From a virus: a DNA stretch of 64,000 bases. The stretch covers positions 288,001-352,000 of the IMG/VR virus record IMGVR_UViG_3300045988_180880. One strand, written 5' to 3'. Position 1 is the first letter of the stretch. The number at the start of each line of letters is the position of its first letter. Of the stretch, positions 1 through 64,000 are shown one piece after another. A program made the position numbers and the translations under genes. Below the pieces are notes generated by a model. The model did no database searches and had not been told where the DNA came from. It saw only the letters and a program-made list of their open reading frames with translations.

Positions 1-2
1 GA

Positions 3-536
3 TTAAATGAGATTCTTTTAAAAGATATTAAAATAATTGATTATATACGAGACCATATAAATGACTATGTATTTTATGGAGGTTATTATAGTATGCTTCA
101 AACTCAAAGAGATGAAAAAGGTCATCTTGTATTTAGAACAGAAGAACTTAATAATCCAAATGCAGTAGTTATAAAGAAGAAAAAGAACGAGGATGGAAAT
201 ATAGAAGATATATTTTTAGCAATCGGAGATGATGGAAATCTATATGAAATTCCTAGTACTGAGGTAATATATATAAGTAATCCTAAACTTCGACTTACAA
301 ATGATCTCGAAGAAGGATGGAAAGAAAAGTCTAAACCAGAAAAGCCAAAATTAGGAAGAAATAAGGGATCAGAAAATAGAAATAAAGTTCTTAGGAAAGA
401 ATCATTTATGGCTTCTGAACCGTTATTTTATTCAAGTATTTTGAAGATAAAAGAATTAGTTATAAAAGAGCTTTTGATATCTCTTATTTCGTTAAGAGAT
501 CTTTCATCGCCTCAATTATTGGGATTAAATACCGAT
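3..536 (+). CDS. Morphogenesis protein (portal-like?), first exon in window; gene starts upstream of window
   Basis: Frame is open from nt 3; ORF-track 93..539 is its 3' part. It ends at the predicted 5' splice site ACCGAT|TAAAA (CCGAU pairs with guide GUCGG at 545-549). The portal call rests only on position and a weak motif. Confidence 0.4.
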
Positions 537-720
537 TAAAATTTGTCGGATTAGATAAATAAAATCTAATGGAACTTTGTAAATTGCTGGAAGATCAAGT
601 AAAGATAAATCAGCAAAAGATAGTAAAAACTACCTTCTCAACGACTAGATACAAAGAGAGAGTTTATATATAAATTCTTAAAGATATAGTCTAGTTTAAC
701 TAAATAATTGTTAATATTCG
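537..720 (+). ncRNA. Group I self-splicing intron, family A, ORF-less (A1)
   Basis: Group I core: P1 CCGAU/GUCGG with U.G, P2 ATTAGA/TCTAAT, P3 CTTTGTA/TACAAAG, P4 TGCTG/CAGCA, R TCTCAACGACTA, S GATATAGTCT (683-692). Terminal G720, P10 TTT/AAA. Removal joins ..LNTD|KSVPLE.. in frame. Confidence 0.8.
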
Positions 721-1039
721 AAAAGTGTCCCTCTAGAGACAATGAACGAATTATGCGCTCGATTACAGAAACTTGCAAACAATACGAATGAGTTGTCTTC
801 ATTCATCACATCTCAGTTCGATGTCACCTCGTTCATTGAGTCTGCATTAACTCAAAATGTTAAGGTTTTTCCTGACTATAATAGTACCATTACCTCAAGG
901 ACTTCACTACTCCCACTTGATAAATTAACAGACAAACTTTTAGATCTTATACAGAATCTTGATTATGTAAGAAATAGTGTTCTTTCTCCTCTTGGATTAC
1001 CATCTACTATATTAGATGGAACATCTGGCAGTAAGTGGT
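721..1039 (+). CDS. Portal-like morphogenesis protein, exon 2
   Basis: Same frame as ORF-track 742..1074. It ends 1 nt into a codon at AAGTGGT| (GGU pairs with GCC guide). Contains the stretch SPLGLPSTILDGTSGSKW. Confidence 0.45.
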
Positions 1040-1228
1040 TAATAAATTGGCCGTCTAGAGAAGCAATTCTTTAGATAATTAGTAAGTAAATTTGGTGAAA
1101 CTATTAATACTAGTAATACCAAGCCTTAGATTAATCTAATTAAGGTATAACGAATAAAGACTTACCAACTTATAAAAAGTTGAATTTATATTCTAAACTA
1201 TAATAAAAAGATTATAGAGATATCATTG
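1040..1228 (+). ncRNA. Group I self-splicing intron, family B, ORF-less (B1)
   Basis: P3 GTAAGT/ACTTAC, P4 TTGGT/ACCAA, perfect P8 hairpin. The core and 3' tail (TTCTAAACTATAATA..ATTG|) closely match the terL intron. The splice makes codon T|CA and restores the frame (phase 1 on both sides). Confidence 0.7.
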
Positions 1229-1656
1229 CAGTACTTCAACAGTCAGAAAGAGCTAATTCAAGAGTAACATCATTAATTTCAGGAATAAAAGATTCAATAG
1301 TAAATCTTGTTTGTAGTATTTATAAGGTAATATATAATGAAGATTTAGATCCAAGTTTAGTTCAAATTCATATATTCCAGAAAACAACTGTAGAGTATAA
1401 CAATCAGATAAATGAAGCTGAATCAGTTAGTGGTTTAGTTCAAGGTATCTCTGGAGTTTTATCTAATGCACTCCAAACTTTAGAACAAGCAACTCCATTA
1501 ATTGAACCAGAATCATATTTAAGTTATATTCAAAACTTACTTAAAGATATTGACCCAAGTACAGAATCTCTAATAAATGAAGATACGATTAAGCAGTATA
1601 TAGAATTTCTTAATCAAAAACTTCAGGCACAACGAGAACAGCTTGGACTCAGTTAA
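1229..1656 (+). CDS. Portal-like morphogenesis protein, exon 3 (C-terminus)
   Basis: An open frame of 142 codons with no ATG, absent from the ORF track. It reads ..VLQQSERANSRV...QAQREQLGLS* and is only reachable by splicing. Confidence 0.5.
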
Positions 1657-1671
1657 AATTATTCAAAGAAG

Positions 1672-2037
1672 ATGATAATTAAACGTAAATTATTTGCTTC
1701 TAATGATCCCACTCCAGAACAGTCTCCAGAAATTGGTCTAGCTAAACAAGAAATGACTTCTAAGGACTTGCAAATAGAACAAATGAGACTTCAACGTCAA
1801 ATCCTAGAAACTCAGAGAATGCGACAGAGAATGCAAGCTGAGGAAAGAATGCAAGAAATGAAGCAAGTCAATCAAACTCAGAAACTAGAACAGAAAAAGG
1901 ATGAAGCTCAAAAAGATAATCAATTAAAAGTAAAGAAAATTGACGCTCAGAATAGTAGGCAGGAAGTAAATAATATAGGATTGTACAAAACAAAATCAAA
2001 GCCTACGCCAACAGTATCAATGAAAACAAACTTGTAA
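1672..2037 (+). CDS. Leader-tagged (MIIKRKLFA) Q/E/R/M-rich coiled-coil protein
   Basis: ORF track. N-terminal family leader, then charged heptad-like sequence. Confidence 0.6.
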   Translation: MIIKRKLFASNDPTPEQSPEIGLAKQEMTSKDLQIEQMRLQRQILETQRMRQRMQAEERMQEMKQVNQTQKLEQKKDEAQKDNQLKVKKIDAQNSRQEVNNIGLYKTKSKPTPTVSMKTNL

Positions 2038-2130
2038 GATTATGATTAAAGAAAAGACATTTACAGAAGGAGTGGAAGATTCTAAAGAACAAGAAGAGAA
2101 AGGATTTGATCCACTAAGACCGTATATAAA

Positions 2131-2364
2131 ATGAAAATTAAAAGATTTTCCGGTTATTCAGAAGCTGCCCCTGAAGGTGTAACTTATCAAAAATCAAGTC
2201 AGGTAATTACAAGATATATTCTTGATCCTCTTGATTCTAGTGTAGATACCTTAGAAGAAACAGATAAACTTGGGGTAACTAAACGAAAGAGTGATAGAAT
2301 TAAGAAGGTAATAAAACCTCTTAAAAAATATTTTAAATATAAATCAAATAAAAACAGTAATTAA
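2131..2364 (+). CDS. Leader-tagged (MKIKRFS) small basic protein
   Basis: ORF track; its ATG overlaps the upstream mini-ORF stop (ATGA). Confidence 0.55.
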   Translation: MKIKRFSGYSEAAPEGVTYQKSSQVITRYILDPLDSSVDTLEETDKLGVTKRKSDRIKKVIKPLKKYFKYKSNKNSN

Positions 2365-2366
2365 GT

Positions 2367-2951
2367 ATGTATATTAGACGTAAAGTATTCTCATTACTAC
2401 AAGATGAGACAGGAGAAGAGAGATACTTCTCTACTACTGATGTAACACTGGAAAATGAGGAAGAGAGAACCTTTAGTGTTGCAGAAGATGCAGAAAGTTT
2501 GGAAGAAAAGGATTTCTCTGATAAAAAAAAAGAGGAAGATGATGAGCCAAAACTTACAACTAGTGATAAGATTAATATTAAGTTGAATAAAGCTCTGATT
2601 ACTAAGAAGGATCGCGAAGCATTTGTTGAAGCTTATGAAGATGGAAAATCTCATAAATACGGAAAACAGGCAGCTAAGTATGCAGCAATTGGTAATGGTA
2701 TAGGTGGCGGTATATTAGGTGCTGCAGTTGGTGGTAAAAAGGGTGCAGCTATTGGAGCCGGAATTGGCGCTGTTTCAGGTGCAGCAGGATCTTATGCTGG
2801 TACTAGAGCAGGTGTTGCACTTAATAAGCTTGCTAGAAAACATAGTGGTAGTCTTGATACTAAAACAAAATTAGCAGTAGATCGAGTAAAAGTAGCAGAT
2901 GGAAAAATGACAAAAGAAGAATTTGCTAAAAAATGGAGATCTAAGAAGTAA
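2367..2951 (+). CDS. Leader-tagged (MYIRRKVFS) protein with glycine-zipper segment
   Basis: Leader plus internal xFS sites (RYFS, RTFS, KDFS). Gly/Ala-rich stretch IGNGIGGGILGAAVGGKKGAAIGAGIGAVSGAAG. Confidence 0.6.
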   Translation: MYIRRKVFSLLQDETGEERYFSTTDVTLENEEERTFSVAEDAESLEEKDFSDKKKEEDDEPKLTTSDKINIKLNKALITKKDREAFVEAYEDGKSHKYGKQAAKYAAIGNGIGGGILGAAVGGKKGAAIGAGIGAVSGAAGSYAGTRAGVALNKLARKHSGSLDTKTKLAVDRVKVADGKMTKEEFAKKWRSKK

Positions 2952-2960
2952 AAGAAATAA

Positions 2961-2995
2961 TCTATAGAGGTAGTGTAATCAATCTCCTCTATAGA
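2961..2995 (+). terminator. Stem-loop after CDS 2367..2951
   Basis: 10-bp perfect stem TCTATAGAGG/CCTCTATAGA with a 15-nt loop; no clear T-run follows. Confidence 0.35.
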
Positions 2996-3096
2996 ACAAA
3001 CGCGCTAGATTTTTACAACCGAAGATTAATCGCACTAGGTGCAAAAAGTAAACGGTTGATAGTTGTAAAGCGCGAGAACTATAAAATAATAAATGT

Positions 3097-3614
3097 ATGA
3101 TAGGAACAGTTAACCCATTTAGTGACCCTGAATTTAAGAAACAAATTTTAGGGAAAGAAGGGAGAGCTGTTGATGACCCGGGAGATTATGAGATTTTGCA
3201 GCCGGAAGAGGATGTATCTAAAAACCTAAAAAATATTATAGGGTCAGCTCCAGTACTCCCTAAAACGGCTCGCAATATTATTATGGATGCTAGTGCTATT
3301 GCGAGTAATCAAAAAGAACAAAAAGCACTAGAATTAACTCATAAATTGAATGAAGTCTTTACTAGTTATAATAAAGAATATAATATAGATCTTCATGTTG
3401 ATTTCGGAAGCCTCTCAAATACTTTAGTTAATGTGGCAGATCCGAAGTCTAGACATATCTTAGAATTATATGTTTCTGAGGTATTTCAAAGTATAAGACC
3501 TATTTTAATTCTCAATATGATTTCTAAACTTTGTCTTTGTATTGATTATATACTCGATCCAATGAGACTCTTTGATAGTTCACAAATGACTTTACAAGAT
3601 TCATTTATTGCCGT
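3097..3614 (+). CDS. Hypothetical protein, exon 1
   Basis: ORF-track 3097..3633. Predicted 5' splice site TTGCCGT| (CCGU pairs with GCGG at 3625-3628), phase 2. Confidence 0.55.
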
Positions 3615-3805
3615 TAATATATCTGCGGCTTAGTTGAAATACTAAGAAAATTATACTAAAATGCTGAAAGATAGTTAAAACATAAATCAGCAAAAAGGAT
3701 TACTAATATAAATCCTTTCTCAACGACTAAATGTATAACTAAATTTGAAATATAATTTAGATGATATAGTCTAATTTAATAAAATAAATATTAAAAATAG
3801 ATATG
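3615..3805 (+). ncRNA. Group I intron, family A (A2)
   Basis: P2 CTTAGT/ACTAAG, P GCTGAAAG, Q AATCAGCA, P6 AGGATT/AATCCT, R TCTCAACGACTA, P8 CTAAATT/AATTTAG, S GATATAGTCT (3763-3772). Terminal G3805, P10 TCT/AGA. The splice removes an in-frame TGA. Confidence 0.8.
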
Positions 3806-3992
3806 AGAAAAAATTATGCAATTTATTCAACAATTAGAAGATATGAAGAGTCAGATAATTGTTAAAGGTTCTGATCTTGAATTGAAAAAAATTGCAGAAG
3901 AATCTGGAAATGAAGAGTTGAATAGTGAAGAGTCTAAGCAAATAGTAGCAGACTTTATGAGATTATTTCAAAAAGAACATGGAATAGAATAA
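3806..3992 (+). CDS. Hypothetical protein, exon 2
   Basis: GT|A junction codon, then EKIMQFIQQLEDMK...QKEHGIE*. Frame is consistent with the phase-2 donor. Confidence 0.55.
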
Positions 3993-4124
3993 AAAATGAG
4001 ATACACTATTCTCACGAACTATGTATCTCTACTTTAAATTATGATAATACCTACTACGACATAGGTAATTAGTACTATTTCTATATAAAAAGTGTAGTAA
4101 AGAAATAGCACTCGTTTATTCTAC

Positions 4125-4144
4125 TACACATATATAAGGCTTTT
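4125..4144 (-). promoter_or_regulatory. Copy of the conserved motif TACACATATATAAGGCTTTT
   Basis: One of 7 copies. This is the only copy without a minus-strand ATG 17-24 nt away. It lies 49 nt upstream of the tRNA cluster. Confidence 0.4.
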
Positions 4145-4192
4145 AAGTTTTATGATATTTTCTGATTTATATTTCATAATTAAATCAGAATT

Positions 4193-4266
4193 GCCTCTTT
4201 AGCTCAGTTGGCCAGAGCACGTGATTTGTAATCTCGGGGTCGTTGGTTCGAATCCGACAAGAGGCT
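4193..4266 (+). tRNA. tRNA-Thr: tRNA-Thr (anticodon TGT)
   Basis: Hand-folded cloverleaf: acceptor GCCTCTT/AAGAGGC, D arm GCTC/GAGC, anticodon loop TTTGTAA, T arm GTTGG-TTCGAAT-CCGAC. Confidence 0.85.
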
Positions 4267-4277
4267 CAAAAATAATA

Positions 4278-4350
4278 TTCTCCGTTAGCTCAGAGGCAGA
4301 GCATTTGACTGTTAATCAAAGGGTCGGTATATCGTAATTACCACGGAGAG
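4278..4350 (+). tRNA. tRNA-Asn: tRNA-Asn (anticodon GTT), atypical T arm
   Basis: Acceptor TCTCCGT/ACGGAGA is perfect; D arm GCTC/GAGC; anticodon stem TTTGA/TCAAA with loop CTGTTAA. The T arm (GGTA-TATCGTAAT-TACC) lacks the canonical TTCGAAT. Confidence 0.55.
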
Positions 4351-4358
4351 CTGTTTTA

Positions 4359-4443
4359 GGAGAGGTGGCAGAGTGGTCGATTGCGGCGGTCTTGAAAACC
4401 GTTGTACTGCGAGGTACCCGGGGTTCGAATCCCTGTCTCTCCG
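4359..4443 (+). tRNA. tRNA-Ser: tRNA-Ser (anticodon TGA), class II
   Basis: Acceptor GGAGAGG/TCTCTCC, anticodon loop CTTGAAA, long variable arm, T arm CGGGG-TTCGAAT-CCCTG. Confidence 0.85.
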
Positions 4444-4488
4444 CAATAATTTTAAAGATAAGAAAAATTATAAAAAAAACAATTAATT

Positions 4489-5273
4489 ATGGGAAAAGAG
4501 AAATATAACAAAGAAGAATTAATAAGATTATTAATTCATGAAGGAAAATCTTATAAAGAAGTTGCAGCTATGCGGGGTGATGGAAGCACTGGAGAAGCTA
4601 TACGTAAAGCAGCAAATAGATACGGGATAAAAGTATCAGATAGAAAGAAACTAAGAAAATGTGAATATTGTGGTAAAGAGCATGATGGTTCTTTTGGTTC
4701 TGGAAGATTTTGTTGTTCAGATTGTGCAAAGAAATATTCACTTAGTTTCAGCAAAGGTAAAAAACCAGAAGATAAATCTACTAAAGAAGAAAAAGTAGAA
4801 GAGTCTGTAAAGATAGCTCCTCCTAAGGAATGTACCACTGAATTGTCTAGATTTGATGGAAAATTAACTTCAGATTTATTAGGATATGTAGGTGAATGTG
4901 CGACAATGTTTCAATTAGCAAGAGTTGGAATTATGTCATCTAAACCTTGTGGAGTAGATAGATATGATGTAATTGCAGATATAGGAGGAATACTTTATAA
5001 AATTCAGGTTAAATCTACTGCTGGCTATATTGATAAAGATGGAGCATTATCGTACAATCTTCAAAATAAATCTGGATTATATAAAAAGGTGAAGTAGATT
5101 TCTTTGCCTTGTATAATTATGTACTTGATATTATACTATTAGTTCCCTTTAGTATACTTGAAGGTAAATATAAGGTGCGTATTCATTTTGGAAAAGAAAA
5201 AGATGAATCAGATTTATTCTTTTGGAAAGATTATATTTTATTTGATGTAGCGAAATCTTTATTATCCAGTTAA
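4489..5273 (+). CDS. PD-(D/E)xK (I-Ssp6803I-like) homing-endonuclease-like protein; needs a -1 shift at T_AAA_AAG (5082-5088)
   Basis: ORF-track 4489..5097 has a Cys-rich Zn motif (CEYCGK..CCSDC) and [18 protein letters not shown]. The -1 frame continues from 5088 for 61 more codons ([11 protein letters not shown]..), ending at 5271-5273. Sits among tRNA genes. Confidence 0.5.
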
Positions 5274-5286
5274 TTAATAATAAGTT

Positions 5287-5368
5287 TGTGTGATACTCAA
5301 GTGGTTAACGAGGATAGACTGTAAATCTATTAGCTTTGCTTTCGGGAGTTCGAATCTCTCTCACACAA
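5287..5368 (+). tRNA. tRNA-Tyr: tRNA-Tyr (anticodon GTA), class II
   Basis: Acceptor TGTGTGA/TCACACA, anticodon stem ATAGA/TCTAT with loop CTGTAAA, long variable arm, T arm GGGAG-TTCGAAT-CTCTC. Confidence 0.8.
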
Positions 5369-5388
5369 CATAAAATAAAATTATAAAT

Positions 5389-6372
5389 ATGAAAGTAAAA
5401 AGATTTAGTAAATTAGATACTCTACAAGATTCTATAAAAATTGTAAGTAAGAAAACAGGAGAATCTCTCACAATAAATAGATTTAAATCTTTTGTAGATA
5501 TTCTTGGAAAATTTATTAAGAGACTTAGAGAATGGAGTAATAAGAGACCGTCATTTGATATTTACTTAGGTTCTGAGAAAGTAGCAGAATTAAATCTTAT
5601 AGAAAAGTCCAAAGAAGAATTAAATATAATGTGGATTGAAACTTATGAAGATTATAGAGGTAAAGGATATTCTCAGGCTATTCTAACAGAGTTGATTAGA
5701 TTTGCTAAGTCTCAAGGTTATAAATATGTTACTCTTGAAGTGCCTGGTAGATCTCCTGATGCTAGACATATTTATGAGAAGCTTGGATTTAAGGATGATG
5801 GAGTCTTGACAACCCCAGAAGAAGATTTTTATTGGGGAGGTCTTACTAGAATGAAACTTAAATTGTTTGCAAATATTACTAATGTAACAAGTTTAACTCC
5901 ATTGAAAAATATAATAACAACTACTACTAGAAAAGCTACCGGACTATCTAATTCTAAAATAGCAACACAAGCAAAGAATGCAGCATTAGATTTACACTCT
6001 GTAACTAAAGATGCTCAAAATTCTTTTATATCTCCTAATGGTAATGGATATGTAACTAAAAGTTATTTTACTAAAAGACGTCCTAAAGGAAAGAAAGTTG
6101 AGTTTGTAGGAGATTTATTTGGGAATCCTAATCAATTACAGAAACCGAAAGTTATTAATAGCAGCAGTAGTAATAAAGGAGGAAATTCTTCAATTAGTAG
6201 TTTAGATGCTAAAAGAATGAATTTAAAACGGTATAATTCTCATAAAACAAGATCTTTGGAAGTAACACCTACTGCACCTGGACAAAATGAGTGGGTTAAA
6301 CGTGTAAAAACTAATGGACAAGCTAGGTGGGAAAATAATGGGTTATATATTCCTGGTTTTGAGAAATTATAA
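5389..6372 (+). CDS. Leader-tagged (MKVKRFS) GNAT-family acetyltransferase with basic C-terminal extension
   Basis: GNAT acetyl-CoA motif A-like sequence YEDYRGKGYSQAILTELIRFAKSQGYKYVTLEV..ARHIYEKLGF. Confidence 0.6.
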   Translation: MKVKRFSKLDTLQDSIKIVSKKTGESLTINRFKSFVDILGKFIKRLREWSNKRPSFDIYLGSEKVAELNLIEKSKEELNIMWIETYEDYRGKGYSQAILTELIRFAKSQGYKYVTLEVPGRSPDARHIYEKLGFKDDGVLTTPEEDFYWGGLTRMKLKLFANITNVTSLTPLKNIITTTTRKATGLSNSKIATQAKNAALDLHSVTKDAQNSFISPNGNGYVTKSYFTKRRPKGKKVEFVGDLFGNPNQLQKPKVINSSSSNKGGNSSISSLDAKRMNLKRYNSHKTRSLEVTPTAPGQNEWVKRVKTNGQARWENNGLYIPGFEKL

Positions 6373-6392
6373 AAAGAGAAAGGATCAAAATT

Positions 6393-6956
6393 ATGATTAA
6401 TTTCACAGACCATTTTGATCCCACTAAAAATATAGAAAAAGATTTAGCAAAAGTAGATCTTAGGGATCAATACACATCATTAACAGAAGATGAAAAGATA
6501 ATGGTATTTCTTCGTCTCAAAGGATTTACACACAGACCTCCAACGATAGAAAGATTATATTCTGATGATTATTATTTAGGTAGTCAGGAATTTTTTGATC
6601 ATGGAGATGTAATATTTCCTTTTTGGAAAGATGGATTGAAGAGAATTTTTCCAAATGAAGTTACAACAGCAAAACCATTACTCTGTTTGTCAGGAGCTAT
6701 TGGTATAGGTAAGTCTACGGTATCTAAATTAGCTATGACAAATACACTAGCTAGGTTAAGTTGTATGGCTAATCCGTGGAGAACATTTAAATTAGGTAAA
6801 AAACCACTTAGTTTTATCATCTTTCATAGAGATGAAGATGTAGCAAATGCTGAATTTCGAAGATGGATGCTAGATGATGTATTAAAGCAGAGTCCATTTT
6901 TTAGAAATTTACCACACAGACATAATATAAGAATATTAACTTCTGGTCCTAGGGGT
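6393..6956 (+). CDS. terL: Terminase large subunit, exon 1 (ATPase N-part)
   Basis: Walker A LSGAIGIGKST. It ends in phase 0 at AGGGGT| (GGGU pairs with guide GCCC at 6975-6978). Confidence 0.8.
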
Positions 6957-7167
6957 AATGTAGTATAAAAAGTTGCCCTCCATATTAAGAAATTATATGG
7001 TAATAAAGTAAGTAAATTCGGTGAAAGGATAATCCCAATACCGAGTCAAGGATCTTAGATAAATCTAAGTAATCTTTGATGTAACGAATAAAGACTTACT
7101 AACTTATATAATTATATAAGTTAAATTTATATTCTAAACTATAATAGAGTATTATAGAAATAGATTG
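6957..7167 (+). ncRNA. Group I intron, family B (B2)
   Basis: P3 GTAAGT/ACTTAC, P AAATTCGGTGAAA, Q AATACCGAG, P8 AACTTATATA/TATATAAGTT. 3' tail TTCTAAACTATAATAG..GATTG|, as in B1. Joins ..SGPRG|AGGLGTDLIF. Confidence 0.7.
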
Positions 7168-8490
7168 GCAGGTGGACTAGGAACTGACTTGATTTTTGCA
7201 ATCATGTCTGAGGTCAATTTTTGGCCTAACGAAGAAAAAGCCATGGAACGTGTAAATAGTACGTATATTCGTATTACATCTCGTTTTGATGTAAAAGAAA
7301 GTTTAACATTAGCCGGAAATCTAATAATTGATAGTTCTAGTAGAGGTGCAGGTGGTCCAACTGAAATATTTCTTGAGAATGCAGAACCTCAATTTACTTG
7401 GGATTGTAGACCTTCTCATTATGAAGTTAGAAAAAATCTGTACGAACGTTCAAGGGGAATAACTTTCTCAGTTTATACTGGAGATGGTAAATATCCTCCA
7501 AGAATATTAAATAAAAATGATAAAGAAGAGAACTATAAATTAGAAGATGATCAAGACCCTGATAGAGTGGAACATGTACCTATTCAATTATTTGGAGAAT
7601 TTAAATCTGATTTGATTAAAGCTCTTCAAGATAAATCTGGTATTAATACAGGATCATCAGATAGTTTTTTTGGAGGTACTATAGAACACTTATCTAAATG
7701 TTCAACAATAAAGAATAGAATTCCTGAAATTATTACAGTTGATTTTTATGATAAAGAAGATAGGATTATTAATCATGTAGAAAAAATGATTAATCTTATT
7801 CCAAAAGGTACTCCTATATGGCTAGGTCTTGACTTAGGTGTAGTAGATGATACAACTGGAATAGCAGCAGTTAGTTTTGATCATTGGGAAAATATAAATG
7901 GTACTTTAGTTCCTAAGGTTAAATGTCATTTTGTTTTAGGTGTATCTAGGTTAGAAGGACAAGAGACGAGTTTATTTCACATAGAGCAGTTTATAGAAGA
8001 TCTTAACAAGAAATTTAATATTATAGTTAGTGCTGACCAAGCTTTTTCTAAACAAATACTTCAATATTGTGAAAGAGAAGGAATTAGAAATAATGGGAGA
8101 ATTTCTACAGATAATACTCCTTGTGAACCGGCTCTTTATTTGAAGTATATAATAAACAATGAACTTCTTGAAATTCCTGAATATAAAAGATTACAAAGAG
8201 AGGCATATGATTTAAGATATGTTGGTCCAAAACGTAAAGTAGATCATCCTAAAAAAGCATCAATATCTCCATTATTTGATAATCCTGATGGTTCTAAGCC
8301 AGGAAGCAAGGATTTATGGGATGCTTTAGCTTCTAGTGTTTATTCTTTAAAATTATCTATTGATGAAGGAGAAGAGATGGGATATTCTTCAGGAATAGCT
8401 AAACAACTCGAATCTCTTACTAAAATAACAGCGGATCCAAGAGAAGAGTCACAAAAAGAACTTCAAAACATGTTGGAAAATATATTTTAA
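7168..8490 (+). CDS. terL: Terminase large subunit, exon 2 (Walker B region and nuclease domain)
   Basis: GTDLIFAIMSEV (Walker B-like). RNase-H-like nuclease motifs GLDLGVVDDTTGIAAV, SADQAF, KVDHP..SKDLWDA. The track's TTG 'start' at 7165 is intronic. Confidence 0.8.
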   Translation, partial: AGGLGTDLIFAIMSEVNFWPNEEKAMERVNSTYIRITSRFDVKESLTLAGNLIIDSSSRGAGGPTEIFLENAEPQFTWDCRPSHYEVRKNLYERSRGITFSVYTGDGKYPPRILNKNDKEENYKLEDDQDPDRVEHVPIQLFGEFKSDLIKALQDKSGINTGSSDSFFGGTIEHLSKCSTIKNRIPEIITVDFYDKEDRIINHVEKMINLIPKGTPIWLGLDLGVVDDTTGIAAVSFDHWENINGTLVPKVKCHFVLGVSRLEGQETSLFHIEQFIEDLNKKFNIIVSADQAFSKQILQYCEREGIRNNGRISTDNTPCEPALYLKYIINNELLEIPEYKRLQREAYDLRYVGPKRKVDHPKKASISPLFDNPDGSKPGSKDLWDALASSVYSLKLSIDEGEEMGYSSGIAKQLESLTKITADPREESQKELQNMLENIF

Positions 8491-8595
8491 GATTCTTTTT
8501 CCATAATATATAATCAATTCCTAGGATGGCCAGAGGAAAGTGGTCTATTGTTCGATCAAGTCCTAGGAACAGAAAAAAAAGAAAAGAGATATATT

Positions 8596-8805
8596 TCAAT
8601 CTCTTTCTTCCATACGTTTTACAAATTCCCATTCTTCTGGAGTAACATAATCCAGAACGCTTTTTGGAATTTCTACTTCTCTATCGTTTAACATTAATTT
8701 AACTTTAACAAATAATTTATTAGGAGTAATATCTACATCAGTTACTACTCCATAAAATCCTGTTTTACGAGATTTAACTTTATCTCCTACTTTTAAATTT
8801 TTCAT
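8596..8805 (-). CDS. Small KOW/SH3-like protein
   Basis: ORF track; VGDKVKSRKTGFYGVVTDV is KOW-like. The conserved motif lies 18 nt upstream of its ATG. Confidence 0.55.
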   Translation of the reverse strand: MKNLKVGDKVKSRKTGFYGVVTDVDITPNKLFVKVKLMLNDREVEIPKSVLDYVTPEEWEFVKRMEERD

Positions 8806-8823
8806 AATTTTCTATATTTATTA

Positions 8824-8842
8824 TTACACATATAAGGTTTTT
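8824..8842 (-). promoter_or_regulatory. Conserved motif TTACACATATAAGGTTTTT (minus-gene upstream element)
   Basis: One of 7 copies; lies 18 nt from the minus-strand ATG at 8805. Confidence 0.5.
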
Positions 8843-8849
8843 AGAGCTT

Positions 8850-9218
8850 ATGATAATACTACGAAAACAAAAATATAAAGAACTTCCCTGGACCAAAGAA
8901 AATATAGAAAAATATAAGTCACAGGAGAATATGTTAAAGCACGCAAGAAATACACCAGGAAAAACGGCTGGAAAATTATTAATAAACCCAGCCAAAGATG
9001 AGTTGGTGGGATATATAGCGTGCGAAGAAGATACTATTATTGCTCTAGAAGTTTCTCCGGGGTATAGAGGAAAAGGAATAGCAACTGATTTGATAAATTC
9101 TTCTGGGGCTAATAAACTTACAGTATCAAAGAAAAATATAAATGCGATAAATTTATATAAGAAACTTGGATTTGAAATTATATCAGAAACTCCAAAAATA
9201 TATTTTATGGAGAAATGA
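8850..9218 (+). CDS. Leader-like (MIILRKQKY) small GNAT acetyltransferase
   Basis: VSPGYRGKGIATDLI...INLYKKLGFEII matches the GNAT motif A/B pattern. Confidence 0.6.
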   Translation: MIILRKQKYKELPWTKENIEKYKSQENMLKHARNTPGKTAGKLLINPAKDELVGYIACEEDTIIALEVSPGYRGKGIATDLINSSGANKLTVSKKNINAINLYKKLGFEIISETPKIYFMEK

Positions 9219-9219
9219 T

Positions 9220-9291
9220 TGAACTATAGTATAATTGGCAATACACCAGATTTTGGTTCTGGGATTTCCTGTTCGAGTCAGGATAGTTCAA
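9220..9291 (+). tRNA. tRNA-Gln: tRNA-Gln (anticodon TTG)
   Basis: Acceptor TGAACTA/TAGTTCA, D stem GTAT/ATAC, anticodon stem CCAGA/TCTGG with loop TTTTGGT, T arm TCCTG-TTCGAGT-CAGGA. Confidence 0.8.
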
Positions 9292-9322
9292 CGAAAGAAA
9301 ATAATAATAACTAATAAAAACT

Positions 9323-9640
9323 ATGTTGAGAGTTAAAAGATTTAGTAAAGTTACTGATAAAGTTAAAGAAATAGGAAAATCTATTGAACATACAGTAACT
9401 CATCCTAAAGAAACTGGTAAGAAGGTGGTGGAGTATGTAAAGAAACACCCAGATGAAGCTATAATTCTTGGGACATCTGATATTGTTCCTGGAGTTGTTG
9501 CTGCCAAACTTGCAAAAGCTGGAAAAACAAAACAAGCAGCTATCGCAGGAACTATTGCAGCACTTCCTATTGGTGGTGCATATGTATCAGGGAAAATAGC
9601 TATTCGAAAATGGAATGAAAAAAGAAAGAAGAATAAATAG
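9323..9640 (+). CDS. Leader-tagged (MLRVKRFS) small protein with Gly/Ala-rich hydrophobic segment
   Basis: ORF track; sequence GVVAAKLAKAGKTKQAAIAGTIAALPIGGAYVSG. Confidence 0.55.
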   Translation: MLRVKRFSKVTDKVKEIGKSIEHTVTHPKETGKKVVEYVKKHPDEAIILGTSDIVPGVVAAKLAKAGKTKQAAIAGTIAALPIGGAYVSGKIAIRKWNEKRKKNK

Positions 9641-9648
9641 AATAGATT

Positions 9649-9721
9649 CGAGATGTAGTTCAGTAGATAGAACGCTTGGTTTGGGACCAAGAAGTCGCAC
9701 GTTTGAGCCGTGTCATCTCGA
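9649..9721 (+). tRNA. tRNA-Pro: tRNA-Pro (anticodon TGG)
   Basis: Acceptor CGAGATG/CATCTCG, D stem GTTC/GAAC, anticodon stem CTTGG/CCAAG with loop TTTGGGA, T arm GCACG-TTTGAGC-CGTGT. Confidence 0.8.
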
Positions 9722-9878
9722 CCTAGATAAATAGACGATGAGATATCGTGGAATTACTAACATGAATTATAAACCTTTAGGAAGAGTAAAAGTCGCGAGT
9801 TACTCTTCCACTACTAAGGATGACATGTTAATAATACAAGGATAGTTTGATATCTCGGGAAGCTATAAAATTTAATTC

Positions 9879-11327
9879 ATGATAGATACTAAATTATTAC
9901 CAGTACCTTTAGAGTATTCTTGTCCAATAGTAATGAGAGTAAAACTTCCCAGAAGAAATGATAGTGGGAGATTAAACTATTATACGTATGTTCCAGAATT
10001 AGGTACTTGGGTATTAGAAAAGATGAGAAATTCAGTTTTTAAGAAATTACAAAAATTAAATATAACTTTTAGGGACTGGGAAAATAGATGGTTACTTAAA
10101 TTACAACCATCTGATATGTATTCAGAACTTTGGGTAGATAAAATAATAGAAGTTTATTATAAAGATAAATTACCAAATACAAAAAGTTATATAAAAGATC
10201 AATTATTGTTAGATAATGATTATGTATTTACGGGTGTTATGGTTAAAGAGGATTTAATGGATATATTTATTAAATCTCGGGAGGGTAGTTTTATAGACAT
10301 AGTATATAATTATGATTTAGTACCTAAAATAATCGAAAAACTTACAGATGAAATATGTTTACAGTATTTAAATGATAATAATGAATATGAAAAATACTAT
10401 ACTACGTATTCAGATTTTATTTCAAGAGGGCTAAATTGTAGGTATTATGCTGCTAAACTTAGAAAAATAACGCTTAGTAATAAAGAATATCATTCGAGTA
10501 GATTAAAGACAACAGAAGCTTATATTACAGAATCAAAAGCTAAGTTTGGAGAAAATTCCTTTGAATATTTATCTGAATATACTGGAAGAATTGATAAAAT
10601 GACTTTTAAATGTAATAAGTGCGGAACAACTTTTTCGGTTTTAGCAAAAACACATTTAGAAAGTTCTCATGGTGGGTGTCCAGTTTGTAATACTAATTCT
10701 ATAAAAGAAGATAGAAAGTTTTCTAATCAAGACTTTCAAAATAGGTTGGATAATATTTATGGAATTGGAAAGTATAAGTTAATATCTAACTTTATCAATT
10801 GCAAGACTACTGTGGAAATTTTAGATCTTGAAACAAATACTATATTTAAACAAGATCCAGAGAATTTATTATATCATGGACTTACAGATCCTAGTACTGT
10901 TACTAAATCAAAGGGAGAACGATTAGTAGAGCTTTGGATTAATAAAAATTCAGATAAAATATTGGATTATAAGTGGAATACTAAAGTAAGTGGAATAGAG
11001 GGCAGGTGTAGAGATTATGTTATGATTGATTTTATTATTAACTATGGTGGGAAAACCATATGGATTGAATATAATGGAATTCAGCATTATACATATTTTT
11101 CACTATATCACAAATATGATAAAAATCTTTTTGATGACCAAAAAAGAAGAGATGAAAATGTAAGAATTTATTGCAAACAGAATAATATAATGTTGGTAGA
11201 AATTCCTTACACTATAAGTTCTTTTAAAAGAGTTTCTGAATTTTTAAATAAAGTAGTTTTTGAAAATATTGATCCAAGTACTTTAGTAGATTATAATCTT
11301 TTATATGAAACTACAAAAGGAAAATAA
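9879..11327 (+). CDS. Free-standing homing-endonuclease-like protein (Zn-ribbons plus Vsr/DUF559-like PD-(D/E)xK C-domain), paralog 1
   Basis: CNKCGTTF..GGCPVCN, and C-terminus DFIINYGGKTIWIEYNGIQHY..DDQKRRDENVRIYCKQNNIMLVEIPY. Paralogous to 26877 and 39120. Ends 20 nt before the 3-intron protease gene. Confidence 0.6.
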   Translation: MIDTKLLPVPLEYSCPIVMRVKLPRRNDSGRLNYYTYVPELGTWVLEKMRNSVFKKLQKLNITFRDWENRWLLKLQPSDMYSELWVDKIIEVYYKDKLPNTKSYIKDQLLLDNDYVFTGVMVKEDLMDIFIKSREGSFIDIVYNYDLVPKIIEKLTDEICLQYLNDNNEYEKYYTTYSDFISRGLNCRYYAAKLRKITLSNKEYHSSRLKTTEAYITESKAKFGENSFEYLSEYTGRIDKMTFKCNKCGTTFSVLAKTHLESSHGGCPVCNTNSIKEDRKFSNQDFQNRLDNIYGIGKYKLISNFINCKTTVEILDLETNTIFKQDPENLLYHGLTDPSTVTKSKGERLVELWINKNSDKILDYKWNTKVSGIEGRCRDYVMIDFIINYGGKTIWIEYNGIQHYTYFSLYHKYDKNLFDDQKRRDENVRIYCKQNNIMLVEIPYTISSFKRVSEFLNKVVFENIDPSTLVDYNLLYETTKGK

Positions 11328-11347
11328 TATAAAATTTAAATTGAAAT

Positions 11348-11569
11348 ATGAAATTTATTGCAAAATTGTTTTCGACAATGCTACCTGCATCTGACAGTAG
11401 TATGATACCTCGAGATGTTGCGGAATCTTTCTTTAGTAGCCAAGAGTTTAAACAAGCCTTAGAGGATAGAAAGCTCTTTGGAACATTAACACACTTAGCC
11501 AGAAATCTATCATCTGCCAAAAATGGTGGTCCTGCAGTATCTAAGACTATAGGGAAAGATGATCTCCTT
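11348..11569 (+). CDS. T4 gp21-like prohead protease, exon 1
   Basis: Begins MKFIAKLFS (leader-like). FGTLTHL aligns with T4 gp21 LGELNHP (catalytic His). Donor CTCCTT| (CCUU pairs with GAGG, directly before P2). Alternative donor at 11576. Confidence 0.55.
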
Positions 11570-11760
11570 TATTGCTAATAATGAGAGGCATAGATAAAAA
11601 GTTTATGAAAATGTTTTTAATTGCTGGAAAAAATAATAAATTAAATCAGCAAAAATAGATAATAAAATCTATTTCTCAACGACTAGAGTAAACACTAAGA
11701 ATACCGATTAATTCTTAGATAATATAGTCTATTATTGATTTTAAAATCAATTAGGTTAAG
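11570..11760 (+). ncRNA. Group I intron, family A (A3)
   Basis: P2 CATAGA/TTTATG, P AATTGCTGGAAA, Q AAATCAGCA, P6 ATAGAT/ATCTAT, R TTCTCAACGACTA, S AATATAGTCT. 3' end at G11760; alternative G11770. Confidence 0.7.
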
Positions 11761-11949
11761 TTATTAATTGGCGAAAGTTCACCTACACATGTGTTAACTA
11801 AAGTTTGGTTCGAAAATGACGGCTGGTGCTATGGGGAGTTTGAGGTTCTCTCCGAAGATGGCCTAGACGATGAAGCTATACAAAGAATCAGAAGAGTAAA
11901 GGGCCTTCTTAAAAATGGTTGCAAAATTGGAATTTCCTGTGTCGTTCTT
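11761..11949 (+). CDS. gp21-like prohead protease, exon 2
   Basis: THVLTKVWFENDGWCYGEFEVLSE and KIGISCVVL align with gp21 IIIEDMWWKGNDVYGRARVIEG and GVSSRGLG (catalytic Ser). Not in the ORF track (no ATG). Confidence 0.6.
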
Positions 11950-12132
11950 TAATTAACTGAGACTTAAGAAATTCATAAGTTCTTAAGAAAATTTCATAAA
12001 ATGCTGGAAAGGTTAGAATCAAATCAGCATCATCTAGCAGATAGCGAGATGTTCAACGACTAAAGATGGAACCTAGATTTTTAGGATAATATAGTCTAAA
12101 TTTAATAGCAAGCAATATATTAAAAAAAATTG
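11950..12132 (+). ncRNA. Group I intron, family A (A4)
   Basis: P1 TCUU/GAGA, P2 CTTAAGAA/TTCTTAAG, P AAATGCTGGAAA, Q AATCAGCA, R GTTCAACGACTA, S AATATAGTCT. G12132 is the only in-phase G; tail ends AATTG|. Confidence 0.8.
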
Positions 12133-12756
12133 GGATATTGGGAAAATTCTAGCGGAAGTGACTATTTAAAGCGTATGGTTGCGCTAAAAGGGGCTGACCT
12201 TACATTAAACCCTTCTTGGAAAAATGCGGGTATAGTTTCAATTGATGGTTCTGAGAGCGAAAAAACATTCTCTGAACTTGATATAGAGTATGATCCTGAA
12301 GCTTATAAGGATACAAAAATAAAAGTTAAGCAATTTTCTAACTTCGATTCGGGAGATTTATTAAAGTCTTCTAAGATTAATGGAAAGTTTACGCAATTAA
12401 AAGCTAAATCATTTTCATTTAATTCTGAAATAAATTCAATAGAAGATACTATCGTTAGTGAATCTGTAATAGAAGAACCTATTCAAAAAGATTTCTCAGT
12501 TGCTACAGTTAAAGAGAGAGTTAGAATTGGAAAGATGTCCCCTCGCCAAAGATTTCGTCTACTTGTTTTAGAATATAAGCAAGCAGTAAAACAAGCTGGT
12601 GGTTCTGAAAAGATGGATCCAGAAACACTTAAAATCATGAAGTCTTTGTTTACTACAGATCTTTTGGATATTATGAAGTCGATTACACCAGAAATCATGA
12701 ATGGAAAAAATCCAGGAACATTACTTGGTGCTTCTAGTTTAGGTAAGAATGTACGT
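12133..12756 (+). CDS. gp21-like prohead protease, exon 3 (plus scaffold-like extension)
   Basis: GYWENSS..KGADLTLNPSWKNAGIV aligns with gp21 GVDAVWGPSAPDAWV. Internal xFS sites (KTFS, KQFS, KSFS, KDFS). Donor GTACGT| (ACGU pairs with GCGU). Confidence 0.6.
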
Positions 12757-12930
12757 AAATAATATGCGTTTTTTATATGAATTGCTGGAAATATCTAAAT
12801 GAGATAAATCAGCATCAAATCATACTTAGATAAATCTAAAGAAGTGATTTGTTCAACGACTATGTATATAAACTGTCAAAATAGACAGAAGATATAGTCT
12901 AAATTATAAATAAATTTTATAAATACATTG
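12757..12930 (+). ncRNA. Group I intron, family A (A5)
   Basis: P AATTGCTGGAAA, Q AAATCAGCA, R GTTCAACGACTA, S GATATAGTCT (12891-12900). Tail ends CATTG|, P10 TAT/ATA. Phase 0 on both sides. Confidence 0.8.
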
Positions 12931-13137
12931 ATAAGTGTACAAAAATTGTTCTTACCATATAAGATGGCTATGTCTGAGGTATCTAAAACTAATGCAATAT
13001 CTAAGGCAAGATATCAAAAAATTCAAGCTGCTTATTCTGACTTTGTTAATGCAATGTTAGAGGAAATATTCGCGCCAAAGAATGGTACGAAGAAAGAAGA
13101 GCCAGTAGAAGAAGAAAACCCTGAAGAAAACAGTTAA
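12931..13137 (+). CDS. gp21-like prohead protease, exon 4 (C-terminus)
   Basis: ISVQKLFLPYKMAMSEV...EENPEENS*. The track's TTG start at 12928 is intronic. Confidence 0.55.
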   Translation: MSVQKLFLPYKMAMSEVSKTNAISKARYQKIQAAYSDFVNAMLEEIFAPKNGTKKEEPVEEENPEENS

Positions 13138-13143
13138 AAGATT

Positions 13144-14037
13144 ATGAAAGTAGAAAGACGTAAATTATTCTCTTCTTCGATTTCTCCACGGCGCAAGTTA
13201 TTTTCAGGTGGAGTAACTCAGGCAGAATATAAGAAAATTCAGTGTAGAGATTGTGGTTATATTATGGATACTTTAGCCACTACAACTAACTTCTTATGTC
13301 CTAAATGTGGAGCTGTAAATAGATTTAATGTTTTAGAAGTTACACCAAGTCCTGAAAATACTCCTGAAGCTGTACAAGTCGAAGTATCAAAAATTGAAGA
13401 AGTAGAAAAAGGATTCTCAAGACGTTCGTTATTCGGCGGAGATAATAATGCCGCTGTACAAAAAGAATTTTCAGAACCGTCGAACGAATTTGAGGTAAAA
13501 TTAAAAGAATTTTCTGGCAAAACTTTAAATGAATCAGAAGTTGTTAAGGCATTTGGTATTTCCGCCGAAGATTTAGTTGAAAAAGGTTTTGCTAGTATTG
13601 ATGAAGATAATAAAGTTACTATTCCTGAAACTGCATTCTTACAATCTAAATTATTCTCTAAGTTAATCGTATCAGTGACTAAGATTTTGGATTTAGACCC
13701 AATAGAAGGACCTAAGGAAGACATAATTAATATGTTAGAATCTAAAGGATCTTTAGGACCGAAAGGTATAATGCTAATTAAAAAAGCTCATTCTCTTCCA
13801 CTTGAAGAAATGAAAGAAGTTGAGTTCTCTAGCACTGAAGAAGTAGAGGATTGGATTAAAGATTCTGGAATTATTGGAGACTTAAAGATAGAGTTTGGTA
13901 ATTCTGCAATGGGAATTAAAGAATTTACAAAGATCCTAGAAGAGAGATATGATGATGCTCCAGATAATATAATAGATATATTAATTGATCGTGGAGTAAT
14001 CAAAATTCAAGGAAATCAAGTTGATATAATGAAATAA
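13144..14037 (+). CDS. Leader-tagged (MKVERRKLFS) head-assembly/scaffold-like protein with Zn-ribbon
   Basis: Seven xFS sites (RRKLFS twice, KGFS, KEFS twice, KLFS, VEFS). CRDCG..CPKCG. Lies between the protease and the acidic protein. Confidence 0.5.
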   Translation: MKVERRKLFSSSISPRRKLFSGGVTQAEYKKIQCRDCGYIMDTLATTTNFLCPKCGAVNRFNVLEVTPSPENTPEAVQVEVSKIEEVEKGFSRRSLFGGDNNAAVQKEFSEPSNEFEVKLKEFSGKTLNESEVVKAFGISAEDLVEKGFASIDEDNKVTIPETAFLQSKLFSKLIVSVTKILDLDPIEGPKEDIINMLESKGSLGPKGIMLIKKAHSLPLEEMKEVEFSSTEEVEDWIKDSGIIGDLKIEFGNSAMGIKEFTKILEERYDDAPDNIIDILIDRGVIKIQGNQVDIMK

Positions 14038-14056
14038 AATATTTATAAAACTCAGT

Positions 14057-16414
14057 ATGAAAAATACAAGATTTATGGAAGTCCTATTCTCAGCTGTAGA
14101 GGATAAGGATGAAGAATTAGCAAAGCAAGTAGCCAAAGATATTGAAGATGCTAAGGCTAATGGCTCTGTTGATACTGAAGAAGTAAAATATGAAAATATC
14201 GGTGACGGTAAAGTTTCAGTAACAGACAAAGAAAATGGCGAAGTTACTATCGTTGAAAAGGCTTCCGATGAGGACGATACTTATGATATGTATCCAGCTG
14301 AACAATCTGAACAAATCGAGGGATATCTTCATCCGGAAGGGGATGGAGTAACTCCGGGTAATCAGGTAGGTGCAGTTGACGAGGAAGTTGAAAGTCATAT
14401 GGATGGTAGTGCTGTTATTGCACCGAATCTTCCTGATGGTGGTTTAAATCCAGCAGCTGGTCATGAAGAAAGTGTAGAAATTACTGCACAAGAAGGTCCT
14501 GAAGCTGTAGAAGAATGCGAAGAAAAAGAATTCTCTGTAAGTACTGATAATAGCGTAGTTCTTAGAATTTTCTCAGATCAAGAATTTTGTGAAAGATTAT
14601 TCTCAGAAGTTATTGAATCAGAAGAAACAGCTAAAGTAGGTGATCTTAAAGTAGAGAAAACTGGTGAAAATGAAGTAGTTGTTACATCAGAATCTACAGG
14701 TGATCAAGCAAAGGTAGAGTTTAATGGTGAAGATATGGATGTTACTGAGCTAGAATCTAAGAATTTTAGTGAAGCAGAACAGTTTGATCCGTTGTTTGTA
14801 GTAGGAGTAGATCCAGTAAATCATGTTATTGTAGATGCTCCAGAGTATGACGAAGCATCAGCTCAAGAATTAGTTCAGAGTTTAACAGAAAAAGGAGTAG
14901 CAGGAGTTAGAATTTTTGATAACCCCGAAGACGCTCGTGAATATGCTATCGATCTCTTGAATGGTCTTGGTGTAGTTGAAGATGAACAACTTGGAGAACC
15001 TGAACAAGCAGAATTTTCAGATCATACTATTTACTTAACTGAATTCCAAGCTGATAATACAGACTTTATGTGTCGTTTCTTCTCTGAATCTGTAGATAGT
15101 ATTAGTGCAACTCAGGATGCTATTGAAGATGCTATTGAAAATGGTGATGAGATTGAAACAGATTCTGAAGTTATTACACCTATCGATTCTAAGACTGCAG
15201 TTATACAGGATAAAAATAAAGATGAATTTACTAAAGTTAGTTTAGAAGGTGAAGAAATGGAGCTTGAAAAGATAAGCGAAGATCAAGCAGAAGAGTTGAC
15301 AGATCATATCGTTGTTTCTGAAGAAGAGGAAGACGAAGATGAGGAAGAAGAAAAAGAATTCTCTGATGTTTGGTGTGACGAAGCAGAAACTAAATTTTTC
15401 TCAGAAAATGAAGAACTTACTCAGTATATGATTCGTTTGTTCTCTGAAGAGGCTGATTCTGCTGAAATTGAAAGCGCAATCCAAACTGGCGAACAAGTAG
15501 AAACAGATAAAGAAATTATTACGCCTATCGATTCTAAGACTGCAGTTATACAGGATAAAGAAAATGGCGAATTTACTAAAGCTGAGATGGATGAAGAAGT
15601 TCTTGATGTTAATCCTATCTCAGAAGCAGAAGCCGATAATCTAACAAACAGTATTGCAGTAGAAGATAAAGTTGAAAATCATGAAGAAAAAGAATTTTCT
15701 GAAGATATCTACTGTAATGAGGCAGAAACTAAATTCTTCTCTGAAGGTGAGGAATTTACTGAATATATGGTTCGTCTATTCTCTGAAGAAGATGGTCATT
15801 GTCCAGTAGAAAAAGCTATTGAAACTGGTAAGAAAGTAGAAACAGATAAAGAAATCATTACTCCAATTTCAGCTACAGAAGCAATTATAGAAGATAAGGA
15901 AAATGGTGAATTTACTAAGGCTACTATGAGTGAAGATGATATTGAATGTCATCCATTATCAGAAGAAGAAGCTGACAAACTTGAAGAACATTCTATTGAT
16001 AAAGAAGAAAAGAAATTCTCAGGAGATTATGAAGATCCTATTCTTAATAAATTCTTCTCAGATGTTGTAGGTGCAGTTCCTGTTCCTGCTGGAGAAGTAG
16101 ATCCTAATACTCCTGTAATTCCTTTAGCTGATCCTAATGCTGTAGCTCCTCAGGAAGTAGCAGTTCCGGCAGGTGTTGCTCCTGCACAAGGTGGTGCTAC
16201 TAGTGTTGAAGCTATTGAAGATAAAGCACTTCAGGCAGTTCAAAGTATCCAAGCAGTAGCAGAAGAAGCAGCTCAGCAAATTATGGAAGCAAAACAAGCT
16301 CCTGCACAGGCTCAAGAACAAGATCTTCAGGAAGCTCAGTTCTCAGAAAAGAAATTCAGTGATACAAATGATACTCTAGTATCATGGTTGACTGGAAATA
16401 GTTTTCGTAAGTAA
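14057..16414 (+). CDS. Highly acidic repeat protein, scaffold/internal-core polyprotein candidate
   Basis: 785 aa, D/E-rich, 17 FS dipeptides (EKEFS, TKFFS, xRLFS...). Three ~110-aa tandem repeats. Immediately upstream of the capsid gene. Confidence 0.5.
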   Translation: MKNTRFMEVLFSAVEDKDEELAKQVAKDIEDAKANGSVDTEEVKYENIGDGKVSVTDKENGEVTIVEKASDEDDTYDMYPAEQSEQIEGYLHPEGDGVTPGNQVGAVDEEVESHMDGSAVIAPNLPDGGLNPAAGHEESVEITAQEGPEAVEECEEKEFSVSTDNSVVLRIFSDQEFCERLFSEVIESEETAKVGDLKVEKTGENEVVVTSESTGDQAKVEFNGEDMDVTELESKNFSEAEQFDPLFVVGVDPVNHVIVDAPEYDEASAQELVQSLTEKGVAGVRIFDNPEDAREYAIDLLNGLGVVEDEQLGEPEQAEFSDHTIYLTEFQADNTDFMCRFFSESVDSISATQDAIEDAIENGDEIETDSEVITPIDSKTAVIQDKNKDEFTKVSLEGEEMELEKISEDQAEELTDHIVVSEEEEDEDEEEEKEFSDVWCDEAETKFFSENEELTQYMIRLFSEEADSAEIESAIQTGEQVETDKEIITPIDSKTAVIQDKENGEFTKAEMDEEVLDVNPISEAEADNLTNSIAVEDKVENHEEKEFSEDIYCNEAETKFFSEGEEFTEYMVRLFSEEDGHCPVEKAIETGKKVETDKEIITPISATEAIIEDKENGEFTKATMSEDDIECHPLSEEEADKLEEHSIDKEEKKFSGDYEDPILNKFFSDVVGAVPVPAGEVDPNTPVIPLADPNAVAPQEVAVPAGVAPAQGGATSVEAIEDKALQAVQSIQAVAEEAAQQIMEAKQAPAQAQEQDLQEAQFSEKKFSDTNDTLVSWLTGNSFRK
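15060..16030 (+). repeat. Three tandem ~330-nt coding repeats inside the acidic protein gene
   Basis: Repeated unit ..AETKFFSE.EE.T.YM.RLFSEE...VETDKEIITPIDSKTAVIQDKENGEFTKA...EEKEFS. The DNA is nearly identical over GATTCTAAGACTGCAGTTATACAGGATAAA. Confidence 0.75.
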
Positions 16415-16496
16415 TTAAATATAAATAGATAGGTTTATGGTTATCCTCAAAAACCATTTTACATAAACTAAAAATAATAAAAACATTATATATATT

Positions 16497-17945
16497 ATGA
16501 ATACACAGTATTTGCAAATGATGCAGACTCCTTCAATGATGGAGGCTCTTATTAATAGCTCAGTATCAGCAGAAGATGCTAACCTTCGTTCTCGTGAATA
16601 TGCTAAGATGTTCTCTCGTAACGATGAAATGAAAGATTTGTTTGGTCTAGGTAATGCAGGTAATTTGCTGCAGAAGACTTTCTCTGGTTATGCAGAAACT
16701 CCGTTGCTGTCTACTCAGTATTTCAATGCTTCTGTAGCTTCTTATGTAAGCTCATTCGCAGGTTATATGTCTATCGAACGTGACTTTGATCAGCCTAATG
16801 GTTTGTTCTATTGGTTCGACGTTTTGGGTGTAACTGATATGCGTTCTGTTATTCCTAACTTAGGTCCGGATAACTATCAGGATATTCAAGCTATGGGTAA
16901 CTTTACTTTGAATATTACTCCGACTACTAATGCTGACTACTCTTCTTTGATTGGTCGTAAGATTATCCCTGGTACAGTACGTGTTAAGATTGCTACTGCA
17001 ACTGAAAAATTCGAATTGATCGATAATGGTCAGGGTGCTTTCATGGCTGTTGCTGGTAAGATTTCTAACGGTACTATCAACTATTTGAATGGTCGTGTAG
17101 AATTTACTTTGGCTACTGCTTTGGCTGGTGATGCTGCTACTGAATCAATCACTATTGTAGGTAAGGAAGATGTTACTGGTACTCCTTGTAATACTATTGG
17201 TGCTTCTAATGCACATGCTAATGATAAGAGATTTATCGCTAAGATGCAACAGCTTGGTTTGGCTACTGTACCTGATATGTTGGTAGCTGAATATAACATT
17301 GCTGCTTTAGGTGCTATGAAGAAAGCAACTGGTTCTGATATGGCTACTTTCTTGTTCACTAAGCTTCGTGAATTGTATACTAAGGTAATTAACTATAAAT
17401 TGGTTTCTACTTTGGAAGAAGGTTATAATGGTAACGTTATGGCTGACTTGGATTTGACTCAGGGTGCTATGACTGGTCAGTTCATGGATTATCGTTCTAG
17501 AGTTGACTTGTTCGATGCTTACTTGATTAATGTTGAAAGTGCATTGGCAACTAAAGCTGTTAAGGGTGTTGATGTTACTGCCTATGTAGCTGGTAATATG
17601 GCATCTAATCAATTCCAGAAGGGTGGAATGATTGGTAAATGGGAACGTAATACTAAGATGACTTATATCAATGACCTGTTGGGTTGGTATAATGGTATTC
17701 CTGTACTTCGTTCTACTGATATTGCTGAAGCTCCGGGTGAAGGTACTTTCTATGCAATTCACAAAACAAAAGATGGTCAGATGGCTCCGCTTGCACGTGG
17801 TATCTATATGCCTTTGACTGATACTCCGACTATTGGTAACTACAATAACCCAACTCAGATGGCTTCTGGTATCTACTATCAGGAAGGTACTAAGTATATG
17901 GCTCCTGAATTGGTACAGAAGGTTACTTTCAAATTCGGTATCTAA
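16497..17945 (+). CDS. Major capsid protein (candidate)
   Basis: 482 aa, directly after the protease/scaffold genes. Codon usage shifts sharply to CGT/GGT/GCT/CTG/ACT. A strong terminator follows. xFS sites at aa 39-40 and 62-63 resemble prohead-protease cleavage of a delta-domain. Confidence 0.6.
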   Translation: MNTQYLQMMQTPSMMEALINSSVSAEDANLRSREYAKMFSRNDEMKDLFGLGNAGNLLQKTFSGYAETPLLSTQYFNASVASYVSSFAGYMSIERDFDQPNGLFYWFDVLGVTDMRSVIPNLGPDNYQDIQAMGNFTLNITPTTNADYSSLIGRKIIPGTVRVKIATATEKFELIDNGQGAFMAVAGKISNGTINYLNGRVEFTLATALAGDAATESITIVGKEDVTGTPCNTIGASNAHANDKRFIAKMQQLGLATVPDMLVAEYNIAALGAMKKATGSDMATFLFTKLRELYTKVINYKLVSTLEEGYNGNVMADLDLTQGAMTGQFMDYRSRVDLFDAYLINVESALATKAVKGVDVTAYVAGNMASNQFQKGGMIGKWERNTKMTYINDLLGWYNGIPVLRSTDIAEAPGEGTFYAIHKTKDGQMAPLARGIYMPLTDTPTIGNYNNPTQMASGIYYQEGTKYMAPELVQKVTFKFGI

Positions 17946-18011
17946 TTAAACCATAAAAATCATTTGGATCGTTAAACTCTCAGATCCCTAAAGAATAAAA
18001 TGATTTTAAAC

Positions 18012-18066
18012 AAAGAGAGGGATTCCCTAGGTCTTATAGACTTAAGGTTCCTTCTCTTTTTAATTT
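18012..18066 (+). terminator. Long imperfect hairpin plus T-run after the capsid gene
   Basis: AAGAGAGGGATTCCCTAGGTCT..AGACTTAAGGTTCCTTCTCTTTTTAATTTTT. Confidence 0.6.
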
Positions 18067-18074
18067 TTACAATT

Positions 18075-18440
18075 ATGGCAAGTACATTTAGATTAAAGAG
18101 AAAATTATATTCTGATGATAAAGGCGGAATGAGTACTGGGAAAAAATTAGCTTTAGGTGGCCTCGCAGCAGGTGCAGCCATTCTTGGGGCTAAAAAAGGT
18201 GCATTTGGTGCTAACATAATGGCTAAAACTAATACTGGACTAATGAAAGCTGGTAAAGCTGTTGGAGGAAAAGTTGGAGATAGAATGATGATGTCTGGAG
18301 CTAAGGATTTTGGAGTTGCACGAGCTAAACAAATTGATAATGCACTTTTAAAGAAAACAGGATCTCAGATGACAAAACAAGCTTTTAATGCAAAAGCTGA
18401 TCAAAAAGGTATGCAGGCACTTGGAAAAATTATGAAATAA
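18075..18440 (+). CDS. Leader-tagged (MASTFRLKRKLYS) Gly/Ala-rich small protein
   Basis: In-frame ATG at 18075 inside ORF-track 18000..18440. The upstream part overlaps the terminator hairpin. Confidence 0.55.
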   Translation: MASTFRLKRKLYSDDKGGMSTGKKLALGGLAAGAAILGAKKGAFGANIMAKTNTGLMKAGKAVGGKVGDRMMMSGAKDFGVARAKQIDNALLKKTGSQMTKQAFNAKADQKGMQALGKIMK

Positions 18441-18442
18441 TT

Positions 18443-18691
18443 ATGGCAACTTATAAGCTTAAAAGAAAAAATTTTGGATTATTTTCTCCATTCGCCAAAA
18501 CAGCGGCAAATTGGACTGCAGCAAAAGGAGCTTTTAAAGCAGGAGAAAATGCCAAAGGTTTTAAGAATTTAGCTTCTACTGTGGGAAGAGGCACTATTGG
18601 AATAGGTAAAGGATTAGGTGTTGCTGCCGCCGGAACTGCTGCATTAGGTGCTGGTACATTTTTAGCAGCAGAAAATAAAGCTAATAGTTAA
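18443..18691 (+). CDS. Leader-tagged (MATYKLKRKNFGLFS) Gly/Ala-rich small protein
   Basis: ORF track; sequence GIGKGLGVAAAGTAALGAGTFLAA. Confidence 0.55.
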   Translation: MATYKLKRKNFGLFSPFAKTAANWTAAKGAFKAGENAKGFKNLASTVGRGTIGIGKGLGVAAAGTAALGAGTFLAAENKANS

Positions 18692-18741
18692 GGAAGAAGT
18701 TAATCCCTGAAAATTAATTTTAAAATATTAAAATAAGTTTT

Positions 18742-19878
18742 ATGAGTGATGTAATTTACAGAGGTCTTAAACTCTCTTCTAATAAATGTAGGTATTTTCA
18801 AGTAAAAGAAGGACAAATAAGCTCTATAGTAGAGGATACTTCAAGATCTACTCTCACTCTAACTTATTCTCCAGGAAGTACTTCTGGAAGTTTATCAGAT
18901 CTTTTAGGAATACCGTGTACTGAAAAAAGAATCGACATGCTCCCTACAGGACTTCCTAAATTATTTAAAAATACTTATGTTACATTAAATGGACTTAAGT
19001 TAAGAAAATTAACTTATGATCCACATACTATTAATATAGTTATTGTAAATGACTCAGAATCTAGAGTTATCCAAAACTATAATTATACAACAATAGTAGT
19101 TTCGGAAGGAGATTATAAAAATCCTGAGTTTATAAATTTCTTGTTTTACTCTGGAAATCTTATATATCTTCAACCTATTGGACCTAGACCAAGCTGTTAT
19201 GAGATAAGAAATTTTCCTAAAATTATAATTAGTTCAGATGATGTTACACTTGAATCTGAATCTGAAACAATATTTACATTAAGAAGGAAATATAATGATT
19301 ATGTTATAAGAGCTGTAGATTATCAAGATCAATTTATTCTAGAATTACGTAAAATTTTAGATGATTATGGTTTAGAGTTAGTTAGAATTAATAAAGAAAC
19401 TACATTAACTAAAACATCACATGTTGTTTATCAATTTCTTCAGACTCCAGTGAAAGATAATCATCCTAAGTATTCTGATGATAAAGTAATGCAGCATAAA
19501 ATACCAGTTGAATTTTATCTAAGAAGTACTGATATGCCATTATTCTTTGACTTTAAAAATAGATATATGAATGTCACATTACTTACTAATTTCTGTGAAT
19601 TCAAAACATCAGATAGATATGGACAAAGATGGACAGCTGCAATAAAATGGGGAGGAATAACTGAAGATTTTAACCAGACATATCAACAAGATGATAATTC
19701 AAATTTCTCTTATCAATGTCAATTCAGATGTGAACTATTTTTCTATGAAGTAATTGATGATAGATATAAATTCCTAGAAGAAATAGTTCAGAATATAGAG
19801 TTTGAACGAAATAATCCAGATTATCATTATGAAGTTCCGGTTGATACTGAAACAACAATTATAAACAAAGGGTTATGA
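18742..19878 (+). CDS. Hypothetical structural protein (no leader)
   Basis: ORF track, 378 aa. Its stop overlaps the next start (ATGA). Confidence 0.5.
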   Translation: MSDVIYRGLKLSSNKCRYFQVKEGQISSIVEDTSRSTLTLTYSPGSTSGSLSDLLGIPCTEKRIDMLPTGLPKLFKNTYVTLNGLKLRKLTYDPHTINIVIVNDSESRVIQNYNYTTIVVSEGDYKNPEFINFLFYSGNLIYLQPIGPRPSCYEIRNFPKIIISSDDVTLESESETIFTLRRKYNDYVIRAVDYQDQFILELRKILDDYGLELVRINKETTLTKTSHVVYQFLQTPVKDNHPKYSDDKVMQHKIPVEFYLRSTDMPLFFDFKNRYMNVTLLTNFCEFKTSDRYGQRWTAAIKWGGITEDFNQTYQQDDNSNFSYQCQFRCELFFYEVIDDRYKFLEEIVQNIEFERNNPDYHYEVPVDTETTIINKGL

Positions 19879-20246
19879 TAAATTTTAGAAAGAAGAAATA
19901 CCTTATCCAAAATTTAATGCCGGACGCTATTGAATATTTAAAGAAACAAGGATTACGGCCTAATATTATAACTCCAGAGCAAGCAGATAGCGTTAGTAGA
20001 GTTAATTCTAAGGCTATGGTTTTAGTTTCATTTATAAAAAATGAGTCTGGATATTATCAAATTCAAGTACAGGATAAGGAATTATACAATTATACTCAAA
20101 AATTAATCAAAGATATTTTTAGAATGAGAATAACTGATATTAATAAAGAAACCAGAGTAATCACAGCAGAAACTGATCACTTAGGAATAGCTTTTGATAT
20201 TATAGAAATTCTCGCTACAAAATATAATTTATCAGTTGTGGCATGA
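19875..20246 (+). CDS. Leader-variant (MINFRKKKY) protein
   Basis: ORF track; translationally coupled. Confidence 0.5.
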   Translation: MINFRKKKYLIQNLMPDAIEYLKKQGLRPNIITPEQADSVSRVNSKAMVLVSFIKNESGYYQIQVQDKELYNYTQKLIKDIFRMRITDINKETRVITAETDHLGIAFDIIEILATKYNLSVVA

Positions 20247-20953
20247 TTAAATTTAGACAGAAAGAATTTACAGAATATGATGCAATGAGAAGTCTTTATG
20301 TAAAACTTATGCGATATTCTGATAGAAATAAATTCGGAGTAATAGATACTAGTGCATTAATTCCTGTTCTTAGAGGAAATAATGTAGTAATCGAAAGATT
20401 TGTAATTAGTACTTCTATGTTTGGAAAAGATAAATATAGAATGTATCTAAAAATTGGTGCCAAAGCAAAGTTACCAGATGAGGTTAGACTTCCAGGTAAA
20501 ACATATGATAAACGTCTTGGAAATATGCAATTAAACGTAAGTCATTCTATATTTGCGCCAAAAGATAGTGATCCAAATTGGAATAATAACAATAATGGAG
20601 GAAATAATAATACTTCTTTAGGAGACACTTCTGGACCTAGGAATGATAATCCTGAAGAAAGAAGAGGTGGAAAAAAGAAAGAAAAGAAGTATTCAGAATT
20701 TCCAGGATCAATTTTAGAGCAAAGAGAATTTAAGAGTAAAGGCGGTGATAAACAATATCCCTATCTATCTGGTTCATTCTCTCCTTCCTTTGATCTATCT
20801 TATGAAGTTTCTGAATTGCTTGGAGAGGCTATCAAATATGATAAAAAATCAAGATCATTGGTCTTAGAATTCAAATCTATCGAAGATGCTATTAATGCAT
20901 TGAATATATTACCCTTCGGATTAGGTTATAAGATATATTTACTTAATGCATGA
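20243..20953 (+). CDS. Leader-variant (MIKFRQKEF) protein with Asn-rich low-complexity centre
   Basis: ORF track; contains NWNNNNNGGNNNTS. Confidence 0.5.
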   Translation: MIKFRQKEFTEYDAMRSLYVKLMRYSDRNKFGVIDTSALIPVLRGNNVVIERFVISTSMFGKDKYRMYLKIGAKAKLPDEVRLPGKTYDKRLGNMQLNVSHSIFAPKDSDPNWNNNNNGGNNNTSLGDTSGPRNDNPEERRGGKKKEKKYSEFPGSILEQREFKSKGGDKQYPYLSGSFSPSFDLSYEVSELLGEAIKYDKKSRSLVLEFKSIEDAINALNILPFGLGYKIYLLNA

Positions 20954-21174
20954 TGATTGTAAAGAGATTTTCTCAAACCAAGATATTAAATACTAATAAC
21001 CCAGCTCTTGGTTTCACTAAAGGGAGAAAATATGATACAGATATGGATAGACTGGGTAGAATGAATACTTCTCAACGTGAATTAGCTGGAATCGGTAATT
21101 TAGGAAAAGAAATGAGAAAATTAAATCAAGAATTAAATCGTGGAGGAAGAGGTAAATGGCAAGATACAGATTAA
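20950..21174 (+). CDS. Leader-tagged (MMIVKRFS) small basic protein
   Basis: ORF track. Confidence 0.5.
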   Translation: MMIVKRFSQTKILNTNNPALGFTKGRKYDTDMDRLGRMNTSQRELAGIGNLGKEMRKLNQELNRGGRGKWQDTD

Positions 21175-21443
21175 AAAGAAAATGTTACAATGCACTAACT
21201 GAAGCTGCCGGAAATACACTAGGAGGAGTTACAGAAGGAGTTGGTAAAGCTCTTGATAATAAAGTAGCCGGAATTGCTGGTGGTGTTTTAGGAGCTACTA
21301 AATTAGGAGGAACTATTGGAACAATGATAGGGGGACCATTTGGAAGTATTTTAGGTATGGGAGCTGGTTATCTCTTAGGTTCTGCAGCTACTAGAGGTCT
21401 TGGAAAAGGTCTTAAAACTGCCGGTCAAGATATGCAAACTTAA
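21156..21443 (+). CDS. Leader-variant (MARYRLKRKCY) glycine-zipper protein
   Basis: Sequence GIAGGVLGATKLGGTIGTMIGGPFGSILGMGAGYLLGSAA. Confidence 0.55.
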   Translation: MARYRLKRKCYNALTEAAGNTLGGVTEGVGKALDNKVAGIAGGVLGATKLGGTIGTMIGGPFGSILGMGAGYLLGSAATRGLGKGLKTAGQDMQT

Positions 21444-21462
21444 TTATAGGAGGATTTAAATT

Positions 21463-22494
21463 ATGATTAAGTTTAGACAAAAAGAATTTTTTTGGGGAAT
21501 GGCTTTAAATGCTGCAGGGGCTATTGGTACAGGTCTTTCTCTAAAACAAGGTTCTGATCAAATGAAACAAGCTGAGGAACAAGCAGCACAGGCAGAGGAA
21601 CAAAATAGAAAGATGACCAAAGCTTTAAATAAAATTGCAGAGAACGCAAAAAATAATCCACAAGCAGCACAACAAGCAGCAGATGTAATGGGACAAAAAC
21701 AGTTTGCTCAAATAAATTTTGCAAAACTTACAGCAACTCTTAAGAATAATAAAACTTTAGGAAATGCTAAAGGTCTCGCTAAAGATGTTGGTAAAATTGT
21801 GTGGAAAGGAAAAAATAAGCTGATTGGTGGAACTATGATGGGAGCTACAATGGCAGGAGCTTCATATCTTACTGATAAAGCAATTCAAAAAGATATGAAG
21901 AAAAATGGAATGCCTCTTGAAAAAACCTATTCTGCTGGATCTATAATGAAAGCAGTAAAAGGTACTGGAAAAGTTTTAGGAGAAGCTGCAAAAAAAAATA
22001 AAGGAACGTTAATAACGATGGCTGCTCTAGGTTCTGCTCCCATGGCTCTCGGATACTCTGCTGAAAAAGCTCAATATAAAGATCAGATGGCATTAACTCA
22101 GAGAAACTATGCAGTCCCTGGAGTAATGGCAGTTAAAAGATTACTTACTGGCGCTTCTAAATCTGTAAGAAATTCACAGATATTTAAAACTCCTGGACAA
22201 ACAATTTTAGGTGGACTTTCTAATTTATCTGGCGGAGGTGGTCGAAAAGGTGTATACAAATTCGGTCATCAGTTAAATAGATATGGAAAACACTCAGGTT
22301 CAGTATGGTCTCAAAAAGCAGGTAAATTCATTATGGATAACCCCAAAACAGCCTTAGCAGGTAGTATTCCAGTCGGTGCTGCAGTTTTAGGAGCAACATG
22401 GGGAACTGGAGAGAAAATAGTAAATAAAACAGCTCGGGCTCTAGATAAAGATGCTTTCAAATATCAAGATTCTAAAAATCAAGAAATACAATGA
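21463..22494 (+). CDS. Leader-variant (MIKFRQKEF) protein with Gly/Ala-rich hydrophobic segments
   Basis: ORF track, 343 aa. Confidence 0.55.
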   Translation: MIKFRQKEFFWGMALNAAGAIGTGLSLKQGSDQMKQAEEQAAQAEEQNRKMTKALNKIAENAKNNPQAAQQAADVMGQKQFAQINFAKLTATLKNNKTLGNAKGLAKDVGKIVWKGKNKLIGGTMMGATMAGASYLTDKAIQKDMKKNGMPLEKTYSAGSIMKAVKGTGKVLGEAAKKNKGTLITMAALGSAPMALGYSAEKAQYKDQMALTQRNYAVPGVMAVKRLLTGASKSVRNSQIFKTPGQTILGGLSNLSGGGGRKGVYKFGHQLNRYGKHSGSVWSQKAGKFIMDNPKTALAGSIPVGAAVLGATWGTGEKIVNKTARALDKDAFKYQDSKNQEIQ

Positions 22495-22904
22495 TTATAA
22501 AAAGAAAATTATTCACTAAATACGACGATACTGATAATCTTAAAAGAATGAAGGATTCAGATATTCTTGCTGAAAAACCAAAACAGGCTCCTGGATATGG
22601 TTCTGTAGCTGGGGCTGCTCTTGGTGGGGCTGCTCTTGGTGGAACAGTTGGTTCTGTAGCTGGAGCTTTTGGAAAGAATAAGGCAGGTCGTAGTTTACTC
22701 GGAAGAATGGGTAAAGGTGGAAAAACTGGATTAGTTGTTGGTGGTCTTCTAGCAGGTGGAATGGCTCTTCGAAATAGAAATAAACAAGCTGAAAATAATG
22801 AATGGTATAATAAAAGACTTAATTATGCTCAAAGACAGGCTAGACGAAGAGAAAAACAAGATTGGAAGACGAATATGACTCAAAGAGATGGTTATTCCTA
22901 TTAA
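22491..22904 (+). CDS. Leader-tagged (MIIKRKLFT) glycine-zipper protein
   Basis: Sequence GSVAGAALGGAALGGTVGSVAGAFG..GLVVGGLLAGGMAL. Confidence 0.55.
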   Translation: MIIKRKLFTKYDDTDNLKRMKDSDILAEKPKQAPGYGSVAGAALGGAALGGTVGSVAGAFGKNKAGRSLLGRMGKGGKTGLVVGGLLAGGMALRNRNKQAENNEWYNKRLNYAQRQARRREKQDWKTNMTQRDGYSY

Positions 22905-22918
22905 AACTAATAAAAATT

Positions 22919-23872
22919 ATGGCAAAATTTAAACCAAAGAAAATAATCAGAGATGTAAAGGAGTTTTATAAAAATAATCCTACGGCAAAAATTACTACTG
23001 CCACTGCTGGATTTTCTGGAACTAATCTTGCTATTAATGCTACTAGAAAAAATTCTGATAAAAAATATCAAGAAGAACAACTAGAAGCAATGGATAAATT
23101 AACTAAAGCACTTGGAGGAGTTAATAAAACTTTAAAAGAGGTAGAAGTAAAAGAACCAAAAAAGACAACCTCTTATAAATTTAAAAAAATCTTTTCCGAG
23201 AGAAATGATAATAATATGATTACATTTAGAAGAAAAGACTTTAGTATATTATCTGATACTGTTAAAGGAGCTATAATTGGTGGAAACGTAGCTACCCTAA
23301 GTTTACCATTATCCGGAAAAGATGCTAAAAATATTAAATATGAAGGGAGTAATCCTACTTTCCGAAAATTAAATGCTCTAAGTCCATTTGCTAAACGACT
23401 TGGAGTAGTAGCCGCCGGAACATTAGTCGGAGCAGCTCTTGGAGCCTTAGTTGGTACTATAAAAAAAGGTGATGAGGCTATTTCCAGAAAGTTAACAGTT
23501 GACAATAGATTAATGGATAGAGTAGTAGAGGATCTTAAGAAAACAGGTTTTAAAGAAGGCTCCGATTTTACAAGAGATCCTAAAACGGCGGATTCTCTTA
23601 AATCAGCAATAAGTGTAGCTATAACAAGAAATTCTGGTGAACTTAGACTTCTAGTAAATACAATAGCAGATAATAAACTAAAAGATATAACAAAAAACAT
23701 AATACGAAATCTACCAAACTCAAGTGCAGTAACAGAAGAAAGTAAAAGTAGATATAATGAGATTTCTATAACTACTATATCTGATGGAACCGCTGATGTT
23801 GGTTTAATAGCTGGAATATGTGAAAAATTTATAAGAAATAAATATCCAGTATATCTCGTAGAAGTTGGTTAA
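22919..23872 (+). CDS. Protein with N-terminal MAKFKPKK and a second internal leader (KKIFS..MITFRRKDFS at nt 23216)
   Basis: ATG at 22919 is preferred over the track start 22862, which overlaps the upstream gene. Confidence 0.5.
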   Translation: MAKFKPKKIIRDVKEFYKNNPTAKITTATAGFSGTNLAINATRKNSDKKYQEEQLEAMDKLTKALGGVNKTLKEVEVKEPKKTTSYKFKKIFSERNDNNMITFRRKDFSILSDTVKGAIIGGNVATLSLPLSGKDAKNIKYEGSNPTFRKLNALSPFAKRLGVVAAGTLVGAALGALVGTIKKGDEAISRKLTVDNRLMDRVVEDLKKTGFKEGSDFTRDPKTADSLKSAISVAITRNSGELRLLVNTIADNKLKDITKNIIRNLPNSSAVTEESKSRYNEISITTISDGTADVGLIAGICEKFIRNKYPVYLVEVG

Positions 23873-23901
23873 ATAAAACAATTAATTATTATATTTAAAT
23901 T

Positions 23902-25909
23902 ATGGCACAATGGACTGAAACTCTCGAACCGTATGTAAAAGTTATAGAGAGAGTACATACCGCAGCTCTTAATCCTACTGCAGGTGAAAGTTTAATTATC
24001 GGAGTGACTTTAATTTCTGATGCAGGCCCAGCAGTTCCTACACTGATCTCTAGTCAATCTGAATTCTTAAAAACTTATGCTTCAGGGGACTTAACAGAAG
24101 ATTATATGGCATCCTTGAATAATCTTTATCATGATGCTAATAATACAGGAGATAAAAATGTAGCTGCAACAATGTGGATGAATGCTTATAGATTGGCTGG
24201 CTCTAATGTTATGCTGGTTTGTAGAGCATCTAAAGCTAACGATATCTACTACGCTAAACCCATGACTAAAACTGATTATAGTACATATATCCTTAGAGAT
24301 GGTGCTTTAATGAAGGGATTTAGAGATGCTGATAAAGGTGTCGTTAAGTTTGTTCTTGATATTGATGGTGATGATGCAGAACATGATCAAGATGGATGGT
24401 CAATTAATTTGAATGGAGTAGGTATTCTTGGTAATCGTACCACCGATGATGGTCCTCAATATGATTACTATGTAAGAACTCTCCCCGACTTAGTAAATCA
24501 AATGAATGAAACTAATAAATTCTTCTCTCCATCTTATAAATTCTTCACAGATCCTAATAATATCATCTCTGAAAATGAAACAACTGATCCCGATAAAGCA
24601 AAGGCAGTTGTATTCTATGAACTTTATCTAGGACAGGATATGCTAGATACTTCAGACTCTAGATGTCCACTAGGAAAGCAGTATATCGTGATTTGTGAAC
24701 CTGATTGGACTAGTGATAATCCTAATCAAAAACTTATAGATATTAATGCTTCCGCTTGGTCTGGTTTCGAAGAACAGAAATATTATGCAGTTAATCAATA
24801 TAACTCTAATACTGATCTGAGAGTTAGAATTAGACGTTTTAATCATGATGCAGTAGTTACCAAAGAATTAACTAACCCCGCTTTGAACGAAAACTCTGAT
24901 TCTCCTTATATGGTACTATCGGCCGTTCTAGATACCTATACTAAGAAAGGAACAGTAGAACCGTCAGAAAGTATCCTACAGCGAGATTTTTATGAAGTCG
25001 CTGTTCTTGATCCTAATATTTCTGACGAAGTACAGTTCTTTAATATAGGTAAAGTAACCGGCCGTGGAGATATGGAAGTATCAGAACTCAATGAACTCCT
25101 AAGTATGATTCAACTTCAACTCCCTGACGATATGAGAGAGCTTGGATTGAACTACTATGGATACGGAGCTGATGATAAAGTATGGGTAGAACTTGATCCT
25201 AATGACCCAAATGCAGGTTCTTATAAGCAAACAGTTTCTTCAATGACTGATCTTTACAACTCAATAGGTATGTCAGTTGGAGATGTTTACCGAGTTGGAT
25301 CTGGAAGTTCATATAAGTACTATGAATATCAAGAAAATGGTGGAGATCAAGTTTATGCAAAATTAGGCGTAGATCCAACTGAAACAGATATTCTTGACGT
25401 ATCTGAATCGGATCTTAAGAAAGCACTTGACGAAATCAATATTCAGGAAATTTATGTGGTTGAAGGATTATGTGACCTTGGAAATACATCACTAAGTTTC
25501 CAGAATTACTTGGCTAATATGGCTATCAACTCTAACTATTTCTATCCAATATCAACAGTTCAGAGCACAAATTATATGACTATCGCTAATAATGCAACTA
25601 AGATAGCACAAGATTCATATAAACTCTATCTATCTGCACCTTGGGATATCGACTCTGGTACATTTGGATGGAAATATTATTGCTCACCTGCTGTTGTTTA
25701 CTGGGAAGCTGTAGCTAGAAACCGTAGAAATAATGCAGAATTTGCTCCTGTACTTGGACAAACTAATGGTATTGTTCAGTATCAGAGACCTATGACAGAG
25801 TTTAATAAAAAAACTCGTCAACTTCTATTATCTAAACGAGTAAATACTGTACTCTGGAATTATCAAACTAATGCTTGGAACATGAATGATAAACAAAATT
25901 GTCCAATTT
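23902..25909 (+). CDS. Tail sheath protein, exon 1
   Basis: 670-aa ORF with a sheath-like N-terminus (GVTLISDAGPAVPTLISSQSEFLKTY) and C-region (SPAVVYWEAVARNRRNNAEFAPVLGQTNG..LLSKRVNTVLW). Donor AATTT| (pairs with GAAT), phase 1. Confidence 0.7.
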
Positions 25910-26098
25910 ATTGAAATTGAATTTTTATGAACTGCTGGGATTTATATAAAAAAAATAAAAATCAGCAAAAAGGATTACTAATATAAATCCTTTCTCAACG
26001 ACTAAGTATAAAAGATAAATAAATTTTATTATTTTTCAAGATATAGTCTAGCGAAATTACCAAATAATTTTCTAAAACGAATTATACTAAGCAAAGTG
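25910..26098 (+). ncRNA. Group I intron, family A (A6)
   Basis: P3 TTTTAT/ATAAAA, P AACTGCTGGGA, Q AAATCAGCA, P6 AGGATT/AATCCT (same as A2), R TCTCAACGACTA, S GATATAGTCT. G26098 is the only phase-compatible terminal G. Boundaries +/-20 nt. Confidence 0.7.
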
Positions 26099-26331
26099 TG
26101 GATAATATTGTTTCAGATGAAGGTAACTCTCGTTTAGCTATTCGTATCTCAAAAGCTATGCCTGTACTACTTAAACAGTATATAGGCTGGAGAATTGCAC
26201 CAAAACTATGGGAAAGTGCGATTGGAACTATCGATTACTGGTTTAAATCAACTATTCTCCCAATGTCTTATAATATCGATGATTACCGTATTATCATCGA
26301 TGAGACAAATAACCCTGTTCAAATTCAGCGT
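26099..26331 (+). CDS. Tail sheath protein, exon 2
   Basis: ..DNIVSDEGNSRLAIRISKAMPVLLKQYIGW...IIIDETNNPVQIQR. Donor CAGCGT| (GCGU pairs with GCGC). Confidence 0.65.
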
Positions 26332-26510
26332 AAATAATTGCGCCTTGGATTTTTATATTACCAAGAAAAATAAGAGAATTGCTGGAAGATAATAAAATAA
26401 ATCAGCAAAGAAAGTTTACAAAAATTTTCTCTCAACGACTATGTACTTATTAAAATGATATAGTCTGATCTTAAATATTAATCTTATATTTAAGTTTAAC
26501 AATAATGCAG
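26332..26510 (+). ncRNA. Group I intron, family A (A7)
   Basis: P2 CTTGG/CCAAG, P AATTGCTGGAAG, Q AAATCAGCA, R TCTCAACGACTA, S GATATAGTCT, P9 CTTAAATA/TATTTAAG. Terminal G26510, P10 ATT/AAT. Joins IQR|NKMVVNV. Confidence 0.8.
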
Positions 26511-26569
26511 AATAAAATGGTGGTTAACGTTTTGGTTAGATACCAGAGAGCTTTGAAATATGTCATCGT
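26511..26569 (+). CDS. Tail sheath protein, exon 3 (59-nt mini-exon)
   Basis: NKMVVNVLVRYQRALKYVI, typical of a sheath C-terminal strand. Donor ATCGT| (UCGU pairs with GCGA), phase 2. Confidence 0.6.
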
Positions 26570-26737
26570 AAAGTATATGCGATTATTATACCAATTGCTG
26601 GAACTTAATAAATCCAAAGAATCAGCAAAAATAGATATAATTCTATTTCTCAACGACTAGATGTATAATTAAAATTTCATGAAGATTTTAAAAGATATAG
26701 TCTGAACATGAGTAGATAATACTTAGCAAACATATTG
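26570..26737 (+). ncRNA. Group I intron, family A (A8)
   Basis: P3 TATAC/GTATA, P AATTGCTGGAAC, Q GAATCAGCA, P6 ATAGAT/ATCTAT-like, R TCTCAACGACTA, S GATATAGTCT. Tail ends TATTG|, P10 TAT/ATA. Confidence 0.8.
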
Positions 26738-26816
26738 ATATCACGACATTTTCGACGTTGGTATGCAACTTGCAGTCTCAGAGTACGAAGATACTAGAGG
26801 AGCAGCCCTTGAATAA
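26738..26816 (+). CDS. Tail sheath protein, exon 4 (C-terminus)
   Basis: GT|A junction codon, then YHDIFDVGMQLAVSEYEDTRGAALE*. A genomic TGA lies just upstream, so it is only reachable by splicing. Confidence 0.55.
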
Positions 26817-26826
26817 TAAATAACAT

Positions 26827-26858
26827 GATAGTATGCTGGAGAGATCTGGCATACTATC
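26827..26858 (+). terminator. Hairpin after the sheath gene
   Basis: 10-bp perfect stem GATAGTATGC/GCATACTATC followed by CTTT. Confidence 0.55.
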
Positions 26859-26876
26859 CTTTATAAATAATAGAAT

Positions 26877-28175
26877 ATGCAAAAATTTACAAAAGATGAA
26901 ATAATATATAATATTATTTCAAAATTAACTAAAGATATTGAATTCCTAGGATTAGAAAACTATTCAAAAGATATATCTACAAAAAAATTAAAAATTATTT
27001 TAAGATGTAAATTACATAATATAAGTAAAATTATAAAATATTCTAGTTTTATATTAAATGGATGGCATTGTCCTGAATGTTCAAAAATAAAAAGAACACT
27101 TCCAGAAAATATAGCAATAGAAAGAATACAAAAATCCATATTAAAGAAAAATAATGAAGGGAGTAATATATCTTTTTTAGGATTTGTAAATTTTTGGAAA
27201 GGCTCATCAACAAAATTGATTTTAAAATGTAATATTCATAATATTATTTGGAAAACAACGACCTATAATGGATTTATTTCGAATAATTTAATTGGTTGTC
27301 CTGAATGTTCAAAAGAAAGAAAAAAAAGAAAATTAACTAATTTAGAAGCAGAAAATAATATAATCGAATTTCATAAATCATCTTCTACAAATGAATCGTC
27401 AATATTTTGTAATATTCATAATAGCTACACAGGTTATAATTCTCCAGTTGAATTAGTTTGTTATAAACATGGAAAATTTTCATGTTATTATAGTTATTTA
27501 ATGACTGATAAAAGTAGAAATATTATACTATGTCCTAAATGTAGAGAATTATTTGAACGTGAACAGGAAAAGAAAAGATATCATAACTTAATAATAGATA
27601 GAGTAAATCATTTAAATAAAAAATATAATATATCTTTAGAATTTTTAGGATTTAAAGAAGAATTTAATTATCAAAATACATATCTAATACTAAAATGTAA
27701 TATTCATAATCATATTTGGGATACTACTAGACTAGGTATATTTTTAAAACATGAAGGAAAATACTGTATATATTGTTCAAAAACTAGTAGTATTTCGTTT
27801 ATGGAAAATTCTTTATACTCTATTTTAAATAGTTATTATTTAAACATAATTCGTCAATATAAATTAATAATAAATAATAGAATATTTTATTTAGATTTTT
27901 ACATACCAAAATTAAATGTAATAATAGAGTATGATGGAAAACAACATTATGAATTTACTTCTTTCTTTCAACCCACATATCAAAATTTCGTAAATCAAGT
28001 TAACCGAGATAGATGTTTAGAACAATATTGCAAAGAAAATAATATAAAACTTCTTCGAATTTCTTATAAAGACAATAATAGAATCCCTGAAATCATAAAG
28101 ATATTTTTCGAAGAAGGAAAAGATATAACAACAAAAGTAGAACCTAAATTATTACCAGTATTATATCATGGATAA
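26877..28175 (+). CDS. Free-standing homing-endonuclease-like protein (Zn-ribbon repeats plus Vsr/DUF559-like domain), paralog 2
   Basis: Repeated CPECSK/CPKC ribbons. C-terminus LDFYIPKLNVIIEYDGKQHYEF..VNRDRCLEQYCKENNIKLLRISY. Starts 61 nt after the sheath gene. Confidence 0.6.
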   Translation: MQKFTKDEIIYNIISKLTKDIEFLGLENYSKDISTKKLKIILRCKLHNISKIIKYSSFILNGWHCPECSKIKRTLPENIAIERIQKSILKKNNEGSNISFLGFVNFWKGSSTKLILKCNIHNIIWKTTTYNGFISNNLIGCPECSKERKKRKLTNLEAENNIIEFHKSSSTNESSIFCNIHNSYTGYNSPVELVCYKHGKFSCYYSYLMTDKSRNIILCPKCRELFEREQEKKRYHNLIIDRVNHLNKKYNISLEFLGFKEEFNYQNTYLILKCNIHNHIWDTTRLGIFLKHEGKYCIYCSKTSSISFMENSLYSILNSYYLNIIRQYKLIINNRIFYLDFYIPKLNVIIEYDGKQHYEFTSFFQPTYQNFVNQVNRDRCLEQYCKENNIKLLRISYKDNNRIPEIIKIFFEEGKDITTKVEPKLLPVLYHG

Positions 28176-28908
28176 AACATTATTAATAGATCTTAAAAAG
28201 AAGTTATTTATCAGGAGTGCTCTTATAAGTTTGACGTCTCTTGATGAAATTTTAGCCTTGAACGATTTTTTGAGTCCAGATGAGATATTACTGGAGATAA
28301 TTAAGGAGTCGTTAAGAGAATTTGAACATACCTTGCCATTGATTCTGGAGATGAAAATGAACCGTTCTCAGATGTGTAGTTGTGAGAACATGGGACTTGA
28401 AGGGTATTGTGAGATTAAGAGTAATTTTACATTATTTCTTGATTGTAAAATATCGGAAGATCAGATTATATTAATTCCAAACTCTATTCCTATGTACAGG
28501 GTGGGGTCTATATCTTATCCAGCTCCAGGAAACTATACTTACTTCACAGATTATAGACGTCCTTATGTTTTTATGATGGATATGCCCAGTTACGATCAAT
28601 TCTATATTAGAGGAATATGTAGTCGACCAATAATTCCTGACTTTCTTCCTGATAAAACGTTTAATCCAGGATCATCTAAAGCAGCTATTTATTGGCTGAA
28701 TGTAGAAGAAGGGTCGAGAGGTACATTTTTTATGGATCTCTGTATGACTCATTTACTAGACTATATTAGGAACCTAAAGGCTTCATTAATGTTACCTAAT
28801 GTTGGTTTGGAAGTTCTTAATAATATCGACGCTGCATATCAAGAGCTTAGATCTAGGTGTGATAATTATATACTCCAATCTGGATGGTATGGAGATTTAC
28901 TTGTTTAA
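28168..28908 (+). CDS. Hypothetical structural protein
   Basis: ORF track, 246 aa; its start overlaps the upstream stop. Confidence 0.5.
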   Translation: MDKTLLIDLKKKLFIRSALISLTSLDEILALNDFLSPDEILLEIIKESLREFEHTLPLILEMKMNRSQMCSCENMGLEGYCEIKSNFTLFLDCKISEDQIILIPNSIPMYRVGSISYPAPGNYTYFTDYRRPYVFMMDMPSYDQFYIRGICSRPIIPDFLPDKTFNPGSSKAAIYWLNVEEGSRGTFFMDLCMTHLLDYIRNLKASLMLPNVGLEVLNNIDAAYQELRSRCDNYILQSGWYGDLLV

Positions 28909-28919
28909 TATATAAAATT

Positions 28920-29381
28920 ATGATAATAAAAAGAAAGTTGTATTCTCTTACAGGAACTAGAGTATTGGCTGGATTTAATAAAAAAGTTCTTAGAAAGACT
29001 CCAATGGCTGCAAAAAGATCCGCCATAAAAACACAAAATAAAGTCTTAGAAGCTACAGCAAGAGGTTTAAATAAGATAGAAGGAGTAAAAATGGCGGCAA
29101 ATCAAGCAGCCATTAATCCAGGAAGAGTTGTAAATACTAAAGTAATTCAACCATCTATAGAAGCACCTATAACTTCTGTAGCTATGAAAACAGTACCTAT
29201 TCCTGGAACATCTGCTTTAGTTAGTGTAGTAGGAAAACCAGAGAAAACTATATGGAAAAAGATTGGAGTTGGTGATAAAATGTCTAAGGCTGCATCTAAG
29301 TATGTAGATAGTAAAGGAGGTAGAGTTGTAGAAGATGTAGTAAATAGCTCGACTAATTATTTAAAAAATCTTATGGTATGA
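28920..29381 (+). CDS. Leader-tagged (MIIKRKLYS) protein
   Basis: In-frame ATG at 28920 within ORF-track 28884..29381 gives the canonical leader. Confidence 0.55.
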   Translation: MIIKRKLYSLTGTRVLAGFNKKVLRKTPMAAKRSAIKTQNKVLEATARGLNKIEGVKMAANQAAINPGRVVNTKVIQPSIEAPITSVAMKTVPIPGTSALVSVVGKPEKTIWKKIGVGDKMSKAASKYVDSKGGRVVEDVVNSSTNYLKNLMV

Positions 29382-30571
29382 CAAAATTTAGACAAAAACA
29401 ATATACAATTCCGGAGGGTCACTATACAGGTCCTAAGGATATGGATAAGGTTCCAGGAGCTATAGAAGTAATCGGAAAATCTGCCTTAGCTGGTGCTGGT
29501 ATTGGAGGAGTTACAGGTAGTCTCCTAAAAGATGCTAGTATTACCAGTGGTGCTATAACTGGAGGTAAATATGGAACTATAGCAGGTGTAGTATTAAAAT
29601 TCTTCTTAAACTATTTACACAATCCAATGTCATCTATTAAATTTCAAGAAGTAGATAAATTAATTCGTCGTGAGTTTGGTATTTATAGAGCTTCTGGAGT
29701 AACTATAGGAGATTCATTAGATAAAAGAGCAAAAATAGATGAGAAGTTTAGTTTTAATGATCGAAATGTAACAGCTTATAAATTAAATTTTTCAATACAA
29801 GATAATTCCATTACCATGTATACTTTTGGAATGACCTCTAAGGAATTGGAAAAGACTTCAGATAGTTTAGACTATTACTGTAAGAAGTATACAGGGATGG
29901 AATATAGTAGTTATGCAATCAATTCTAGAAATAATTCTTATTCAGTGGCTATTGTATTTACAAATTATCAAGTTATAGCCAACTTTATAATGGAACTCAG
30001 TAATACTCTTGGAGTAAAAATAAATCTTCTTGATAACAAAGCTTTAGTTGAAAATAGAATTAAGGAAGTTGAACAGAAGGATTTTTCAGTTAAGTCTTTA
30101 AATAAATATGATTTAAAGAAATTCATTGGAAAGACAGGAAAATTTCTATTTTCCGGTAAATCTGAAGATCTTATCGGTTTAATTTATAGTGCTGCAGTAA
30201 CTTTTTCTAATGATCCTGATATAATTCCTACATATCGAGGAGATTTTGGAAATAAGTACTTAGAAAATAGCCTTAAAAGACTTCGTTATGTTGAAGGTTT
30301 AGATTATACTGTTGGGGAATTTGGTGGAGATATAGGTATTAATATGTCAATGATCTCTGGAATATTCGTAATAACAGTAAATAAAGAGGATACCGACGAA
30401 CTTAAGAAGATTGATTCTATTTTCTGGAATCACTTAAAAACGATAGTAAATAGGGTAGATACTGGAAAAGTAGTTGTATATAACTACACAATTAAAACAA
30501 GAAATGAATTTGATTTTATCTTAAAAAAATTCATGTCAACTGATGTAAAACCTAATATATTTGAAAAATGA
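29378..30571 (+). CDS. Leader-variant (MTKFRQKQY) protein with glycine-zipper segment
   Basis: Sequence SALAGAGIGGVTGSLL..GGKYGTIAGVVL; 397 aa. Confidence 0.55.
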   Translation: MTKFRQKQYTIPEGHYTGPKDMDKVPGAIEVIGKSALAGAGIGGVTGSLLKDASITSGAITGGKYGTIAGVVLKFFLNYLHNPMSSIKFQEVDKLIRREFGIYRASGVTIGDSLDKRAKIDEKFSFNDRNVTAYKLNFSIQDNSITMYTFGMTSKELEKTSDSLDYYCKKYTGMEYSSYAINSRNNSYSVAIVFTNYQVIANFIMELSNTLGVKINLLDNKALVENRIKEVEQKDFSVKSLNKYDLKKFIGKTGKFLFSGKSEDLIGLIYSAAVTFSNDPDIIPTYRGDFGNKYLENSLKRLRYVEGLDYTVGEFGGDIGINMSMISGIFVITVNKEDTDELKKIDSIFWNHLKTIVNRVDTGKVVVYNYTIKTRNEFDFILKKFMSTDVKPNIFEK

Positions 30572-30939
30572 TAGTACCTAGAATTCGATATTTTTCAGAT
30601 TTACAAGCTAGAAAGATGATAACGAAATTAACAGAGAAATTGGATAAAGATCGTATCGGGGATTATGAAGTTTCTAGTAAAATTCCCAAAGATGTAATTA
30701 GTATATATCCTGATCCATCTTCAATTAAAATATATATTCCAAAAGATCTTGAATATAGTCAGTACGAAATTGATGATTTCATTAGATCTATGGCAGCTCA
30801 TATTAGAACAACTACGATCCTAGAGAGAGATATATATGTAATGAAACTATCAGGATCTCTTACTTTTGAACAGATATATAAATTAATACGTGAAATAATT
30901 GATACAGAAGAATTTTGTACTATTATTGACTGTGATTAA
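30568..30939 (+). CDS. Leader-variant (MIVPRIRYFS) protein
   Basis: ORF track; ATGA coupling. Confidence 0.5.
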   Translation: MIVPRIRYFSDLQARKMITKLTEKLDKDRIGDYEVSSKIPKDVISIYPDPSSIKIYIPKDLEYSQYEIDDFIRSMAAHIRTTTILERDIYVMKLSGSLTFEQIYKLIREIIDTEEFCTIIDCD

Positions 30940-30963
30940 TCTTTAAACTAAATATATACTATT

Positions 30964-31395
30964 ATGGCGGATATGATTTCAAAAAACTTAGATAAGGCAA
31001 ATAGGCTTTATTCTATTGGAATGAAAAATATAAAATTACAATTAAAACTTCTTGGGACTGAATTTGTAGTACTCAGACCAAAGAGTAATTCAAAATGGAA
31101 AAATGTTTTTGGAGGTACATATTCATCAAGTAGTACATTAGAGAACGATTATGATCAATTTACTACAATATTGATATTAAATCAGAATGAACTAAGAGAT
31201 GTATGGAATCGAAACAGAGATAATCTAGAAGTATATACAGATGATGGATCTCTTGAAGTAGGGGATGAATTACAATATACTCGTGGAAAATATACATTCA
31301 GATTTAAAATATCTCTTAAAATGGGTTACTCTGAAGTAGCTGAAGTATTCTATGTTTATACATTGAATAGTATTATTGAAACTTTAGATATGTAA
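30964..31395 (+). CDS. Hypothetical structural protein
   Basis: ORF track, 143 aa. Confidence 0.5.
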   Translation: MADMISKNLDKANRLYSIGMKNIKLQLKLLGTEFVVLRPKSNSKWKNVFGGTYSSSSTLENDYDQFTTILILNQNELRDVWNRNRDNLEVYTDDGSLEVGDELQYTRGKYTFRFKISLKMGYSEVAEVFYVYTLNSIIETLDM

Positions 31396-31397
31396 TT

Positions 31398-34300
31398 ATG
31401 AGAGAAAGAAATATAGAAAATGAGATTCTGAAGCAAAATAAAATTCCTGGATGTGATCAACTTACTAGACCTGAGGAAGTAAAAGCTCTTAGTAAATATC
31501 TTAAAAGTATTAGAACAACTCAAGAAAATCATACTTCCCTAGAGAAAGATAATCTAGAACTCCCTGGAAGAACAACAGGGAGGATTCCAGAAATTAATTC
31601 TCTCGAAGATCATGTAGAAGGATTAGATGGAATTAGGGGTGTAAAGAATTTATATAAAGAAAGTAGTAGAATATCTTTGAGTGATGATCAAGGAGAAAAG
31701 ATACCTACAGGATTATATACAGAAAAGTCACGTGAAAATTTAGAGGATAAAAGAAAAATATTCTTAGAGAATAAACGTGAGGATCTTAAAAATACTTTAG
31801 AGGATCCTAAACTTGAAAAACACAGAGAAAATCTTGATACAGATTCTTCGGGGATAGATGAACTTAACAAAGAAAAAGTAAATCTAGAAGGAGTTAGGGA
31901 TGTAAGAAATCTTTATATAAATACAAAAGAAAAACTTAAGGTTCCAGAAGAAGATCTAAAACTAGGAAAAGAAAAGGAATCTCTTATTGATAATCATAAT
32001 CCAGAACTAGACCTAACGAGAATAGATCTTGAAGGGTTTAGAGATTTATCTTATAAAGAACAACTAGAGGTAGATTCTAAAAATGAATTAGATACTACTA
32101 GGATATCATTAAAGAAGACCACGGAAAATCCTGAATTATCTAATCACAAGGAAAATCTTAAGAAAACTCCCGAAGAATTAGATAAATTAGGGAGTTATAA
32201 AGAGTCTTTGGGGAATGTAGAAGATAAACTAGAGGAGCTTAATGGTACTAAGGTTAAGCTTAGAAATCCAGTAAGTGATATTGAACTCTCTAAAACCAAA
32301 GTATCTTTAGAGAGAACTGCAGAAGATAAGGAGTTAGAAACTTATAGGGAAAATCTTAAGAAAACTCCCGAAGAATTAGATAAATTAGAGAATCACAAAG
32401 AATCTCTTAGGAGTGGGGAAGAATTAGAAAACCTACCTAAAGATAAAATAGCTCTTGAAGGTATTGCGGAAACATTAGAAGAACTAGGAAATACTAGAAT
32501 AGACTTAGATGGTACTGAAGAATCTGAAATATTTACTTTAGAGGATTATAGAGAAAACCTAAGTGTAGAAGATAATAATTCTCTTGAAGATAAAAGGATA
32601 GACCTAGAAGATACAAAGGAGTCTGAACCTAAAGCGCTAGAGGATGAAAGAATTGATCTAAATGGCACTAAAGAATCTGAGATATCTACTTTAGAGGATT
32701 ATAGAGAAAACTTAAGTGTAGAAGATAATAATTCTCTTGAAGATACTAGAATAGACCTAACAGGAACAAAAGAAGCTGAAGTATCCGAACTTGAAGATTA
32801 TCTTGATGAATTAGATAATACAAAAGATTATGAAGCTTCTGAGTTAGAGGATACTAGGATAGACTTAACTGGGACTAAAGAAGCAGAACCTGAATCTTTA
32901 GAAGACAAGAGAATAGACTTAGAGGATACTGAAGAATATGAATCGAGTTCTTTAGAGGATGAAAGGATAAATCTAGAAAGTACAGAGGAATTCGAACCTG
33001 GAAGTCTTGAAGATTTTATAGATAAACTTGAAGACTCTAGAGATACCGAACTTGAAGATGAAATACTTGAACTTCCTGAAACTTCTGGAGATGAGTATGA
33101 AGGTTATAATCCATTAGGTCCAGATGAATTAGATAGTCTTGGTGGGAATATCAATAATTTCTATGATTCTCTTCTTGAAGTTCCTGAAACAGGTGATGCT
33201 CCTAGACAATCTGGGGATTATACTCCTCTTGGTCCAGAAGAATTAGATAGTCTTGGTGGAGATCTTGGAAATTTTTACGATTCTATTCTTGAAGTTCCAG
33301 AAGATACTGAACATATTATTGAAGAGCTAAATGATGATATTAAAGAAAAAATTCCTGAAGCACAAGTAGATGAAAGTCAAAAAGATTGGAAATATTTAAA
33401 GGAATTAACCGAAGATGATCTCTATAAAGAAACTATTCGTTTACTTAGTGAGAAAGAAGCTGGAGAGTGGGGTAAGAAAATGCAATCTTTAGTAAGTGCA
33501 TATCTTAGTTCAGAAGCCATATCTCCTGATCGAGCAGAAGAATATATAAATAAACTTGGAAAGGAGATCTTAATTCAACAAGAGTCTTCGAGAGTGGAAG
33601 GTCCTTCTATGAAATTACCAAAATTTGGATTAGAATCTCTTAACTTAAGTAATTATCTTAGGTGGACAGCTGAGAAAACTATTGGATGGACTGGAGTACA
33701 TGGATCAGCGAGACAACTTCTTCTTAATGAAACAATAGCTGCACTTGTAGTAGCTAGAGATGAGTTAGAAAAATTATCTAAATCAAATCGATATAGATTA
33801 CCTGGAAATGATAGAGGTTTATTAGGTGATTTAGTATCTGGAGGAGTTTCTGGTGCTCTTGATAACTTGGGAGATAAACTAGGTGATGCAGTTAATACAA
33901 TAGTTGGGAGCAAATCTGTAGATATCTCTAATCCTATAAATAGACCAGAAAAAAATGAGCATAGAGATGGATGGGAAGAAGGAAATATACGACCATCAGG
34001 AAGTAATCCATTTCTACCAACACAAAGTCATTCAGAGTTTTCTCAAAAAGAAGGTAATCTATTATCCAAGATAACTAAAAGTAGTGGAAGTAGTGGGGAT
34101 AGTAATAAATTCTGGAAAAAAGTAGGAAGTGCAGCAAAAGATATGCTTCTAGGCTCTAGCAGTGGAGAAACAACTTATAAATTTAAATCTAATTATGTAT
34201 CTGGAAAAGGAATAAATATCACATTAGAGGAATTATGTGGAATTTCTGGCACAGATGATGCAAATACTGTAGAAGGATTGTATAATGTATTAAAATCTAG

Positions 34301-35090
34301 CCCATTTATTACTACTCCAGATAAATTTACCTCAACTGGATATTCAGATTATAGAACTCAAACATTAGATACTAATGCATACTGGGAAGTTGTTTTAGAA
34401 CCCTATGTAGGTCCTGAAAATGGAAATCTTAATTATCTTCCTGGAATTCATGAAATCAATACTAGAAATATAGCTCAACACGGAGTAAATACTGCTTATA
34501 ATAGATGGATTCCTTATGTTAGTTTTGATCTTCAAAAATCTAAATTAACAAATAAAACACTCAATCTATATGATGGTGAAATCAGTTATCCTGTTTCAAT
34601 GGAATTTACTAATGAATTTAGATTAACTATAGCTGACGATCAATATAAGTCTTGGAGACGATATTTTGAAGAATGTGCTAAAGCTGCAATTTATAATAGT
34701 GAAGGACATGATGAATCTTATTATAAAGAAGGCGGTACTGAAGGAGTTTTAGGATTAACTGCAATAGATACTAATAACGTATGTATTGCTATGTATAAAA
34801 ATATATGCTTCAGATGTAGAATATACGTTATGACACCGCAATATAGTACAATTCAAAAATTTGATTTACTTTTAGTAATGAAAGATTTTTCTGAAGAATA
34901 TACAGGAGATATTGGAGATGGTGCAGGAGATCTTACAGTATCATTTAGTATTGTAGGAGAGAATCCAAATGAAGGAGAAATTCCAAAAGTTAAAGTAATA
35001 CAGCATAAAGCTCCTGATAATTCTTCAAAAACGGATTATGGTTCTATAGTAGAAAGTGGAGTAAATTCAGTAATGAAACTAATTAAATAA
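31398..35090 (+). CDS. Large virion protein with Glu/Leu-rich tandem repeats and globular C-terminal domain
   Basis: 1230-aa ORF. The N-terminal ~600 aa is made of degenerate LED/ENL repeats. Confidence 0.55.
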   Translation: MRERNIENEILKQNKIPGCDQLTRPEEVKALSKYLKSIRTTQENHTSLEKDNLELPGRTTGRIPEINSLEDHVEGLDGIRGVKNLYKESSRISLSDDQGEKIPTGLYTEKSRENLEDKRKIFLENKREDLKNTLEDPKLEKHRENLDTDSSGIDELNKEKVNLEGVRDVRNLYINTKEKLKVPEEDLKLGKEKESLIDNHNPELDLTRIDLEGFRDLSYKEQLEVDSKNELDTTRISLKKTTENPELSNHKENLKKTPEELDKLGSYKESLGNVEDKLEELNGTKVKLRNPVSDIELSKTKVSLERTAEDKELETYRENLKKTPEELDKLENHKESLRSGEELENLPKDKIALEGIAETLEELGNTRIDLDGTEESEIFTLEDYRENLSVEDNNSLEDKRIDLEDTKESEPKALEDERIDLNGTKESEISTLEDYRENLSVEDNNSLEDTRIDLTGTKEAEVSELEDYLDELDNTKDYEASELEDTRIDLTGTKEAEPESLEDKRIDLEDTEEYESSSLEDERINLESTEEFEPGSLEDFIDKLEDSRDTELEDEILELPETSGDEYEGYNPLGPDELDSLGGNINNFYDSLLEVPETGDAPRQSGDYTPLGPEELDSLGGDLGNFYDSILEVPEDTEHIIEELNDDIKEKIPEAQVDESQKDWKYLKELTEDDLYKETIRLLSEKEAGEWGKKMQSLVSAYLSSEAISPDRAEEYINKLGKEILIQQESSRVEGPSMKLPKFGLESLNLSNYLRWTAEKTIGWTGVHGSARQLLLNETIAALVVARDELEKLSKSNRYRLPGNDRGLLGDLVSGGVSGALDNLGDKLGDAVNTIVGSKSVDISNPINRPEKNEHRDGWEEGNIRPSGSNPFLPTQSHSEFSQKEGNLLSKITKSSGSSGDSNKFWKKVGSAAKDMLLGSSSGETTYKFKSNYVSGKGINITLEELCGISGTDDANTVEGLYNVLKSSPFITTPDKFTSTGYSDYRTQTLDTNAYWEVVLEPYVGPENGNLNYLPGIHEINTRNIAQHGVNTAYNRWIPYVSFDLQKSKLTNKTLNLYDGEISYPVSMEFTNEFRLTIADDQYKSWRRYFEECAKAAIYNSEGHDESYYKEGGTEGVLGLTAIDTNNVCIAMYKNICFRCRIYVMTPQYSTIQKFDLLLVMKDFSEEYTGDIGDGAGDLTVSFSIVGENPNEGEIPKVKVIQHKAPDNSSKTDYGSIVESGVNSVMKLIK
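31560..33310 (+). repeat. Degenerate coding tandem repeats (LEDxRIDLxGTKExE and similar)
   Basis: Duplicated blocks: ENLKKTPEELDKL (2 copies), TLEDYRENLSVEDNNSLED (2 copies), (Y)xPLGP(D/E)ELDSLGG..NFYDS(L/I)LEVPE (2 copies). Confidence 0.7.
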
Positions 35091-35099
35091 AATAAGATT

Positions 35100-37454
35100 A
35101 TGTATTTAAGATTAGGAACAACTAATATAAAGTACTCCACTGAACAAGATGATTTTACAGTATTTTCTGAAGTTGTAGATTCTAAGATGTCATATGAGAA
35201 ACCAGTACTTGTGAGAACTCCTGATGAACTTGACATCTGGTTTGGATCAGATTTTCCAGGGAAAGATTATTACGATGAACTTTTAGAATCTGGAGTTACT
35301 TTATTTTTATATAGACCAATTAAGGTTGAACAAAATACTAATGCTCCTGACTATATTGATCTAAAAGAATATTCTATAGATCAAAAATTATACTATAACT
35401 TAACAGAACTTCCAGAAGTCGGAGAAGATAAAGTTTTGTATAAAGTAGTAACAGGAGAAGGCGAATATAAAGAAGGAAATTTGTGGTATACTCTTTATAT
35501 ATATTATCTAGGAGAATATATGAAAATCCTAGAATTACCACAAAATCTTGACACTAATAATACGAGTTCTCTAGAAAATAGAGATGTATTAAATATAAAT
35601 TATCCAGGTTTTATTGGACCTGAATATTGTTATCCGAAATATATAGAGGAAGGAGATGTTGATTATACTGAAAAAATTGATGAAGAAGTATTATTATCTC
35701 ATCTTCCTGATCTGCTAAGAGTATCAAAAGGGTATGAAACTTTAGCTTATTCCTTAGTATATAACCCTGAGATAGATTTTTACCCGGTAGACGAGGGATT
35801 AACTTCTAAATATATAATCCTGAAAAAACTTAAAAATGACTCTTATGAAAATATAATGATTTGGTTTAAAGAGGAAATTAATAGTATCCCTAATATTCCA
35901 AGTCAATATTATGATGAAGCAATTGAGGTTGAAATTAAAGCAAAAGAAAGTAATAAGGAAATTTTCAAGAGGTTAGTAGAAGTTATAATTCCAAGTCAAT
36001 TAGGTTATACTATCGAAGGAAATATCTCGGAGGGTTACAAAATATACACATCATATTCTATTCAAGTTACCTATTTTACTAATATTACTGGTCTATTATT
36101 CGAACCAGATTTTAACACTACACACAATATACTATCAAAAATCTCGAGTGGAAGTACTAGAATGAGATTTATATCGAAAACAACTGGTACTGAAGGTGGA
36201 GATTCCGAATATTTAGATAGTGATATTAGTGTAAATATTGAGAAACTGAAGGGAGATGATAAATATAGAGTAACAATCGAGAGGTATAAATATCAAGAAA
36301 TTTATGAAGGTGGTTTATTTACTATTGGACAGGAAAGGCTTGATACTATAATTACTTCAGAGTCTAAGTTAGTTAGATGTATTCTTTCAACATCTTACGT
36401 AAATCGAGAGACAGATGAAGAGGTAGAGTATAAAAAAGGTTCTAAAGAATCTGAATTACCCTCTGGAACATGGTATCTTAAACGAGCCTGGAAAGAAACG
36501 GCCGAAGATATAAATGGGGAATATTGGAAAGCGGCAGAGGCTATTTTTGGATCTGACAACGCTGGAATTATTGATTATTTCTTAGTCCCTGATATCTATA
36601 AATACTCGGCCGGAATGAAGACAGGCTCGGAGACTAGTTATTATCCAGAATATGAGAGATTTTTAGGATATGCGAAGAGTTTAGGTTTTCAAGTATTATT
36701 CCAAAATTCTGATAATGGATGGACCTACGTAGAAACTCAAGAACTTCCATCGGCCGAAGATATAACCTCAGGAACAATTTATATAGTATCACAACCTACT
36801 GGAGGAGTAAAATTCTATAAAGTAGAGAATGGAAACTTAATAGAAACAACTGACCCTGAGGAAACTAATACGGCCGGAAATAACTACGTCTTTAATTATA
36901 CCTCTGATGCTGATAATCGACTCTTATATTTTTATCGAGGGCAGACAATTTTTGGGCAAGATAGACCTGGATATTACTTACATATTAGAGGGCTCTTACA
37001 AGATATTTACTCAATAACTAGCGATCAAATCTTATATCAAACACCTACAACAGATCCTTACACCTTTGAATCACCAGAAGATAAACTTGAGGAATACAAA
37101 AGTAATTATCTAGTATTCAATAACCAGATATATTACTATAAAAAATATCAAAATGGACAAGACTTCAATACTTCAGGGTGGATGAGATTCTGTATAGGAA
37201 AAGTAGCGAGAGAATTGGAAAAGAATAAATGGAAAATTCTTAGTACTAAATCAGCCGGAGATATAAGAGCTAGAATAGAACAGATCTTAAATAGGATATC
37301 AACTGGGTACTCATATATAGATTCATTAGTTATTACTGGATTTTACCTAGACTTACCAAATAATAGACTAGGACTTGAAGTGGAATCTAGAATGAGTGAC
37401 TTAGTAGATAATGATATGACGATCGATATAACTTTAAATTACGATAAAAAATAA
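35100..37454 (+). CDS. Large tail/baseplate-associated structural protein (function unknown)
   Basis: 784-aa ORF just upstream of the tube gene. Contains four CGGCCG sites within 36499-36876. Confidence 0.5.
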   Translation: MYLRLGTTNIKYSTEQDDFTVFSEVVDSKMSYEKPVLVRTPDELDIWFGSDFPGKDYYDELLESGVTLFLYRPIKVEQNTNAPDYIDLKEYSIDQKLYYNLTELPEVGEDKVLYKVVTGEGEYKEGNLWYTLYIYYLGEYMKILELPQNLDTNNTSSLENRDVLNINYPGFIGPEYCYPKYIEEGDVDYTEKIDEEVLLSHLPDLLRVSKGYETLAYSLVYNPEIDFYPVDEGLTSKYIILKKLKNDSYENIMIWFKEEINSIPNIPSQYYDEAIEVEIKAKESNKEIFKRLVEVIIPSQLGYTIEGNISEGYKIYTSYSIQVTYFTNITGLLFEPDFNTTHNILSKISSGSTRMRFISKTTGTEGGDSEYLDSDISVNIEKLKGDDKYRVTIERYKYQEIYEGGLFTIGQERLDTIITSESKLVRCILSTSYVNRETDEEVEYKKGSKESELPSGTWYLKRAWKETAEDINGEYWKAAEAIFGSDNAGIIDYFLVPDIYKYSAGMKTGSETSYYPEYERFLGYAKSLGFQVLFQNSDNGWTYVETQELPSAEDITSGTIYIVSQPTGGVKFYKVENGNLIETTDPEETNTAGNNYVFNYTSDADNRLLYFYRGQTIFGQDRPGYYLHIRGLLQDIYSITSDQILYQTPTTDPYTFESPEDKLEEYKSNYLVFNNQIYYYKKYQNGQDFNTSGWMRFCIGKVARELEKNKWKILSTKSAGDIRARIEQILNRISTGYSYIDSLVITGFYLDLPNNRLGLEVESRMSDLVDNDMTIDITLNYDKK

Positions 37455-37462
37455 TAAAAACT

Positions 37463-37602
37463 ATGGCAAGCGTAGCAAGTTTAGTCCGCGGAAGTGACGG
37501 ATACATGAAATTTATTGACTATCAAAGTACATATAAAGATAATAATAAAGAATTCCTTCGTGGTGACATGTGGGAACTTCAATTCATTAATGTACCTAAG
37601 AT
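37463..37602 (+). CDS. Tail tube protein (T4 gp19-like), exon 1
   Basis: MASVASLVRGSDGYMKF..FLRGDMWELQFINVPK. Donor CTAAGAT| forms a 7-bp P1 with GTCTTAG (U.G at the site), phase 2. The genomic frame stops 16 codons later. Confidence 0.65.
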
Positions 37603-37763
37603 AAATAATTGTCTTAGTAAAACTTTGTAAACTGCTGGAAGATCAAGTAAAGATAAATCAGCAAAAATAGATAAAAAATCTATTTCTCAACGACTATTAG
37701 CAAAGAAAAGAAATAGCCATAGATTTCTTTTATGATATAGTCTAAACATAGAACAAATGTTTG
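37603..37763 (+). ncRNA. Group I intron, family A (A9)
   Basis: P3 CTTTG/CAAAG, P AACTGCTGGAAG. The 5' half is nearly identical to A1. P6 ATAGAT/ATCTAT, R TTCTCAACGACTA, P8 AAGAAAT/ATTTCTT, S GATATAGTCT. Terminal G37763. Confidence 0.8.
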
Positions 37764-37965
37764 AGTTTATTTCCCTGGTACTGATATTTTCAATGCTAGA
37801 TTAAATGCCGTTCAGGTAGGTATTGATTATAGTGTATCAGGTTTTGAAAAGAGAATGCGTGGTAATTATACTATCATTCAGAAGACAGGTCAAAACACAG
37901 CTGGAACCCTGTCGTTGGCTTTTGTAGATAAGGAAGATCAGGCAATTACTTACTGGTTTGATAAT
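37764..37965 (+). CDS. Tail tube protein, exon 2
   Basis: AT|A junction codon, then VYFPGTDIFNARLNAVQVGIDYSVSGFEKRMRGNYTIIQK..AFVDKEDQAITYWFDN. Donor GATAAT| (pairs with GTTGTC). Confidence 0.6.
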
Positions 37966-38182
37966 TTAAAAGTTGTCCATTAAGAGATTAAAAGTTCCTT
38001 AATGAATCTTTGTGAACTGCTGGAAATTTTAATCGCTCAAGAATGATAAAAACTAAGAGCGGAAAAATAATCAGCAGAAATAGATATGATTCTATTTTTC
38101 AACGACTAAGTACAAAGAAAGAGGATAAGCCATAGTTCCTCTTATGATATAGTCTAGTATGATTTAAAACAAAAACCATAAG
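37966..38182 (+). ncRNA. Group I intron, family A (A10)
   Basis: P2 CATTAAG/CTTAATG, P3 CTTTG/CAAAG, P AACTGCTGGAAA, extended P5, Q TAATCAGCA, R TTTCAACGACTA, S GATATAGTCT. 3' end at G38182 (alternative G38183). Confidence 0.7.
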
Positions 38183-38368
38183 GACTATCGCCAGAAAATT
38201 GCAGATCGTGATACTAAATATTCTTTCAGAAAGGATGACTTAGTATGCGACCTTAGATTAATCTTAACTAACTCAAGCCGTATCAAAGTTCGTACTCTTA
38301 ATTTCTATAACTGTATTCTTCAGGATGCACCGATTGATGAAAATGGGCAGACTGAGGACGGAACCGAT
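38183..38368 (+). CDS. Tail tube protein, exon 3
   Basis: DYRQKIADRDTKYSFRKDDLVCDLRLILTNSSRIKVRTLNFYNCILQDAPIDENGQTEDGTD. Donor CCGAT| (CGAU pairs with GTCG), as in A1. Confidence 0.6.
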
Positions 38369-38559
38369 TAATAGCTTAGTCGCTTAAATAATAAAATTTA
38401 AGAAAATTATACTAAAATGCTGGAAAAATCTTGGTTATACCAAGTATAAATCAGCAAAAACTATTAAAAATAGTTTCTCAACGACTAAATGTATAACTTA
38501 AGAAGTATTAATTCTTAAGATGATATAGTCTATAATATATTAATGTATATTAACAAATG
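38369..38559 (+). ncRNA. Group I intron, family A (A11)
   Basis: P2 CTTAAAT/ATTTAAG, P3 TTATAC/GTATAA, P AAATGCTGGAAA, Q AAATCAGCA, R TTCTCAACGACTA, P8 CTTAAGAA/TTCTTAAG, S GATATAGTCT, P9 TAATATA/TATATTA. Terminal G38559. Confidence 0.8.
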
Positions 38560-38583
38560 CGAGCAGATATCCAAGTCAGCTTT
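38560..38583 (+). CDS. Tail tube protein, exon 4 (24-nt micro-exon)
   Basis: RADIQVSF resembles T4 gp19 ..EIQTFEV. Donor GCTTT| (CUUU pairs with GAAG, directly before P2). Confidence 0.5.
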
Positions 38584-38764
38584 TTCAAATGAAGAAGCAT
38601 AAAGTAATATAAACTTTATGAAAAATTCTATTAAAATGCTGGAATATCAAATAGATAATCAGCAAAAATTAGAAAAGATCTAATTTCTCAACGACTAAAT
38701 ATAGAACTAAGTTTGAAATATAATTTAGATGATATAGTCTATTCATTGATAAAAATAATTAATG
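38584..38764 (+). ncRNA. Group I intron, family A (A12)
   Basis: P2 CATAAAG/CTTTATG, P3 TTCTAT/ATAGAA, P AAATGCTGGAAT, Q TAATCAGCA, R TTCTCAACGACTA. P8 is identical to that of A2. S GATATAGTCT. Terminal G38764 gives a consistent frame. Confidence 0.75.
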
Positions 38765-38785
38765 ACTTTAAAGCAATTTGAACAT
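38765..38785 (+). CDS. Tail tube protein, exon 5 (21-nt micro-exon)
   Basis: TLKQFEH resembles T4 gp19 TLALDYWE. It is bounded by independently predicted sites: G38764 and donor GAACAT| (pairs with GTGTTT). Confidence 0.45.
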
Positions 38786-38953
38786 TTTGGAAAATTTCAT
38801 GGTGTTTTCTACAAGAATTGCTGGAAAATTTGTATCTTTGTATACAAATAATCAGCATCCTAGATATTAACATAAATCTAGGTTCAACGACTATGTATGT
38901 AGACTGAGGAAATTCCTTAGGTGATATAGTCTGTCATGAGGTGAAATTCATTG
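38786..38953 (+). ncRNA. Group I intron, family A (A13)
   Basis: P3 TCTACA/TGTAGA, P AATTGCTGGAAA, Q TAATCAGCA, R GTTCAACGACTA, P8 GAGGAAATTCCTTAG, S GATATAGTCT (38923-38932). The 3' end is uncertain (candidate Gs at 38933-38964). Confidence 0.7.
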
Positions 38954-38965
38954 ATTAACGTATGA
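38954..38965 (+). CDS. Tail tube protein, terminal exon (very short; position uncertain)
   Basis: With a CATTG| acceptor it reads INV*. The alternative acceptor G38960 gives YERTFDNI*. Confidence 0.25.
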   Translation: MNV

Positions 38966-39119
38966 AAGAACTTTTGATAATATTTAAAAAAATAACTTAA
39001 TAAACTAGAAGTATCTAATTTATTATTTCTTATGATTGCAAGGAAGGGTGGATCTGATCAATCTGCCCTTCTTCATAAGAAATATATTAGATATTTCCTT
39101 AAAAAAAATTGCAATCAAT

Positions 39120-39962
39120 ATGAAACTTAGAGCAAAAGATACTGAAAGTTTTATTCAAAAAAGTAAAGATAAATATGGTGAAGATGCTTTAGATTATTCT
39201 GAAGTAAACTATATTGATAAATTAACTCCTGTAAAACTAATATGTAAGAAATGTGGGAATATATTTTATCAATCACCAGCAGAACATTTAAGAGATAGAA
39301 AGAAAATATCTTGTCCTAAATGTGCAGTAATAGATTCCAGAGAAAGAAGGTCTATTAAACAGAAAGAAGTTTGGTTAAGGAAATGTAAAGATAAGTTTGG
39401 AGATAAATTTGATTACTCTAAAGTTAATTACATAAATAATAAATTAGATGTATGGATTTATTGTAATAGTTGTAAAAAATGGTTTAAACAATCTCCACAT
39501 CATCATATTAGAAATATTCATGGATGTCCTTTCTGTGCAATGAAAGAGAAATCTGGATATGAATTTATGGTTGAGAGTTATCTTGAATATTTAGTAAAAA
39601 ATGATAAAACGTTATCATATAATTCAGAATACAGTATTTTAAATAGGATAGCGGGAAGGAATTCTAACAAAATAATGATAGATTTTAAATTAAATATAAA
39701 TAACTTAGAATATTGGATAGAAGTTAATGGTCAGCAACATTACAAATTTATAAATTTCTTTCATAAAACAAAAGAAGATTTCCAAAAACAATTAAAAAGG
39801 GATGAAAATGTTAGAGAATACTGTAAAGAAAATAATATAATTCTCATAGAAATTCCATATACTTACAATACATATGAGAAAATATCTGAAGTTCTAAGAA
39901 GAATTTTAATTGGTGGTGAATCTCCAAATATAATAGTTCAGCCAAAAATAATACAACCATAA
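39120..39962 (+). CDS. Free-standing homing-endonuclease-like protein (Zn-ribbons plus Vsr/DUF559-like domain), paralog 3
   Basis: ATG at 39120 (MKLRAKDTESF..). CKKCGN..CPKCA, CNSCKK..CPFCA. C-terminus MIDFKLNINNLEYWIEVNGQQHY..LKRDENVREYCKENNIILIEIPY. Confidence 0.6.
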   Translation: MKLRAKDTESFIQKSKDKYGEDALDYSEVNYIDKLTPVKLICKKCGNIFYQSPAEHLRDRKKISCPKCAVIDSRERRSIKQKEVWLRKCKDKFGDKFDYSKVNYINNKLDVWIYCNSCKKWFKQSPHHHIRNIHGCPFCAMKEKSGYEFMVESYLEYLVKNDKTLSYNSEYSILNRIAGRNSNKIMIDFKLNINNLEYWIEVNGQQHYKFINFFHKTKEDFQKQLKRDENVREYCKENNIILIEIPYTYNTYEKISEVLRRILIGGESPNIIVQPKIIQP

Positions 39963-39971
39963 ACAATAAAG

Positions 39972-39998
39972 GAGAGTAACTTTGATCGGTTACTTTTC
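39972..39998 (+). terminator. Hairpin GAGTAAC..GTTACTTTT (repeated element)
   Basis: Stem AGTAAC/GTTACT plus a T-run. The same element occurs at 41485-41510. Confidence 0.5.
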
Positions 39999-40018
39999 TA
40001 CTAAAACAATTATTTATT

Positions 40019-40534
40019 ATGAACCTACTAGATATATTACTCCCACTCCCTAGACGAAGAAGAGAAAAGGAAGAATTGAAAAAACTAGAGCCAGAAATAA
40101 AAAATCTTGAAGAAAAACTTGGATTAATTGGAAGAACTGGAACAGAAGTTTATTATGATCCACTCTATGAACGAAATAGAGGAAGAAAATATGATCTTAA
40201 AGGCCGAAAGGAATACCTAGAAGACCTCAGAAAACGATTAAACAATGGGTATAAGAGTTCGAATGTAATACGAGCTAGTGGATATTTTAGTCCAGGTAAT
40301 TCTAATGAAAAAGATACTTTTAACCCAATCATAAAAGAATTACCTAAACCAAGTAAGGTAGTGTATGTAGTATTAATAAGAAAAACTATTGATATCCCAA
40401 AAACGATAAAAATAGAGAACAGTACTGAATATAAAATAAAAAGTACAAACTCTGAATGTGATAATATAGAGGATTACTATATTATAAAAGAATTGGATGA
40501 AAACGCTAAAAAATTTATTAAATCTCTAATATGA
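40019..40534 (+). CDS. Hypothetical protein (MNLLDILLP family)
   Basis: ORF track. Paralogous to the truncated copy at 41528. Confidence 0.5.
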   Translation: MNLLDILLPLPRRRREKEELKKLEPEIKNLEEKLGLIGRTGTEVYYDPLYERNRGRKYDLKGRKEYLEDLRKRLNNGYKSSNVIRASGYFSPGNSNEKDTFNPIIKELPKPSKVVYVVLIRKTIDIPKTIKIENSTEYKIKSTNSECDNIEDYYIIKELDENAKKFIKSLI

Positions 40535-41454
40535 TCATATTAAGAAAATACCCAGAGGAACAGAAAGAATTTAGTATACTTTCAGAAATATCTCAATTGG
40601 GTTTAAGGAAAGGAACGAAAAATTATATCAGGAAACAAAAAAGAGATGTGGTGAACAAATTAATTCAAAATAAACGAGATTTTCTTGCAAAAACGAAGAA
40701 GACAGAAAGAAAATTGACTAATCTTCGAAAAGAAACAAAAGAGAATGAATTAATAGCCAATAATCTGAAAAAAGAAGCTAATAGAGTAAACACTGATATA
40801 ATACCCGATAATAAATTTTCTAAACTAGTACATCAGCCTAAAGGAGATAAATCCTATATTCTCGATAAAGAAAAGAGAAATCTACTTAAGCAAATGTCTA
40901 ATGATAAAAATTTGGATAAAGCTAGTAGAGAGTTAGCCAGATCAAGTTCGGCCAAAGATGCAATTATAAATCTTAACTCTGATGCAATAGGAAAAGACAC
41001 CCCGTTTGTTGCCCATGAACTAGGTCATGTTAAAAATAGTAAAAAATCTATTAATTCTGCAATTCAAAAACTAGCTGATAAATCTAATAATAGTAAAGGA
41101 ATATTAGCTGATATTGGGAAAAGAACTATTGGAATTCAAGAAGAAAATAATGCCTGGAAAAATGGAATAAAGGATTTAAAAAAGGCTGGTGCAACGAAAG
41201 AAGAGATTAAACATGCCAAAAGTCTAGAAAATGCTGCAGTAGATACATATAGAAAAGGAAATAGTTTAAGAAATAACTTAAATGAAAAGCTATTAAATAA
41301 ATTACATCCAAAAGAAATAGATAACTATAAAGTATTTCCTGGATCTCATAAAGAAGAAAAAGATTTAATGGAACTTTTTGGAGATAAAGGAAGAACTGAA
41401 AGACAGAAATATAATTTAAGAAGAAAAATAATAAATAAAAGGAAATCTAAATAA
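40531..41454 (+). CDS. Leader-variant (MIILRKYPEEQKEFS) HExxH zinc-metalloprotease-like protein
   Basis: FVAHELGHVKN, then downstream EENNAWKNGIKDLKKAGATKEE (candidate third ligand Glu). Family shared with 42379, 46777 and 52678. Confidence 0.55.
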   Translation: MIILRKYPEEQKEFSILSEISQLGLRKGTKNYIRKQKRDVVNKLIQNKRDFLAKTKKTERKLTNLRKETKENELIANNLKKEANRVNTDIIPDNKFSKLVHQPKGDKSYILDKEKRNLLKQMSNDKNLDKASRELARSSSAKDAIINLNSDAIGKDTPFVAHELGHVKNSKKSINSAIQKLADKSNNSKGILADIGKRTIGIQEENNAWKNGIKDLKKAGATKEEIKHAKSLENAAVDTYRKGNSLRNNLNEKLLNKLHPKEIDNYKVFPGSHKEEKDLMELFGDKGRTERQKYNLRRKIINKRKSK

Positions 41455-41484
41455 TTATATACTATTATAAAAAAAACAATAAAG

Positions 41485-41510
41485 AAGAGTAACTTTGATC
41501 GGTTACTCTT
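41485..41510 (+). terminator. Hairpin AAGAGTAAC..GTTACTCTT (repeated element)
   Basis: 9-bp perfect stem. Duplicate of the 39972 element. Confidence 0.5.
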
Positions 41511-41527
41511 CTACTAAAACAATTACT

Positions 41528-41701
41528 ATGAGCCTACTAAATATATTACTTCCTAGACAAAGGATGATAAATCAAGAAATAAAAAGTCTTGAAGAAAAAC
41601 TTGGATTAACCGAAAGAGATACAAAAACTCTTTTCTATGATCCACATTATATTAGAAATAAATCATTTCAAACAAGAAAAGATTATCTAAACTATAACTA
41701 G
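41528..41701 (+). CDS. Truncated paralog of 40019 (MSLLNILLP..)
   Basis: 57 aa. Shares the 5' flank, the N-terminus and the EEKLGL..YDP.Y motif with 40019. Confidence 0.4.
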   Translation: MSLLNILLPRQRMINQEIKSLEEKLGLTERDTKTLFYDPHYIRNKSFQTRKDYLNYN

Positions 41702-41764
41702 AAAAAAATGATAGGGCGCTAAAATGCTTCTCTAAAAGTAAGAAAAAACATTAGAAGGATAAAA

Positions 41765-41793
41765 AAGAAGATCAACTTTTCGTCAATCTTCTT
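41765..41793. terminator. Hairpin between convergent genes
   Basis: Stem AAGAAGAT/ATCTTCTT (8 bp), flanked by an A-run and a T-run. Confidence 0.45.
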
Positions 41794-41801
41794 TGTAGGG
41801 A

Positions 41802-42071
41802 CTATTTAAGTGATTCTTTATATTCTTTTATCTCTTTACCACATTGATAGATCAATTCAGAAATACCTTCTGCACTTTCTAATGTATCTGTATTATCTAA
41901 TACATTAGATACAACTTTACACCAATGTCTATCTTTTTCAGAAAGAGAATCTGGATTTTTCTTATATTTATACATCATTTCTGCACCTAAATTATACCCT
42001 GCACCTTTTACCAATTTAAAAGCTGCTATAATTGATATAGTAGCTAATCCAATTTTTAATAATGTTTTCAT
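41802..42071 (-). CDS. Small protein with N-terminal hydrophobic (signal/TM-like) segment
   Basis: MKTLLKIGLATISIIAAFKLV.. The conserved motif lies 21 nt upstream of its ATG. Confidence 0.55.
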   Translation of the reverse strand: MKTLLKIGLATISIIAAFKLVKGAGYNLGAEMMYKYKKNPDSLSEKDRHWCKVVSNVLDNTDTLESAEGISELIYQCGKEIKEYKESLK

Positions 42072-42092
42072 ATCTTTTATATATTTTATTTA

Positions 42093-42111
42093 TTACATAT
42101 ATAAGGCTTTT
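42093..42111 (-). promoter_or_regulatory. Conserved motif TTACATATATAAGGCTTTT
   Basis: One of 7 copies. Confidence 0.55.
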
Positions 42112-42127
42112 ACTCCTTCCAAAAATT

Positions 42128-42170
42128 AATATCGGGGGGGGGTAAAAGTATAAACAATTCCTCTTCGATA
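42128..42170 (+). promoter_or_regulatory. G9-tract element (degenerate copy)
   Basis: GGGGGGGGG at 42134-42142, 39 nt upstream of the leader-gene ATG at 42181. Confidence 0.4.
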
Positions 42171-42180
42171 CAAATATTAA

Positions 42181-42315
42181 ATGATTATAAAACGTAAACT
42201 ATTTTCTAAAGATTCAAAAGTTCTCGTCCCTTATTTTGAACCTGGCATTACTGAAACTGGTAGACGATACGTAACACTAATCACTAACGATGGAAGAAAG
42301 AAGCGGCAATATATA
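42181..42315 (+). CDS. Leader-tagged (MIIKRKLFS) 44-aa ORF, possibly a remnant
   Basis: Hand translation; below the ORF-track size cutoff. Confidence 0.35.
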
Positions 42316-42378
42316 GATCCGTATAGAAAGAGAACTAAAAAAGAATTAGAAAACTAACTTAACTTATTAATTAAAATT

Positions 42379-43177
42379 ATGATAATCAAAAGAAAACTGT
42401 TTAGTAAAAAAAGAGGAGAATAAAAACTTCAATGACACTAGTTCAAAAGCAAAAGGAACTGCTTTATATCTTGGAGGTGCGGTAGCGGGTCAAGGTATCG
42501 CTGCACCTATAATGATGAAACATATGCAAGACGAACCCTCAGAAGAATCTGCAAAAATAGCTGAAAAACTAAAAAGATTAGCTTCTAGACGAGGACATAA
42601 AGTAGATAATATTACATATACTGGAATGGGACCTGCATATCAAAATAATAAAATTTATACAAGTGGAACAAAAGCAGCTGATGTTCTTTCACATGAAATG
42701 GGACATGCTCACTATGATAAAAGAAAAGTAAAATCAGTAAGTGATGCTATTGGTAAAGTTGCTCATAAAGCTTATCTAAAAACTGGTGGAATGTTGAATC
42801 ATACAGTTCTAGCTCCTACAGCAGGAATAATAGCAGGTGTTAGATCAGGTAAAAAAGCAGCAGAAAAAGAAGCAGCCGGAGAAAAAGAATCAAAACTCTC
42901 CAGACATAGTGGATGGGCATCTGGTTTAGCTGTTCAATCTCCAGGGCTAGTATCAGAGGCTATGGCAAGTAAACATGGTCTAGATTTAATGAAAAAAGCT
43001 GGTGCCTCTAAGAAATTAATGAAAGCTAGTCGAAAAAACCTAGGTGTAGCTTTAGGAACTTATGCTGGAGTTGCTGTAACTAATGCAGGAATGTCAGAAT
43101 TAGCTAGAGGAATTGCATATAGAAAGAAAAAGAAAAAATTAGAGAAGGAAAAAGATAAAAAGAAAGATGATAAATAA
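42379..43177 (+). CDS. Leader-tagged (MIIKRKLFS) HExxH metalloprotease-like protein; frame broken at an A7 run (42406-42412)
   Basis: ATG at 42379 gives MIIKRKLFSKKRGE*. A +1 shift in the A7 run joins it to ORF-track 42512..43177 (..EENKNFNDTSSKAKGTALYLGG..VLSHEMGHAHYD..SEAMASKHGLDLMKKAGASKK). Confidence 0.5.
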
Positions 43178-43191
43178 CTAATATCATCTTT
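43163..43191. terminator. Hairpin overlapping the stop of 42379..43177
   Basis: Stem AAAGATGAT/ATCATCTTT (9 bp), between convergent ORFs. Confidence 0.45.
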
Positions 43192-43205
43192 CTTATAAAT
43201 CGTAA

Positions 43206-43280
43206 CTAAAATATCTTTCCAAAATGACGAAAGTATTTAAAAAAGTTACGATAACCAATAAATAATCCTAATCCTTTCAT
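43206..43280 (-). CDS. 24-aa basic/hydrophobic peptide (MKGLGLFIGYRNFFKYFRHFGKIF)
   Basis: Its ATG sits 20 nt from a conserved motif copy, the same spacing as the other minus-strand genes. It is the last 24 codons of track ORF 43206..43460. Confidence 0.35.
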   Translation of the reverse strand: MKGLGLFIGYRNFFKYFRHFGKIF

Positions 43281-43300
43281 AATCTTATATATTTTATATA

Positions 43301-43319
43301 TCACATATATAAGGCTTTT
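43301..43319 (-). promoter_or_regulatory. Conserved motif TCACATATATAAGGCTTTT
   Basis: One of 7 copies. Confidence 0.5.
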
Positions 43320-43344
43320 AAGGAATATAGAGTGTAAAACTATA

Positions 43345-43406
43345 AATCCTGGGAAAGTTTGGGATATAACTGCCCAGGAACTAATTAAATAAAAATAAAG
43401 AGCTAT
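43345..43406 (+). repeat. 62-nt repeat with hairpin CCTGGG..CCCAGG (copy 1)
   Basis: Nearly identical to 52621-52679. Here it is followed only by a 14-codon remnant ORF (MIFQKKYKNLERNI*). Confidence 0.7.
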
Positions 43407-43555
43407 ATGATATTCCAAAAGAAGTACAAAAATCTGGAAAGAAACATTTAAGTAATGCATTTAGAATCCATGAAATTAATGAAGTTAAGAAAATAATCTC
43501 AGATAATACTAATAGACTTCTTGGAAAAATAGAAATAAATAAAGAGATTTGGAAA

Positions 43556-43846
43556 CTAATCCAAATCTCTAATCTCAATAGCATAATAACCTTCAGGAAT
43601 ATTCCATACCCCTGGATCTAATGCATTTGTGGGTATTTCTGTATTTTCATTGATAGGATACAAGTCTACTCTTTTATGATCAAGCCAATCTGAACAAGGA
43701 GTTTTTGATGTATTATGATAATCCTTTAAAAAGATTAATTCATTTCTTTTTACTCTCATACTTTTATTAGATTTATTAAGATTTTCTACTATTTTTTCAA
43801 ATCTTAGCATAGGATTTTCTATAGAGCTAATATCTTTATCATCCAT
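43556..43846 (-). CDS. Small protein with C-terminal YPINENTE(I/V)P.NAL..WNIPEGYY.IEI domain
   Basis: Start taken at Met27 of track ORF 43556..43924. Its C-terminal domain is paralogous to 43860..44063. Confidence 0.5.
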   Translation of the reverse strand: MDDKDISSIENPMLRFEKIVENLNKSNKSMRVKRNELIFLKDYHNTSKTPCSDWLDHKRVDLYPINENTEIPTNALDPGVWNIPEGYYAIEIRDLD

Positions 43847-43859
43847 AATTTTATAATAT

Positions 43860-44063
43860 TTAAATGTTAATTTCAATAGTGTAGTAACCTTCTGGAATAT
43901 TCCATATCTCAGAAGATAATGCATTTTTAGGTACTTCTGTATTTTCGTTAATAGGATATAACATTACTATTTTATAATTACATTCTAAATGAGATCTTAT
44001 TATATCTTTCTCTTCATCAGTAAGTTTTTTCTCAATTACCGCTTCTTTGACTATTCTTTTCAT
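43860..44063 (-). CDS. Small protein, paralogous domain to 43556..43846
   Basis: ORF track. The conserved motif lies 24 nt upstream of its ATG. Confidence 0.5.
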   Translation of the reverse strand: MKRIVKEAVIEKKLTDEEKDIIRSHLECNYKIVMLYPINENTEVPKNALSSEIWNIPEGYYTIEINI

Positions 44064-44087
44064 AATTCTACGTATTTAAAATTTATA

Positions 44088-44106
44088 TTACATATACGAG
44101 GCTTTC
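44088..44106 (-). promoter_or_regulatory. Conserved motif variant TTACATATACGAGGCTTTC
   Basis: One of 7 copies. Confidence 0.45.
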
Positions 44107-44596
44107 AAATTGATAAAAAGGAGGTTTTATATAGGTTTGTCCCTTATTTATGAGGACAAAGGAGTTTCCCTTATCCTACACCTCTAACCGCTACCGCTAG
44201 AGGTGTCTTAGAAAAGAAACATTGAATAAGATATATAGGAAATTTTAATATAATATCATTTTAATTAAGTTGACACCCCTTTGGCCTCTGGGGGCCAGGG
44301 GTGGTGTTTCTAGATTAAAAGCTCATAGAAATCCTAAACATAAATATTCCATGTCTCCGACATAATCTTATGTTCTTTATCTATATGAGCAAGTGTCGCA
44401 AATTCTTTAGATAATATCTTTTATAGTGGAGAGTCAAAAATAATAAATTAAATCGACAAAATGCGTATAATATCCTTTCAATCCCTTATGATTGAAAAGG
44501 GAATCCTCCTATGTCTTCAATTTAAAGAGACATAGAAATTCTTTTAACTGGATTCTCTATTAGATTATAATAAATTTAATAAAAAATTATACGTAT

Positions 44597-46669
44597 ATGT
44601 CAATACTAAAATTACCTAATATCGTAGTACCAAGAGGTATTAGATATATTTCAGAAATGGATAGTTTATTTAGATTTTATAAACTACCTGTAAAGTGTAT
44701 AATTAATAAGCAACTTCCTGGATGTGGTTTTACAGAATACTGTATTAATGGACCAGAAAATGTTATTCTGTGTAGTCCTAGAAAAATGCTCTTAAAGAAT
44801 AAGAAGGATCAACATGGTAGAGATGTTTATTTGGTTGTAAATGAACTTGAGAAGGAAATAGAGGTTGATAAAGATCTCTCCAAGATAGATAAAATTAGAT
44901 CTCAAGTATTTATGGATACTCTTAAAGAAGTAGTTCATGGAAAGGATACAGTTTATAATAAATTAATGAATGAAATTAAAGATTATCTAAATGAGAGGAA
45001 GTACTTAGGGGATAAGCCCGCTAAGATCTTAGTTACATATGATTCATATAGAATAGTAAAAGATATTCTAAAAAGTCTTGGAATATTTCAGAGTTTCTAT
45101 ACAGTAATAGATGAATTTCAAACTATCCTACATGATTCTAAATTTAAATCAGATACTGAATTAGAATTCTTAGATATTCTTAAGCAATCTCATAGTGCAT
45201 TATTTGTATCAGCTACTCCTATGTTAGAGGAATATCTTAATATGTTAGATGAGTTTGATGGTTTACCTTATATTAATATGGATTGGGGTAAGGAGGATTC
45301 AACACGAATTATTAAACCAAATCTTAAGGTTTTATCTATGAAATCTACTGGATCTAAAGCAGAAGAGATCATAAAAACATATAAAGAGGGTAACTTTGAA
45401 AAATTTATCAAAATGGTTAATGGATATCCTAGGGAAATAATATCAGATGAAGCAGTGCTTTATGTAAACAGTGTGAATCATATTATATCTATCATCAAGA
45501 AATGTGATTTACAACCTGAAGAAGTAAATATCCTCTGTTCTAATACTCCTGAGAATCTAAAAAGAATACAAAAGAAATTAGGAAAGAAGTTTGTAATAGG
45601 GGAAGTTCCATTGAAAGGAGTAAAATCTAAAATGTTTACATTTTGTACAAGAACGGTTTACCTAGGCGCGGATTTCTATAGTTTATGTGCTAGATCTTTT
45701 ATCTTTAGTGATAGTAATATAGATAGTCTAGCCGTAGATATCTCAGAAGACTTGCCTCAGATATTAGGACGTCAGAGATTGTTTGATAATCCTTGGAAAA
45801 ATAATGCAATATTTTATTATAGACCTACATGTGACTATAGAAAGGTTAGTCAAGAGGAATTTGATAGAGAGATTGAGAGAAAGAAAAAAGCTACTAATGA
45901 TTTACTACTGTCATATAGTTCAACTCCTGATGAGGCAAAATTAACGTTGGCTGAGAGATATCAAAAAATGGCAAAGTCATTTAATTATAAAGATGACTAT
46001 GTAGCAGTAAATGAACACTCCAGGTCTACTCTAATTCCTGTTATTAATAACCTAGTTCTGGTAAATGAAATTAGAGCCTTCAGGATACAACAATATGACT
46101 ATAAGGATAGATTTACAGTATTTAGTTCAGTACATAATACACTAGATACAAATGATCTAATAAATCGAGAGGTTTCTGAATTTTTAAGTATGTATCAAGA
46201 ATTAAAAACATACTATGATAAAATAAAATTACTATGTGAATATAACTTATCTGAGCAGGGGGTTAGAATAATATTAGATCAGTTAGGAGGAGATGAGATA
46301 GCATCTCACTATATAGCATTGGGTCCTGATAGATTAAGGAAACTTTATTATAATAAAACTAACATTAAGAAGGAACTAGGTATAGTAACCTTCAGTAGGG
46401 AACTCTTAGTTAATACAGTTCTCTCCAAGTTTTCTATTGGAGATAGAATAGGTCAAGCAAGGATAAAAGAAATTCTTAAAAGTCTATATAATTCTATTGG
46501 ATATTCTGCTATTCCAAAGGCTACTGATTTGGAAGAATTCTTTAATATAAAAAGAGCAAAAGTTAGTGAAGTTCTTTTAGATGGTACAAAAAAAAGAATA
46601 GATGCATTAGAGATAATAGGAGTTAAGCCAGAGTATCAAGGAATATATAATAACCTGAAAAAACAATAA
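44597..46669 (+). CDS. Superfamily-2 (DEAD/DEAH-like) helicase
   Basis: Motif I-like LPGCGFTE, motif II VIDEFQ, motif III FVSATP, motif VI QILGRQR. Confidence 0.55.
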   Translation: MSILKLPNIVVPRGIRYISEMDSLFRFYKLPVKCIINKQLPGCGFTEYCINGPENVILCSPRKMLLKNKKDQHGRDVYLVVNELEKEIEVDKDLSKIDKIRSQVFMDTLKEVVHGKDTVYNKLMNEIKDYLNERKYLGDKPAKILVTYDSYRIVKDILKSLGIFQSFYTVIDEFQTILHDSKFKSDTELEFLDILKQSHSALFVSATPMLEEYLNMLDEFDGLPYINMDWGKEDSTRIIKPNLKVLSMKSTGSKAEEIIKTYKEGNFEKFIKMVNGYPREIISDEAVLYVNSVNHIISIIKKCDLQPEEVNILCSNTPENLKRIQKKLGKKFVIGEVPLKGVKSKMFTFCTRTVYLGADFYSLCARSFIFSDSNIDSLAVDISEDLPQILGRQRLFDNPWKNNAIFYYRPTCDYRKVSQEEFDREIERKKKATNDLLLSYSSTPDEAKLTLAERYQKMAKSFNYKDDYVAVNEHSRSTLIPVINNLVLVNEIRAFRIQQYDYKDRFTVFSSVHNTLDTNDLINREVSEFLSMYQELKTYYDKIKLLCEYNLSEQGVRIILDQLGGDEIASHYIALGPDRLRKLYYNKTNIKKELGIVTFSRELLVNTVLSKFSIGDRIGQARIKEILKSLYNSIGYSAIPKATDLEEFFNIKRAKVSEVLLDGTKKRIDALEIIGVKPEYQGIYNNLKKQ

Positions 46670-46776
46670 AACAATATTTTATGAGGTAAGTGTTCGATCT
46701 TACCTGAGACATAATAATTCTCATTCGCCAGTAAAGGTGAGTGGGAATTTTATTTTGAATAAAATTAGTACAAGAT

Positions 46777-47646
46777 ATGATAATAAAACGTAAACTAATT
46801 TTTGATAGTCCTGAACAAAGAGAGTTTGGGATTCCTTGGAAAAAGTATGCGAAATATGGAATGAGGTCTGTTAAAGACCACGGGTTAAGAAAAGGAATAA
46901 GAAAACTTCGATTTAAGATTTCTGATGATATTGATAAATCAATTAAAGCAAATGAAAAGGCTCATAAGGCTCTTGATGAATATACTAATAATACTGAATT
47001 TCCCAAACGATCAGAAGTAATGGAAGCTTTAGGTCAAGAAGCAAAGAAAAGAGGAATAGTTGTAATAAAAGGTAAAAAAGAATATAAACAGATATTGAAA
47101 GGTGGAGAAAAAATAAAACGCTCTTCTTATGATAGAAGTGAACCTTGGGCAGTTCCTAAAGAATATATAAAAAAGAAAGATATAATTAAGTATACTAAAT
47201 CTAATTTTCCAGAGGATAGAGAACTTGGAAAAGCATTATCTAAAGGAAAAGCTGTAATAAATCAAAAAGGAAGTCAGGCAGTACTTGCTCATGATATTGG
47301 ACATATTATGAATCGAAGTAAGACAAAAACAGGGATTGTATCTAAAGTAAATGATGTAACAAAATCGATTTATCAAGATAGTAGAAATAAAAAGGGATTA
47401 GGAAATTATTTACTAACTTCTGCAACAGGAAAGATTTTATTAAAAGAAGAAAAGAATGCTACTAAAAATGCAATGAGTCTTTTAAAATCAGCTAATGCAA
47501 CTCCAAATGAAATGATTGCAGCCAGAAAAGAATTAGGAGCAGATTTTGGAACATATATGCATGGTTATAAAGCAAGTAAGGGAAGAATATTAAAGGGAGT
47601 AGTAAAACCGAATAGAATAAAGAAGAAAAATAAAAAGAGACGTTAG
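46777..47646 (+). CDS. Leader-tagged (MIIKRKLIF..QREFG) HExxH-family protein with HDxxH variant
   Basis: VLAHDIGHIMN and EEKNATKNAMSLLKSANATPNE are homologous to the 40531/52678 family. The catalytic Glu is replaced by Asp. Confidence 0.5.
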   Translation: MIIKRKLIFDSPEQREFGIPWKKYAKYGMRSVKDHGLRKGIRKLRFKISDDIDKSIKANEKAHKALDEYTNNTEFPKRSEVMEALGQEAKKRGIVVIKGKKEYKQILKGGEKIKRSSYDRSEPWAVPKEYIKKKDIIKYTKSNFPEDRELGKALSKGKAVINQKGSQAVLAHDIGHIMNRSKTKTGIVSKVNDVTKSIYQDSRNKKGLGNYLLTSATGKILLKEEKNATKNAMSLLKSANATPNEMIAARKELGADFGTYMHGYKASKGRILKGVVKPNRIKKKNKKRR

Positions 47647-47966
47647 GCCTCTTTTTCTTGAATTTTAGAAATTAAACTATTAATATATTTTTCAGCTAAT
47701 TCTTTTGTCTTAAATTTATTATTGAAAGATCCAATAATATAATATTTCTCTGGATCTTCTAGATTTATATTATATAATAGTTTAAAAGTTTCTAAATCTT
47801 CTTTCTTAATATTTAATATTTTCATATCTTTAGGAACATCGTATTCTTCTTTAGATACTTGAATTAATGTAATAAACGAAATCCCTTGTTCAAAAACTTT
47901 AGCTGTAGTGAACATTTTAGATATCTGTTTATTAGGTTTTACAATTTTAATAATATCTTTTTTCAT
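47643..47966 (-). CDS. Small protein convergent with, and overlapping by 4 nt, the HDxxH gene
   Basis: ORF track, 107 aa. The conserved motif lies 18 nt upstream of its ATG. Confidence 0.55.
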   Translation of the reverse strand: MKKDIIKIVKPNKQISKMFTTAKVFEQGISFITLIQVSKEEYDVPKDMKILNIKKEDLETFKLLYNINLEDPEKYYIIGSFNNKFKTKELAEKYINSLISKIQEKEA

Positions 47967-47984
47967 ATTCTTATATATTTATCA

Positions 47985-48003
47985 TTACATATATAAGGCT
48001 TTT
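47985..48003 (-). promoter_or_regulatory. Conserved motif TTACATATATAAGGCTTTT
   Basis: One of 7 copies. Confidence 0.55.
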
Positions 48004-48057
48004 AGTTTATTATATTCCGTTCTTTATTTATGATCGGAAAAGTAAAAAATCATATTC

Positions 48058-48100
48058 TCTAAAGGGGGGGGGTATGAAGTTTAATATTCCCCTTAAATAG
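48058..48100 (+). promoter_or_regulatory. G9-tract element with 8-codon uORF (MKFNIPLK*)
   Basis: G9 at 48064-48072, then T-ATGAAGTTTAATATTCCCCTTAAATAG. The main ATG follows 12 nt later. Confidence 0.5.
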
Positions 48101-48112
48101 TATATAAATAGT

Positions 48113-49057
48113 ATGATAATAAAAAGAAAATTATTCTCTAAGAAATTAACAGCCGAAGAGAGAAAACAGAGAGCTGCAGATCAGATTGATAAAACTCGTA
48201 AAGGAGTATCTACTGCGCATGGAATTTTAGCTGGTGGTACTGTAGCTGGGGTAGGTCTTTTAGGTTCTGATATTGCCAGAAATGAAGCTATGTATAAAGT
48301 AACTAAACAAACTAATAAACATGTAGATAAAATTAGCGAAAATTATGGTAATAAACTAGATAAGATAAGAAATACTGGAGATAAAGTTCGAGAATTGGCT
48401 AAGAAGAGATTGAAGAAAACTGGAAATCCTATAAAAGATCTTGCTAATGAACTTGATATTGATAGAAAGGTTGATTATGTCGAAAATGTCTATAAAACAG
48501 GAGCTGGAGAAGAATATAATGCTAAAATCGAAACTCTTAAAAAAGCTTCTAATAGATTAAAGGATAGAATTTCAAAGAAAGCTTCAAAGAGAAATAAGAA
48601 GATCTTGGTAGGAGCAGCTTTATTAGGAACAGCGGCGGGATTAGCTTCAAACCATTCAATGAAGAAACGTGCAGAAAAACTTAGAGAGAATAAATTTTCT
48701 AAGGCTGATAATGATTTAGATGAAGAAACATATCTTGGGATGTCAGAAGAATTTGATGATTCTAAATTCTCTCGAAAGTCAGATAAATGGCTTAAAGAAA
48801 GAGCTAGATATAATGAAGGTTTGACTGATAGAGAGAAAAAGAATATAAAGAAGACTGCTGCTAAAGCGATGATAGGTTTAGGTGTGACAGGAGCTTCAAT
48901 TGGATTAGCTAAGAAATTATCTTTAAAAAGAGGTTTAATAGGAGCTGGAATCGGTGCTGCTACAGGTGCCGGAATTGCTGCAGCTGCACATCTTCATCAT
49001 AAATCAGAAGCAAGAAAGGCTCGTAAAGAATTAGAGCGTAGAGAAAAAGAAGATTAA
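48113..49057 (+). CDS. Leader-tagged (MIIKRKLFS) coiled-coil protein with Gly/Ala-rich hydrophobic segments
   Basis: ORF track, 314 aa; contains ILAGGTVAGVGLLG and GLIGAGIGAATGAGIAAAA. Confidence 0.55.
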   Translation: MIIKRKLFSKKLTAEERKQRAADQIDKTRKGVSTAHGILAGGTVAGVGLLGSDIARNEAMYKVTKQTNKHVDKISENYGNKLDKIRNTGDKVRELAKKRLKKTGNPIKDLANELDIDRKVDYVENVYKTGAGEEYNAKIETLKKASNRLKDRISKKASKRNKKILVGAALLGTAAGLASNHSMKKRAEKLRENKFSKADNDLDEETYLGMSEEFDDSKFSRKSDKWLKERARYNEGLTDREKKNIKKTAAKAMIGLGVTGASIGLAKKLSLKRGLIGAGIGAATGAGIAAAAHLHHKSEARKARKELERREKED

Positions 49058-49085
49058 TTAATAAAAAAATGAGAGTTTAACGATT

Positions 49086-49847
49086 ATGAATATTTTAACA
49101 TCACAATTACCATCAGGAGGATATGGATATAAATTCCCAAGTGTTAAGGTTAGTCCTATGACATTCTTAGAGATAACGAGATATCTTGAGAATCTTCCTT
49201 CTGATGATCCACTAGAAAAATACTTATATGATATCAACTTACTTATCCAGGAAGATGAAACTATCCTAGATTGTTATTTAATGGATGTAGATTTCTTGAT
49301 ATTTTATAAAAAGCTTTGTACGGTTTCTGGAGAATTATCTTATGAAATTGAGGTAACATGTCCAGAATGTGGAAAGAAAATGAAAAAAACTATATCCTTC
49401 GAGAAAGATATACACTTTAAACAGATCGATCAAAAGATTATGAATGGTGCTTTTATTGAACTCGGTGGACATAGATACGAGACTATAGTTCCGACAGTTA
49501 GAGAATTTATGAAGGTTTTTCAAACTTACCTTAGATATCGAACTGTAACTGATCTTAAGATGATTAAAACTATAGCACTGATTAAAGATTTTGATTATCA
49601 GGGAACACAGATTGAAAAAGATGTCCTTGGGGCTACTCACTCTGATGTTACACTTCTCTTAGCTTTACGTGACTTATATTATGATCGTCTTGAGCCAGTT
49701 CAATTGTTTTGTTCAGAATGTAATAAAGGTAAAAAACCGAAGGAAAGGAGGAGTGTGGCAGTAAGTGTAGAATCTCTTACTGTCGACTTCTTTCGAGACA
49801 TCTGTAACAATTCCCCAATTGATGGATCTAAAATTTTATTTAAATAA
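49086..49847 (+). CDS. Zn-ribbon protein, possible baseplate-hub/tail-assembly factor
   Basis: N-terminal QLPSGGYGYKFP, and CPECGK...CSECNK. The functional guess relies on a remembered T4 gp26/gp51-type motif only. Confidence 0.3.
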   Translation: MNILTSQLPSGGYGYKFPSVKVSPMTFLEITRYLENLPSDDPLEKYLYDINLLIQEDETILDCYLMDVDFLIFYKKLCTVSGELSYEIEVTCPECGKKMKKTISFEKDIHFKQIDQKIMNGAFIELGGHRYETIVPTVREFMKVFQTYLRYRTVTDLKMIKTIALIKDFDYQGTQIEKDVLGATHSDVTLLLALRDLYYDRLEPVQLFCSECNKGKKPKERRSVAVSVESLTVDFFRDICNNSPIDGSKILFK

Positions 49848-50103
49848 ATTTCTTAAGGCAGATGGAATAGAGAATTATACATTGAGTTCTCTTAAAGCTC
49901 TTAGGGAATGTTATGAGAATTTTCTTGATACTACTGAAGGAACTGATCCAGACTTCCCATTACTTAATTTTGGTGGTAAGAAGGGACAGAGGCTTAAGGG
50001 TATATCAGCAGCACAGCGCCAAGCCTACTATGAATCTGAAGCTGAGAGAAAAGAAATGATGGGTGAGGGAGGAATAATAAATGTAAACATTTTAGACTTA
50101 TGA
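49822..50103 (+). CDS. Hypothetical protein overlapping the 3' end of 49086..49847 in the +1 frame
   Basis: ORF track (ATG at 49822). Its stop overlaps the next ATG (ATGA). Confidence 0.4.
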   Translation: MDLKFYLNKFLKADGIENYTLSSLKALRECYENFLDTTEGTDPDFPLLNFGGKKGQRLKGISAAQRQAYYESEAERKEMMGEGGIINVNILDL

Positions 50104-50887
50104 TTATAAAACGTAAATTATTTAGTCAGAAAAAAAAGAATCTGATGACAAACTTAAGAGGGCCGCATCAATAGCCGGAGGAGCGGTAGTTACTAAAGAA
50201 GGATTGAATATACTAGATAATGTACATCAATCTGGAGAAGTATCTGGTAGGGTTAGATTATATCATGGAACTACTAAGAAAAATAAGAAGAAAATACTAG
50301 AAGAAGGTTTGAAAGGTGAAAAAGCTCTTACTAGTGATGCTATTACTAATTAAAGAATAGGTGATGTTGGTAAAAAGTTTGGGAAGAAGATAGTATATAC
50401 TGGAAAAAAGAGAGCGCCAGCGATTGACATGATAGTATCTCACGCAATGAATGCTGAAACACCTTCTATGGTTAGGATGTCAATTCCCTACAAAGAGTAT
50501 CAGAACATGAGGTCTAGGAGAGTATATGAGAATCCTGAATTTACTATCGCTCACAATGCAAAAACTAAAAAAGAGTTTGCTGAGGATATGAAGAATAATA
50601 TATTTCATCCAATGACTAAGAGAGAAGCTAATAAATATTATGATAAGTTTTCTGGTGCTAAAGGAACTTCTGGAACAAGAATTTTTGAAGGTGATATTGA
50701 ATCTAAATATATAAAAGGAGGAAAAGGTTATCAAAAAAATTCTATCAAAGAGGTTGGAAAATATATTAAAAAGAATCCTAAACGTTTTGCTAAGGGTCTT
50801 GGAAAAGCTTCTCTTGGTGCTGGATTAATTGCAGGAGGAGCGGCATTAGCTATCAAAGGTGGAAAAAAGAAAGATAATACTGAATAA
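50100..50887 (+). pseudogene. Leader-tagged ART-fold paralog, disrupted (A_AAA_AAG shift site plus in-frame TAA at 50351)
   Basis: MIIKRKLFSQKKK, then the -1 frame reads ESDDKLK..GRVRLYHGTTKKNKKKILEEGLKG..AITN*, then in the same frame RIGDVGKKFGKKIVYTG.. which continues into ORF-track 50429..50887. Confidence 0.55.
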
Positions 50888-50917
50888 ATTAATCTATAAT
50901 AAAAACTTCTATCTTCC

Positions 50918-50965
50918 TGTAAACGGGGGGGGGTATGAAGTTTAATAATTCCCCTATATAATATT
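50918..50965 (+). promoter_or_regulatory. G9-tract element with 8-codon uORF (MKFNNSPI*)
   Basis: G9 at 50925-50933, then T-ATGAAGTTTAATAATTCCCCTATATAA. The main ATG follows 6 nt later. Confidence 0.5.
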
Positions 50966-50967
50966 TT

Positions 50968-51897
50968 ATGATTATTAAGAGAAAATTATTTTCTAAAAAA
51001 GAAGATAATAAGAAATTAAAAGAAGGAGTAGGATTATCTTCTATTATAGGAGGTGGATATTTAATTTCTAAATCAAATAATAAAGGAGATTTAACAGGAA
51101 GGCATAAATTCTATCATTCAACTGAAAAGAAGAATGTTAAATCTATTTTAGAAAGTGGTCTTAAAGGTTCTAAAGCATTAGAGGATGGAAACTTTACAAA
51201 TTCATTTCTTCATGGTGCCGGAAAAGATGATGGAAGGGAGTTAGTATATTTAGCAAAAAATAAAAAATCAGCTAGGAATGTTTCGGATGCTAGGATTGAA
51301 GCTGGTAGAGGAAAATCAAAGACTCTAAAAGTAGAAATACCACATGAAGACTATAAAAAAATGAAAATAGCTAATGGAAATCCAGAACTAGAAGGAGCCA
51401 AAACATATAAAGAATTTCTAAATAATAGAAGTTATAGAGAGGATAATAAATATAATAGATCTCTTTGGAAAGATTTAGGAGGAGATAGGAATTCTAACAC
51501 TAGAATGATTGAAGGAAATATAGATTCTAAACATATCGTTGGTGGGAAAGGATATAAAAAATTAAGTACTAAAGAGTTAAGAGGTTATATCAAGAAAAAT
51601 CCCAAAAAATTTTTAAGAGGGGCTGGAAAATTATCTTTAGGTGTCTCCGGAGTTTATATAGGAGGAAAATTACTTCGGAATAATGCAGAAAATTCTAAAT
51701 CTAACAGTATCGATAATTCAGAAAAAATTTTAGTAAGTGCTGGAGCAATTGGATCTGGAATTAAAACTGCTAGGACTGAATTAAAGAAAGTTAAACAAAA
51801 TGATGTTATTGGTAGATCTAAAATTGACCAATTTTCTTCTGGATCTTTCAGAAAAAAAGCAAAAATCGTAAAAGATCTTGTTAAAAAGAAGGAGTAA
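50968..51897 (+). CDS. Leader-tagged (MIIKRKLFS) ADP-ribosyltransferase-fold candidate (H-Y-E, Tpt1/DarT/PARP-like); possible -1 extension to 52109
   Basis: RHKFYHSTEKKNVKSILESGLKG (H-x-[ST]...I..GL), RELVYLAKN (Tyr) and TRMIEGNI (Glu). T_AAA_AAG at 51882-51888 opens a 74-codon -1 frame that has no ATG of its own near its start. Confidence 0.4.
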   Translation: MIIKRKLFSKKEDNKKLKEGVGLSSIIGGGYLISKSNNKGDLTGRHKFYHSTEKKNVKSILESGLKGSKALEDGNFTNSFLHGAGKDDGRELVYLAKNKKSARNVSDARIEAGRGKSKTLKVEIPHEDYKKMKIANGNPELEGAKTYKEFLNNRSYREDNKYNRSLWKDLGGDRNSNTRMIEGNIDSKHIVGGKGYKKLSTKELRGYIKKNPKKFLRGAGKLSLGVSGVYIGGKLLRNNAENSKSNSIDNSEKILVSAGAIGSGIKTARTELKKVKQNDVIGRSKIDQFSSGSFRKKAKIVKDLVKKKE

Positions 51898-52111
51898 GTA
51901 ACTTTGATGATATTTATAAGAGAGCGGGAGAAGCTGTAGAAAATGATATTAATATTGAAAGAAAAGCACAAGAGAAAGGAATGAATATATTAAAAAAAGC
52001 AAAGAAATTAGGAAAACAGAAATCTATAGCAAAAGGAGCTTTAGTAACTTCTTCCTTATTAGGTGCTTATGCTGGATATAGAAAATATAGAAAAGATAGG
52101 GAGGAATAATT

Positions 52112-52594
52112 ATGAGAGTATTAAGACAAAAAGTATTTTCTTTACTAACTGAACGAATTAGAGAAGAATACTTAATAAAACCTGGAGATTTCGATAAATT
52201 TCCAAAAATCGTTCAAAATTATTACTTACAGGGAATTAATAAGGATTTTTATGATTTAATTAATCTCCAAGGATGTCATGGATTTAATCCATTTCCAACT
52301 CCAATATTAGATAAAAAACCTAATAAAGATGGATATATTCCTTTATTTGCAGAAAATCAAGATTATGCTGACTTAGATAATCCTACAGTTTACTATAAAG
52401 ATGGAGTATTATTCAAGAAGACTGGGATATTTTTCAAAAAGATAGTTCCTATGAGTGACTTGAAATTTAAGAGTTTTCTTCTCAATAGTATGATTAATGA
52501 AGATGATTTAGGTCAGGAGTGGAAACAACATCCTAATGGAAATAGGATAATAGCTCTTGAAGAAAAGATGGAGAGGAAAATTAATAGATTATAG
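52112..52594 (+). CDS. Leader-variant (MRVLRQKVFS) hypothetical protein
   Basis: ORF track, 160 aa. Confidence 0.5.
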   Translation: MRVLRQKVFSLLTERIREEYLIKPGDFDKFPKIVQNYYLQGINKDFYDLINLQGCHGFNPFPTPILDKKPNKDGYIPLFAENQDYADLDNPTVYYKDGVLFKKTGIFFKKIVPMSDLKFKSFLLNSMINEDDLGQEWKQHPNGNRIIALEEKMERKINRL

Positions 52595-52620
52595 AAAATT
52601 AATCCTCCTTAAAAACATAC

Positions 52621-52679
52621 AATCCTGGGAAAGTTTGGGATATAACTGCCCAGGAACTAAATTAAAAATAAAGAGCTAT
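52621..52679 (+). repeat. Repeat with hairpin CCTGGG..CCCAGG (copy 2), 5' flank of 52678 gene
   Basis: Nearly identical to 43345-43406. Confidence 0.7.
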
Positions 52680-53616
52680 GATTATACTATTGAAAAATAA
52701 ATCATTAACAGGGAGAGAAAAATCTATAGTAGAACAGAAAGAATTTAGCTTGCCAAGTAGTATAATGAAATCTATAAGAAATTTTATTGCTCCTATTAAT
52801 AAAAGAGATGGATCTAATAAAATAAAGAATCCATTAGTATTGTACGCTAGAGATCAGAAAGCTAGAAGAATTAGAGCAAATAGAAAACTAGGAATTGATT
52901 TAAAAACAAATGTTCCCAAGAATCCTAAGTTAAATCAGAGTCTAACAAAAGAGATAACAAAGGATGGAGAAAATTGGGTATTGGATAATAATGGCTGGTA
53001 TAAATTTCAAAATAACGTTGCGAGAGAATCAGCTGCTCCAGTAAATAGAGTTACATTAGGGATAAATAATCTTAAATATACAAAAATTTCTCCAAAAGAC
53101 TGTATAGATCTTTCAGAATCAAAAGCACTACTAGCTGCTAAAACAAAGAAAAATATAATAAACCTTGAAGGAAGTTTGTTAGATTCTACAACTCCTATGT
53201 CTCATGAATATGGACATATATTAAATTCTAAAAATCCAAGAACTAGAAAGGTAGGGATGAGAATTAGAAGATTACAGAATCAAGAAAACAAAACGACCTC
53301 TAATAGATTCTTTGGAAAAGCAAAATCTACATGGAATATTGCTAGATTAAATAACTCTATTGTTTCTGAAGAGAAGAATGCTTGGAAGAACGGAATAAAT
53401 GCATTGAAAAGAAATGGTGCTACTTCAGAAGATCTAAAGTATACTAATAAATATAAAAATGCAGCTTTAGATACATATAAGAGTAGTAGAAATTTAAAAA
53501 TTGTATCGAAAGTATATGACATGTTTAAATCAAAAAATTCGGTTAATCCAATAGAATCATTAATGAAAGATAGAAAATATAAATGGAATGCAGTAGATCT
53601 AGGGTCTAATTTGTAA
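52678..53616 (+). CDS. Leader-variant (MIILLKNK..EQKEFS) HExxH zinc-metalloprotease-like protein
   Basis: PMSHEYGHILN and EEKNAWKNGINALKRNGATSED. Closest paralog is 40531..41454. Confidence 0.55.
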   Translation: MIILLKNKSLTGREKSIVEQKEFSLPSSIMKSIRNFIAPINKRDGSNKIKNPLVLYARDQKARRIRANRKLGIDLKTNVPKNPKLNQSLTKEITKDGENWVLDNNGWYKFQNNVARESAAPVNRVTLGINNLKYTKISPKDCIDLSESKALLAAKTKKNIINLEGSLLDSTTPMSHEYGHILNSKNPRTRKVGMRIRRLQNQENKTTSNRFFGKAKSTWNIARLNNSIVSEEKNAWKNGINALKRNGATSEDLKYTNKYKNAALDTYKSSRNLKIVSKVYDMFKSKNSVNPIESLMKDRKYKWNAVDLGSNL

Positions 53617-53624
53617 AAAAAAAT

Positions 53625-53658
53625 AAAAAGTAGAAATCTTTGTTAATCTCTACTTTTT
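53625..53658. terminator. Hairpin between convergent genes
   Basis: Stem AAAAAGTAGA/TCTACTTTTT (10 bp). It overlaps the stop of the minus-strand gene. Confidence 0.5.
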
Positions 53659-54019
53659 ACAAATCATACTTACTTAAATAATCCTTTATTATTTTTAGAT
53701 CCCCATTATCAAATTCAATTATATTATTAGGTATATCGAATTGCCATTCTCCTGGCGCAGTATAAACGTAATTACACTCTTTACCATCATCTTCTATAAT
53801 TTGAATATCTGAGGTATTACCTTTATACTCTACCATTGGTCTAAGTCTAATTATTCTTTTATCACTACTAATAGGATTTTTAGTAAATATGAATAGTTCT
53901 ACTGATTTAGGTTTATCTTCTTCATCCCTAAATGTTAATTCAGCGTCTTCGGTAAATTCAAATTGACATGAAGACACATCTAATTCACTTTTTTTAATAA
54001 ATCTTATTCCTATTTTCAT
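53657..54019 (-). CDS. Small protein convergent with the HExxH gene
   Basis: ORF track, 120 aa. The conserved motif lies 17 nt upstream of its ATG. Confidence 0.55.
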   Translation of the reverse strand: MKIGIRFIKKSELDVSSCQFEFTEDAELTFRDEEDKPKSVELFIFTKNPISSDKRIIRLRPMVEYKGNTSDIQIIEDDGKECNYVYTAPGEWQFDIPNNIIEFDNGDLKIIKDYLSKYDL

Positions 54020-54036
54020 ATTTCTTTGGTTTTATA

Positions 54037-54054
54037 TTACATATATAAGGCTTT
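54037..54054 (-). promoter_or_regulatory. Conserved motif TTACATATATAAGGCTTT
   Basis: One of 7 copies. Confidence 0.55.
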
Positions 54055-54103
54055 GAAGTTATATGAAGATTAAAGAGAGATAAAAAAATAAGGAGGCTAT
54101 ATT

Positions 54104-54919
54104 ATGTTTGGATTTATCAGAAGATATGTAAAGAGAAAGAAGTTTAGGTCTAAGGTAGAAGTAGAACTACATGATATATTAAGAAACTTTTTTGATTTTA
54201 ACGGAAATATATATATTTATTTAGATGAGTATAGTACGGAGAGATTATTGGATTGTGTAGAAGGTCTAAAAAGTCTTCATAACAAGTATTTAGGGAAAGA
54301 TATCCAATTTTTTCATAATTGCGAAGATATTCAATATATCTTATATTCTAATATTGATCAATTAAGTAATATTATAGAAACCGATTTGGAGTCTCGAGAG
54401 TATTTATATAATTTTCTGAAAGATTATATATCTAAAAGAGTTTCTCTTAATGAATTAGATCTAAGTAGGGAATATAATAAAGAATTTTTTAATATTTTCT
54501 CAACTATCGTAAATATAATAGATGATGGCGGTATAGGTATTAATTATAAAAATTTTATTAATTCTTATCTATATTCATCTAGTATATTATTTAATGAAAT
54601 GAATGATATATTGAATGAGTATATAAAATTATATCCACTAAGTAATAAGGATATAGTTCGGGAAAAAGTGACTGTACATGAACCAAAAATGATAAAAGTT
54701 TCGGGTGATTATATACCAACAAGTGAATTCGTAGATTATTCAGTATTATATGTAAAAACTCCAAAAGATAGATATGAATTATTATCTCCTTATTCTTTAG
54801 AGGATGAAAAATATTATATCAATGAGTTTCGCAAAGAAGATGATACTAAGAAAGATTTTAACTTGGATAATATACTTTCTATAGAACACTTTATAAGAAA
54901 CTATATAAAACAAAAATAA
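54104..54919 (+). CDS. Hypothetical protein
   Basis: ORF track, 271 aa; Asn/Ile/Tyr-rich. Confidence 0.5.
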   Translation: MFGFIRRYVKRKKFRSKVEVELHDILRNFFDFNGNIYIYLDEYSTERLLDCVEGLKSLHNKYLGKDIQFFHNCEDIQYILYSNIDQLSNIIETDLESREYLYNFLKDYISKRVSLNELDLSREYNKEFFNIFSTIVNIIDDGGIGINYKNFINSYLYSSSILFNEMNDILNEYIKLYPLSNKDIVREKVTVHEPKMIKVSGDYIPTSEFVDYSVLYVKTPKDRYELLSPYSLEDEKYYINEFRKEDDTKKDFNLDNILSIEHFIRNYIKQK

Positions 54920-54922
54920 ACA

Positions 54923-57900
54923 ATGGCTGCAGAAGATATAGAAAATAAAGTAAGAAAAATGTCTTCCCAGAAACCAGAGGATGGGAAAGACTTACAACAA
55001 CTCCAAGAAGCACAAAACCAGATTGTTCAGATAAATGCAGAACGTCAGGGAAACTTACAAACAGCTAGACTCGAAAATAATGCTGATGCGGCTAATAATG
55101 AAACTATGAGTCAAGCTGTAGAGATGGCTGCACTTGGAGGATTAGGTGGAGCAGCAGTACAACAACAAGTACAGGCAATGAATCCACAAACTCAGGCTGT
55201 CTTAGGAAAATATGGACTTGGACAACCTAAAGTACAGCGAACATCTTCAAGGAGTGTACAAGTAACTCCACAGAAGATAACAATAAATAATAACACTACG
55301 AACACAACGACTAATAACGTTGCTGTTCCCGCTGCTAATATTGGTGGTCCTGTCCAAGGGAGAACATTAGCAGTAAAACAAAATCCAGATGAAGGACAGG
55401 CTCGATTTAAAACTTGGATATCTAATGCCTTTGCTAAACAGAATCAACAAGCAGCGGCCAGAGAAAAAGAATATCAACGTCGTGAGTGGTCCTTGACAAG
55501 AAGTACTAATAAATTAATGAAACACTTATCTGACTTAGGAAAGAGTGTTTCAGAGAGATTAGACCCTAGGAAATTAGCATCTTCGGTAGGTGGACAATTT
55601 AAAACTATTCTCTTCCTCTTTGGTACTATGTTCTTAGCAAAAAATTGGAAAAGAATTATTAAATTTGCTGCTAATGTAGAGACTTTCTTTTTTGGAGAAC
55701 CTGATCCAAATGATCCCAAAGCTCCAAGAGGCAGATCTGGATTTTCTAAAATGTTAATTAGTTTATTTGGAGGAGATCCTAATAGCAATAAATCTACTAT
55801 ACTAGGTTCATTAAAAGACTTGCTTTATACAGGTGATGAAAAGCGTCCTGGAGCATTCGACTACTTATTTTTAAAGATAAAGAATTATTTTTCAGAAGGT
55901 GCAGAGGCGATAAAAAATTTAGAGTTGCCAAAAATAGATACAGATGATCTTTTAGGTTCTTTAAAAAATATAGTTGGATATTTTGGAAACGTTATATCTA
56001 CGCTATTTACTGGAGCAGATGGATTAAAAAAAGGAATTGATAATCAGATAAAAGAGGTTTCTAAAAATTCTAAATATGGATTAACTAGTGATGGTAAGAA
56101 AGATTTATCGTGGATAGATGATCGTGCGGATGTTAATGAAAAATTATCAAATTTTTATACACAACATTTTAGAGAATCTTATGGAAATTTAAAAGGTTAT
56201 GAAGACTTAATAGATTCTAAAGGTAGGTTAACTGATATTGCTAGAGGAGATATAATTCATACAAGGGATAAAGATGCTAATAATTATGTAAGATATTCAG
56301 ATGTTACTGAATCAGGAGAATTGACTGGTACTGTAGGTTCTACATTTAGAGCTTCTAATGCTGTATCAAGTATGTTAGGTGATAAAAAAACTGTCAATAC
56401 TGTTGGAGTTACTAGTTTACTCGGAGATATTGAAAAGGCAGTAGATAAAAATGAAGAATCAGGAGATAAGAAGGGTATAGCTATCGAATCTTCAGAATTT
56501 TTAACAAGAACAGGACTAACTTTAGATGATATTGATGAATTGAAAAAACGTGGAGATATCACTGAAGGTAGTTTTAAATATGTTTTAGAACCAAAAACTT
56601 TAGAGGAATTAGCTTTTGAGTATAAAAATCAACCCCCAGGACCAGAAGAGGCTGCATTAAAAGCTGGATTACAAACTCATTTAGAAAATGTTACTGGTAT
56701 AGGGGATTTAAAGAAATGGGGTTTTAGATTGGCAGGGTTAGCTGGAGGTATTGCACTTTGTTTTGTTCCAGGAGGACAAGCATTAGCAATTCCTTTGATA
56801 GCTGGTGGATTAACTGCTGGTGAGTTAACTGCGCAGGCATCTCAATCACCATGGGTTAGAGGTGGATTAGCTGCTTTAAATACAAAAAAAGCAAGAGTAC
56901 TTCCTAGATATACTATGAGATTAGTTGATGTAAATGACCCTAGACCAGGAGTAGATTTAGGTCGTATGGGAGATATGTCAACAATTACTGTACCTAAAAA
57001 TCAGAAAGATGCTACTATAGTTAATGGTTATAGAATTAAAAAAGGGGTAATAAATAGGATTAAAGACAGAATTGGTGGTTTTAAAACGAAAGATAAAGAT
57101 GGAAATGTATCTTATAAATCATTTGATATAACTGATTCTGAAATAAGAACTAATATGGATAAGCATGTTAGAGGCATACAAACAGCTCTTCATGGAAAAG
57201 TGGCTGAAAATGTAGATTATGATTTGAATAATTACAAAGGCATCCAAAATGTACTGGATCTTAAAGCCAAAAATCGTGCTTATGAACAAGAAGTATGGAA
57301 TAATTCTCCTATGAAAAAAAGTGGCGAATATATAGGTGATGCAGTAGATGGTGTGAAAGGGTATATTACAGGAAATAGACCACCTGAAAAGATAACTGAT
57401 GAGGTGAGAAAGGCTAGAATACTAAAAGCCATGGATTTTGCTATGAAGGAACTTGGGATGACTAAAGAACAAGCTGCCGGGTTAGTTGGTAATTTTTTAA
57501 GAGAGTCTCAATTAGTTACTACTGCTAAGAATCCAGACTCTCCAGCAACTGGAATAGCTCAGTGGTTAGGAGTTAGAAGAAGAGCTTTTGAACATGGTAA
57601 ACTTAGTGAGAAAGAAAAAAAAGCTGGATGGAAACATTATGATGGACCAGGTTCAGGTAAATCTTTGGGAGATGCATCCTTTGAAGAACAACTTCAATTT
57701 GTTAAGTGGGAAATGGAAAATATTCCGGCTTATAGAGAAGGTTTGAAGAAAATAAAAGCTTCAAAAGATCATCTTGAAGCAGCTCGAAATGTTTTTGGAT
57801 ATTATGAATTTTCAGCAGGTCCAGAAAAATCAGCTCAACATATGGAAGATAAAGGGCAAGATGGTTGGGGATCCTTGAAAAAAGGAGAAAATTTTGCAGG

Positions 57901-58447
57901 AGATGCTTTATTAACTTACAACTCTTTTAAAGGTGATACTCTAGAAAATACCAATACTAATTCCACAAATTCTGAAGAGTCTATTTATATGGCTGATGCT
58001 TCATCTACAACTCCAGATAATTATGTAGAACAGAGAACAGATAAAGGATCTAGTATATCTACTTATGATTGGAGTACTGCAGGTGTTAATTCTTTTGGAA
58101 GTGATTCTGGATTGATAATGGCTCAGAGTAGTATTTTAGCTCCAGAAAAAGTTACACCAACTACACCAACTTCAGAAAAATCTATTCCAGGTAATACTTC
58201 AGAATCTGCTGGACGAGAATTAATAGCTGATGCAGAAAAAGATAAGACGGAAGATCTTTATACAAAAGTTTCTGATATTAATGAAAATATAAAACTTCTT
58301 TCAAAAACATCTATAGCACAAGCAGAAGCAATTAATAATGTTTCTACAGCCATAGCATCTCTTAAGTTTGGAGGAAATATAAATATGGGTGGTGGAGATG
58401 GAAGAACTAAAGTACAGAGTATTACTACTCCCCCTTATAGAGGATAA
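54923..58447 (+). CDS. Tape-measure-like protein with tail-lysozyme (peptidoglycan hydrolase) domain
   Basis: 1174 aa with hydrophobic Gly-rich segments (LAGLAGGIALCFVPGGQALAIPLIAGGLTAG). AAGLVGNFLRESQL..PATGIAQWLGVRRRAF matches the phage tail lysozyme motif pattern (GN..ES / G.AQW). Confidence 0.6.
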   Translation: MAAEDIENKVRKMSSQKPEDGKDLQQLQEAQNQIVQINAERQGNLQTARLENNADAANNETMSQAVEMAALGGLGGAAVQQQVQAMNPQTQAVLGKYGLGQPKVQRTSSRSVQVTPQKITINNNTTNTTTNNVAVPAANIGGPVQGRTLAVKQNPDEGQARFKTWISNAFAKQNQQAAAREKEYQRREWSLTRSTNKLMKHLSDLGKSVSERLDPRKLASSVGGQFKTILFLFGTMFLAKNWKRIIKFAANVETFFFGEPDPNDPKAPRGRSGFSKMLISLFGGDPNSNKSTILGSLKDLLYTGDEKRPGAFDYLFLKIKNYFSEGAEAIKNLELPKIDTDDLLGSLKNIVGYFGNVISTLFTGADGLKKGIDNQIKEVSKNSKYGLTSDGKKDLSWIDDRADVNEKLSNFYTQHFRESYGNLKGYEDLIDSKGRLTDIARGDIIHTRDKDANNYVRYSDVTESGELTGTVGSTFRASNAVSSMLGDKKTVNTVGVTSLLGDIEKAVDKNEESGDKKGIAIESSEFLTRTGLTLDDIDELKKRGDITEGSFKYVLEPKTLEELAFEYKNQPPGPEEAALKAGLQTHLENVTGIGDLKKWGFRLAGLAGGIALCFVPGGQALAIPLIAGGLTAGELTAQASQSPWVRGGLAALNTKKARVLPRYTMRLVDVNDPRPGVDLGRMGDMSTITVPKNQKDATIVNGYRIKKGVINRIKDRIGGFKTKDKDGNVSYKSFDITDSEIRTNMDKHVRGIQTALHGKVAENVDYDLNNYKGIQNVLDLKAKNRAYEQEVWNNSPMKKSGEYIGDAVDGVKGYITGNRPPEKITDEVRKARILKAMDFAMKELGMTKEQAAGLVGNFLRESQLVTTAKNPDSPATGIAQWLGVRRRAFEHGKLSEKEKKAGWKHYDGPGSGKSLGDASFEEQLQFVKWEMENIPAYREGLKKIKASKDHLEAARNVFGYYEFSAGPEKSAQHMEDKGQDGWGSLKKGENFAGDALLTYNSFKGDTLENTNTNSTNSEESIYMADASSTTPDNYVEQRTDKGSSISTYDWSTAGVNSFGSDSGLIMAQSSILAPEKVTPTTPTSEKSIPGNTSESAGRELIADAEKDKTEDLYTKVSDINENIKLLSKTSIAQAEAINNVSTAIASLKFGGNINMGGGDGRTKVQSITTPPYRG

Positions 58448-58468
58448 ATTATTTAAACAATCATAATT

Positions 58469-59608
58469 ATGGCTGGTATTACTGATGAAGAACTAGATAG
58501 GGAACTAGCAAGATGTGGATTTAACCCTAAGGATGATAATAGTGGGGCAGTTGTTTCTAGACATCATGCATTTTATTATGATAGACAAATAGATAAAGTT
58601 CTTACTCATATAACTCTTCATGCTAATTCTTATTTAGATGGAAAAGGGGAATGGCAAAAAATGGGTTCATCCTATTCTTTAGATGAAGAAGGTTATAATA
58701 CAGTACCTCTTTATAAAGGAATTCTAAATGAAGATTTTATTGTTCAAGCTGGTAATTCCTGGACTGATTTTGGAGATGATCCTATAGGTGGTATGTGGAA
58801 TAATCTAAAACCTTATGCTCCATATGCGAAAGAACTTACGAAAACAGCTGAATCAATGTTGAGAGATACAACTGGAGACAGTACTGTTGAAAAACTAGCA
58901 AAAAAAGTATTATCTGGTATAGCTACTGCAACTGGTACAGCATCTAAACTCCTTAATAGATCTCTTGTAACTCAGGGGTGTAGATTTTCTTACTATTCTG
59001 GAACTAGTACTAGTTTTGGAAATTTAGCTATGAAATTTACAGTACTTCCTGATTATTCTGGTGGAGTATTTAAAACGGTTTCAGAACAGCTTCAAGAGTT
59101 ATATCCATATATAATGGGTAAATATACTCAAGGAGTTGTTGATGAAAATGGAACAGTACTAGGATCAAAAATTGAATCTAATAAAGAAGGCGTTAATACT
59201 GGAATTACTGGAGAAGATGGAAAATTGCTTAATACATTTTTTAGTTGGCAAATGCCTCCTGCTGGATATGAGCCGGATCTTTTAAATATGGATACTATCT
59301 TAACTGGTACACTCAAGCTAAAATTTGGGGCTTTTTATGCACTAAATTCTCTTGTATGTACTAATGCTCAATTTAGTTTTTCAAAGCAAGTAGTAAAATA
59401 TTGGGATGCATCAAAGAAAATGAATACTTTAAGTCCATTATACTGTGATGTTATTCTTAATTTCCAACCATCTACTAAATACTCTGATATATCACTTCAG
59501 AAATTTATTAGTGGACAGTCTACAAAAGATTTTATTACTGCTGCGAAAAATAATATGAGAGATGGTCTGAAAAGAGAAAAAGATAAAATAGATAACTTAT
59601 TAAAATAA
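58469..59608 (+). CDS. Tail/baseplate protein, paralog A (tube-baseplate junction candidate)
   Basis: Shares NSWT(S)DFGD, KPYAPY, LNR(S/A)LVT..GRFSYYSGT..FGNL..KFT, LKLKFG..Y with 59613..60812. Confidence 0.4.
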   Translation: MAGITDEELDRELARCGFNPKDDNSGAVVSRHHAFYYDRQIDKVLTHITLHANSYLDGKGEWQKMGSSYSLDEEGYNTVPLYKGILNEDFIVQAGNSWTDFGDDPIGGMWNNLKPYAPYAKELTKTAESMLRDTTGDSTVEKLAKKVLSGIATATGTASKLLNRSLVTQGCRFSYYSGTSTSFGNLAMKFTVLPDYSGGVFKTVSEQLQELYPYIMGKYTQGVVDENGTVLGSKIESNKEGVNTGITGEDGKLLNTFFSWQMPPAGYEPDLLNMDTILTGTLKLKFGAFYALNSLVCTNAQFSFSKQVVKYWDASKKMNTLSPLYCDVILNFQPSTKYSDISLQKFISGQSTKDFITAAKNNMRDGLKREKDKIDNLLK

Positions 59609-59612
59609 TAAT

Positions 59613-60812
59613 ATGCCATTAAATACAGCAGAAAAACCGGGAAAAATAAAAACTCCTAATCCTCCATCATTAGGAAGTATGGTTAAATCATCTCCTTCTG
59701 CCCCAAGAATTGAAGTTCCACAACAAAAACATTATGGAGAAGGAATGAGTAGTGGAACCAAAGTTAGTGGATTTTACTATGATACTAATCGTGGTAATGA
59801 TTTAATGTCAGTTTCTCTTCATTATAACTCCGTTCTTTATGATGATGGATCTTGGGGTGAATATCACGGTGCAAAAGACGATGATGGGTATTCTTATGAA
59901 CCATTATGTAGAGCTATTATGTCTGAAGATTATCAAGCTGCTATTTCTAATTCTTGGTCTGAATTTGGAGATGAAAAGATTAATGATGTATTTAATCAAT
60001 TTAAACCTTATGCACCATATCTATCATTTTTCTCTAAAGAACTTGAAAAAATGAATAGTGCAGAAGAGGAAATGAAGACTGGATCAGAAGAGGATAGGAT
60101 GGCTATATTTAGTACTATTGGACAAATATTTGATAAAACAACTGATGTTCTAGAAAAATTAGCAAAAGCAGGAACTGATTATTTAAATAGAGCTTTAGTA
60201 ACTAAGACTGGAAGATTTTCTTACTATTCTGGTACTGGAGTTGGATTTGGTAATCTAACGATAAAATTTACTATATTTTCTGATTATGTAGATGGGAAAT
60301 TCAAATCTGTATATGATCAGATTATGGAATTATATCCATATTGTTTTGGAAAATTAGTTAAGTTTTTAAATGATAGTGGAGAGCCAGCAAGTAAAGATGA
60401 TACTGAAGTAGCGTTGATAAAAGAATTAGTTGATAGATATTTTGGTTGGCAGATCCCTCCTGGTGGATTTAAAGCTGAGTTGGATAATATAGATAAAATA
60501 CAATTTGGAACTCTTAAACTTAAATTCGGCTCACTTTATGCTATTGATAATCTTGTTTGTGAGAGTGCTACTTTCCAAATGTCTAAACAAATGATGAAGA
60601 GATGGGATACTGGATCTAAAGAAAATGATCTATGTCCTTTATCTTGTGATATTACAATGACTTTCAAACCAGCATCTAAATTTACTGATGTTAGACTTAA
60701 GAGATTAATAGGAGGAGATGCTACACAAAAAGAAAGACAAGCGATGGAGTTAATATTACAAGATAATATAAATAAAAAAATAGAAGAAAATAAAAAATTA
60801 TTAGGAGGATAA
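59613..60812 (+). CDS. Tail/baseplate protein, paralog B
   Basis: Tandem paralog of 58469..59608. Confidence 0.4.
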   Translation: MPLNTAEKPGKIKTPNPPSLGSMVKSSPSAPRIEVPQQKHYGEGMSSGTKVSGFYYDTNRGNDLMSVSLHYNSVLYDDGSWGEYHGAKDDDGYSYEPLCRAIMSEDYQAAISNSWSEFGDEKINDVFNQFKPYAPYLSFFSKELEKMNSAEEEMKTGSEEDRMAIFSTIGQIFDKTTDVLEKLAKAGTDYLNRALVTKTGRFSYYSGTGVGFGNLTIKFTIFSDYVDGKFKSVYDQIMELYPYCFGKLVKFLNDSGEPASKDDTEVALIKELVDRYFGWQIPPGGFKAELDNIDKIQFGTLKLKFGSLYAIDNLVCESATFQMSKQMMKRWDTGSKENDLCPLSCDITMTFKPASKFTDVRLKRLIGGDATQKERQAMELILQDNINKKIEENKKLLGG

Positions 60813-60813
60813 A

Positions 60814-61119
60814 ATGTATACTAAAAAAGATGAGATAATTAGCAATAAGGAAAATCTTTCAAACTATATAGATGGAATAGATGTATATAACTCTAGTATA
60901 TTAGTATACTTAAATAATCCAATTATAGAAAGAGAATCTTATGAAATAACAGCATATGAATATAGACCAGATCTTATTGCAGAGGATTATTATGGTTCTA
61001 CTTCATATGCTGGCCTCCTAATGTTACAGGCTGCTAGAGGGCTTGAAACTTATAAAAGAGGCGCAATTTTAAAATTAATTCCAAAAAGAGTATTAGATAA
61101 CATATTAGGAAGTTTATGA
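60814..61119 (+). CDS. LysM-like tail protein X candidate
   Basis: YEITAYEYRPDLIAEDYYGSTSYAGLLMLQAARGLETYKRGAILKLIP fits the LysM/gpX pattern. Positioned between the TMP and the hub. Confidence 0.4.
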   Translation: MYTKKDEIISNKENLSNYIDGIDVYNSSILVYLNNPIIERESYEITAYEYRPDLIAEDYYGSTSYAGLLMLQAARGLETYKRGAILKLIPKRVLDNILGSL

Positions 61120-62207
61120 AATATATTAATTCTTATAAGGTTTCTATTAATTTCACTCCATGGTTTGACTCTGGGTATAAATTTGATAATATCCATATGT
61201 ACGAAGAACTTGGCGGAAAAATAGCTAGTGGGGAAATTAGTATGTCACATGACGGTTCTGGGGAAGCTCTTAAATTAATTACAGATCAATATACTGGACA
61301 GATAACTTTGGAGAAGGAAGGTGGAAATATTTATATTATTGATGTTTTCATAATTAATAAAAAATATTTTAAAAACTTTTTAACTCTAAACTTTATCTGT
61401 ATAAAAGATAAGAAATTTTATACAGAACTTATACAAGCTGAGTGGGATGATATCACTTCAGCTATTGAATCTTTATATCCAGGAAAAAAGGATATAAGAT
61501 GTAAATGTGATATTAATAATAAACTTACAATTTTTCAAAACTCAGAAACAAATCAATCATTATGTTCTAAATTATCATATGGATTTAAGAAAAAGTCTAT
61601 ATTTGCTTATGGATGGGAAGGGTATTTAATGAAGGAGATTATAGGTATTGATCATGGAGGAAATCAAGAACCATATTATAGTATAGAGGGTTCTTCTGAA
61701 TTCTTACAATTAGATTCTTATAACCTAAATTATAATCCTTTAATTTATTATACTCCAACTAATCCATGGGAACCGGTTAAAGGAGATGAGAATAATGGGG
61801 AGCAAGCAAATAATAGTACAGATGATTATACAGATCTTCAACCTAAAAATTCTAGAACTCTCCAATTTTATGAAGATTATACAATTGTTGGAAAAGATTT
61901 TGAACAACTTATGCATAACTATTGGAGAAACTTAGGATATATGAATTCTGATTTCTTCACTGCATTTAGAATAAAAGATTTTGATATGCCTAAATATAAA
62001 CTTGGTGATATCTTGAAGTATAAACGTGGTGAGCAAAAAACAGAATTACCATTTAAATTATTCTTAGTTCGATCTAATGAATTATTTATGGCTATTGAAG
62101 ATTCCAGTTCTGTAGGCCCTGATGGAGAGAGTTTTTCTTGGACTTCATTGTTATCAGGTGTAGAGGAAAAAGAAGAAATATTACCAATTGTAGATCCAAC
62201 AAATTAA
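61116..62207 (+). CDS. Baseplate hub (gpD/Mu gp44-like) candidate
   Basis: Size (363 aa) and position between the X-like gene and the spike; no motif recognised. Confidence 0.3.
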   Translation: MKYINSYKVSINFTPWFDSGYKFDNIHMYEELGGKIASGEISMSHDGSGEALKLITDQYTGQITLEKEGGNIYIIDVFIINKKYFKNFLTLNFICIKDKKFYTELIQAEWDDITSAIESLYPGKKDIRCKCDINNKLTIFQNSETNQSLCSKLSYGFKKKSIFAYGWEGYLMKEIIGIDHGGNQEPYYSIEGSSEFLQLDSYNLNYNPLIYYTPTNPWEPVKGDENNGEQANNSTDDYTDLQPKNSRTLQFYEDYTIVGKDFEQLMHNYWRNLGYMNSDFFTAFRIKDFDMPKYKLGDILKYKRGEQKTELPFKLFLVRSNELFMAIEDSSSVGPDGESFSWTSLLSGVEEKEEILPIVDPTN

Positions 62208-62217
62208 ATAGAAAAAT

Positions 62218-62859
62218 ATGAAAGAAGCAGATTTATACTATACTGGAACAATTGTAGAAGTTTTAGATAAAGTATTGTATGAAATAAAGGTGGATATCCC
62301 AGGAATAAAATCGGGAGTTAAGGCATTTCCATTTAGAGGAGAAGTAGATGAGCCAAGAGTAGGTGATTTCGTATTTCTTAAGTGTCTTGATCCAGTATTT
62401 CAGAGTTATTACTTATATCAAAAAATAAAAGAAAATGATTATATAGGTTTTAGAAGTAATGGAAAAATGGTAGATATTACACCTGATTATATAAGGGTTG
62501 CTATTTTTGATCCAGGAACTGAGTATAATGATCCAAATAATAATCCTAGACCTGAACCAACCGATTGGGTGACTATAGATAAAGATGGAAACATGGATAT
62601 TAATATGAGATCTAATGTAACTATCAATATAGGAAAAAATTGTGATGTTACTATAAATGGGAAAACAAATGTAGAATTAGTTGGATCTGCAGTAGTTAAA
62701 GGATCTGATATTACACTTAAAGGTCCTGGAACATTAACAGTAAAGGGTAAAGTAGTAGCGGGAGGACATACAGCTCTCGGACCTTTTGTATTATCACCTA
62801 CTTTCTTAACTCCAGGATCTCCTATACCTACATCAGATACTATATTATTAGAGAGTTGA
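62218..62859 (+). CDS. Baseplate spike (gpV / Mu gp45 / gp5-like)
   Basis: N-terminal OB-like sequence GTIVEVLDKVLYEIKVDIPG..PRVGDFVFLKCLD. C-terminal beta-helix-like repeats NVTINIGKNCDVTINGKTNVELVGSAVVKGSDITLKGPGTLTVKG. Confidence 0.55.
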   Translation: MKEADLYYTGTIVEVLDKVLYEIKVDIPGIKSGVKAFPFRGEVDEPRVGDFVFLKCLDPVFQSYYLYQKIKENDYIGFRSNGKMVDITPDYIRVAIFDPGTEYNDPNNNPRPEPTDWVTIDKDGNMDINMRSNVTINIGKNCDVTINGKTNVELVGSAVVKGSDITLKGPGTLTVKGKVVAGGHTALGPFVLSPTFLTPGSPIPTSDTILLES

Positions 62860-62865
62860 TATATT

Positions 62866-63642
62866 ATGAAAAATTTATTAAGTGCATTGTCTGCTAAAGC
62901 AGCTCAATCAATATCATTAAAGAAATATCAAGATTCTCTTCCTGAGTTTAAGGATGAATCTAATGAAATAAAAGATCCTGAAGCAAAAAAGAAATATAAA
63001 GAAACTCTAGATAATGCTAAGGAGGATATGAAGAAAAGAGGAGAGGAAATGTTGGATAAAGCTAATGAAAAACTTGGTCAGATGTATAATCAAATGATAG
63101 AAGATTTCAATGAGCTTGGACAAGATTTAGGTCATCTTTCAGTAGGAACAGCTCAATTTGCTGCGAGAATTGCAATGGTTCCTCCAGCATTGATTTCTGT
63201 AACTCCTATGGGTCCTGGCGTTTCTGCTCAATTAGCTCCTCCATTACTTCAACAACTTAAAGCTGAAGGAGATAATCTTAGTGCAGTTTATGATAGAGTT
63301 GATGCTAAGGTAAGTAAACTAGGATTAAAATCTCTTATGGGAACTATACCGGTCGTTGGATCTGTAATGAGTATTGTAGAAACTACACAGGCAGTTGCTA
63401 AACCATTAATTGCACTAGTTGGAGCTAATGTTGGTGATATCATTGATGATCTTCCTATTCCTGAAATAGAAATACCAATACCTATTCCTGACTTAAGTGC
63501 AGCAAATTGTTCTGCTTTTTCTCCAAAAGATTTAGATCTTACGAATATATCAGCATCTAACTGTAGTAAATTTGTAGCTCTCAATGATGATGATCCTACA
63601 GTTAAATGTAATAATTGTAAAAATTATAAATCAAGATTATGA
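62866..63642 (+). CDS. Hypothetical baseplate-module protein with Cys-rich C-terminus
   Basis: ORF track, 258 aa. Confidence 0.45.
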   Translation: MKNLLSALSAKAAQSISLKKYQDSLPEFKDESNEIKDPEAKKKYKETLDNAKEDMKKRGEEMLDKANEKLGQMYNQMIEDFNELGQDLGHLSVGTAQFAARIAMVPPALISVTPMGPGVSAQLAPPLLQQLKAEGDNLSAVYDRVDAKVSKLGLKSLMGTIPVVGSVMSIVETTQAVAKPLIALVGANVGDIIDDLPIPEIEIPIPIPDLSAANCSAFSPKDLDLTNISASNCSKFVALNDDDPTVKCNNCKNYKSRL

Positions 63643-63983
63643 ATTACCTACTTTCAACAGGTCAAATAACAAATCAAGTGGAGTATTATATTATAGATCT
63701 TTTCAAACTCTACTTAAATATCTGGCCAAAGGATATTCCAGGAGCATCTAAAATTGGATTTAACTTTATTTTTACTAATACCAAGAAAAAAGATTTAGCA
63801 TCTGAAATTACTGGTAGGGTAGAACAGTTAATAACAAAAATAAAAGAGAAATTTACAAAAACACTTGATATAAAAATTGTTTCACTCGACTTAATAGATG
63901 AAACAAAAGTAAAACTAGTAATAAGTGTTAATCAGGTAGAGTCTGATGATATACTAGTTGATATAAATGAAACAACAGGATAA
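63639..63983 (+). CDS. gp25/gpW-like baseplate wedge protein candidate
   Basis: 114 aa, positioned after the spike. The pattern ..IWPKDIPGASKIGFNFIF..ITGRVEQLI..LDIKIVSLDLIDETKVKLVISV resembles the GPW_gp25 layout. Confidence 0.4.
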   Translation: MNYLLSTGQITNQVEYYIIDLFKLYLNIWPKDIPGASKIGFNFIFTNTKKKDLASEITGRVEQLITKIKEKFTKTLDIKIVSLDLIDETKVKLVISVNQVESDDILVDINETTG

Positions 63984-64000
63984 TTATTATGAAATCATTA

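What the first reader, a model, noticed from the sequence alone, without database searches (positions are those of the whole stretch)
537..38953. Fifteen ORF-less group I introns interrupt six essential morphogenesis genes
Every interruption of an otherwise continuous reading frame coincides with a 160-220-nt insert. The affected genes are the portal-like gene (2 introns), gene 3097 (1), terL (1), the gp21-like protease (3), the sheath (3) and the tube (5). Each insert carries the group I catalytic core: P4 TGCTG/CAGCA, R (T)TCAACGACTA and S GATATAGTCT forming P7, plus flanking P3 pairs. For most inserts I can pair the last exon U with a G of an internal guide immediately upstream of P2. I can also find a terminal G whose use restores the frame exactly, with donor and acceptor phases predicted independently and agreeing. 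None of the introns encodes an endonuclease. Roughly 2.8 kb of ribozyme sits within the first ~39 kb of the window. That density is far above the 1-3 introns typical of intron-bearing phages such as T4, Twort or SPO1.
Basis: partly seen in the sequence, partly recalled or inferred. Interest (0 to 1): 0.85.

Follow-up and report, generated by a model that had tools for sequence, protein, structure and literature searches.

The report
Fifteen miniature group I introns, jumbo phage
Six virion-assembly genes of a human-gut jumbo phage are interrupted by fifteen very small self-splicing (group I) introns that come and go between near-identical strains; the call is correct, but intron-riddled genes in what is very probably this phage group ("Jug" phages) were published in 2025-26.

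Summary
All 15 inserts exist (161-220 nt, 2,793 nt in total). Each follows an exon T and ends in G, and removing each one restores one continuous reading frame.

Nine or ten junctions are fixed to the base by natural intron-less alleles in related IMG/VR contigs. The rest are fixed by gap-free colinearity with uninterrupted homologs of the tube (195 aa), sheath (791 aa), protease-like (405-421 aa) and portal-like (555 aa) proteins.

Thirteen inserts ("class A") carry the classical group I core, with strong covariation in P3, P6 and P8. Two ("class B", portal and terL) carry a variant P7.

Rfam RF00028 finds nothing at its gathering score, but gives sub-threshold hits (17-38 bits), almost all spanning the full model, for 11 of the 13 class A inserts when small regions are scanned.

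Corrections:
- Sheath junction is 26331|26508, not 26511.
- The last intron ends at 38960.
- The sheath's first intron starts at 25891.
- The portal-like gene begins upstream of the window.

None of the introns holds an ORF. Three free-standing HNH genes adjoin the most intron-rich genes.

The window matches the published Jug phages (Chen et al., Sci Adv 2026), so the phenomenon is known. Possible extras are a 12-nt exon, P8-less cores, and at least 35 intron cores in one genome against the 18.5 per genome reported.

The parts
537..720 (+). Intron A1 (184 nt, class A) in the portal-like gene
   Evidence: R/S motifs. RF00028 38.3 bits, full length, E 5e-8 in a 1-kb scan. Empty site in Beta-like L028 and colinearity with its 555-aa ORF. 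P1 CCGAU/GUCGG.
1040..1228 (+). Intron B1 (189 nt, class B) in the portal-like gene
   Evidence: Empty sites in L011, L018, L025, L026 and L028. Ends ..CATTG like B2. RF00028 only 14.9 bits, partial. Boundaries inferred to within about one codon (W|SV against WQV).
3615..3805 (+). Intron A2 (191 nt) in gene 3097 (function unknown)
   Evidence: Empty sites in L008, L020 and L022. RF00028 18.5 bits. P1 GCCGU/GCGGC.
6957..7167 (+). Intron B2 (211 nt, class B) in terL, inside the motif SGPRG|AGGLG
   Evidence: Exact empty sites in L006, L014 and L028. MFE fold gives P2, P3, P4, P5, P6, P8 and P9, z = -4.2. P1 compensatory change between strain types: AGGGGU/GCCCU against AGAGGU/GCCUU.
11570..11760 (+). 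Intron A3 (191 nt) in the prohead-protease-like gene
   Evidence: No empty allele seen. The acceptor is fixed by uninterrupted homologs reading GKDDLL|LLIGE. RF00028 17.3 bits.
11950..12132 (+). Intron A4 (183 nt) in the protease-like gene
   Evidence: Exact empty sites in L003, L006, L014 and L021. RF00028 24.2 bits.
12757..12930 (+). Intron A5 (174 nt) in the protease-like gene
   Evidence: Empty sites in L011, L012, L013, L015 and L023. RF00028 28 bits. Allele divergence switches exactly here.
25891..26079 (+). Intron A6 (189 nt) in the tail sheath gene
   Evidence: Empty in 25 loci. The junction NMND|NYTKQ is colinear with 791-aa homologs. The upstream ORF runs 21 nt into the intron. No RF00028 hit at E<=1.
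26332..26507 (+). Intron A7 (176 nt) in the sheath gene; lacks a P8 hairpin
   Evidence: Exact empty sites in L046 and L082. Junction IQR|QNKM. RF00028 19.9 bits. Only 4 nt lie between P3' and J8/7.
26570..26737 (+). Intron A8 (168 nt) in the sheath gene
   Evidence: Junction YVIV|YHD is colinear with uninterrupted homologs and with L065. P1 AUCGU/GCGAU. RF00028 21.5 bits.
37603..37763 (+). Intron A9 (161 nt) in the tail tube gene
   Evidence: Empty sites in L062, L086, L087 and L090. 7-bp P1. RF00028 29.3 bits.
37963..38182 (+). Intron A10 (220 nt, extended P5) in the tube gene
   Evidence: Empty sites in L082 and L090. RF00028 36.1 bits.
38369..38559 (+). Intron A11 (191 nt) in the tube gene
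   Evidence: Junction GTD|RADIQ fixed by 25 uninterrupted 195-aa homologs. RF00028 29.9 bits.
38584..38773 (+). Intron A12 (190 nt) in the tube gene, after a 24-nt exon (38560-38583)
   Evidence: Junction VSF|QFEH. P1 GCUUU/GAAGC.
38786..38960 (+). Intron A13 (175 nt) in the tube gene, after a 12-nt exon (38774-38785)
   Evidence: Junction QFEH|YERTFDNI. P1 GAACAU/GUGUUU. RF00028 27.1 bits.
37463..38987 (+). Tail tube gene: 6 exons (37463-37602, 37764-37962, 38183-38368, 38560-38583, 38774-38785, 38961-38987) giving 195 aa
   Evidence: Gap-free alignment to 25 uninterrupted homologs. The AF2 model of the 90%-identical P0001 matches tail-tube folds, including T4 gp19.
23902..26816 (+). Tail sheath gene: 4 exons (23902-25890, 26080-26331, 26508-26569, 26738-26816) giving 793 aa
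   Evidence: Colinear with 791-aa homologs. PHROG 23 tail sheath E 1e-8 for homolog P0123. Its model matches chains of the T4 portal-neck-tail entry 9mkb and the KP1 sheath, E 1e-7.
9879..11327 (+). Free-standing HNH homing-endonuclease-like gene, 20 nt upstream of the protease-like gene
   Evidence: PHROG 559, 9084 and 7140.
26877..28175 (+). Free-standing HNH homing-endonuclease-like gene, 60 nt downstream of the sheath stop
   Evidence: PHROG 559 E 1e-41. Replaced by at least 5 divergent alleles (35-100% identity) in other strains.
39036..39962 (+). Free-standing HNH homing-endonuclease-like gene, 48 nt downstream of the tube stop
   Evidence: PHROG 559 E 3e-35. Pfam DUF4379 zinc finger.

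Best explanation
[quoted passage not shown] The phage is very probably a group Alpha 'Jug' phage.

Structure (shown from sequence). Each intron folds into the group I core. A 3-7 bp P1 forms between the last exon bases, ending in U, and an internal guide 9-19 nt into the intron. P2 is optional. The core comprises P3, P4, a short P5, P6, P7 and P8 (absent in A7), followed by P9 and a terminal G.

Splicing (inferred from group I chemistry). Guanosine-initiated transesterification excises the intron from the mRNA and joins the exons. This restores intact portal-like, gene-3097, terL, protease-like, sheath and tube reading frames, including across tube exons of only 24 and 12 nt.

Two structural classes. 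Class A (13 introns) has the classical R/S core UCAACGACUA / GAUAUAGUC. Class B (2 introns) has P7 GAAUA/UAUUC and targets ..GGU| sites.

Population behaviour (shown). The introns are polymorphic among 97-100% identical strains, and other strains carry introns at further sites in the same genes.

Mobility (inferred, about 0.4). The introns spread during co-infection by DNA-level gene conversion, triggered in trans by the free-standing HNH endonucleases that flank the protease-like, sheath and tube genes ('collaborative' or trans homing). Intron insertion would then protect the cleavage site. Reverse splicing is the alternative route to new sites.
For: Sequence features:
- Motif enrichment and fixed spacing.
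- 15 of 15 inserts follow a U, end in G, and have a G.U-closed P1.

Exact excision:
- Precise intron-less alleles in related contigs for 10 introns.
- Spliced proteins are colinear with uninterrupted homologs at every junction: tube, sheath, protease-like, portal-like.

RNA structure:
- Covariation on 81 distinct cores: P3, P6 and P8 are 94% paired against 59% shuffled, with up to 4 pair types per position. P4 and P7 are invariant.
- RF00028 aligns, mostly full length, at 17-38 bits to 11 of 13 class A introns.
- Class B shows the same helix order, a z = -4.2 fold, and compensatory changes in P1, P4, P6 and P8 among 17 variants.

Mobility:
- Site polymorphism, with extra sites in other strains: terL 6707 and about 7190; sheath 25726, 26237, 26289 and about 26550.
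- Three HNH genes directly adjoin the three most intron-rich genes.
- HNH alleles co-vary partly with intron sets.

Literature:
- Jug phages carry about 206-nt group I introns. 37 of 76 predicted introns were supported by metatranscriptome reads, including terL (PMC12880540).
- The trans/collaborative homing concept (PMC3984707, PMC2790892).
Against: - No RNA or biochemical data exist for these particular introns.
- RF00028 does not reach its gathering score for any of them. It gives nothing for A6 and A12, and only 14.9 bits (partial) for B1; B2 was never scanned with the permissive small-region settings.
- A7 and related cores lack P8, a helix normally part of the conserved core. Splicing competence of that subclass is therefore inferred only from its high frequency in an essential gene.
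- Several P1 helices are only 3-4 bp.
- For mobility, the cleavage sites of the HNH enzymes are unknown.
- At five sites the intron-less alleles have identical exon flanks, so no co-conversion tract is visible.
- HNH allele and intron pattern are only loosely linked.
- Membership of the window in the Jug clade is inferred, not shown from a membership table.
Confidence: 0.9

Rival explanations
1. The inserts are non-splicing repeated insertion elements (MITE- or REP-like). They have split the genes into fragments that are translated separately and assemble as split proteins.
For: The inserts form repeat families. The published paper itself speaks of 'fragmented' genes and leaves open whether fragments are 'spliced or cotranslated'. 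RF00028 does not reach its gathering score.
Against: - Tube exons of 24 and 12 nt cannot be independent genes.
- Downstream pieces generally lack start codons in frame.
- Boundaries obey U|...G and P1 pairing.
- Core helices covary.
- Excision is exact to the base in natural alleles.
- Spliced terL reads are reported for Jug phages.
Confidence: 0.03
2. [quoted passage not shown]
For: Small size (161-220 nt). The paper's own wording cites Einvik et al. 1998.
Against: - From general knowledge, GIR1 ribozymes lie inside twin-ribozyme introns. Here each element stands alone between two coding exons that must be joined.
- All have a P1 with U.G at the 5' splice site and a terminal G.
- RF00028, a splicing-intron model, aligns end to end.
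- The exons are colinear with intact homologs.
Confidence: 0.03
3. The introns are real and do splice, but their spread is RNA-mediated (reverse splicing into sites complementary to the guide, then reverse transcription and recombination) or simply general recombination between co-infecting strains. The neighbouring HNH genes would then be independent selfish elements.
For: - Nearly identical cores sit at many different sites with different guide sequences.
- A1 and A11 both sit after ACCGAU, with guides GUCGG and GUCG.
- All class B introns sit after GGU with guide GCC...
- Five intron-less alleles have identical exon flanks.
- Cores are mosaic between introns (families D8-D19).
Against: - No reverse transcriptase was seen in the window.
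- Reverse-splicing mobility has no direct experimental support (PMC3984707).
- At A2 and A6 the exon flanks of intron-plus and intron-minus alleles differ by 4.6-7.5%, as expected for co-conversion.
- HNH genes are immediately adjacent to the three most intron-rich genes.
Confidence: 0.3
4. The interruptions are assembly or sequencing artefacts, or are bypassed at the protein level (inteins, ribosomal hopping).
For: The sequence comes from a metagenomic assembly. Inteins are also reported in Jug phages.
Against: - The same inserts recur base-for-base in dozens of independent contigs from several samples.
- Every insert carries stop codons in the exon frame and is too short and AT-rich (20-31% GC) to encode an intein.
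- RNA-level covariation is not expected for inteins or hops.
Confidence: 0.01

Closest known systems
Group I introns of Jug (jumbo gut) phages: Chen, Camargo, Koonin et al., Sci Adv 2026 (PMC12880540; preprint PMC12363816)
   Same: - Human-gut jumbo phages of 360-402 kb, about 30% GC, T4-like.
[quoted passage not shown]
- terL of all Alpha genomes split into 2-3 pieces; portal and prohead protease 'fragmented'.
- Hundreds of mostly stand-alone HNH genes.
- Splicing supported by metatranscriptome reads for 37 of 76 introns.
- The terL relationships of my related contigs (84% and about 60% identity, with 95-100% identical sheath) reproduce their Beta and Gamma pattern.
- Related contigs 3300045988_180488, _180056 and _181267 are in their huge-phage table.
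   Different: - The paper gives counts only (18.5 per genome, cmscan E<=1e-4) and interprets the small size as 'group I-like ribozymes'.
- Its main text does not describe intron structure, classes, the sheath and tube introns, micro-exons, P8-less cores, or site-by-site polymorphism.
- In one of their listed genomes I find 35 intron cores in only 86 kb of 378 kb.
- Membership of this window in their Table S3 could not be checked.
Phage T4 td / nrdB / sunY group I introns and T4 mobE trans-homing (PMC2790892)
   Same: - T4-like host phage.
- Classical R/S core sequences (subgroup IA-like; this assignment is from my own knowledge, not tested).
- A free-standing HNH (mobE) can mobilise a neighbouring intron in trans.
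   Different: - From general knowledge, the T4 introns are few (3), about 0.6-1 kb, mostly carry their own endonuclease ORF, and sit in nucleotide-metabolism genes.
- Here 15 introns of 161-220 nt, without ORFs, sit in structural genes.
Collaborative homing: the ORF-less psbA intron plus free-standing F-CphI in cyanophage S-PM2 (Zeng, Bonocora & Shub 2009; reviewed in PMC3984707; PMC6083498)
   Same: [quoted passage not shown] The endonuclease targets the intron insertion site.
   Different: That case has one intron and one enzyme with a demonstrated cleavage site. Here there are 3-5 introns per gene, polymorphic HNH alleles, and no cleavage data.
Staphylococcus phage Twort multi-intron genes (three introns in orf142, two in nrdE; own knowledge, plus ref. 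B115 in PMC3984707)
   Same: Several small ORF-less group I introns within one phage gene.
   Different: Twort introns are about 250-430 nt and number a handful per genome. No 12-nt exons or P8-less cores are known to me.

Membership tests
Group I intron | Conserved core helices in the order P3-P4-(P5)-P4'-P6-P6'-P7-P3'-P8-P8'-P7' (P3/P7 pseudoknot), supported by covariation | tested here: met
   81 distinct class A cores. P3 is 93.6% paired, P6 93.8% and P8 95.2%, against 57-64% in shuffles. There are many two-sided changes; P4 and P7 are invariant. Class B has the same order, with compensatory changes. Exception: A7 and 7 related variants have no P8.
Group I intron | 5' splice site after a U that forms a G.U wobble at the end of P1 with an internal guide sequence | tested here: met
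   15 of 15, with P1 of 3-7 bp and the guide at +9 to +19. An exon/guide compensatory change is seen at the terL site.
Group I intron | Terminal guanosine (omega-G) as the last intron base | tested here: met
   15 of 15. For B2, A4, A7 and A10 the boundary is fixed without ambiguity by empty alleles.
Group I intron | Precise excision restores a functional exon sequence | tested here: met
   Intron-less alleles and gap-free colinearity with uninterrupted homologs.
Group I intron | Match to the curated covariance model Rfam RF00028 at its gathering score (50 bits) | tested here: not met
   No hit on 64 kb or 40 kb. Scans of 0.35-1.7 kb give alignments at 17.3-38.3 bits (E 5e-8 to 0.16), almost all full-length, for A1-A5, A7-A11 and A13. 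There is no hit for A6 or A12, and 14.9 bits (partial) for B1. B2 was not scanned in a small region.
Group I intron | Guanosine-dependent self-splicing of the transcript | not testable with these tools
   The only support is published metatranscriptome evidence for Jug phage introns in general.
Jug phage clade (Chen et al. 2026), group Alpha | Human-gut huge phage of 360-402 kb and about 30% GC. More than 90% nucleotide identity among Alpha, Gamma and Delta despite 38-57% TerL identity; Beta has about 82% TerL identity | tested here: met
   The window is about 31% GC. Related contigs reach 362-378 kb, come from the human digestive system, and have 29.7-31.3% GC. TerL relatives at 84% identity (L028) and at 61-63% identity (L024-26) have sheaths 95-100% identical.
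Jug phage clade (Chen et al. 2026), group Alpha | Listed in the authors' Table S3, or more than 90% identical to a named Jug genome (e.g. huge_phage_8026 = IMGVR_UViG_3300029336_000001) | not testable with these tools
   Table S3 is not held. The named exemplar did not appear in any of my viral-contig scans. Related contigs are only shown to be in their larger huge-phage collection.
Collaborative (trans) homing system | ORF-less intron plus a free-standing homing-endonuclease gene adjacent to the interrupted gene | tested here: met
   HNH-like ORFs at 9879-11327, 26877-28175 and 39036-39962 lie 20-60 nt from the protease-like, sheath and tube genes.
Collaborative (trans) homing system | [quoted passage not shown] | not testable with these tools
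   Indirect evidence only: partial linkage of HNH alleles with intron sets, and mixed evidence for co-conversion of flanks.

The most novel reading that the evidence does not exclude
The published count badly underestimates the intron load. A single phage species would carry an 'introner-like' population of at least 35 miniature (about 160-220 nt), ORF-less group I introns per genome. These introns would be actively moving among dozens of sites in near-clonal strains. They include cores that function without P8 and tandem introns separated by exons as short as 12 nt. They would be driven in trans by a polymorphic set of free-standing HNH endonucleases, in an intron/endonuclease arms race between co-infecting strains. 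That would make these among the smallest natural splicing-competent group I ribozymes, and a natural system for studying intron gain and loss in real time.
Probability: 0.3. Interest if true: 0.7.

Novelty: already known. Interest (0 to 1): 0.45.

Why it matters
The core claim is real: essential phage genes are densely interrupted by tiny self-splicing introns. It matters for gene calling, because every one of these genes is mis-annotated as fragments. It also matters for using terL, portal or sheath as markers. But it was reported for what is very probably this phage clade in 2025-26.

Three things go beyond that report and deserve follow-up:

1. Standard covariance models at normal thresholds miss most of these introns. 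Published intron loads are therefore probably about two-fold too low; I find 35 cores in 86 kb of one genome.
2. The introns approach the lower size limit for group I ribozymes. A recurring subclass has no P8, and some exons are only 12-24 nt. Both are direct tests of what a minimal splicing core and minimal exon context are.
3. The dense presence/absence polymorphism beside variable free-standing HNH genes gives a natural population in which trans-homing and reverse splicing can be told apart.

Tried and rejected
- Megablast and tblastn against the INPHARED phage collection: no match.
- Pfam on exon pieces and on all six spliced proteins: nothing.
- PHROGs on the portal-like, protease-like and gene-3097 proteins: nothing.
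- phmmer or profile searches against PDB sequences for sheath, tube and the protease-like family: nothing meaningful. 'Portal' and 'gp21-like protease' therefore remain unverified.
- My first splice-site choices, based on ORF ends and best P1, were wrong for A6, A8, A10, A3, A11 and A12. They were corrected using empty alleles or homolog alignments.
- The MAFFT alignment of the 13 introns was off-register in P3 and P8, so no covariance model was built. An anchor-based structural alignment scored in Python was used instead.
- I looked for further introns in 39-64 kb. The ORF-free gaps there are minus-strand genes or intergenic, with no RF00028 hits in 41.4-44.7 kb.
- I tried to tie the window to a named Jug genome through the paper's supplements. 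Only the wider collection table is held.
It cannot give genome-wide counts.

Full report
**1. What is in the sequence**

The window is AT-rich (about 31% GC). Apart from a few small minus-strand genes between about 41.7 and 44.1 kb, it is coded almost entirely on the + strand.

The decamer TCAACGACTA occurs 13 times exactly, all on the + strand, against 2.5 expected at up to 1 mismatch. Each copy is followed 35-45 nt later by (G/A)ATATAGTCT. Upstream of each lies TGCTG...ATCAGCA. These 13 'class A' inserts sit exactly where otherwise continuous reading frames break.

Two more frame breaks, at about 1040-1228 and 6957-7167, lack those motifs but resemble each other ('class B'). Its statement that every insert carries the same R and S elements is right for 13.

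**2. Exact boundaries**

Three scans of IMG/VR with neighbouring proteins returned 90 loci from jumbo-phage contigs of up to 378 kb. Most are 97-100% identical to the window. These strains differ in which introns they carry.

Precise empty sites fix the following junctions:
- 6956|7168
- 11949|12133
- 12756|12931
- 25890|26080
- 26331|26508
- 37602|37764
- 37962|38183
- 3614|3806
- 536|721
- approximately, 1039|1229

The remaining junctions were fixed by protein colinearity:
- The six-exon tube product (195 aa) aligns without a single indel to 25 uninterrupted 195-aa homologs. This includes the 24-nt and 12-nt exons.
- The four-exon sheath (793 aa) is colinear with uninterrupted 791-aa proteins at NMND|NYTKQ, IQR|QNKM and YVIV|YHD.
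- The four-exon protease-like protein matches 405-421-aa homologs. This moved the A3 acceptor to 11760.
- The portal-like exons match an uninterrupted 555-aa ORF in a more distant relative.

All 15 introns follow a T and end in G. All have a G.U-closed P1 with a guide sequence 9-19 nt downstream of the 5' splice site. Lengths are 161-220 nt and total 2,793 nt.

26331|26511 is one codon off. The sheath's first intron begins 21 nt before the end of the upstream ORF. The last intron ends at 38960.

**3. Are they group I introns?**

Rfam RF00028 gives no hit at its gathering score, nor at E<=10 on 40 kb. Scanned in 0.35-1.7 kb pieces, it aligns over its full length to A1-A5, A7-A11 and A13 at 17-38 bits, with E down to 5e-8. 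It finds nothing for A6 or A12, and aligns only partially to B1. The sub-threshold scores reflect the absence of peripheral elements in very short, AT-rich introns.

Independent structural evidence is strong. From the window and the loci I collected 449 class A cores, of which 81 are distinct.
- With fixed registers, P6 pairs at 7.5 of 8 positions with its own partner, against 4.3 of 8 with partners from other introns.
- In an anchor-based structural alignment, P3, P6 and P8 are 94% paired. This compares with 59% after shuffling partners and 44-49% with slid partners. There are up to four pair types per position and many two-sided changes. P4 (UGCUG/CAGCA) and P7 (GACUA/UAGUC) are invariant.
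- A caveat: the P3 and P8 registers were chosen within 1-2 nt to maximise pairing. The P6 register was fixed beforehand.

The helix order, with P7 interleaved with P3, is the group I core.

Class B has the same order, with P7 GAAUA/UAUUC. It shows compensatory changes in P4, P6 and P8 among 17 variants. It also shows an exon/guide double change at the terL site: AGGGGU/GCCCU against AGAGGU/GCCUU. Its fold has z = -4.2.

**4. The genes**

- The tube assignment is supported by an AlphaFold model of a 90%-identical homolog. The model matches tail-tube proteins, including T4 gp19, at probability 1.0. There is also a weak PHROG hit.
- The sheath assignment is supported by PHROG 23 (E 1e-8) and by fold matches (E 1e-7) to about 650-residue chains of the T4 portal-neck-tail entry and to the KP1 sheath. 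The model itself is of modest confidence.
- terL has only a weak PHROG hit.
- 'Portal-like', 'gp21-like protease' and gene 3097 gave no family or PDB match. Those names rest on gene order and on the statement in the literature that portal and prohead protease are fragmented in this clade.
- The portal-like gene is truncated by the window start. In a contig identical at that point, the exon continues 310 nt upstream. It is preceded there by another, P8-less, intron core and an endonuclease-like ORF.

**5. Endonucleases and mobility**

Three HNH homing-endonuclease-like genes stand free, 20-60 nt from the protease-like, sheath and tube genes. These are the three genes with 3, 3 and 5 introns.

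Across strains, the HNH slot downstream of the sheath gene is occupied by at least five alleles, 35-100% identical. Intron sets are mosaic and only partly linked to the allele.

Other strains carry introns at further sites:
- terL: 6707 and about 7190
- sheath: 25726, 26237, 26289 and about 26550
- tube: at least two more

The protease-like gene exists as two allele types. They are 44-60% identical up to residue 347 and 97% identical after it, switching exactly at intron A5.

Exon flanks give mixed evidence for co-conversion. Intron-less alleles are identical to the window at five sites but 4.6-7.5% different at A6 and A2.

This pattern fits DNA-level spread during co-infection with trans-acting endonucleases, known as collaborative or trans homing (PMC3984707, PMC2790892). 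It does not exclude reverse splicing. I put the trans-homing step at about 0.4.

**6. What is known**

A full-text search found Chen et al., Sci Adv 2026 (PMC12880540; preprint August 2025). They describe 'Jug' phages as follows:
- 360-402 kb, about 30% GC, T4-like, from the human gut.
- 2,513 group I introns in 136 of 139 genomes (18.5 per genome, mean about 206 nt).
- terL split in all Alpha genomes; portal and prohead protease fragmented.
- Mostly stand-alone HNH genes.
- Metatranscriptome support for 37 of 76 introns.

My related contigs reproduce their distinctive pattern: TerL at 84% or about 60% identity beside 95-100% identical sheath genes. Three of these contigs are listed in their huge-phage collection as human-gut genomes of 292-378 kb. 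I could not see their membership table, so clade membership is inferred at about 0.9.

The phenomenon is therefore already published. The paper's main text does not analyse intron structure, and it reads the small size as 'group I-like ribozymes'. The present evidence does not favour that reading.

**7. What may go beyond the paper**

In the 86 kb I hold of one of their listed genomes (IMGVR_UViG_3300045988_180488, 377.8 kb), the core motifs occur 35 times. Eighteen of these lie in a second hot spot at 239-254 kb. This suggests the published counts are too low, for the same reason that RF00028 fails here. These are motif counts, not individually verified introns.

A subclass without P8 accounts for 70 of 449 cores and occurs at three or more sites, including A7 in the sheath gene. 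Exons of 12 and 24 nt between introns are also unusual and directly testable.

**8. Verdict**

- Observation: confirmed, with small coordinate corrections.
- Interpretation: supported.
- Novelty: already known for this phage group.
- Interest: moderate, because of the probable undercount, the minimal cores and the population-level mobility signal.

Noticed in passing
window 1-536, and L001 1789-2832 (upstream of the window start): The portal-like gene is cut by the window edge. In L001, which is identical at the window start, exon 1 extends 310 nt further upstream. It is preceded there by another class A, P8-less intron core (L001 2462) and a Zn-finger/HNH-like ORF (L001 1789-2280). The ATG at 93 is therefore not the true start.
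   Followed up: partly
window 26332-26507 (A7); also L070 1167, L001 2462, L011 4749 and 4988: A recurring subclass of class A cores has only 4-5 nt where the P8 hairpin should be. It accounts for 70 of 449 occurrences, in 8 variants at 3 or more sites. It sits at high frequency in essential genes.
   Followed up: partly
window 38560-38583 and 38774-38785: Micro-exons of 24 and 12 nt lie between consecutive group I introns in the tube gene. In other strains (L065, L086, L087) a different 12-nt exon (ACTGAAGATGGT) lies between two class B introns.
   Followed up: yes
IMGVR_UViG_3300045988_180488, contig positions 239281-253711 (L147): A second intron hot spot lies outside the window's region, with 18 intron cores in 14.4 kb. 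There are 35 cores in the 86 kb held of this 378-kb genome, against the 18.5 per genome published.
   Followed up: partly
window 11348-13137, compared with L001 14437-16023: The protease-like gene has two allele types. They are 44-60% identical over residues 1-347 and 97% identical after residue 345. The switch coincides with the intron A5 insertion site, suggesting recombination or co-conversion boundaries at introns.
   Followed up: partly
window 26877-28175 and the same slot in L029-L060: The HNH gene downstream of the sheath gene is replaced in other strains by at least five alleles of 35-100% identity at the same position. Each is associated with partly different intron sets in the sheath gene.
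   Followed up: partly
window 4193-4444, 5287-5369, 9220-9292, 9649-9723: Six tRNA genes (Thr-TGT, Asn-GTT, Ser-TGA, Tyr-GTA, Gln-TTG, Pro-TGG) are interspersed among the packaging and head genes.
   Followed up: no
window 44100-44330: A locally GC-rich stretch with strong inverted repeats (e.g. CACCCCTTTGGCCTCTGGGGGCCAGGGGTGGTG) lies in an ORF-free region next to minus-strand small genes. It may be a structured RNA or a terminator cluster. There is no Rfam match.
   Followed up: no
window 14057-16414 and 31398-35090: There are long in-frame imperfect tandem repeats inside two large ORFs. One has about 340-nt units in a 785-aa acidic protein downstream of the protease-like gene. The other has 54-153-nt units in a 1230-aa protein.
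   Followed up: no
Viral-contig scan, L091-L193: The exact R...S pattern TCAACGACTA-N20-50-ATATAGTCT also occurs in many unrelated IMG/VR contigs, including giant-virus MAGs (GVMAG). The core sequence is the generic group I consensus, not a marker of this phage.
   Followed up: no

Follow-up and report, generated by a model that had tools for sequence, protein, structure and literature searches.

The window analysed here, i.e., the whole 64-kb stretch of viral DNA, carries 13 compact ORF-less group I introns (A1 to A13, 161–220 nt), all on the + strand and distributed over five or more protein-coding genes of a jumbo phage (Table 1). The motif set TGCTG..TCAGCA..AACGACTA..ATATAGTC has 13 joint occurrences in the window, all of them on the + strand; an additional AACGACTA at position 55306 lies within coding sequence and was rejected as a chance match. 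Structural segmentation was obtained by anchoring on four invariant core motifs. The catalytic core is nearly invariant (P4 TGCTG/CAGCA, J6/7-P7 TCAACGACTA, J8/7-P7' GATATAGTCT), with P4 and P7 invariant in the family and P3 covarying (about nine different fully paired sequences), and the segments located between the core blocks (P1-P2-P3, P5, P6, P3'-P8 and P9) have diverged to background level. A previous reading of this DNA, based on the letters only (hereafter the sequence-only reading), closed both A12 and its whole span at position 38764; the end of A12 has to be moved to 38773, as the homologues are devoid of the three residues that 38764 would add, and A13 falls outside that span.

Table 1. 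Group I introns, exons of the gene holding A9 to A13 and HNH homing endonuclease genes in the window (a slash in the last column marks the intron insertion point).
Feature	Positions	Strand	Length (nt)	Characteristics	Junction
A1	537..720	+	184	P1 CCGAT/GTCGG; P3-P4-P5-P4' block 573–618 common with A9	LGLNTD/KSVPLETM, unbroken in uninterrupted homologues L133 and L147
A2	3615..3805	+	191	Phase 2; P1 GCCGT/GCGGC; P3 identical to A11, P6 identical to A6, P8 similar to A12 (21/22)	SFIAVEKIMQF uninterrupted in intron-less alleles L152–L156
HNH gene 1	9879..11327	+		Free-standing; PHROG 559, E 5.5e-28; ends 20 nt upstream of the start of the A3–A5 gene
A3	11570..11760	+	191	P1 CCTT/GAGG; ATAGAT-type P6, 25/26 with A9; P8 related to A11	KDDLL/LLIGESS, set by uninterrupted homologues of 405–412 aa
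A4	11950..12132	+	183	P1 TCTT/GAGA; every helix private	SCVVL/GYWEN, unbroken in homologues
A5	12757..12930	+	174	Without P2; long P6	LGKNVR/ISVQ, unbroken in homologues; intron-less allele in L057
A6	25891..26079	+	189	P6 identical to A2 (29/29); all else different	NMND/NYTKQ, unbroken in homologues
A7	26332..26507	+	176	Without P8; P7 to J8/7 only 16 nt	VQIQR/QNKM, unbroken in homologues
A8	26570..26737	+	168	Without P2; ATAGAT-type P6	YVIV/YHDIF, unbroken in homologues; intron-less allele in L031
HNH gene 2	26877..28175	+		Free-standing; PHROG 559, E 1.6e-41; starts 60 nt past the stop of the A6–A8 gene
Gene of A9–A13	37463..38987	+		195-aa protein, predicted tail-tube fold; six exons (37463–37602, 37764–37962, 38183–38368, 38560–38583, 38774–38785, 38961–38987)
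A9	37603..37763	+	161	Without P2; RF00028 29.3 bits
A10	37963..38182	+	220	Long P5 (48 nt); RF00028 36.1 bits, E 3.7e-7
A11	38369..38559	+	191	P3 identical to A2
A12	38584..38773	+	190	P8 like A2
A13	38786..38960	+	175	P1 GAACAT/GTGTTT; RF00028 27.1 bits
HNH gene 3	39036..39962	+		Free-standing; PHROG 559, E 3e-35; starts 48 nt past the stop of the A9–A13 gene

In all 13 introns, the U at position −1 pairs with a G located at intron position 9–17, and the 3' end is a G (omega G). P1 helices span 3–7 bp (3–4 bp only in A3–A7, A10 and A11), and own-versus-cross matching tests (p ≤ 5e-5) indicate both that P1 pairs better with its own 5' exon than with other exons and that P3 strands pair best with their own partner; A1 and A11 have the 5' exon end ACCGAT in common. 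According to the sequence-only reading, the P1/P2/P3 regions differ from site to site and match each local exon. This holds for the guide, which prefers its own 5' exon, and not for P3, which is unpaired with the exon; moreover, P3 is common to some copies and P2 is shared too, the P2 of A11 recurring in the related locus L089 (L numbers designate related loci sampled from related phage contigs of 250–400 kb, up to 401 kb). A P8 hairpin between P3' and J8/7 is found in 12 of the 13 introns, the exception being A7, for which all 59 P8 model positions are deleted in the Rfam alignment, a condition also observed in 28 of 144 relatives. Scans of the whole 64 kb against Rfam (gathering score; E ≤ 10) returned tRNAs only and no group I intron, and a scan of positions 1–4100 at E ≤ 1 had no match. 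When pieces of 1–1.5 kb were searched, and only then, A7–A11 and A13 aligned to the full RF00028 model in the expected helix order with 20–36 bits, the best score (A10) staying below the gathering threshold of 50 bits. Altogether, A1–A13 are one family of group I introns, presumably self-splicing.

All 13 junctions were confirmed, either by colinearity of the spliced product with uninterrupted homologues or by the existence of intron-less alleles. Pfam and PHROG searches with the host proteins gave no names. For the spliced 195-aa protein, tblastn against INPHARED phages yielded no match and a PDB sequence-profile search nothing useful; its tail-tube fold is predicted from an AlphaFold2 model, of which the Foldseek matches in the PDB are contractile-tail tube and baseplate tube proteins. 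This protein has 382 homologues, mostly of exactly 195 aa and uninterrupted, and its 588-nt coding sequence holds five introns (six in some strains), two of the exons being just 24 and 12 nt long. ORF callers run into stop codons where most intron copies begin.

The comparison with related phages suggested by the sequence-only reading reveals that the sites are polymorphic, A2, A5, A6 and A8 being missing in some relatives (e.g., the intron is present in 18 and absent from about 13 related loci at the A6 site), and that exon differences are concentrated at the junction in intron-less alleles. A paralogue search recovered only three HNH genes in the window, each of them adjoining a multi-intron gene. 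Hence, the layout of collaborative homing is present, i.e., a free-standing HNH gene beside an intron-bearing gene with polymorphic introns. The three endonucleases may stimulate helix replacement.

Most helix similarities had already been described from the letters, and they proved accurate. The 5' halves of A1 and A9 are nearly identical (45/46 nt between blocks 573–618 and 37621–37666), including the 34-mer TGCTGGAAGATCAAGTAAAGATAAATCAGCAAAA at 585–618 (A1) and 37633–37666 (A9). A2 and A6 have a common P6, AAAAGGATTACTAATATAAATCCTTTCTC, at 3693–3721 and 25968–25996 (29/29), while A2 and A12 have a common P8, CTAA(A/G)TTTGAAATATAATTTAG (21/22). The P6 motif ATAGAT..(A/T)TCTAT is found in A3, A8, A9 and A10, where the block is 76–96% alike, and the P8 hairpins of A9 and A10 are related (75% alike, with the common loop AGCCATAG). 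To these, we add that P3 and J3/4 are identical in A2 and A11, and that the P8 hairpins of A3 and A11 are related. A9 thus appears as a three-part mosaic, with P3-P5 close to A1, P6 close to A3/A8 and P8 close to A10.

Because hairpins of different types cannot be aligned, site-wise tests would mostly capture alignment noise, and whole-unit tests were used instead. Across the 78 intron pairs, the variable units have median identities of 0.52–0.63 and 95th percentiles of 0.69–0.88, and the shared units lie at the extreme of the family distribution (0.88–1.0), in agreement with the claim that the similarities exceed core conservation. Put differently, the shared blocks are 88–100% identical when the remainder of each pair lies at the 52–63% background. 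Fisher tests opposing the shared unit to the remainder of the same intron pair (with Bonferroni correction) show that similarity is uneven along the length of the introns, four pairs being significant after correction (p = 3.9e-7 to 1e-4): the P6 of A2-A6 (29/29 vs. 85/151, p = 3.9e-7, Bonferroni 1.5e-4), of A3-A9 (p = 1.2e-5) and of A8-A10 (p = 5.9e-5), and the P5 of A1-A9 (20/20 vs. 89/147, p = 1e-4, Bonferroni 0.039). The P3'-P8 of A2-A12 (31/34, p = 4.7e-4) is nominally significant only. Moreover, the five variable units yield similarity matrices that do not correlate with one another (Mantel correlations from −0.25 to 0.29, none significant), and the nearest neighbour varies by unit (for A2: A11, A7, A6, A12 and A5). 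These unit tests and uncorrelated matrices establish the introns as helix-level mosaics, as the sequence-only reading had it.

The relatives were sampled for 144 family introns (113 unique in the first analysis), and donors were sought in 1.2 Mb of related DNA. Orthologous sites were defined by exon tags on both sides; P1-P2 similarity is misleading as a same-site criterion, since paralogues can have the same P2. At strictly orthologous sites, strains whose flanking DNA is 90–99% identical, and whose exons are about 95–99% identical, have unrelated helices, the replaced units belonging to A7 (P2, P5, P6), A8 (P8 tip), and A9, A10, A11 and A12 (P8, P5). For example, a 78-nt P5 stands in place of the 48-nt P5 of A10 in L008 and L074, the A11 orthologues of L008, L023 and L115 differ in P2 and P5, the P8 of A12 is replaced by a TA-repeat P8 in L045, and L044 has a 12-nt P5 insert at an orthologous site. 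At the A11 site, the P5 of some strains is common with the intron at site 26237, and that of other strains is of type GAAAATGTAAAACATAAA, of which the cluster occurs at at least nine other sites. For the L045 P8, the L008 P5 and the L044 P5 insert, neither the 144 introns nor the 1.2 Mb of related DNA yielded a donor. Infinite-alleles violations between units were seen neither in the window nor among the first 113 unique introns, while four-gamete analysis of the 144 introns identified two P3 × P6 cycles, one clear and one weak. The four P3/P6 type combinations are represented by A3, L016 with L122, A11 and L127; both cases use short AT-rich hairpins and single-linkage clusters, and the second cycle corresponds to a shared stem only. 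Co-shared unit pairs are mostly structural neighbours (35 cases of P3+P8 and 31 of P3+P5, vs. one of P5+P8 and none of P6+P8). P5, P6 and P8 each fall into 85–97 different sequence clusters in the 144 family members, and the conserved blocks available as homology are only 8–13 nt long.

How did these mosaics arise? If the copies were not introns at all, being instead intergenic repeats or regulatory RNAs between short genes, the empty whole-window Rfam scans and the stops met by ORF callers at most copy starts would be accounted for, but exact removal restores colinearity with homologues (including the 195-aa protein from six pieces), intron-less alleles are known and RF00028 aligns over its full length once less sequence is searched; the homologue alignments refute this reading, to which we attach a negligible probability. 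Functional constraint or convergence (e.g., through tertiary contacts), by which the similarity would be no more than core conservation, is very improbable. The stems are indeed short and AT-rich, and the P6 flanks AAAA..TTCTC are conserved family-wide, which lifts the background to about 63%. Yet, loops are identical as well as stems, the shared units stand out from the family, and the cluster numbers given above imply that almost any hairpin is tolerated, P8 even being dispensed with in some introns.

A more serious contender, which we nevertheless regard as unlikely, is descent with helix turnover only: introns would have duplicated or transposed and then gained new hairpins through slippage, small palindromic insertions and deletions, without copying between introns, so that shared helices would be those not yet replaced. 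Neither the window nor the set of the first 113 introns contains an incompatible pair of units, and the sharing sets of the window admit a perfect phylogeny; as one tree connects every shared helix type, the window alone fits descent with lineage-specific replacement. The hairpins lacking a counterpart at orthologous sites (the L045 TA-repeat P8 and the L044 insert) point in the same direction. On the other hand, turnover requires that A6 or A2 underwent five to six replacements, each independent, while their 29-nt P6 acquired not a single substitution, and it takes about 39 replacements to account for the 13 introns, vs. about 10 patch transfers. Furthermore, the four P3/P6 combinations do occur, and both P5 types of the A11 site recur elsewhere. 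Consequently, the sequence-only proposal of gene conversion or recombination gains support from the relatives (helix replacement at orthologous sites and P3/P6 four-gamete combinations), even if the window by itself is no proof of it; its other proposal, that introns move to further sites and acquire a different guide there, is plausible.

The most economical reading thus involves recombination or gene conversion between introns, and we consider it likely that this is an old intron family in which peripheral helices have been replaced in patches, partly copied from other members, at least some of these patches probably having come from other family members via gene conversion. Under such a scenario, the sequences between core blocks diverged to background long ago, and short patches bounded by the conserved blocks have, in addition, been replaced as units. 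Part of the replacement would be non-reciprocal copying, by short-patch gene conversion or recombinational repair, with another family member from the same genome or from a co-infecting relative as the donor; copying of patches between members would explain single helices 88–100% identical between otherwise unrelated introns. Exchange would mostly take place inside groups with the same P3 type, because P3 must stay paired. The HNH endonucleases probably supply double-strand breaks, and these would be the driving force of intron gain and loss (through collaborative homing) as well as of patch repair. A modular ribozyme, in which P2, P5, P6 and P8 are interchangeable cassettes replaced faster than they accumulate point substitutions and in which P8 is dispensable, seems to us a doubtful reading; P8-less introns (A7 and about one fifth of the relatives) reside in essential genes. 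In that case, turnover might be selected for lowering both homology and mispairing of adjacent introns with exons of only 12–24 nt between them.

For annotation, such introns split genes into pieces, each of which ORF callers list as a small gene of its own, and stop codons fall at or near the intron start. Since all 13 were also missed by the standard Rfam scan, intron counts and gene catalogues of large gut phages may be too low and fragmented, respectively. The family further constitutes a natural many-copy data set in which group I introns are passed on in parts rather than as a whole; because the helices between core blocks have separate histories, whole-intron trees are unreliable for families of this kind. 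Finally, the 161-nt A9 (without P2) and the A7 type (without P8) are candidate natural group I ribozymes of very small size.

The kind of element is known, as precedents exist for group I introns, for multi-intron gut jumbo phages and for mosaic introns alike, and what is new here, the helix-level mosaic, is a modest detail on it. Genomes of Jug jumbo gut phages measure 360–402 kb at about 30% GC and contain fragmented essential genes, numerous stand-alone HNH endonuclease genes and numerous short group I introns devoid of ORFs (206 nt on average, 18.5 per genome), splicing being supported by metatranscriptome read mapping for 37 of 76 introns (PMC12880540). With its 31% GC and close relatives that are viral contigs of the sizes given above, the window may belong to the Jug clade. 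The words mosaic and gene conversion are absent from that report (PMC12880540). Unlike there, the window has 13 introns of one family within 39 kb, all missed by whole-window Rfam scans, which suggests that model-based intron counts miss many, bearing in mind that the published counts relied on other covariance models than our RF00028 scans (PMC12880540). Phage Twort has three group I introns in one gene, orf142 (Landthaler and Shub 1999, via PMC3073962). The likeness lies in several related small group I introns within one phage structural gene, whereas here five (six in some strains) fit into a 588-nt coding sequence with exons as short as those noted above. Collaborative homing associates a free-standing endonuclease with an ORF-less intron (reviewed in PMC3984707), to which ORF-less introns beside HNH genes, polymorphic sites and junction-clustered exon differences correspond; what differs is that a single endonuclease gene, the product of which is a putative cutter of the insertion sites, stands beside a gene interrupted by three to five introns.

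Mosaicism itself can be compared with two systems. Bryk and Belfort are said to have described, in Nature in 1990, that the td, nrdB and sunY introns of T4 recombine at short conserved core sequences to give chimeric introns, these chimeras reportedly being laboratory crossovers that also delete the DNA between introns. Unlike such shuffling, the present mosaicism is natural, involves many copies and is patch-like, with genome arrangement left intact. The omega intron of yeast mitochondria is a fine-scale mosaic, which is attributed to recurrent gene conversion, introns being more mosaic than exons (PMC4059233). However, with omega the comparison is between species, for alleles of a single intron at a single site, whereas here the pieces are common to introns that occupy different sites within one genome, and single helices are the units.

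The window, which has a GC content of 31% and all of its genes on the + strand, contains 13 copies of a same-strand element (the family-A introns, A1 to A13, numbered along that strand) with the near-invariant motifs TGCTG(G/A).., AATCAGCA, TCAACGACTA and GATATAGTCT. At the RNA level, these four motifs correspond to the group I intron elements P4, P4', J6/7-P7 and J8/7-P7', with variable hairpins at the positions of P2, P5, P6, P8 and P9. The introns are 161–220 nt long and amount to 2393 nt in total. None of the 13 was detected by an Rfam scan of the full 64 kb, either at the gathering score or at E <= 10. When pieces of 1–1.5 kb were searched with the Rfam group I model (RF00028), full-model alignments with the expected helix order were obtained for A10 (36.1 bits, E 3.7e-7), A11, A9, A13, A8 and A7, all scoring below the gathering score of 50. 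Because the whole-window scan misses all 13 introns, counts based on a generic model may be too low in such genomes.

For each copy, the intron boundaries were sought from three features, namely a U immediately before the 5' splice site that pairs with a G of the internal guide sequence, a terminal G and a restored reading frame, and all 13 junction pairs were then compared with sequences from elsewhere. Guide sequences match their own exon better than the exons of other copies, and the P3 strands likewise match their own partner (p <= 5e-5). Homologues are gap-free across the junctions of A1 and A2, of A3, A4 and A5, and of A6, A7 and A8. Once joined, the six exons around A9–A13 encode a 195-aa protein with 382 database matches (66–87% identity), the majority of which are exactly 195 aa long and uninterrupted; an uninterrupted version of the gene is also carried by a 51-kb contig. 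The structure model of this protein has the predicted fold of contractile-tail tube proteins. Its gene includes two very short exons (see the table).

Features of the window associated with the family-A introns
Feature	Position	Strand	Remark
HNH endonuclease gene	9879-11327	+	end 20 nt upstream of A3-A5 gene
HNH endonuclease gene	26877-28175	+	start 60 nt downstream of A6-A8 gene
HNH endonuclease gene	39036-39962	+	start 48 nt downstream of A9-A13 gene
A9-A13 gene	37463-38987	+	588-nt coding sequence; five introns, 937 nt in total
Short exon, A9-A13 gene	38560-38583	+	24 nt; homologue alignment
Short exon, A9-A13 gene	38774-38785	+	12 nt; homologue alignment
Intron A7	26332-26507	+	P8 hairpin absent

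The sequence-only reading of the window had listed individual helices shared in different combinations among these introns, and every one of these sharings is present. With the four invariant motifs as cutting points, each intron was divided into five variable units: U0 (P1-P2-P3 5' strand), U1 (P5), U2 (P6), U3 (P3'-P8) and U4 (P9). Over the 78 pairs of introns, the median identity per unit is 0.52–0.63, the background for such AT-rich sequence, while the pairs named in that reading reach 0.88–1.0 in the shared unit. The clearest cases are P6 of A2 and A6 (29/29 identical positions vs. 85/151 in the rest of the pair; Fisher p 3.9e-7), P6 of A3 and A9 (25/26 vs. 78/144; p 1.2e-5), P6 of A8 and A10 (21/24 vs. 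82/182; p 5.9e-5), P5 of A1 and A9 (20/20 vs. 89/147; p 1e-4) and P3'-P8 of A2 and A12 (31/34 vs. 91/147; p 4.7e-4), the first four remaining significant after correction for 390 tests. Moreover, no correlation exists between the similarity matrices obtained for the individual units (Mantel r -0.25 to 0.29), and the nearest relative of a given intron differs from one unit to another. Since the shared units lie far above background and the matrices are uncorrelated, the resemblances exceed what core conservation across the family would produce.

At face value, such a mosaic might be attributed to exchange among resident introns, as the same reading had proposed, yet it could also result from turnover, in which introns are duplicated and their helices then replaced by new sequence without any resident donor. 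Each unit was treated as a character and each sequence cluster as a state, and cycles were sought in the state graph. No pair of units forms a cycle within the window, and the same holds for the first 113 unique family members; turnover would give this result too, and one tree connecting every shared state can be drawn for the window. Taken alone, the window therefore does not prove exchange between resident introns. Turnover is nevertheless uneconomical for A2 and A6, in which P1, P2, P3, P5, P8 and P9 would all have to be replaced while the 29-nt P6 stayed unchanged. A search of viral contigs for the core pattern and for two helix sequences yielded 131 loci (L001–L131), mostly from contigs of 250–400 kb and many of them 90–99.8% identical to parts of the window, so that 144 unique family members are available in all. 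Among these 144, each of two P3 types occurs with each of two P6 types (A3; L016 and L122; A11; L127), a pattern that one tree would yield only through convergence; a second P3–P6 cycle is weak, as it rests on a shared stem only.

Replacement can also be followed between close relatives at orthologous sites, i.e., sites with matching exon tags on both sides. The A7 orthologue in L079 has a different P2, P5 and P6, several distinct P8 tips occur at the A8 site, P5 at the A10 site is 78 nt long in place of 48 nt, the A12 orthologue in L045 has an unrelated P8, and the introns at the A11 site in L008, L023 and L115 have a different P2 and P5. Since whole helices differ between close strains, helix replacement is recent and faster than point change. 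One of the P5 types at the A11 site is also found in an intron at site 26237, while the other belongs to a cluster (GAAAATGTAAAACATAAA) present at nine or more further sites. Units shared together are mostly structural neighbours (P3 with P8 35 times, P3 with P5 31 times, P5 with P8 once, P6 with P8 never), which fits core-bounded patches combined with a requirement for a paired P3. For several replaced helices, no counterpart was found in 1.2 Mb of related DNA, which speaks against exchange, and some hairpins probably arose de novo or came from unsampled donors. Exchange among resident introns is supported once the relatives are considered, with turnover lacking a resident donor accounting for part of the pattern and possibly for the cases within the window itself. 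Upstream of window position 12352, the DNA of the 5' part of the A3–A5 gene cannot be aligned with that of some relatives, in which an intron with A3-type P3 and P5 and an A11-type P6 lies roughly at the A4 position (L016 1776, L122 8208); this suggests a recombination boundary inside the gene.

Intron presence itself is polymorphic. Close relatives have intron-less alleles for A2, A5, A6 (~13 loci) and A8, and at three positions where the window has no intron (25726, 26237 and 38347), one is present in the same genes of close relatives (L038, L105, L110, L113, L116, L118 and L130; L106, L122, L124 and L127; L008, L023 and L045). In L008, L023 and L045, the intron at 38347 is the sixth of the 588-nt gene. 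When strains are taken together, the gene of a 793-aa protein contains five or more intron sites. The differences between intron-less and intron-bearing alleles are mostly concentrated at the junction, where they affect 7 of 14 nt for A8 (26556–26569 and 26738, vs. L031) and 3 of 10 nt, all synonymous, for A2 (3610–3614 and 3806–3815, vs. L152). This clustering would be the expected product of co-conversion or of loss of the endonuclease or guide target. The 5' exons of A1 (531–536) and A11 (38363–38368) both end in ACCGAT, while those of A5 (12753–12756), A7 (26328–26331), A8 (26566–26569) and A2 (3611–3614) end in (A/G/T/C)CGT, and such alike targets are compatible with spread through reverse splicing or through a site-preferring endonuclease. 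Most copies start with AAATAAT or TAA, and these leading stop codons cause ORF callers to terminate genes at the splice site.

A7 lacks the P8 hairpin: only 16 nt separate P7 from J8/7, and all 59 P8 model positions are deleted in its Rfam alignment. Its exact removal is required because homologues are continuous across the junction (VQIQRQNKM). P8 is absent from 28 of the 144 unique family members (e.g., L089:652, L090:4970, L014:11844 and L019:3166). To our knowledge, the absence of P8 has not been described for any natural group I intron, and a literature search for such introns, the terms of which matched mostly unrelated papers, found none. For ribozyme specialists, these P8-less members, the inability of an Rfam scan of the whole window to detect the family, and the five or six introns of a 588-nt gene with exons of 12 and 24 nt may be of greater interest than the mosaic. 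The window also holds a copy (~1042–1218) of a second intron-like repeat family, "B", with the motifs GTAAGTAAATT(C/T)GGTGAAA .. TAACGAATAAAGACTTAC .. TATATTCT(G/A)AAC and no match in Rfam; located at the end of the A1-bearing gene, it shares 85% identity with the copies of L014, L015, L035 and L058, and another copy lies in L008 (5749–5945). Six tRNA genes (Thr, Asn, Ser, Tyr, Gln and Pro) lie among small ORFs at 4193–9723, and no suppressor tRNA was seen.

The family is old, with copies saturated with change outside the core, and we propose that conserved blocks of 8–13 nt, or longer stretches shared within P3 groups, permit short patches to be copied from another family member during recombinational repair. 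The only HNH homing-endonuclease paralogues in the window are three genes, each adjoining a multi-intron gene (three or five family-A introns) and none inside an intron. This layout corresponds to the arrangement termed collaborative homing, i.e., a free-standing endonuclease beside an intron-bearing gene (PMC3984707). Breaks at the junctions would then favour intron gain and loss, along with patch repair.

Recombination between different introns at core sequences was reportedly described in phage T4 by Bryk and Belfort in 1990. Mosaic group I introns produced by gene conversion are known from the yeast mitochondrial omega intron (PMC4059233), while the Jug jumbo gut phages carry numerous short ORF-less group I introns, the splicing of which is supported by read mapping, along with stand-alone HNH genes (PMC12880540). 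The GC content of the window and the sizes of its relatives are compatible with the Jug clade, to which the window may belong. Mosaic introns are not mentioned in the paper on these phages (PMC12880540). Given these precedents, the elements and the process are both of known kinds. The novelty lies in the scale, in the resolution down to single helices and in the replacement seen directly at orthologous sites.

Follow-up and report, generated by a model that had tools for sequence, protein, structure and literature searches.

Shared N-terminal leader across the locus

The window analysed here, a 64,000-nt stretch of DNA, comes from the Jug phages, a published but uncultured clade of human-gut jumbo phages predicted to infect Bacteroides or Phocaeicola (PMC12880540). 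It encodes about 25-30 small proteins, unrelated to one another, that begin with the same short basic peptide, a tag that the Jug phage clade papers do not mention. The 27 such peptides listed by the first-pass annotation each translate as quoted at their coordinates on the + strand, where all features described below lie. The leader terminates in the core [K/R]-x-[F/Y]-[S/G/T], with a P1' preference of S>G>T. The motif [KR]x[FY][STG] was found within the first 14 residues in 18 of the 69 genes as compared to 1.6 ± 1.25 (maximum 7) in composition-preserving shuffles, and with the limit set at 26 residues 24 starts were canonical and seven were leader-like and non-canonical.

The form MIIKRKL[FY][STA] occurs eight times. 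It opens a 121-aa coiled-coil-like protein (1672..2037, MIIKRKLFA with Ala at P1'), a 137-aa Gly-zipper protein (22491..22904, MIIKRKLFT), a 153-aa protein (28920..29381, MIIKRKLYS) and, as MIIKRKLFS, proteins of 58 aa (42181..42357) and 314 aa (48113..49057, with a Gly/Ala-rich segment) as well as the genes at 42379..43177, 50100..50887 and 50968..51897. The product of the last has 309 aa and an ..FYHST.. motif, and 50100 is its paralog with an ..RLYHGT.. motif. Both 42379 and 50100 are real genes with the frame broken in A7/A8 runs just past the leader; 50100 carries an A8-run frameshift and one in-frame stop, while the ortholog of 42379 in L007 is intact with 264 aa. A variant, MIIKRKLIF, begins the 289-aa protein at 46777..47646 (MIIKRKLIFDSPEQREFG), which is a paralog of two HExxH proteins with long leaders, 40531..41454 (MIILRKYPEEQKEFS; HELGH, residue 162) and 52678..53616 (MIILLKNKSLTGREKSIVEQKEFS; HEYGH, residue 176). 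The latter two start with MIIL[RL]K, as does a GNAT acetyltransferase of 122 aa at 8850..9218 (MIILRKQKYK; Pfam Acetyltransf_7, E 9e-10) that was absent from the earlier list.

Shorter leaders were found at 2131..2364 (MKIKRFS, 77 aa), 5389..6372 (MKVKRFS, a 327-aa GNAT acetyltransferase; Pfam Acetyltransf_1, E 9e-9; PHROG acetyltransferase), 9323..9640 (MLRVKRFS, 105 aa) and 20950..21174 (MMIVKRFS, 74 aa). Leaders of the FRQK type open proteins of 236 aa (20243..20953, MIKFRQKEFT) and 397 aa (29378..30571, MTKFRQKQYT, Gly-zipper near the N-terminus). The remaining tagged genes encode a Gly/Ala-rich protein of 121 aa (18075..18440, MASTFRLKRKLYS; the start is 18075, not 18000, and orthologs begin MASTF[RT]LKRK..), proteins of 82 aa (18443..18691, MATYKLKRKNFG), 123 aa (30568..30939, MIVPRIRYFS) and 160 aa (52112..52594, MRVLRQKVFS), and a Gly-zipper protein (21156..21443, MARYRLKRKCYN) whose ortholog leaders end ..KTFG or ..KIYG. 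The protein at 2367..2951 (MYIRRKVFS), Gly-zipper in its C-terminal part with a weak Gly-zipper Pfam match, has the further sites RYFS, RTFS and KDFS within the acidic first 50 residues, which makes 4 sites where 0.14 would be expected. The list is extended by 14057 (MKNTRFMEVLFS) and by a possible tagged gene at 30964..31395 (MADMISKNLDKANRLYS; ..NRLYS, site at residues 14-17).

P1' is non-canonical in the leader-like N-termini of 19875..20246 (MINFRKKKYL, with orthologs likewise lacking the F/Y-S ending), 21463..22494 (MIKFRQKEFF, 343 aa), 21156, 8850 (the Acetyltransf_7 match, E 9e-10) and 22919. Those at 19875, 21463 and 8850 count against reading the leader as a tag that is cut. The leader placed at 23216 is present as sequence but is not an N-terminal start, in keeping with the word "internally" used by the first-pass annotation itself; it is the RKDFS (residue 105) of a 317-aa ORF (22919..23872) which also carries KKIFS at residue 89.

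Beyond the leader the tagged proteins share no similarity except in the paralog trio 40531/46777/52678; for the putative ART-like protein, the best support is a sub-threshold Tpt1/KptA match. Conservation at the peptide level was confirmed: the upstream 70 nt are unrelated, and the MIIKRKLF copies use different synonymous codons at every position after the ATG (Ile ATA/ATT/ATC, Arg CGT/AGA, Leu TTA/TTG/CTA/CTG, Phe TTT/TTC, Ser TCT/AGT), which indicates that selection acts on the leader peptide. It is therefore very improbable that the peptide is functionless and that the shared N-terminus reflects common descent, gene conversion of 5' ends as a mobile cassette or a translation-initiation/mRNA feature, the last of which presumes a host not using Shine-Dalgarno sequences. 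The AT-rich and Lys-rich leader codons, the few genes with a Shine-Dalgarno sequence, the location of leader genes in swappable cassettes and a G9 element common upstream of three of them (42134-42142, 48064-48072 and 50925-50933, ahead of 42181, 48113 and 50968) would fit such an origin, but most copies have unrelated DNA upstream, the motif is also enriched at positions distant from start codons, neither the capsid protein nor the tail genes carry the leader, and ortholog leaders vary in length while keeping the motif.

A secretion, lipoprotein or membrane-targeting signal, as might be suggested by the basic N-terminus and by the Gly/Ala-rich, mildly hydrophobic segments further downstream in several tagged proteins, is hardly credible. 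The basic stretch is not followed by a hydrophobic h-region, the lipobox Cys is absent, the maximum 19-residue Kyte-Doolittle value is <1.6 in nearly all tagged proteins with higher segments far from the N-terminus, and many of the proteins, such as GNATs and coiled coils, are plainly soluble. Explanations by a secretion signal and at the DNA level fail.

Prohead protease and motif-rich head genes

The gene order at the head locus is protease, two multi-site proteins and capsid protein. Homology and an AF2 model delineate a prohead protease gene (11348..13137) with a gp21-like N-terminal domain, a disordered linker and a helical C-terminal domain. Three mini-introns split it into four exons (~11348-11569, 11761-11949, 12133-12756 and 12931-13137, ± 6 nt), as the intact homolog P0094 aligned to it by tblastn in four collinear pieces; the orthologs in L090 and L084 are unbroken. 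Pfam and PDB sequence profiles did not recognize the protease. In the PDB the AF2 model of the family matched T4 gp21 best (5jbl, prob 0.99, TMt 0.51), at a Foldseek E-value of only 0.015, and it gave 20 BFVD matches at E<=1e-3 (best down to 8e-8) led by the annotations 'Peptidase U9, T4 prohead protease' and, in Tenacibaculum phage PTm1, 'prohead core scaffolding protein and protease'. The homologs in alignment A1 show no variation at H51 and S137. As modelled, the 11348-13137 product is a T4 gp21-like prohead-protease fold, which upholds the earlier claim of a nearby gp21-like protease. Its N-terminus does read MKFIAKLFS as noted before, but relatives have MDVKVRCCS or MRCKCKVLS in a modelled beta-strand, and it is probably not a leader.

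The protease linker, where AF2 pLDDT falls below 50, holds 4-5 copies of the core motif (4 against 0.22 expected), with KTFS, KQFS, KSFS and KDFS in exon 3. Four K-x-F-[ST] sites stay nearly unchanged among 30 homologs (~40% identity) within the otherwise hypervariable linker, and the most distant relatives (E 1e-30 to 1e-52) have 2-6 sites clustered at residues ~163-260.

The [KR]x[FY]S motif totals 57 occurrences against 14.6 ± 3.7. A 297-aa protein in scaffold position (13144..14037) with a CxxC..CxxC zinc ribbon starts with the tandem sites MKVERRKLFS-SSISPRRKLFS and has eight [KR]x[FY][STG] sites in total (strict sites 6 against 0.23 expected); its orthologs have 6-7, of which 2-3 are tandem N-terminal copies. 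The 785-aa core protein that follows (14057..16414) is very acidic (D+E 214, K+R 55; net charge ~-159) and carries 14 [KR]xFS sites against 0.22 expected (p<0.0005), arranged as KEFS..KFFS..RLFS triplets within repeated modules, with 10-13 sites in orthologs. In both multi-site proteins column-wise site conservation is only modestly above baseline (0.77-0.90 vs 0.56-0.72). The candidate major capsid protein (16497..17945, 482 aa) was assigned by synteny and by BFVD, where the best matches of its model carry the annotation major capsid protein (E 3.6e-19, at a model pLDDT of only 50). It contains two candidate maturation sites, KMFS (residues 37-40, nt 16605-16616) and KTFS (residues 60-63, nt 16674-16685), and K37/F39/S40 and K60/F62/S63 are invariant. 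The protein has 579 homologs, of which the best 120 are all >=80% identical.

This enrichment and distribution show a recognised motif but not the chemistry occurring there. [K/R]-x-F-S might escape cleavage altogether and serve as a short linear motif for binding to a head component (the capsid interior, the portal or the protease), its copies in the acidic protein providing multivalent binding and the N-terminal ones a permanent cargo anchor. The additional conserved M-I-I-K-R-K part also suggests binding. We regard this as rather unlikely, as in every protease family member the sites cluster in the disordered stretch that joins the protease domain to the C-terminal one, the classic autoprocessing layout of T4 gp21 and SPN3US gp245 (PMC9026906, PMC10052503), those of the capsid protein lie at its N-terminus, where T4-type propeptides come off, and the P1' residues are small (S>G>T), as is typically seen at scissile bonds.

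Conservation among related phages

The tag system is kept in relatives with proteases merely 35-50% identical, and L091 (GC 35.5%) and L092 (GC 40.6%) have the layout and leaders of the window. Orthologs at 30-60% identity retain the tag with drifting length, as at 1672, where the ortholog leaders are MRLKRIRSKLFS, MIILRKKTKSFS, MIILRKLFA and MIILRKKTYS, and homologs of p50968 as low as 24% identity are still tagged. In the fetched loci 146 unique leader ORFs fell into about 50 unrelated protein clusters, compared to 6-9 for controls. The tagged genes often lie within swappable cassettes.

Proposed role of the leader

We consider it fairly probable that the leader is a propeptide of the T4-CTS type whose last residues are the site cut by the phage's own gp21-like protease, and it most likely acts as a load-and-cut tag that packs cargo proteins into the capsid. 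The capsid-targeting/cleavage-tag proposal of the first-pass annotation is supported by the gp21-like fold, the motif distribution, the clade-wide retention of the tag and the failing of the secretion and DNA-level alternatives. In T4, CTSs of 10-19 residues end in the gp21 motif, scaffold proteins are multi-site and the protease is C-terminally processed (PMC9026906). The leader, multi-site core proteins and protease-linker sites found here by sequence and models match this logic, and the motif is distributed over scaffold-position proteins, protease linker and the region near the capsid N-terminus as L/I-x-E is in T4. SPN3US is matched likewise (PMC10052503). Some tagged genes (40-53 kb) adjoin baseplate/tail genes and not head genes, which counts against a cut tag.

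The leader could instead be cut by a host protease or by one of the phage's own HExxH proteins. Host processing of short shared leaders ending Phe-small has a precedent in staphylococcal phage 80alpha, whose leaders of 13-14 residues, in common with ribosomal protein L27, are removed by host Prp through a cut at F|A (PMC5744158), and HExxH is present in two tagged proteins. Such cleavage appears improbable, since the gp21-like protease family both accompanies the motif and itself contains it over the whole range, the HExxH proteins are themselves tagged and look like cargo, and Pfam found no Prp-like or other protease among the ORFs of the window. The basic KRK leader is unlike that of L27/80alpha, which counts against host Prp. 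Bacteroides and Phocaeicola are also not known to have the Prp/L27-extension system, which argues likewise.

Returning to cleavage by the phage protease, this prohead serine protease would recognise the four residues that end the leader, [K/R]-x-[F/Y]-[S/G/T]. The bond between F/Y and S is probably the one that is cut, judging from the analogous P3-x-P1 sites of T4, phiKZ and herpesvirus assemblin. N-terminal leaders have basic P4-P5 and hydrophobic P6-P8, while internal sites have acidic surroundings, and as P4-P8 thus differ the leader holds more information than a cut site alone. The preceding hydrophobic and basic part, commonest as M-I-I-K-R-K, would most probably dock cargo onto the assembling head core; this role of the KRK part is purely conjectural, with the 785-aa acidic protein as a plausible partner. 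We infer cleavage and its scissile bond, as well as targeting, packaging and ejection, from these patterns. The prohead would be built with tagged proteins alongside scaffold and core proteins, after which the protease would excise itself from its own linker, cut the multi-site core proteins up into little pieces, trim ~40-63 residues off the capsid protein and clip the 7-24-residue leaders, freeing cargo inside the head. The cargo, comprising GNAT acetyltransferases, HExxH proteins, Gly-zipper proteins and many without known relatives, would remain inside and presumably be ejected from the head into Bacteroides or Phocaeicola.

All characterised gp21-type proteases, to our knowledge, cut after Glu. 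The proteases of T4 and phiKZ are Glu-specific, whereas the specificity proposed here differs in having Phe/Tyr at P1; this counts against the proposed reading and, if true, would be a departure from the characterised gp21-type proteases.

A short basic leader on otherwise unrelated proteins

The leader pattern is confirmed and highly non-random. All 27 positions at which the first-pass annotation had read a basic N-terminal peptide translate exactly to the peptide quoted for them, and all lie on the + strand, which in this window of 31% GC holds nearly all of the long ORFs, with a Shine-Dalgarno sequence in few. Eight ORFs begin with MIIKRKL[FY][STA], one with MIIKRKLIF and three with MIIL[RL]K, including one at 8850 that had been overlooked; the leader starts of the window comprise 24 canonical and 7 leader-like forms. 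The core [KR]x[FY][STG] occurs within the first 14 residues of 18 of the 69 genes, as against 1.6 +/- 1.25 (maximum 7) in composition-preserving shuffles. Three of the 27 entries had to be reinterpreted. At 23216 the motif is present but is an internal site of the ORF 22919-23872 and not a start, and at 42379 and 50100 the leaders are present but belong to frameshifted genes and not to ORFs of 14 and 24 aa. In both genes (42379-42423 and 50100-50174, continuing to 43177 and 50887, respectively) the frame is lost in A7/A8 runs straight after the leader (..FS KKK..); the former has an intact ortholog in the related locus L007 and the latter also has an in-frame stop near 50330. This loss of frame could be an assembly error, pseudogenisation or slippage-based switching.

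The suggestion that the conservation lies at the level of the peptide was borne out by the codons. Among the MIIKRKLF copies a synonymous change was found at every codon past the ATG (Ile as ATA, ATT or ATC; Arg as CGT or AGA; Leu as TTA, TTG, CTA or CTG; Phe as TTT or TTC; Ser as TCT or AGT), and the 70 nt 5' of the leader starts are unrelated between copies, so what is under selection is the peptide, not DNA or RNA. Explanations of the leader as a DNA, RNA or translation feature fail on this synonymous variation and on the motif copies that lie internal to proteins. With the leaders stripped, an all-against-all BLASTP linked only 40531, 46777 and 52678, a single paralog trio, so simple paralogy was rejected and the tag is a short N-terminal peptide common to otherwise unrelated proteins of one phage. 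Nor does the leader behave as a Sec, Tat or lipoprotein signal, a reading that fails as no hydrophobic stretch adjoins it and no Cys stands at the lipobox position.

A DNA-repeat or promoter origin was also considered by aligning, for every copy, 70 nt upstream and 45 coding nt, and was rejected, the only common DNA being a G9 element at three genes. The window has only three G9 runs (42134-42142, 48064-48072 and 50925-50933), each about 38-48 nt 5' of a MIIKRKLFS gene and embedded in the common element G9-TA(T/A)(G/A)AAGT(T/A)TAA..TTCC, a candidate promoter, regulatory element or phase-variable tract.

The leader core recurs within head-module proteins

The motif at the end of the leader is repeated in the scaffold/core proteins and in the protease precursor. 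A scan of whole proteins for [KR]x[FY]S gave 57 sites against 14.6 +/- 3.7 expected, and the excess fell on a small number of head-module proteins. Most prominent is p14057 (14057-16414, 785 aa), with 14 sites against 0.22 expected; it is highly acidic (D+E 214 versus K+R 55, net charge about -159) and contains three repeat modules of about 110 aa, each closed by a KEFS...KFFS...RLFS triplet. The adjacent p13144 (13144-14037, 297 aa) has 6-8 sites and a tandem N-terminus, MKVERRKLFS-SSISPRRKLFS. As hhalign found no domain in common between p13144 and the protease family, 'scaffold' is used for it as a positional label only. Four sites each were found in the 12175-12762 piece of the protease gene and in the acidic N-terminal part of the 2367-2951 protein, and the 482-aa protein at 16497-17945 carries KMFS at residue 37 and KTFS at residue 60. 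The tail-region giants (31398-37454 and 54923-58447) have essentially zero sites.

Anchored motif profiles from five diverged genomes (69 unique N-terminal and 185 internal sites) gave the two classes a common core, with K/R at P3, F/Y at P1 and, at P1', Ser followed by Gly and then Thr. The N-terminal sites alone have basic P4-P5 and hydrophobic P6-P8 positions, and the internal sites lie in acidic surroundings. Column-wise conservation of the internal sites was modestly above baseline only, because the number of repeat modules differs between genomes.

Two further observations concern these proteins. Residues ~33-58 of p13144 form a CxxC..CxxC zinc-ribbon-like segment between the N-terminal tandem sites and the later ones, with weak Pfam Zn-ribbon matches (E about 5e-3). 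The p14057 ortholog in GCA_016648615.1 (849 aa) has faint EF-hand Pfam matches, which hint at cation binding.

A diverged prohead protease with motif sites in its linker

The prohead protease gene lies on the + strand in four collinear pieces (~11348-11569, 11761-11949, 12133-12756 and 12931-13137; the ORF of the first is 76 aa), separated by three inserts of ~170-190 nt (11570-11760, ~11950-12132 and 12757-12930). The first insert belongs to a dispersed repeat family of ~160 nt, with 70-82% identity to copies in relatives, and copies related to the inserts lie at 1038-1206, 3637-3806, 26754-26906, 38382-38553 and 38594-38757. They are probably mini group I-like introns of the kind reported for the Jug (jumbo gut) phages; Rfam 15 lacks a model that recognises them, its matches being 6 tRNAs only, and a search at E<=1 across 6.9-13.3 kb likewise brought up no intron model. 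The orthologs in relatives are unbroken (431 and 409 aa), and a search with an intact one returned 146 homologs, of which the best 120 were 35-50% identical (one 98%), lay on contigs of up to 408 kb and had no Pfam annotation.

His51, Ser137 and several Asp residues did not vary among 30 aligned homologs, and the hypervariable linker held the near-invariant sites EKxFS, KVKxFS, LKAKxFS and QKEF[TS]. In the AF2 model of the family member P0001 (pLDDT 72.8), a disordered linker (pLDDT below 50) that bears the motif sites joins a beta-rich N-terminal domain to a helical C-terminal one. A gp21-like protease had been proposed in the vicinity of the tagged genes, and this model agrees with the proposal: its best Foldseek match in the PDB was T4 gp21 (5jbl; probability 0.99, target-normalised TM 0.51, E 0.015), and in BFVD it had 20 matches at E<=1e-3, the best being 'Peptidase U9, T4 prohead protease' (8e-8), with the 'prohead core scaffolding protein and protease' of Tenacibaculum phage PTm1 also at the head of the list. 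The predicted structure thus has the gp21/assemblin fold. Pfam, including its Peptidase_S77/U9 model, gave no match to the spliced window protease even at E<=1, and sequence-profile searches of the PDB returned nothing for the protease profile, so we regard it as a very diverged member of that fold.

No more than 235 representatives of the family came out of an exhaustive profile search. As even its most distant full-length members (E 1e-30 to 1e-52) carry 2-6 [KR]x[FY]S sites, at residues ~163-260 just past the protease domain, the motif travels with the enzyme family; the neighbourhoods of very distant homologs, fetched as L093 and L094, were short loci. We infer that the phage's own protease recognises the motif at the leader end. 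Cleavage by another enzyme, either a host Prp-like protease as in phage 80alpha (PMC5744158) or the tagged HExxH proteins, is disfavoured, as the motif is embedded in the gp21-like family over its whole range, Pfam finds no Prp-like domain or other protease among the window ORFs, and the basic MIIKRKLFS leader is unlike that of 80alpha and L27. The start of the window protease, MKFIAKLFS, had also been taken for a leader, which proved ambiguous: the pattern [KR]6-x-hydrophobic-Ser9 is kept in relatives, but as MDVKVRCCS or MRCKCKVLS, and the segment is confidently modelled as a beta-strand. T4 gp21 likewise has a motif-like LIE at residue 9 (PMC9026906).

A candidate major capsid protein

In every genome examined the protein encoded at 16497-17945 comes after the two multi-site proteins, and the order protease, scaffold/core, major capsid is the same in the window, in four relatives (L084, L090, L091 and L092) and in GCA_016648615.1. 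It has 579 homologs, the best 120 of which are at least 80% identical, and K37/F39/S40 and K60/F62/S63 are invariant. The best BFVD matches of its model were annotated major capsid proteins (E 3.6e-19, 25% identity, full length), which lend moderate support only since the AF2 model is poor (pLDDT 50.3). Neither the PDB sequence-profile search nor tblastn against 50,697 GenBank phages returned anything for this protein. With moderate confidence we take it to be the major capsid protein.

The location of its two sites also bears on whether the motif might be a docking motif that is never cleaved. Docking would agree with the enrichment of the motif, but it fits poorly with sites that cluster in the disordered linker of the protease and at the N-terminus of the capsid protein, places better suited to cleavage.

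Relatives retain the tag while the tagged genes are exchanged

A search of IMG/VR with the back-translated leader identified dozens of loci, nearly all on contigs of 120-378 kb. We compared the window with L084 and L090, whose capsid proteins are 81-84% identical, and with L091 (GC 35.5%) and L092 (GC 40.6%), whose proteases are only 38-40% identical. All four share its layout, with leaders on most of the small genes round the head module, in forms such as MVIRRKLYS, MIVKRKLYS, MLIKRKFFS, MKLYRQKLYS and MILQRLYS. In relatives the scaffold-position protein has 6-7 sites, the acidic giant 10-13 and the protease linker 4-5, and the capsid protein keeps both of its own. Orthologs that are 30-60% identical retain the tag while its length drifts (MIIKRKLFA, MRLKRIRSKLFS, MIILRKKTKSFS and MIILRKKTYS, for example), and in one cargo family traced to 24% identity the tag was still present. 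The fetched loci together gave 146 unique leader ORFs against 6-9 in controls, falling into ~50 BLAST clusters.

Where relatives carry leader genes that the window lacks, these occupy the corresponding syntenic region as alternative cassettes, flanked by DNA of 88-99.8% identity. Different tagged genes occupy the same slot in L015 (1253-3673) and the window (46765-52608), in L014 (4587-6081) and the window (18104-18701), and in L048 (about 10017-10616) beyond window position 43324. As strains with such near-identical flanks hold different tagged genes, the cargo genes behave as exchangeable cassettes.

PHROGs and Pfam were almost blank for the structural and tagged proteins. The earlier assignments of GNATs, HExxH proteins (40531 and 52678) and glycine-zipper proteins were upheld at the level of sequence, the GNATs being at 5389 and 8850. 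The cargo family of 50100-50887, 50968-51897 and the homologs P0390-P0399 has the conserved motif GR.(K/R).YH(G/S)T......I...GL. For its description as ART-like there is only a sub-threshold Pfam match (E 0.066) to Tpt1/KptA, a member of the ADP-ribosyltransferase superfamily, while homologs of 50100 and 50968 are without Pfam annotation; if the match is real, the family would parallel T4 Alt.

Comparison with known head-maturation systems

In phage T4, gp21 cleaves behind the sequence L/I-x-E. The core proteins gp22, gp67 and gp68 end up as many fragments, gp21 is itself processed and gp23 sheds an N-terminal propeptide, and core-binding capsid targeting sequences (CTS) of 10-19 residues that end in a gp21 site are found on the internal proteins and on Alt (PMC9026906). 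The system described here resembles the CTS of IPI, IPII, IPIII and Alt in having a short N-terminal propeptide common to non-homologous proteins (10-19 residues in T4, mostly 7-13 and in a few cases up to 24 here), which ends in a motif that also riddles the scaffold/core proteins and flanks the protease domain. The predicted gp21 fold, the order of protease, core/scaffold and capsid protein, the enzymes among the cargo (Alt in T4, GNATs and HExxH proteins here) and the evolutionary plasticity of the cargo genes are likewise shared. It differs in the motif, [K/R]-x-[F/Y]-[S/G/T] without Glu at the conserved position as against L/I-x-E cut after Glu, and in the strongly basic leader. It differs also in scale, since 24 or more genes within 52 kb, and ~50 families clade-wide, bear the tag as against a handful in T4, and in a protease that lacks a Pfam Peptidase_S77/U9 match and has a long helical C-terminal domain; unlike T4, the system is known from sequence alone.

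The jumbo phages phiKZ, 201phi2-1 and SPN3US also have diverged gp21 homologs (gp175, gp268 and gp245), a P3-x-P1 motif with Ser preferred at P1', several motif copies per propeptide, a protease that loses its C-terminal propeptide and many ejection proteins kept in the head (PMC10052503, PMC5694885); in SPN3US and phiKZ the site is A-x-E (PMC10052503). They are unlike the present system in that their motif is (A/S/G)-x-E, cut after Glu, their propeptides are mostly long (111-254 residues, with only two short ones of 20 and 24), and they have no common near-identical N-terminal tag; SPN3US has only about 9 known substrates, and 42 of its head proteins are uncleaved. Phage 80alpha is alike in having leaders of 13-14 residues with a common motif on non-homologous structural proteins, cut straight after Phe (F|A), but the enzyme is the host cysteine protease Prp, whose normal role is the maturation of ribosomal protein L27 (PMC5744158). 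Its leader mimics L27 and is not a basic KRK peptide, is found on 2-3 phage proteins only and is not accompanied by multi-site scaffold proteins, and the phage infects a Firmicute.

Herpesvirus assemblin, a serine protease of the gp21 structural superfamily, has the consensus (V/L/I)-x-A|S, which is the same P3-x-P1|Ser format as the motif described here. Its P1 is Ala and not Phe/Tyr, its P3 is aliphatic and not basic, and its only two sites both lie in the protease/scaffold precursor, with no cargo tags.

As the pattern reproduces that of T4 and parallels SPN3US and phiKZ, we read the leader as a two-part propeptide. Its terminal [K/R]-x-[F/Y]-[S/G/T] would be the protease site, probably cut between F/Y and S from the shared P3-x-P1 format, and the hydrophobic and basic residues ahead of it would be the targeting part, possibly drawn to the polyanionic 785-aa core protein. 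The cargo would then be packaged into the head and later ejected, and the capsid protein would lose about 40-63 N-terminal residues, as a parallel to gp23. Several independent lines of evidence, from sequence and from structure prediction, support a tag like the T4 CTS served by a gp21-like protease, as the first-pass annotation had proposed. The system would be of the T4 type, though its motif differs, its tag is basic and its cargo set is modular and unusually large. A more far-reaching scenario, to which we give slightly less than an even chance, is that a gp21-family protease switched from the Glu-specific cut of every characterised member (T4, phiKZ, 201phi2-1 and SPN3US) to [K/R]-x-[F/Y]|S, and that modular loading arose around it in one of the most abundant phage clades of the human gut. 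Here a basic tag of 7-13 residues would dock on a giant polyanionic core protein and then be clipped, and strains would swap dozens of unrelated effector cassettes (GNATs, HExxH enzymes, possible ART-like proteins and pore-forming glycine-zipper proteins) whose products enter Bacteroides along with the injected DNA.

Assignment to the Jug phages and implications

Jug phages have genomes of 360-402 kb with about 30% GC, have Bacteroides and Phocaeicola as predicted hosts, carry in each genome some 18 mini group I introns (~206 nt) and many homing endonucleases, and have fragmented terL, portal and prohead protease genes; they reportedly make up about 1% of human gut metagenome reads, are uncultured and have genes that are almost all unannotated (PMC12880540). 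The window matches this published description in its 31% GC, a protease gene split by three inserts and the presence of HNH and PD-(D/E)XK genes, and near-identical contigs reach 378 kb. Neither that paper (PMC12880540) nor its preprint mentions an N-terminal leader, propeptide, capsid targeting or proteomics, and no paper among those searched deals with Bacteroides together with a prohead protease and a cleavage motif.

Should the tag function in the way suggested, a rule of four residues combined with a short leader would predict head-internal, probably injected, cargo among hundreds of Jug orphan proteins, and some 50 protein families would gain their first functional clue. For the capsid protein and the protease, mature N-termini would become predictable. 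The gp21/assemblin superfamily would gain a new substrate specificity, and the leader would be a candidate portable tag by which foreign proteins could be loaded into the capsids of Bacteroides phages, a use to which the T4 CTS has been put.

The head-module and cargo genes are interspersed with six tRNA genes (Thr, Asn, Ser, Tyr, Gln and Pro; 4193-5369 and 9220-9723), a PD-(D/E)XK endonuclease gene (4489-5097) and two HNH homing endonuclease genes (9879-11327 and 26877-28175).
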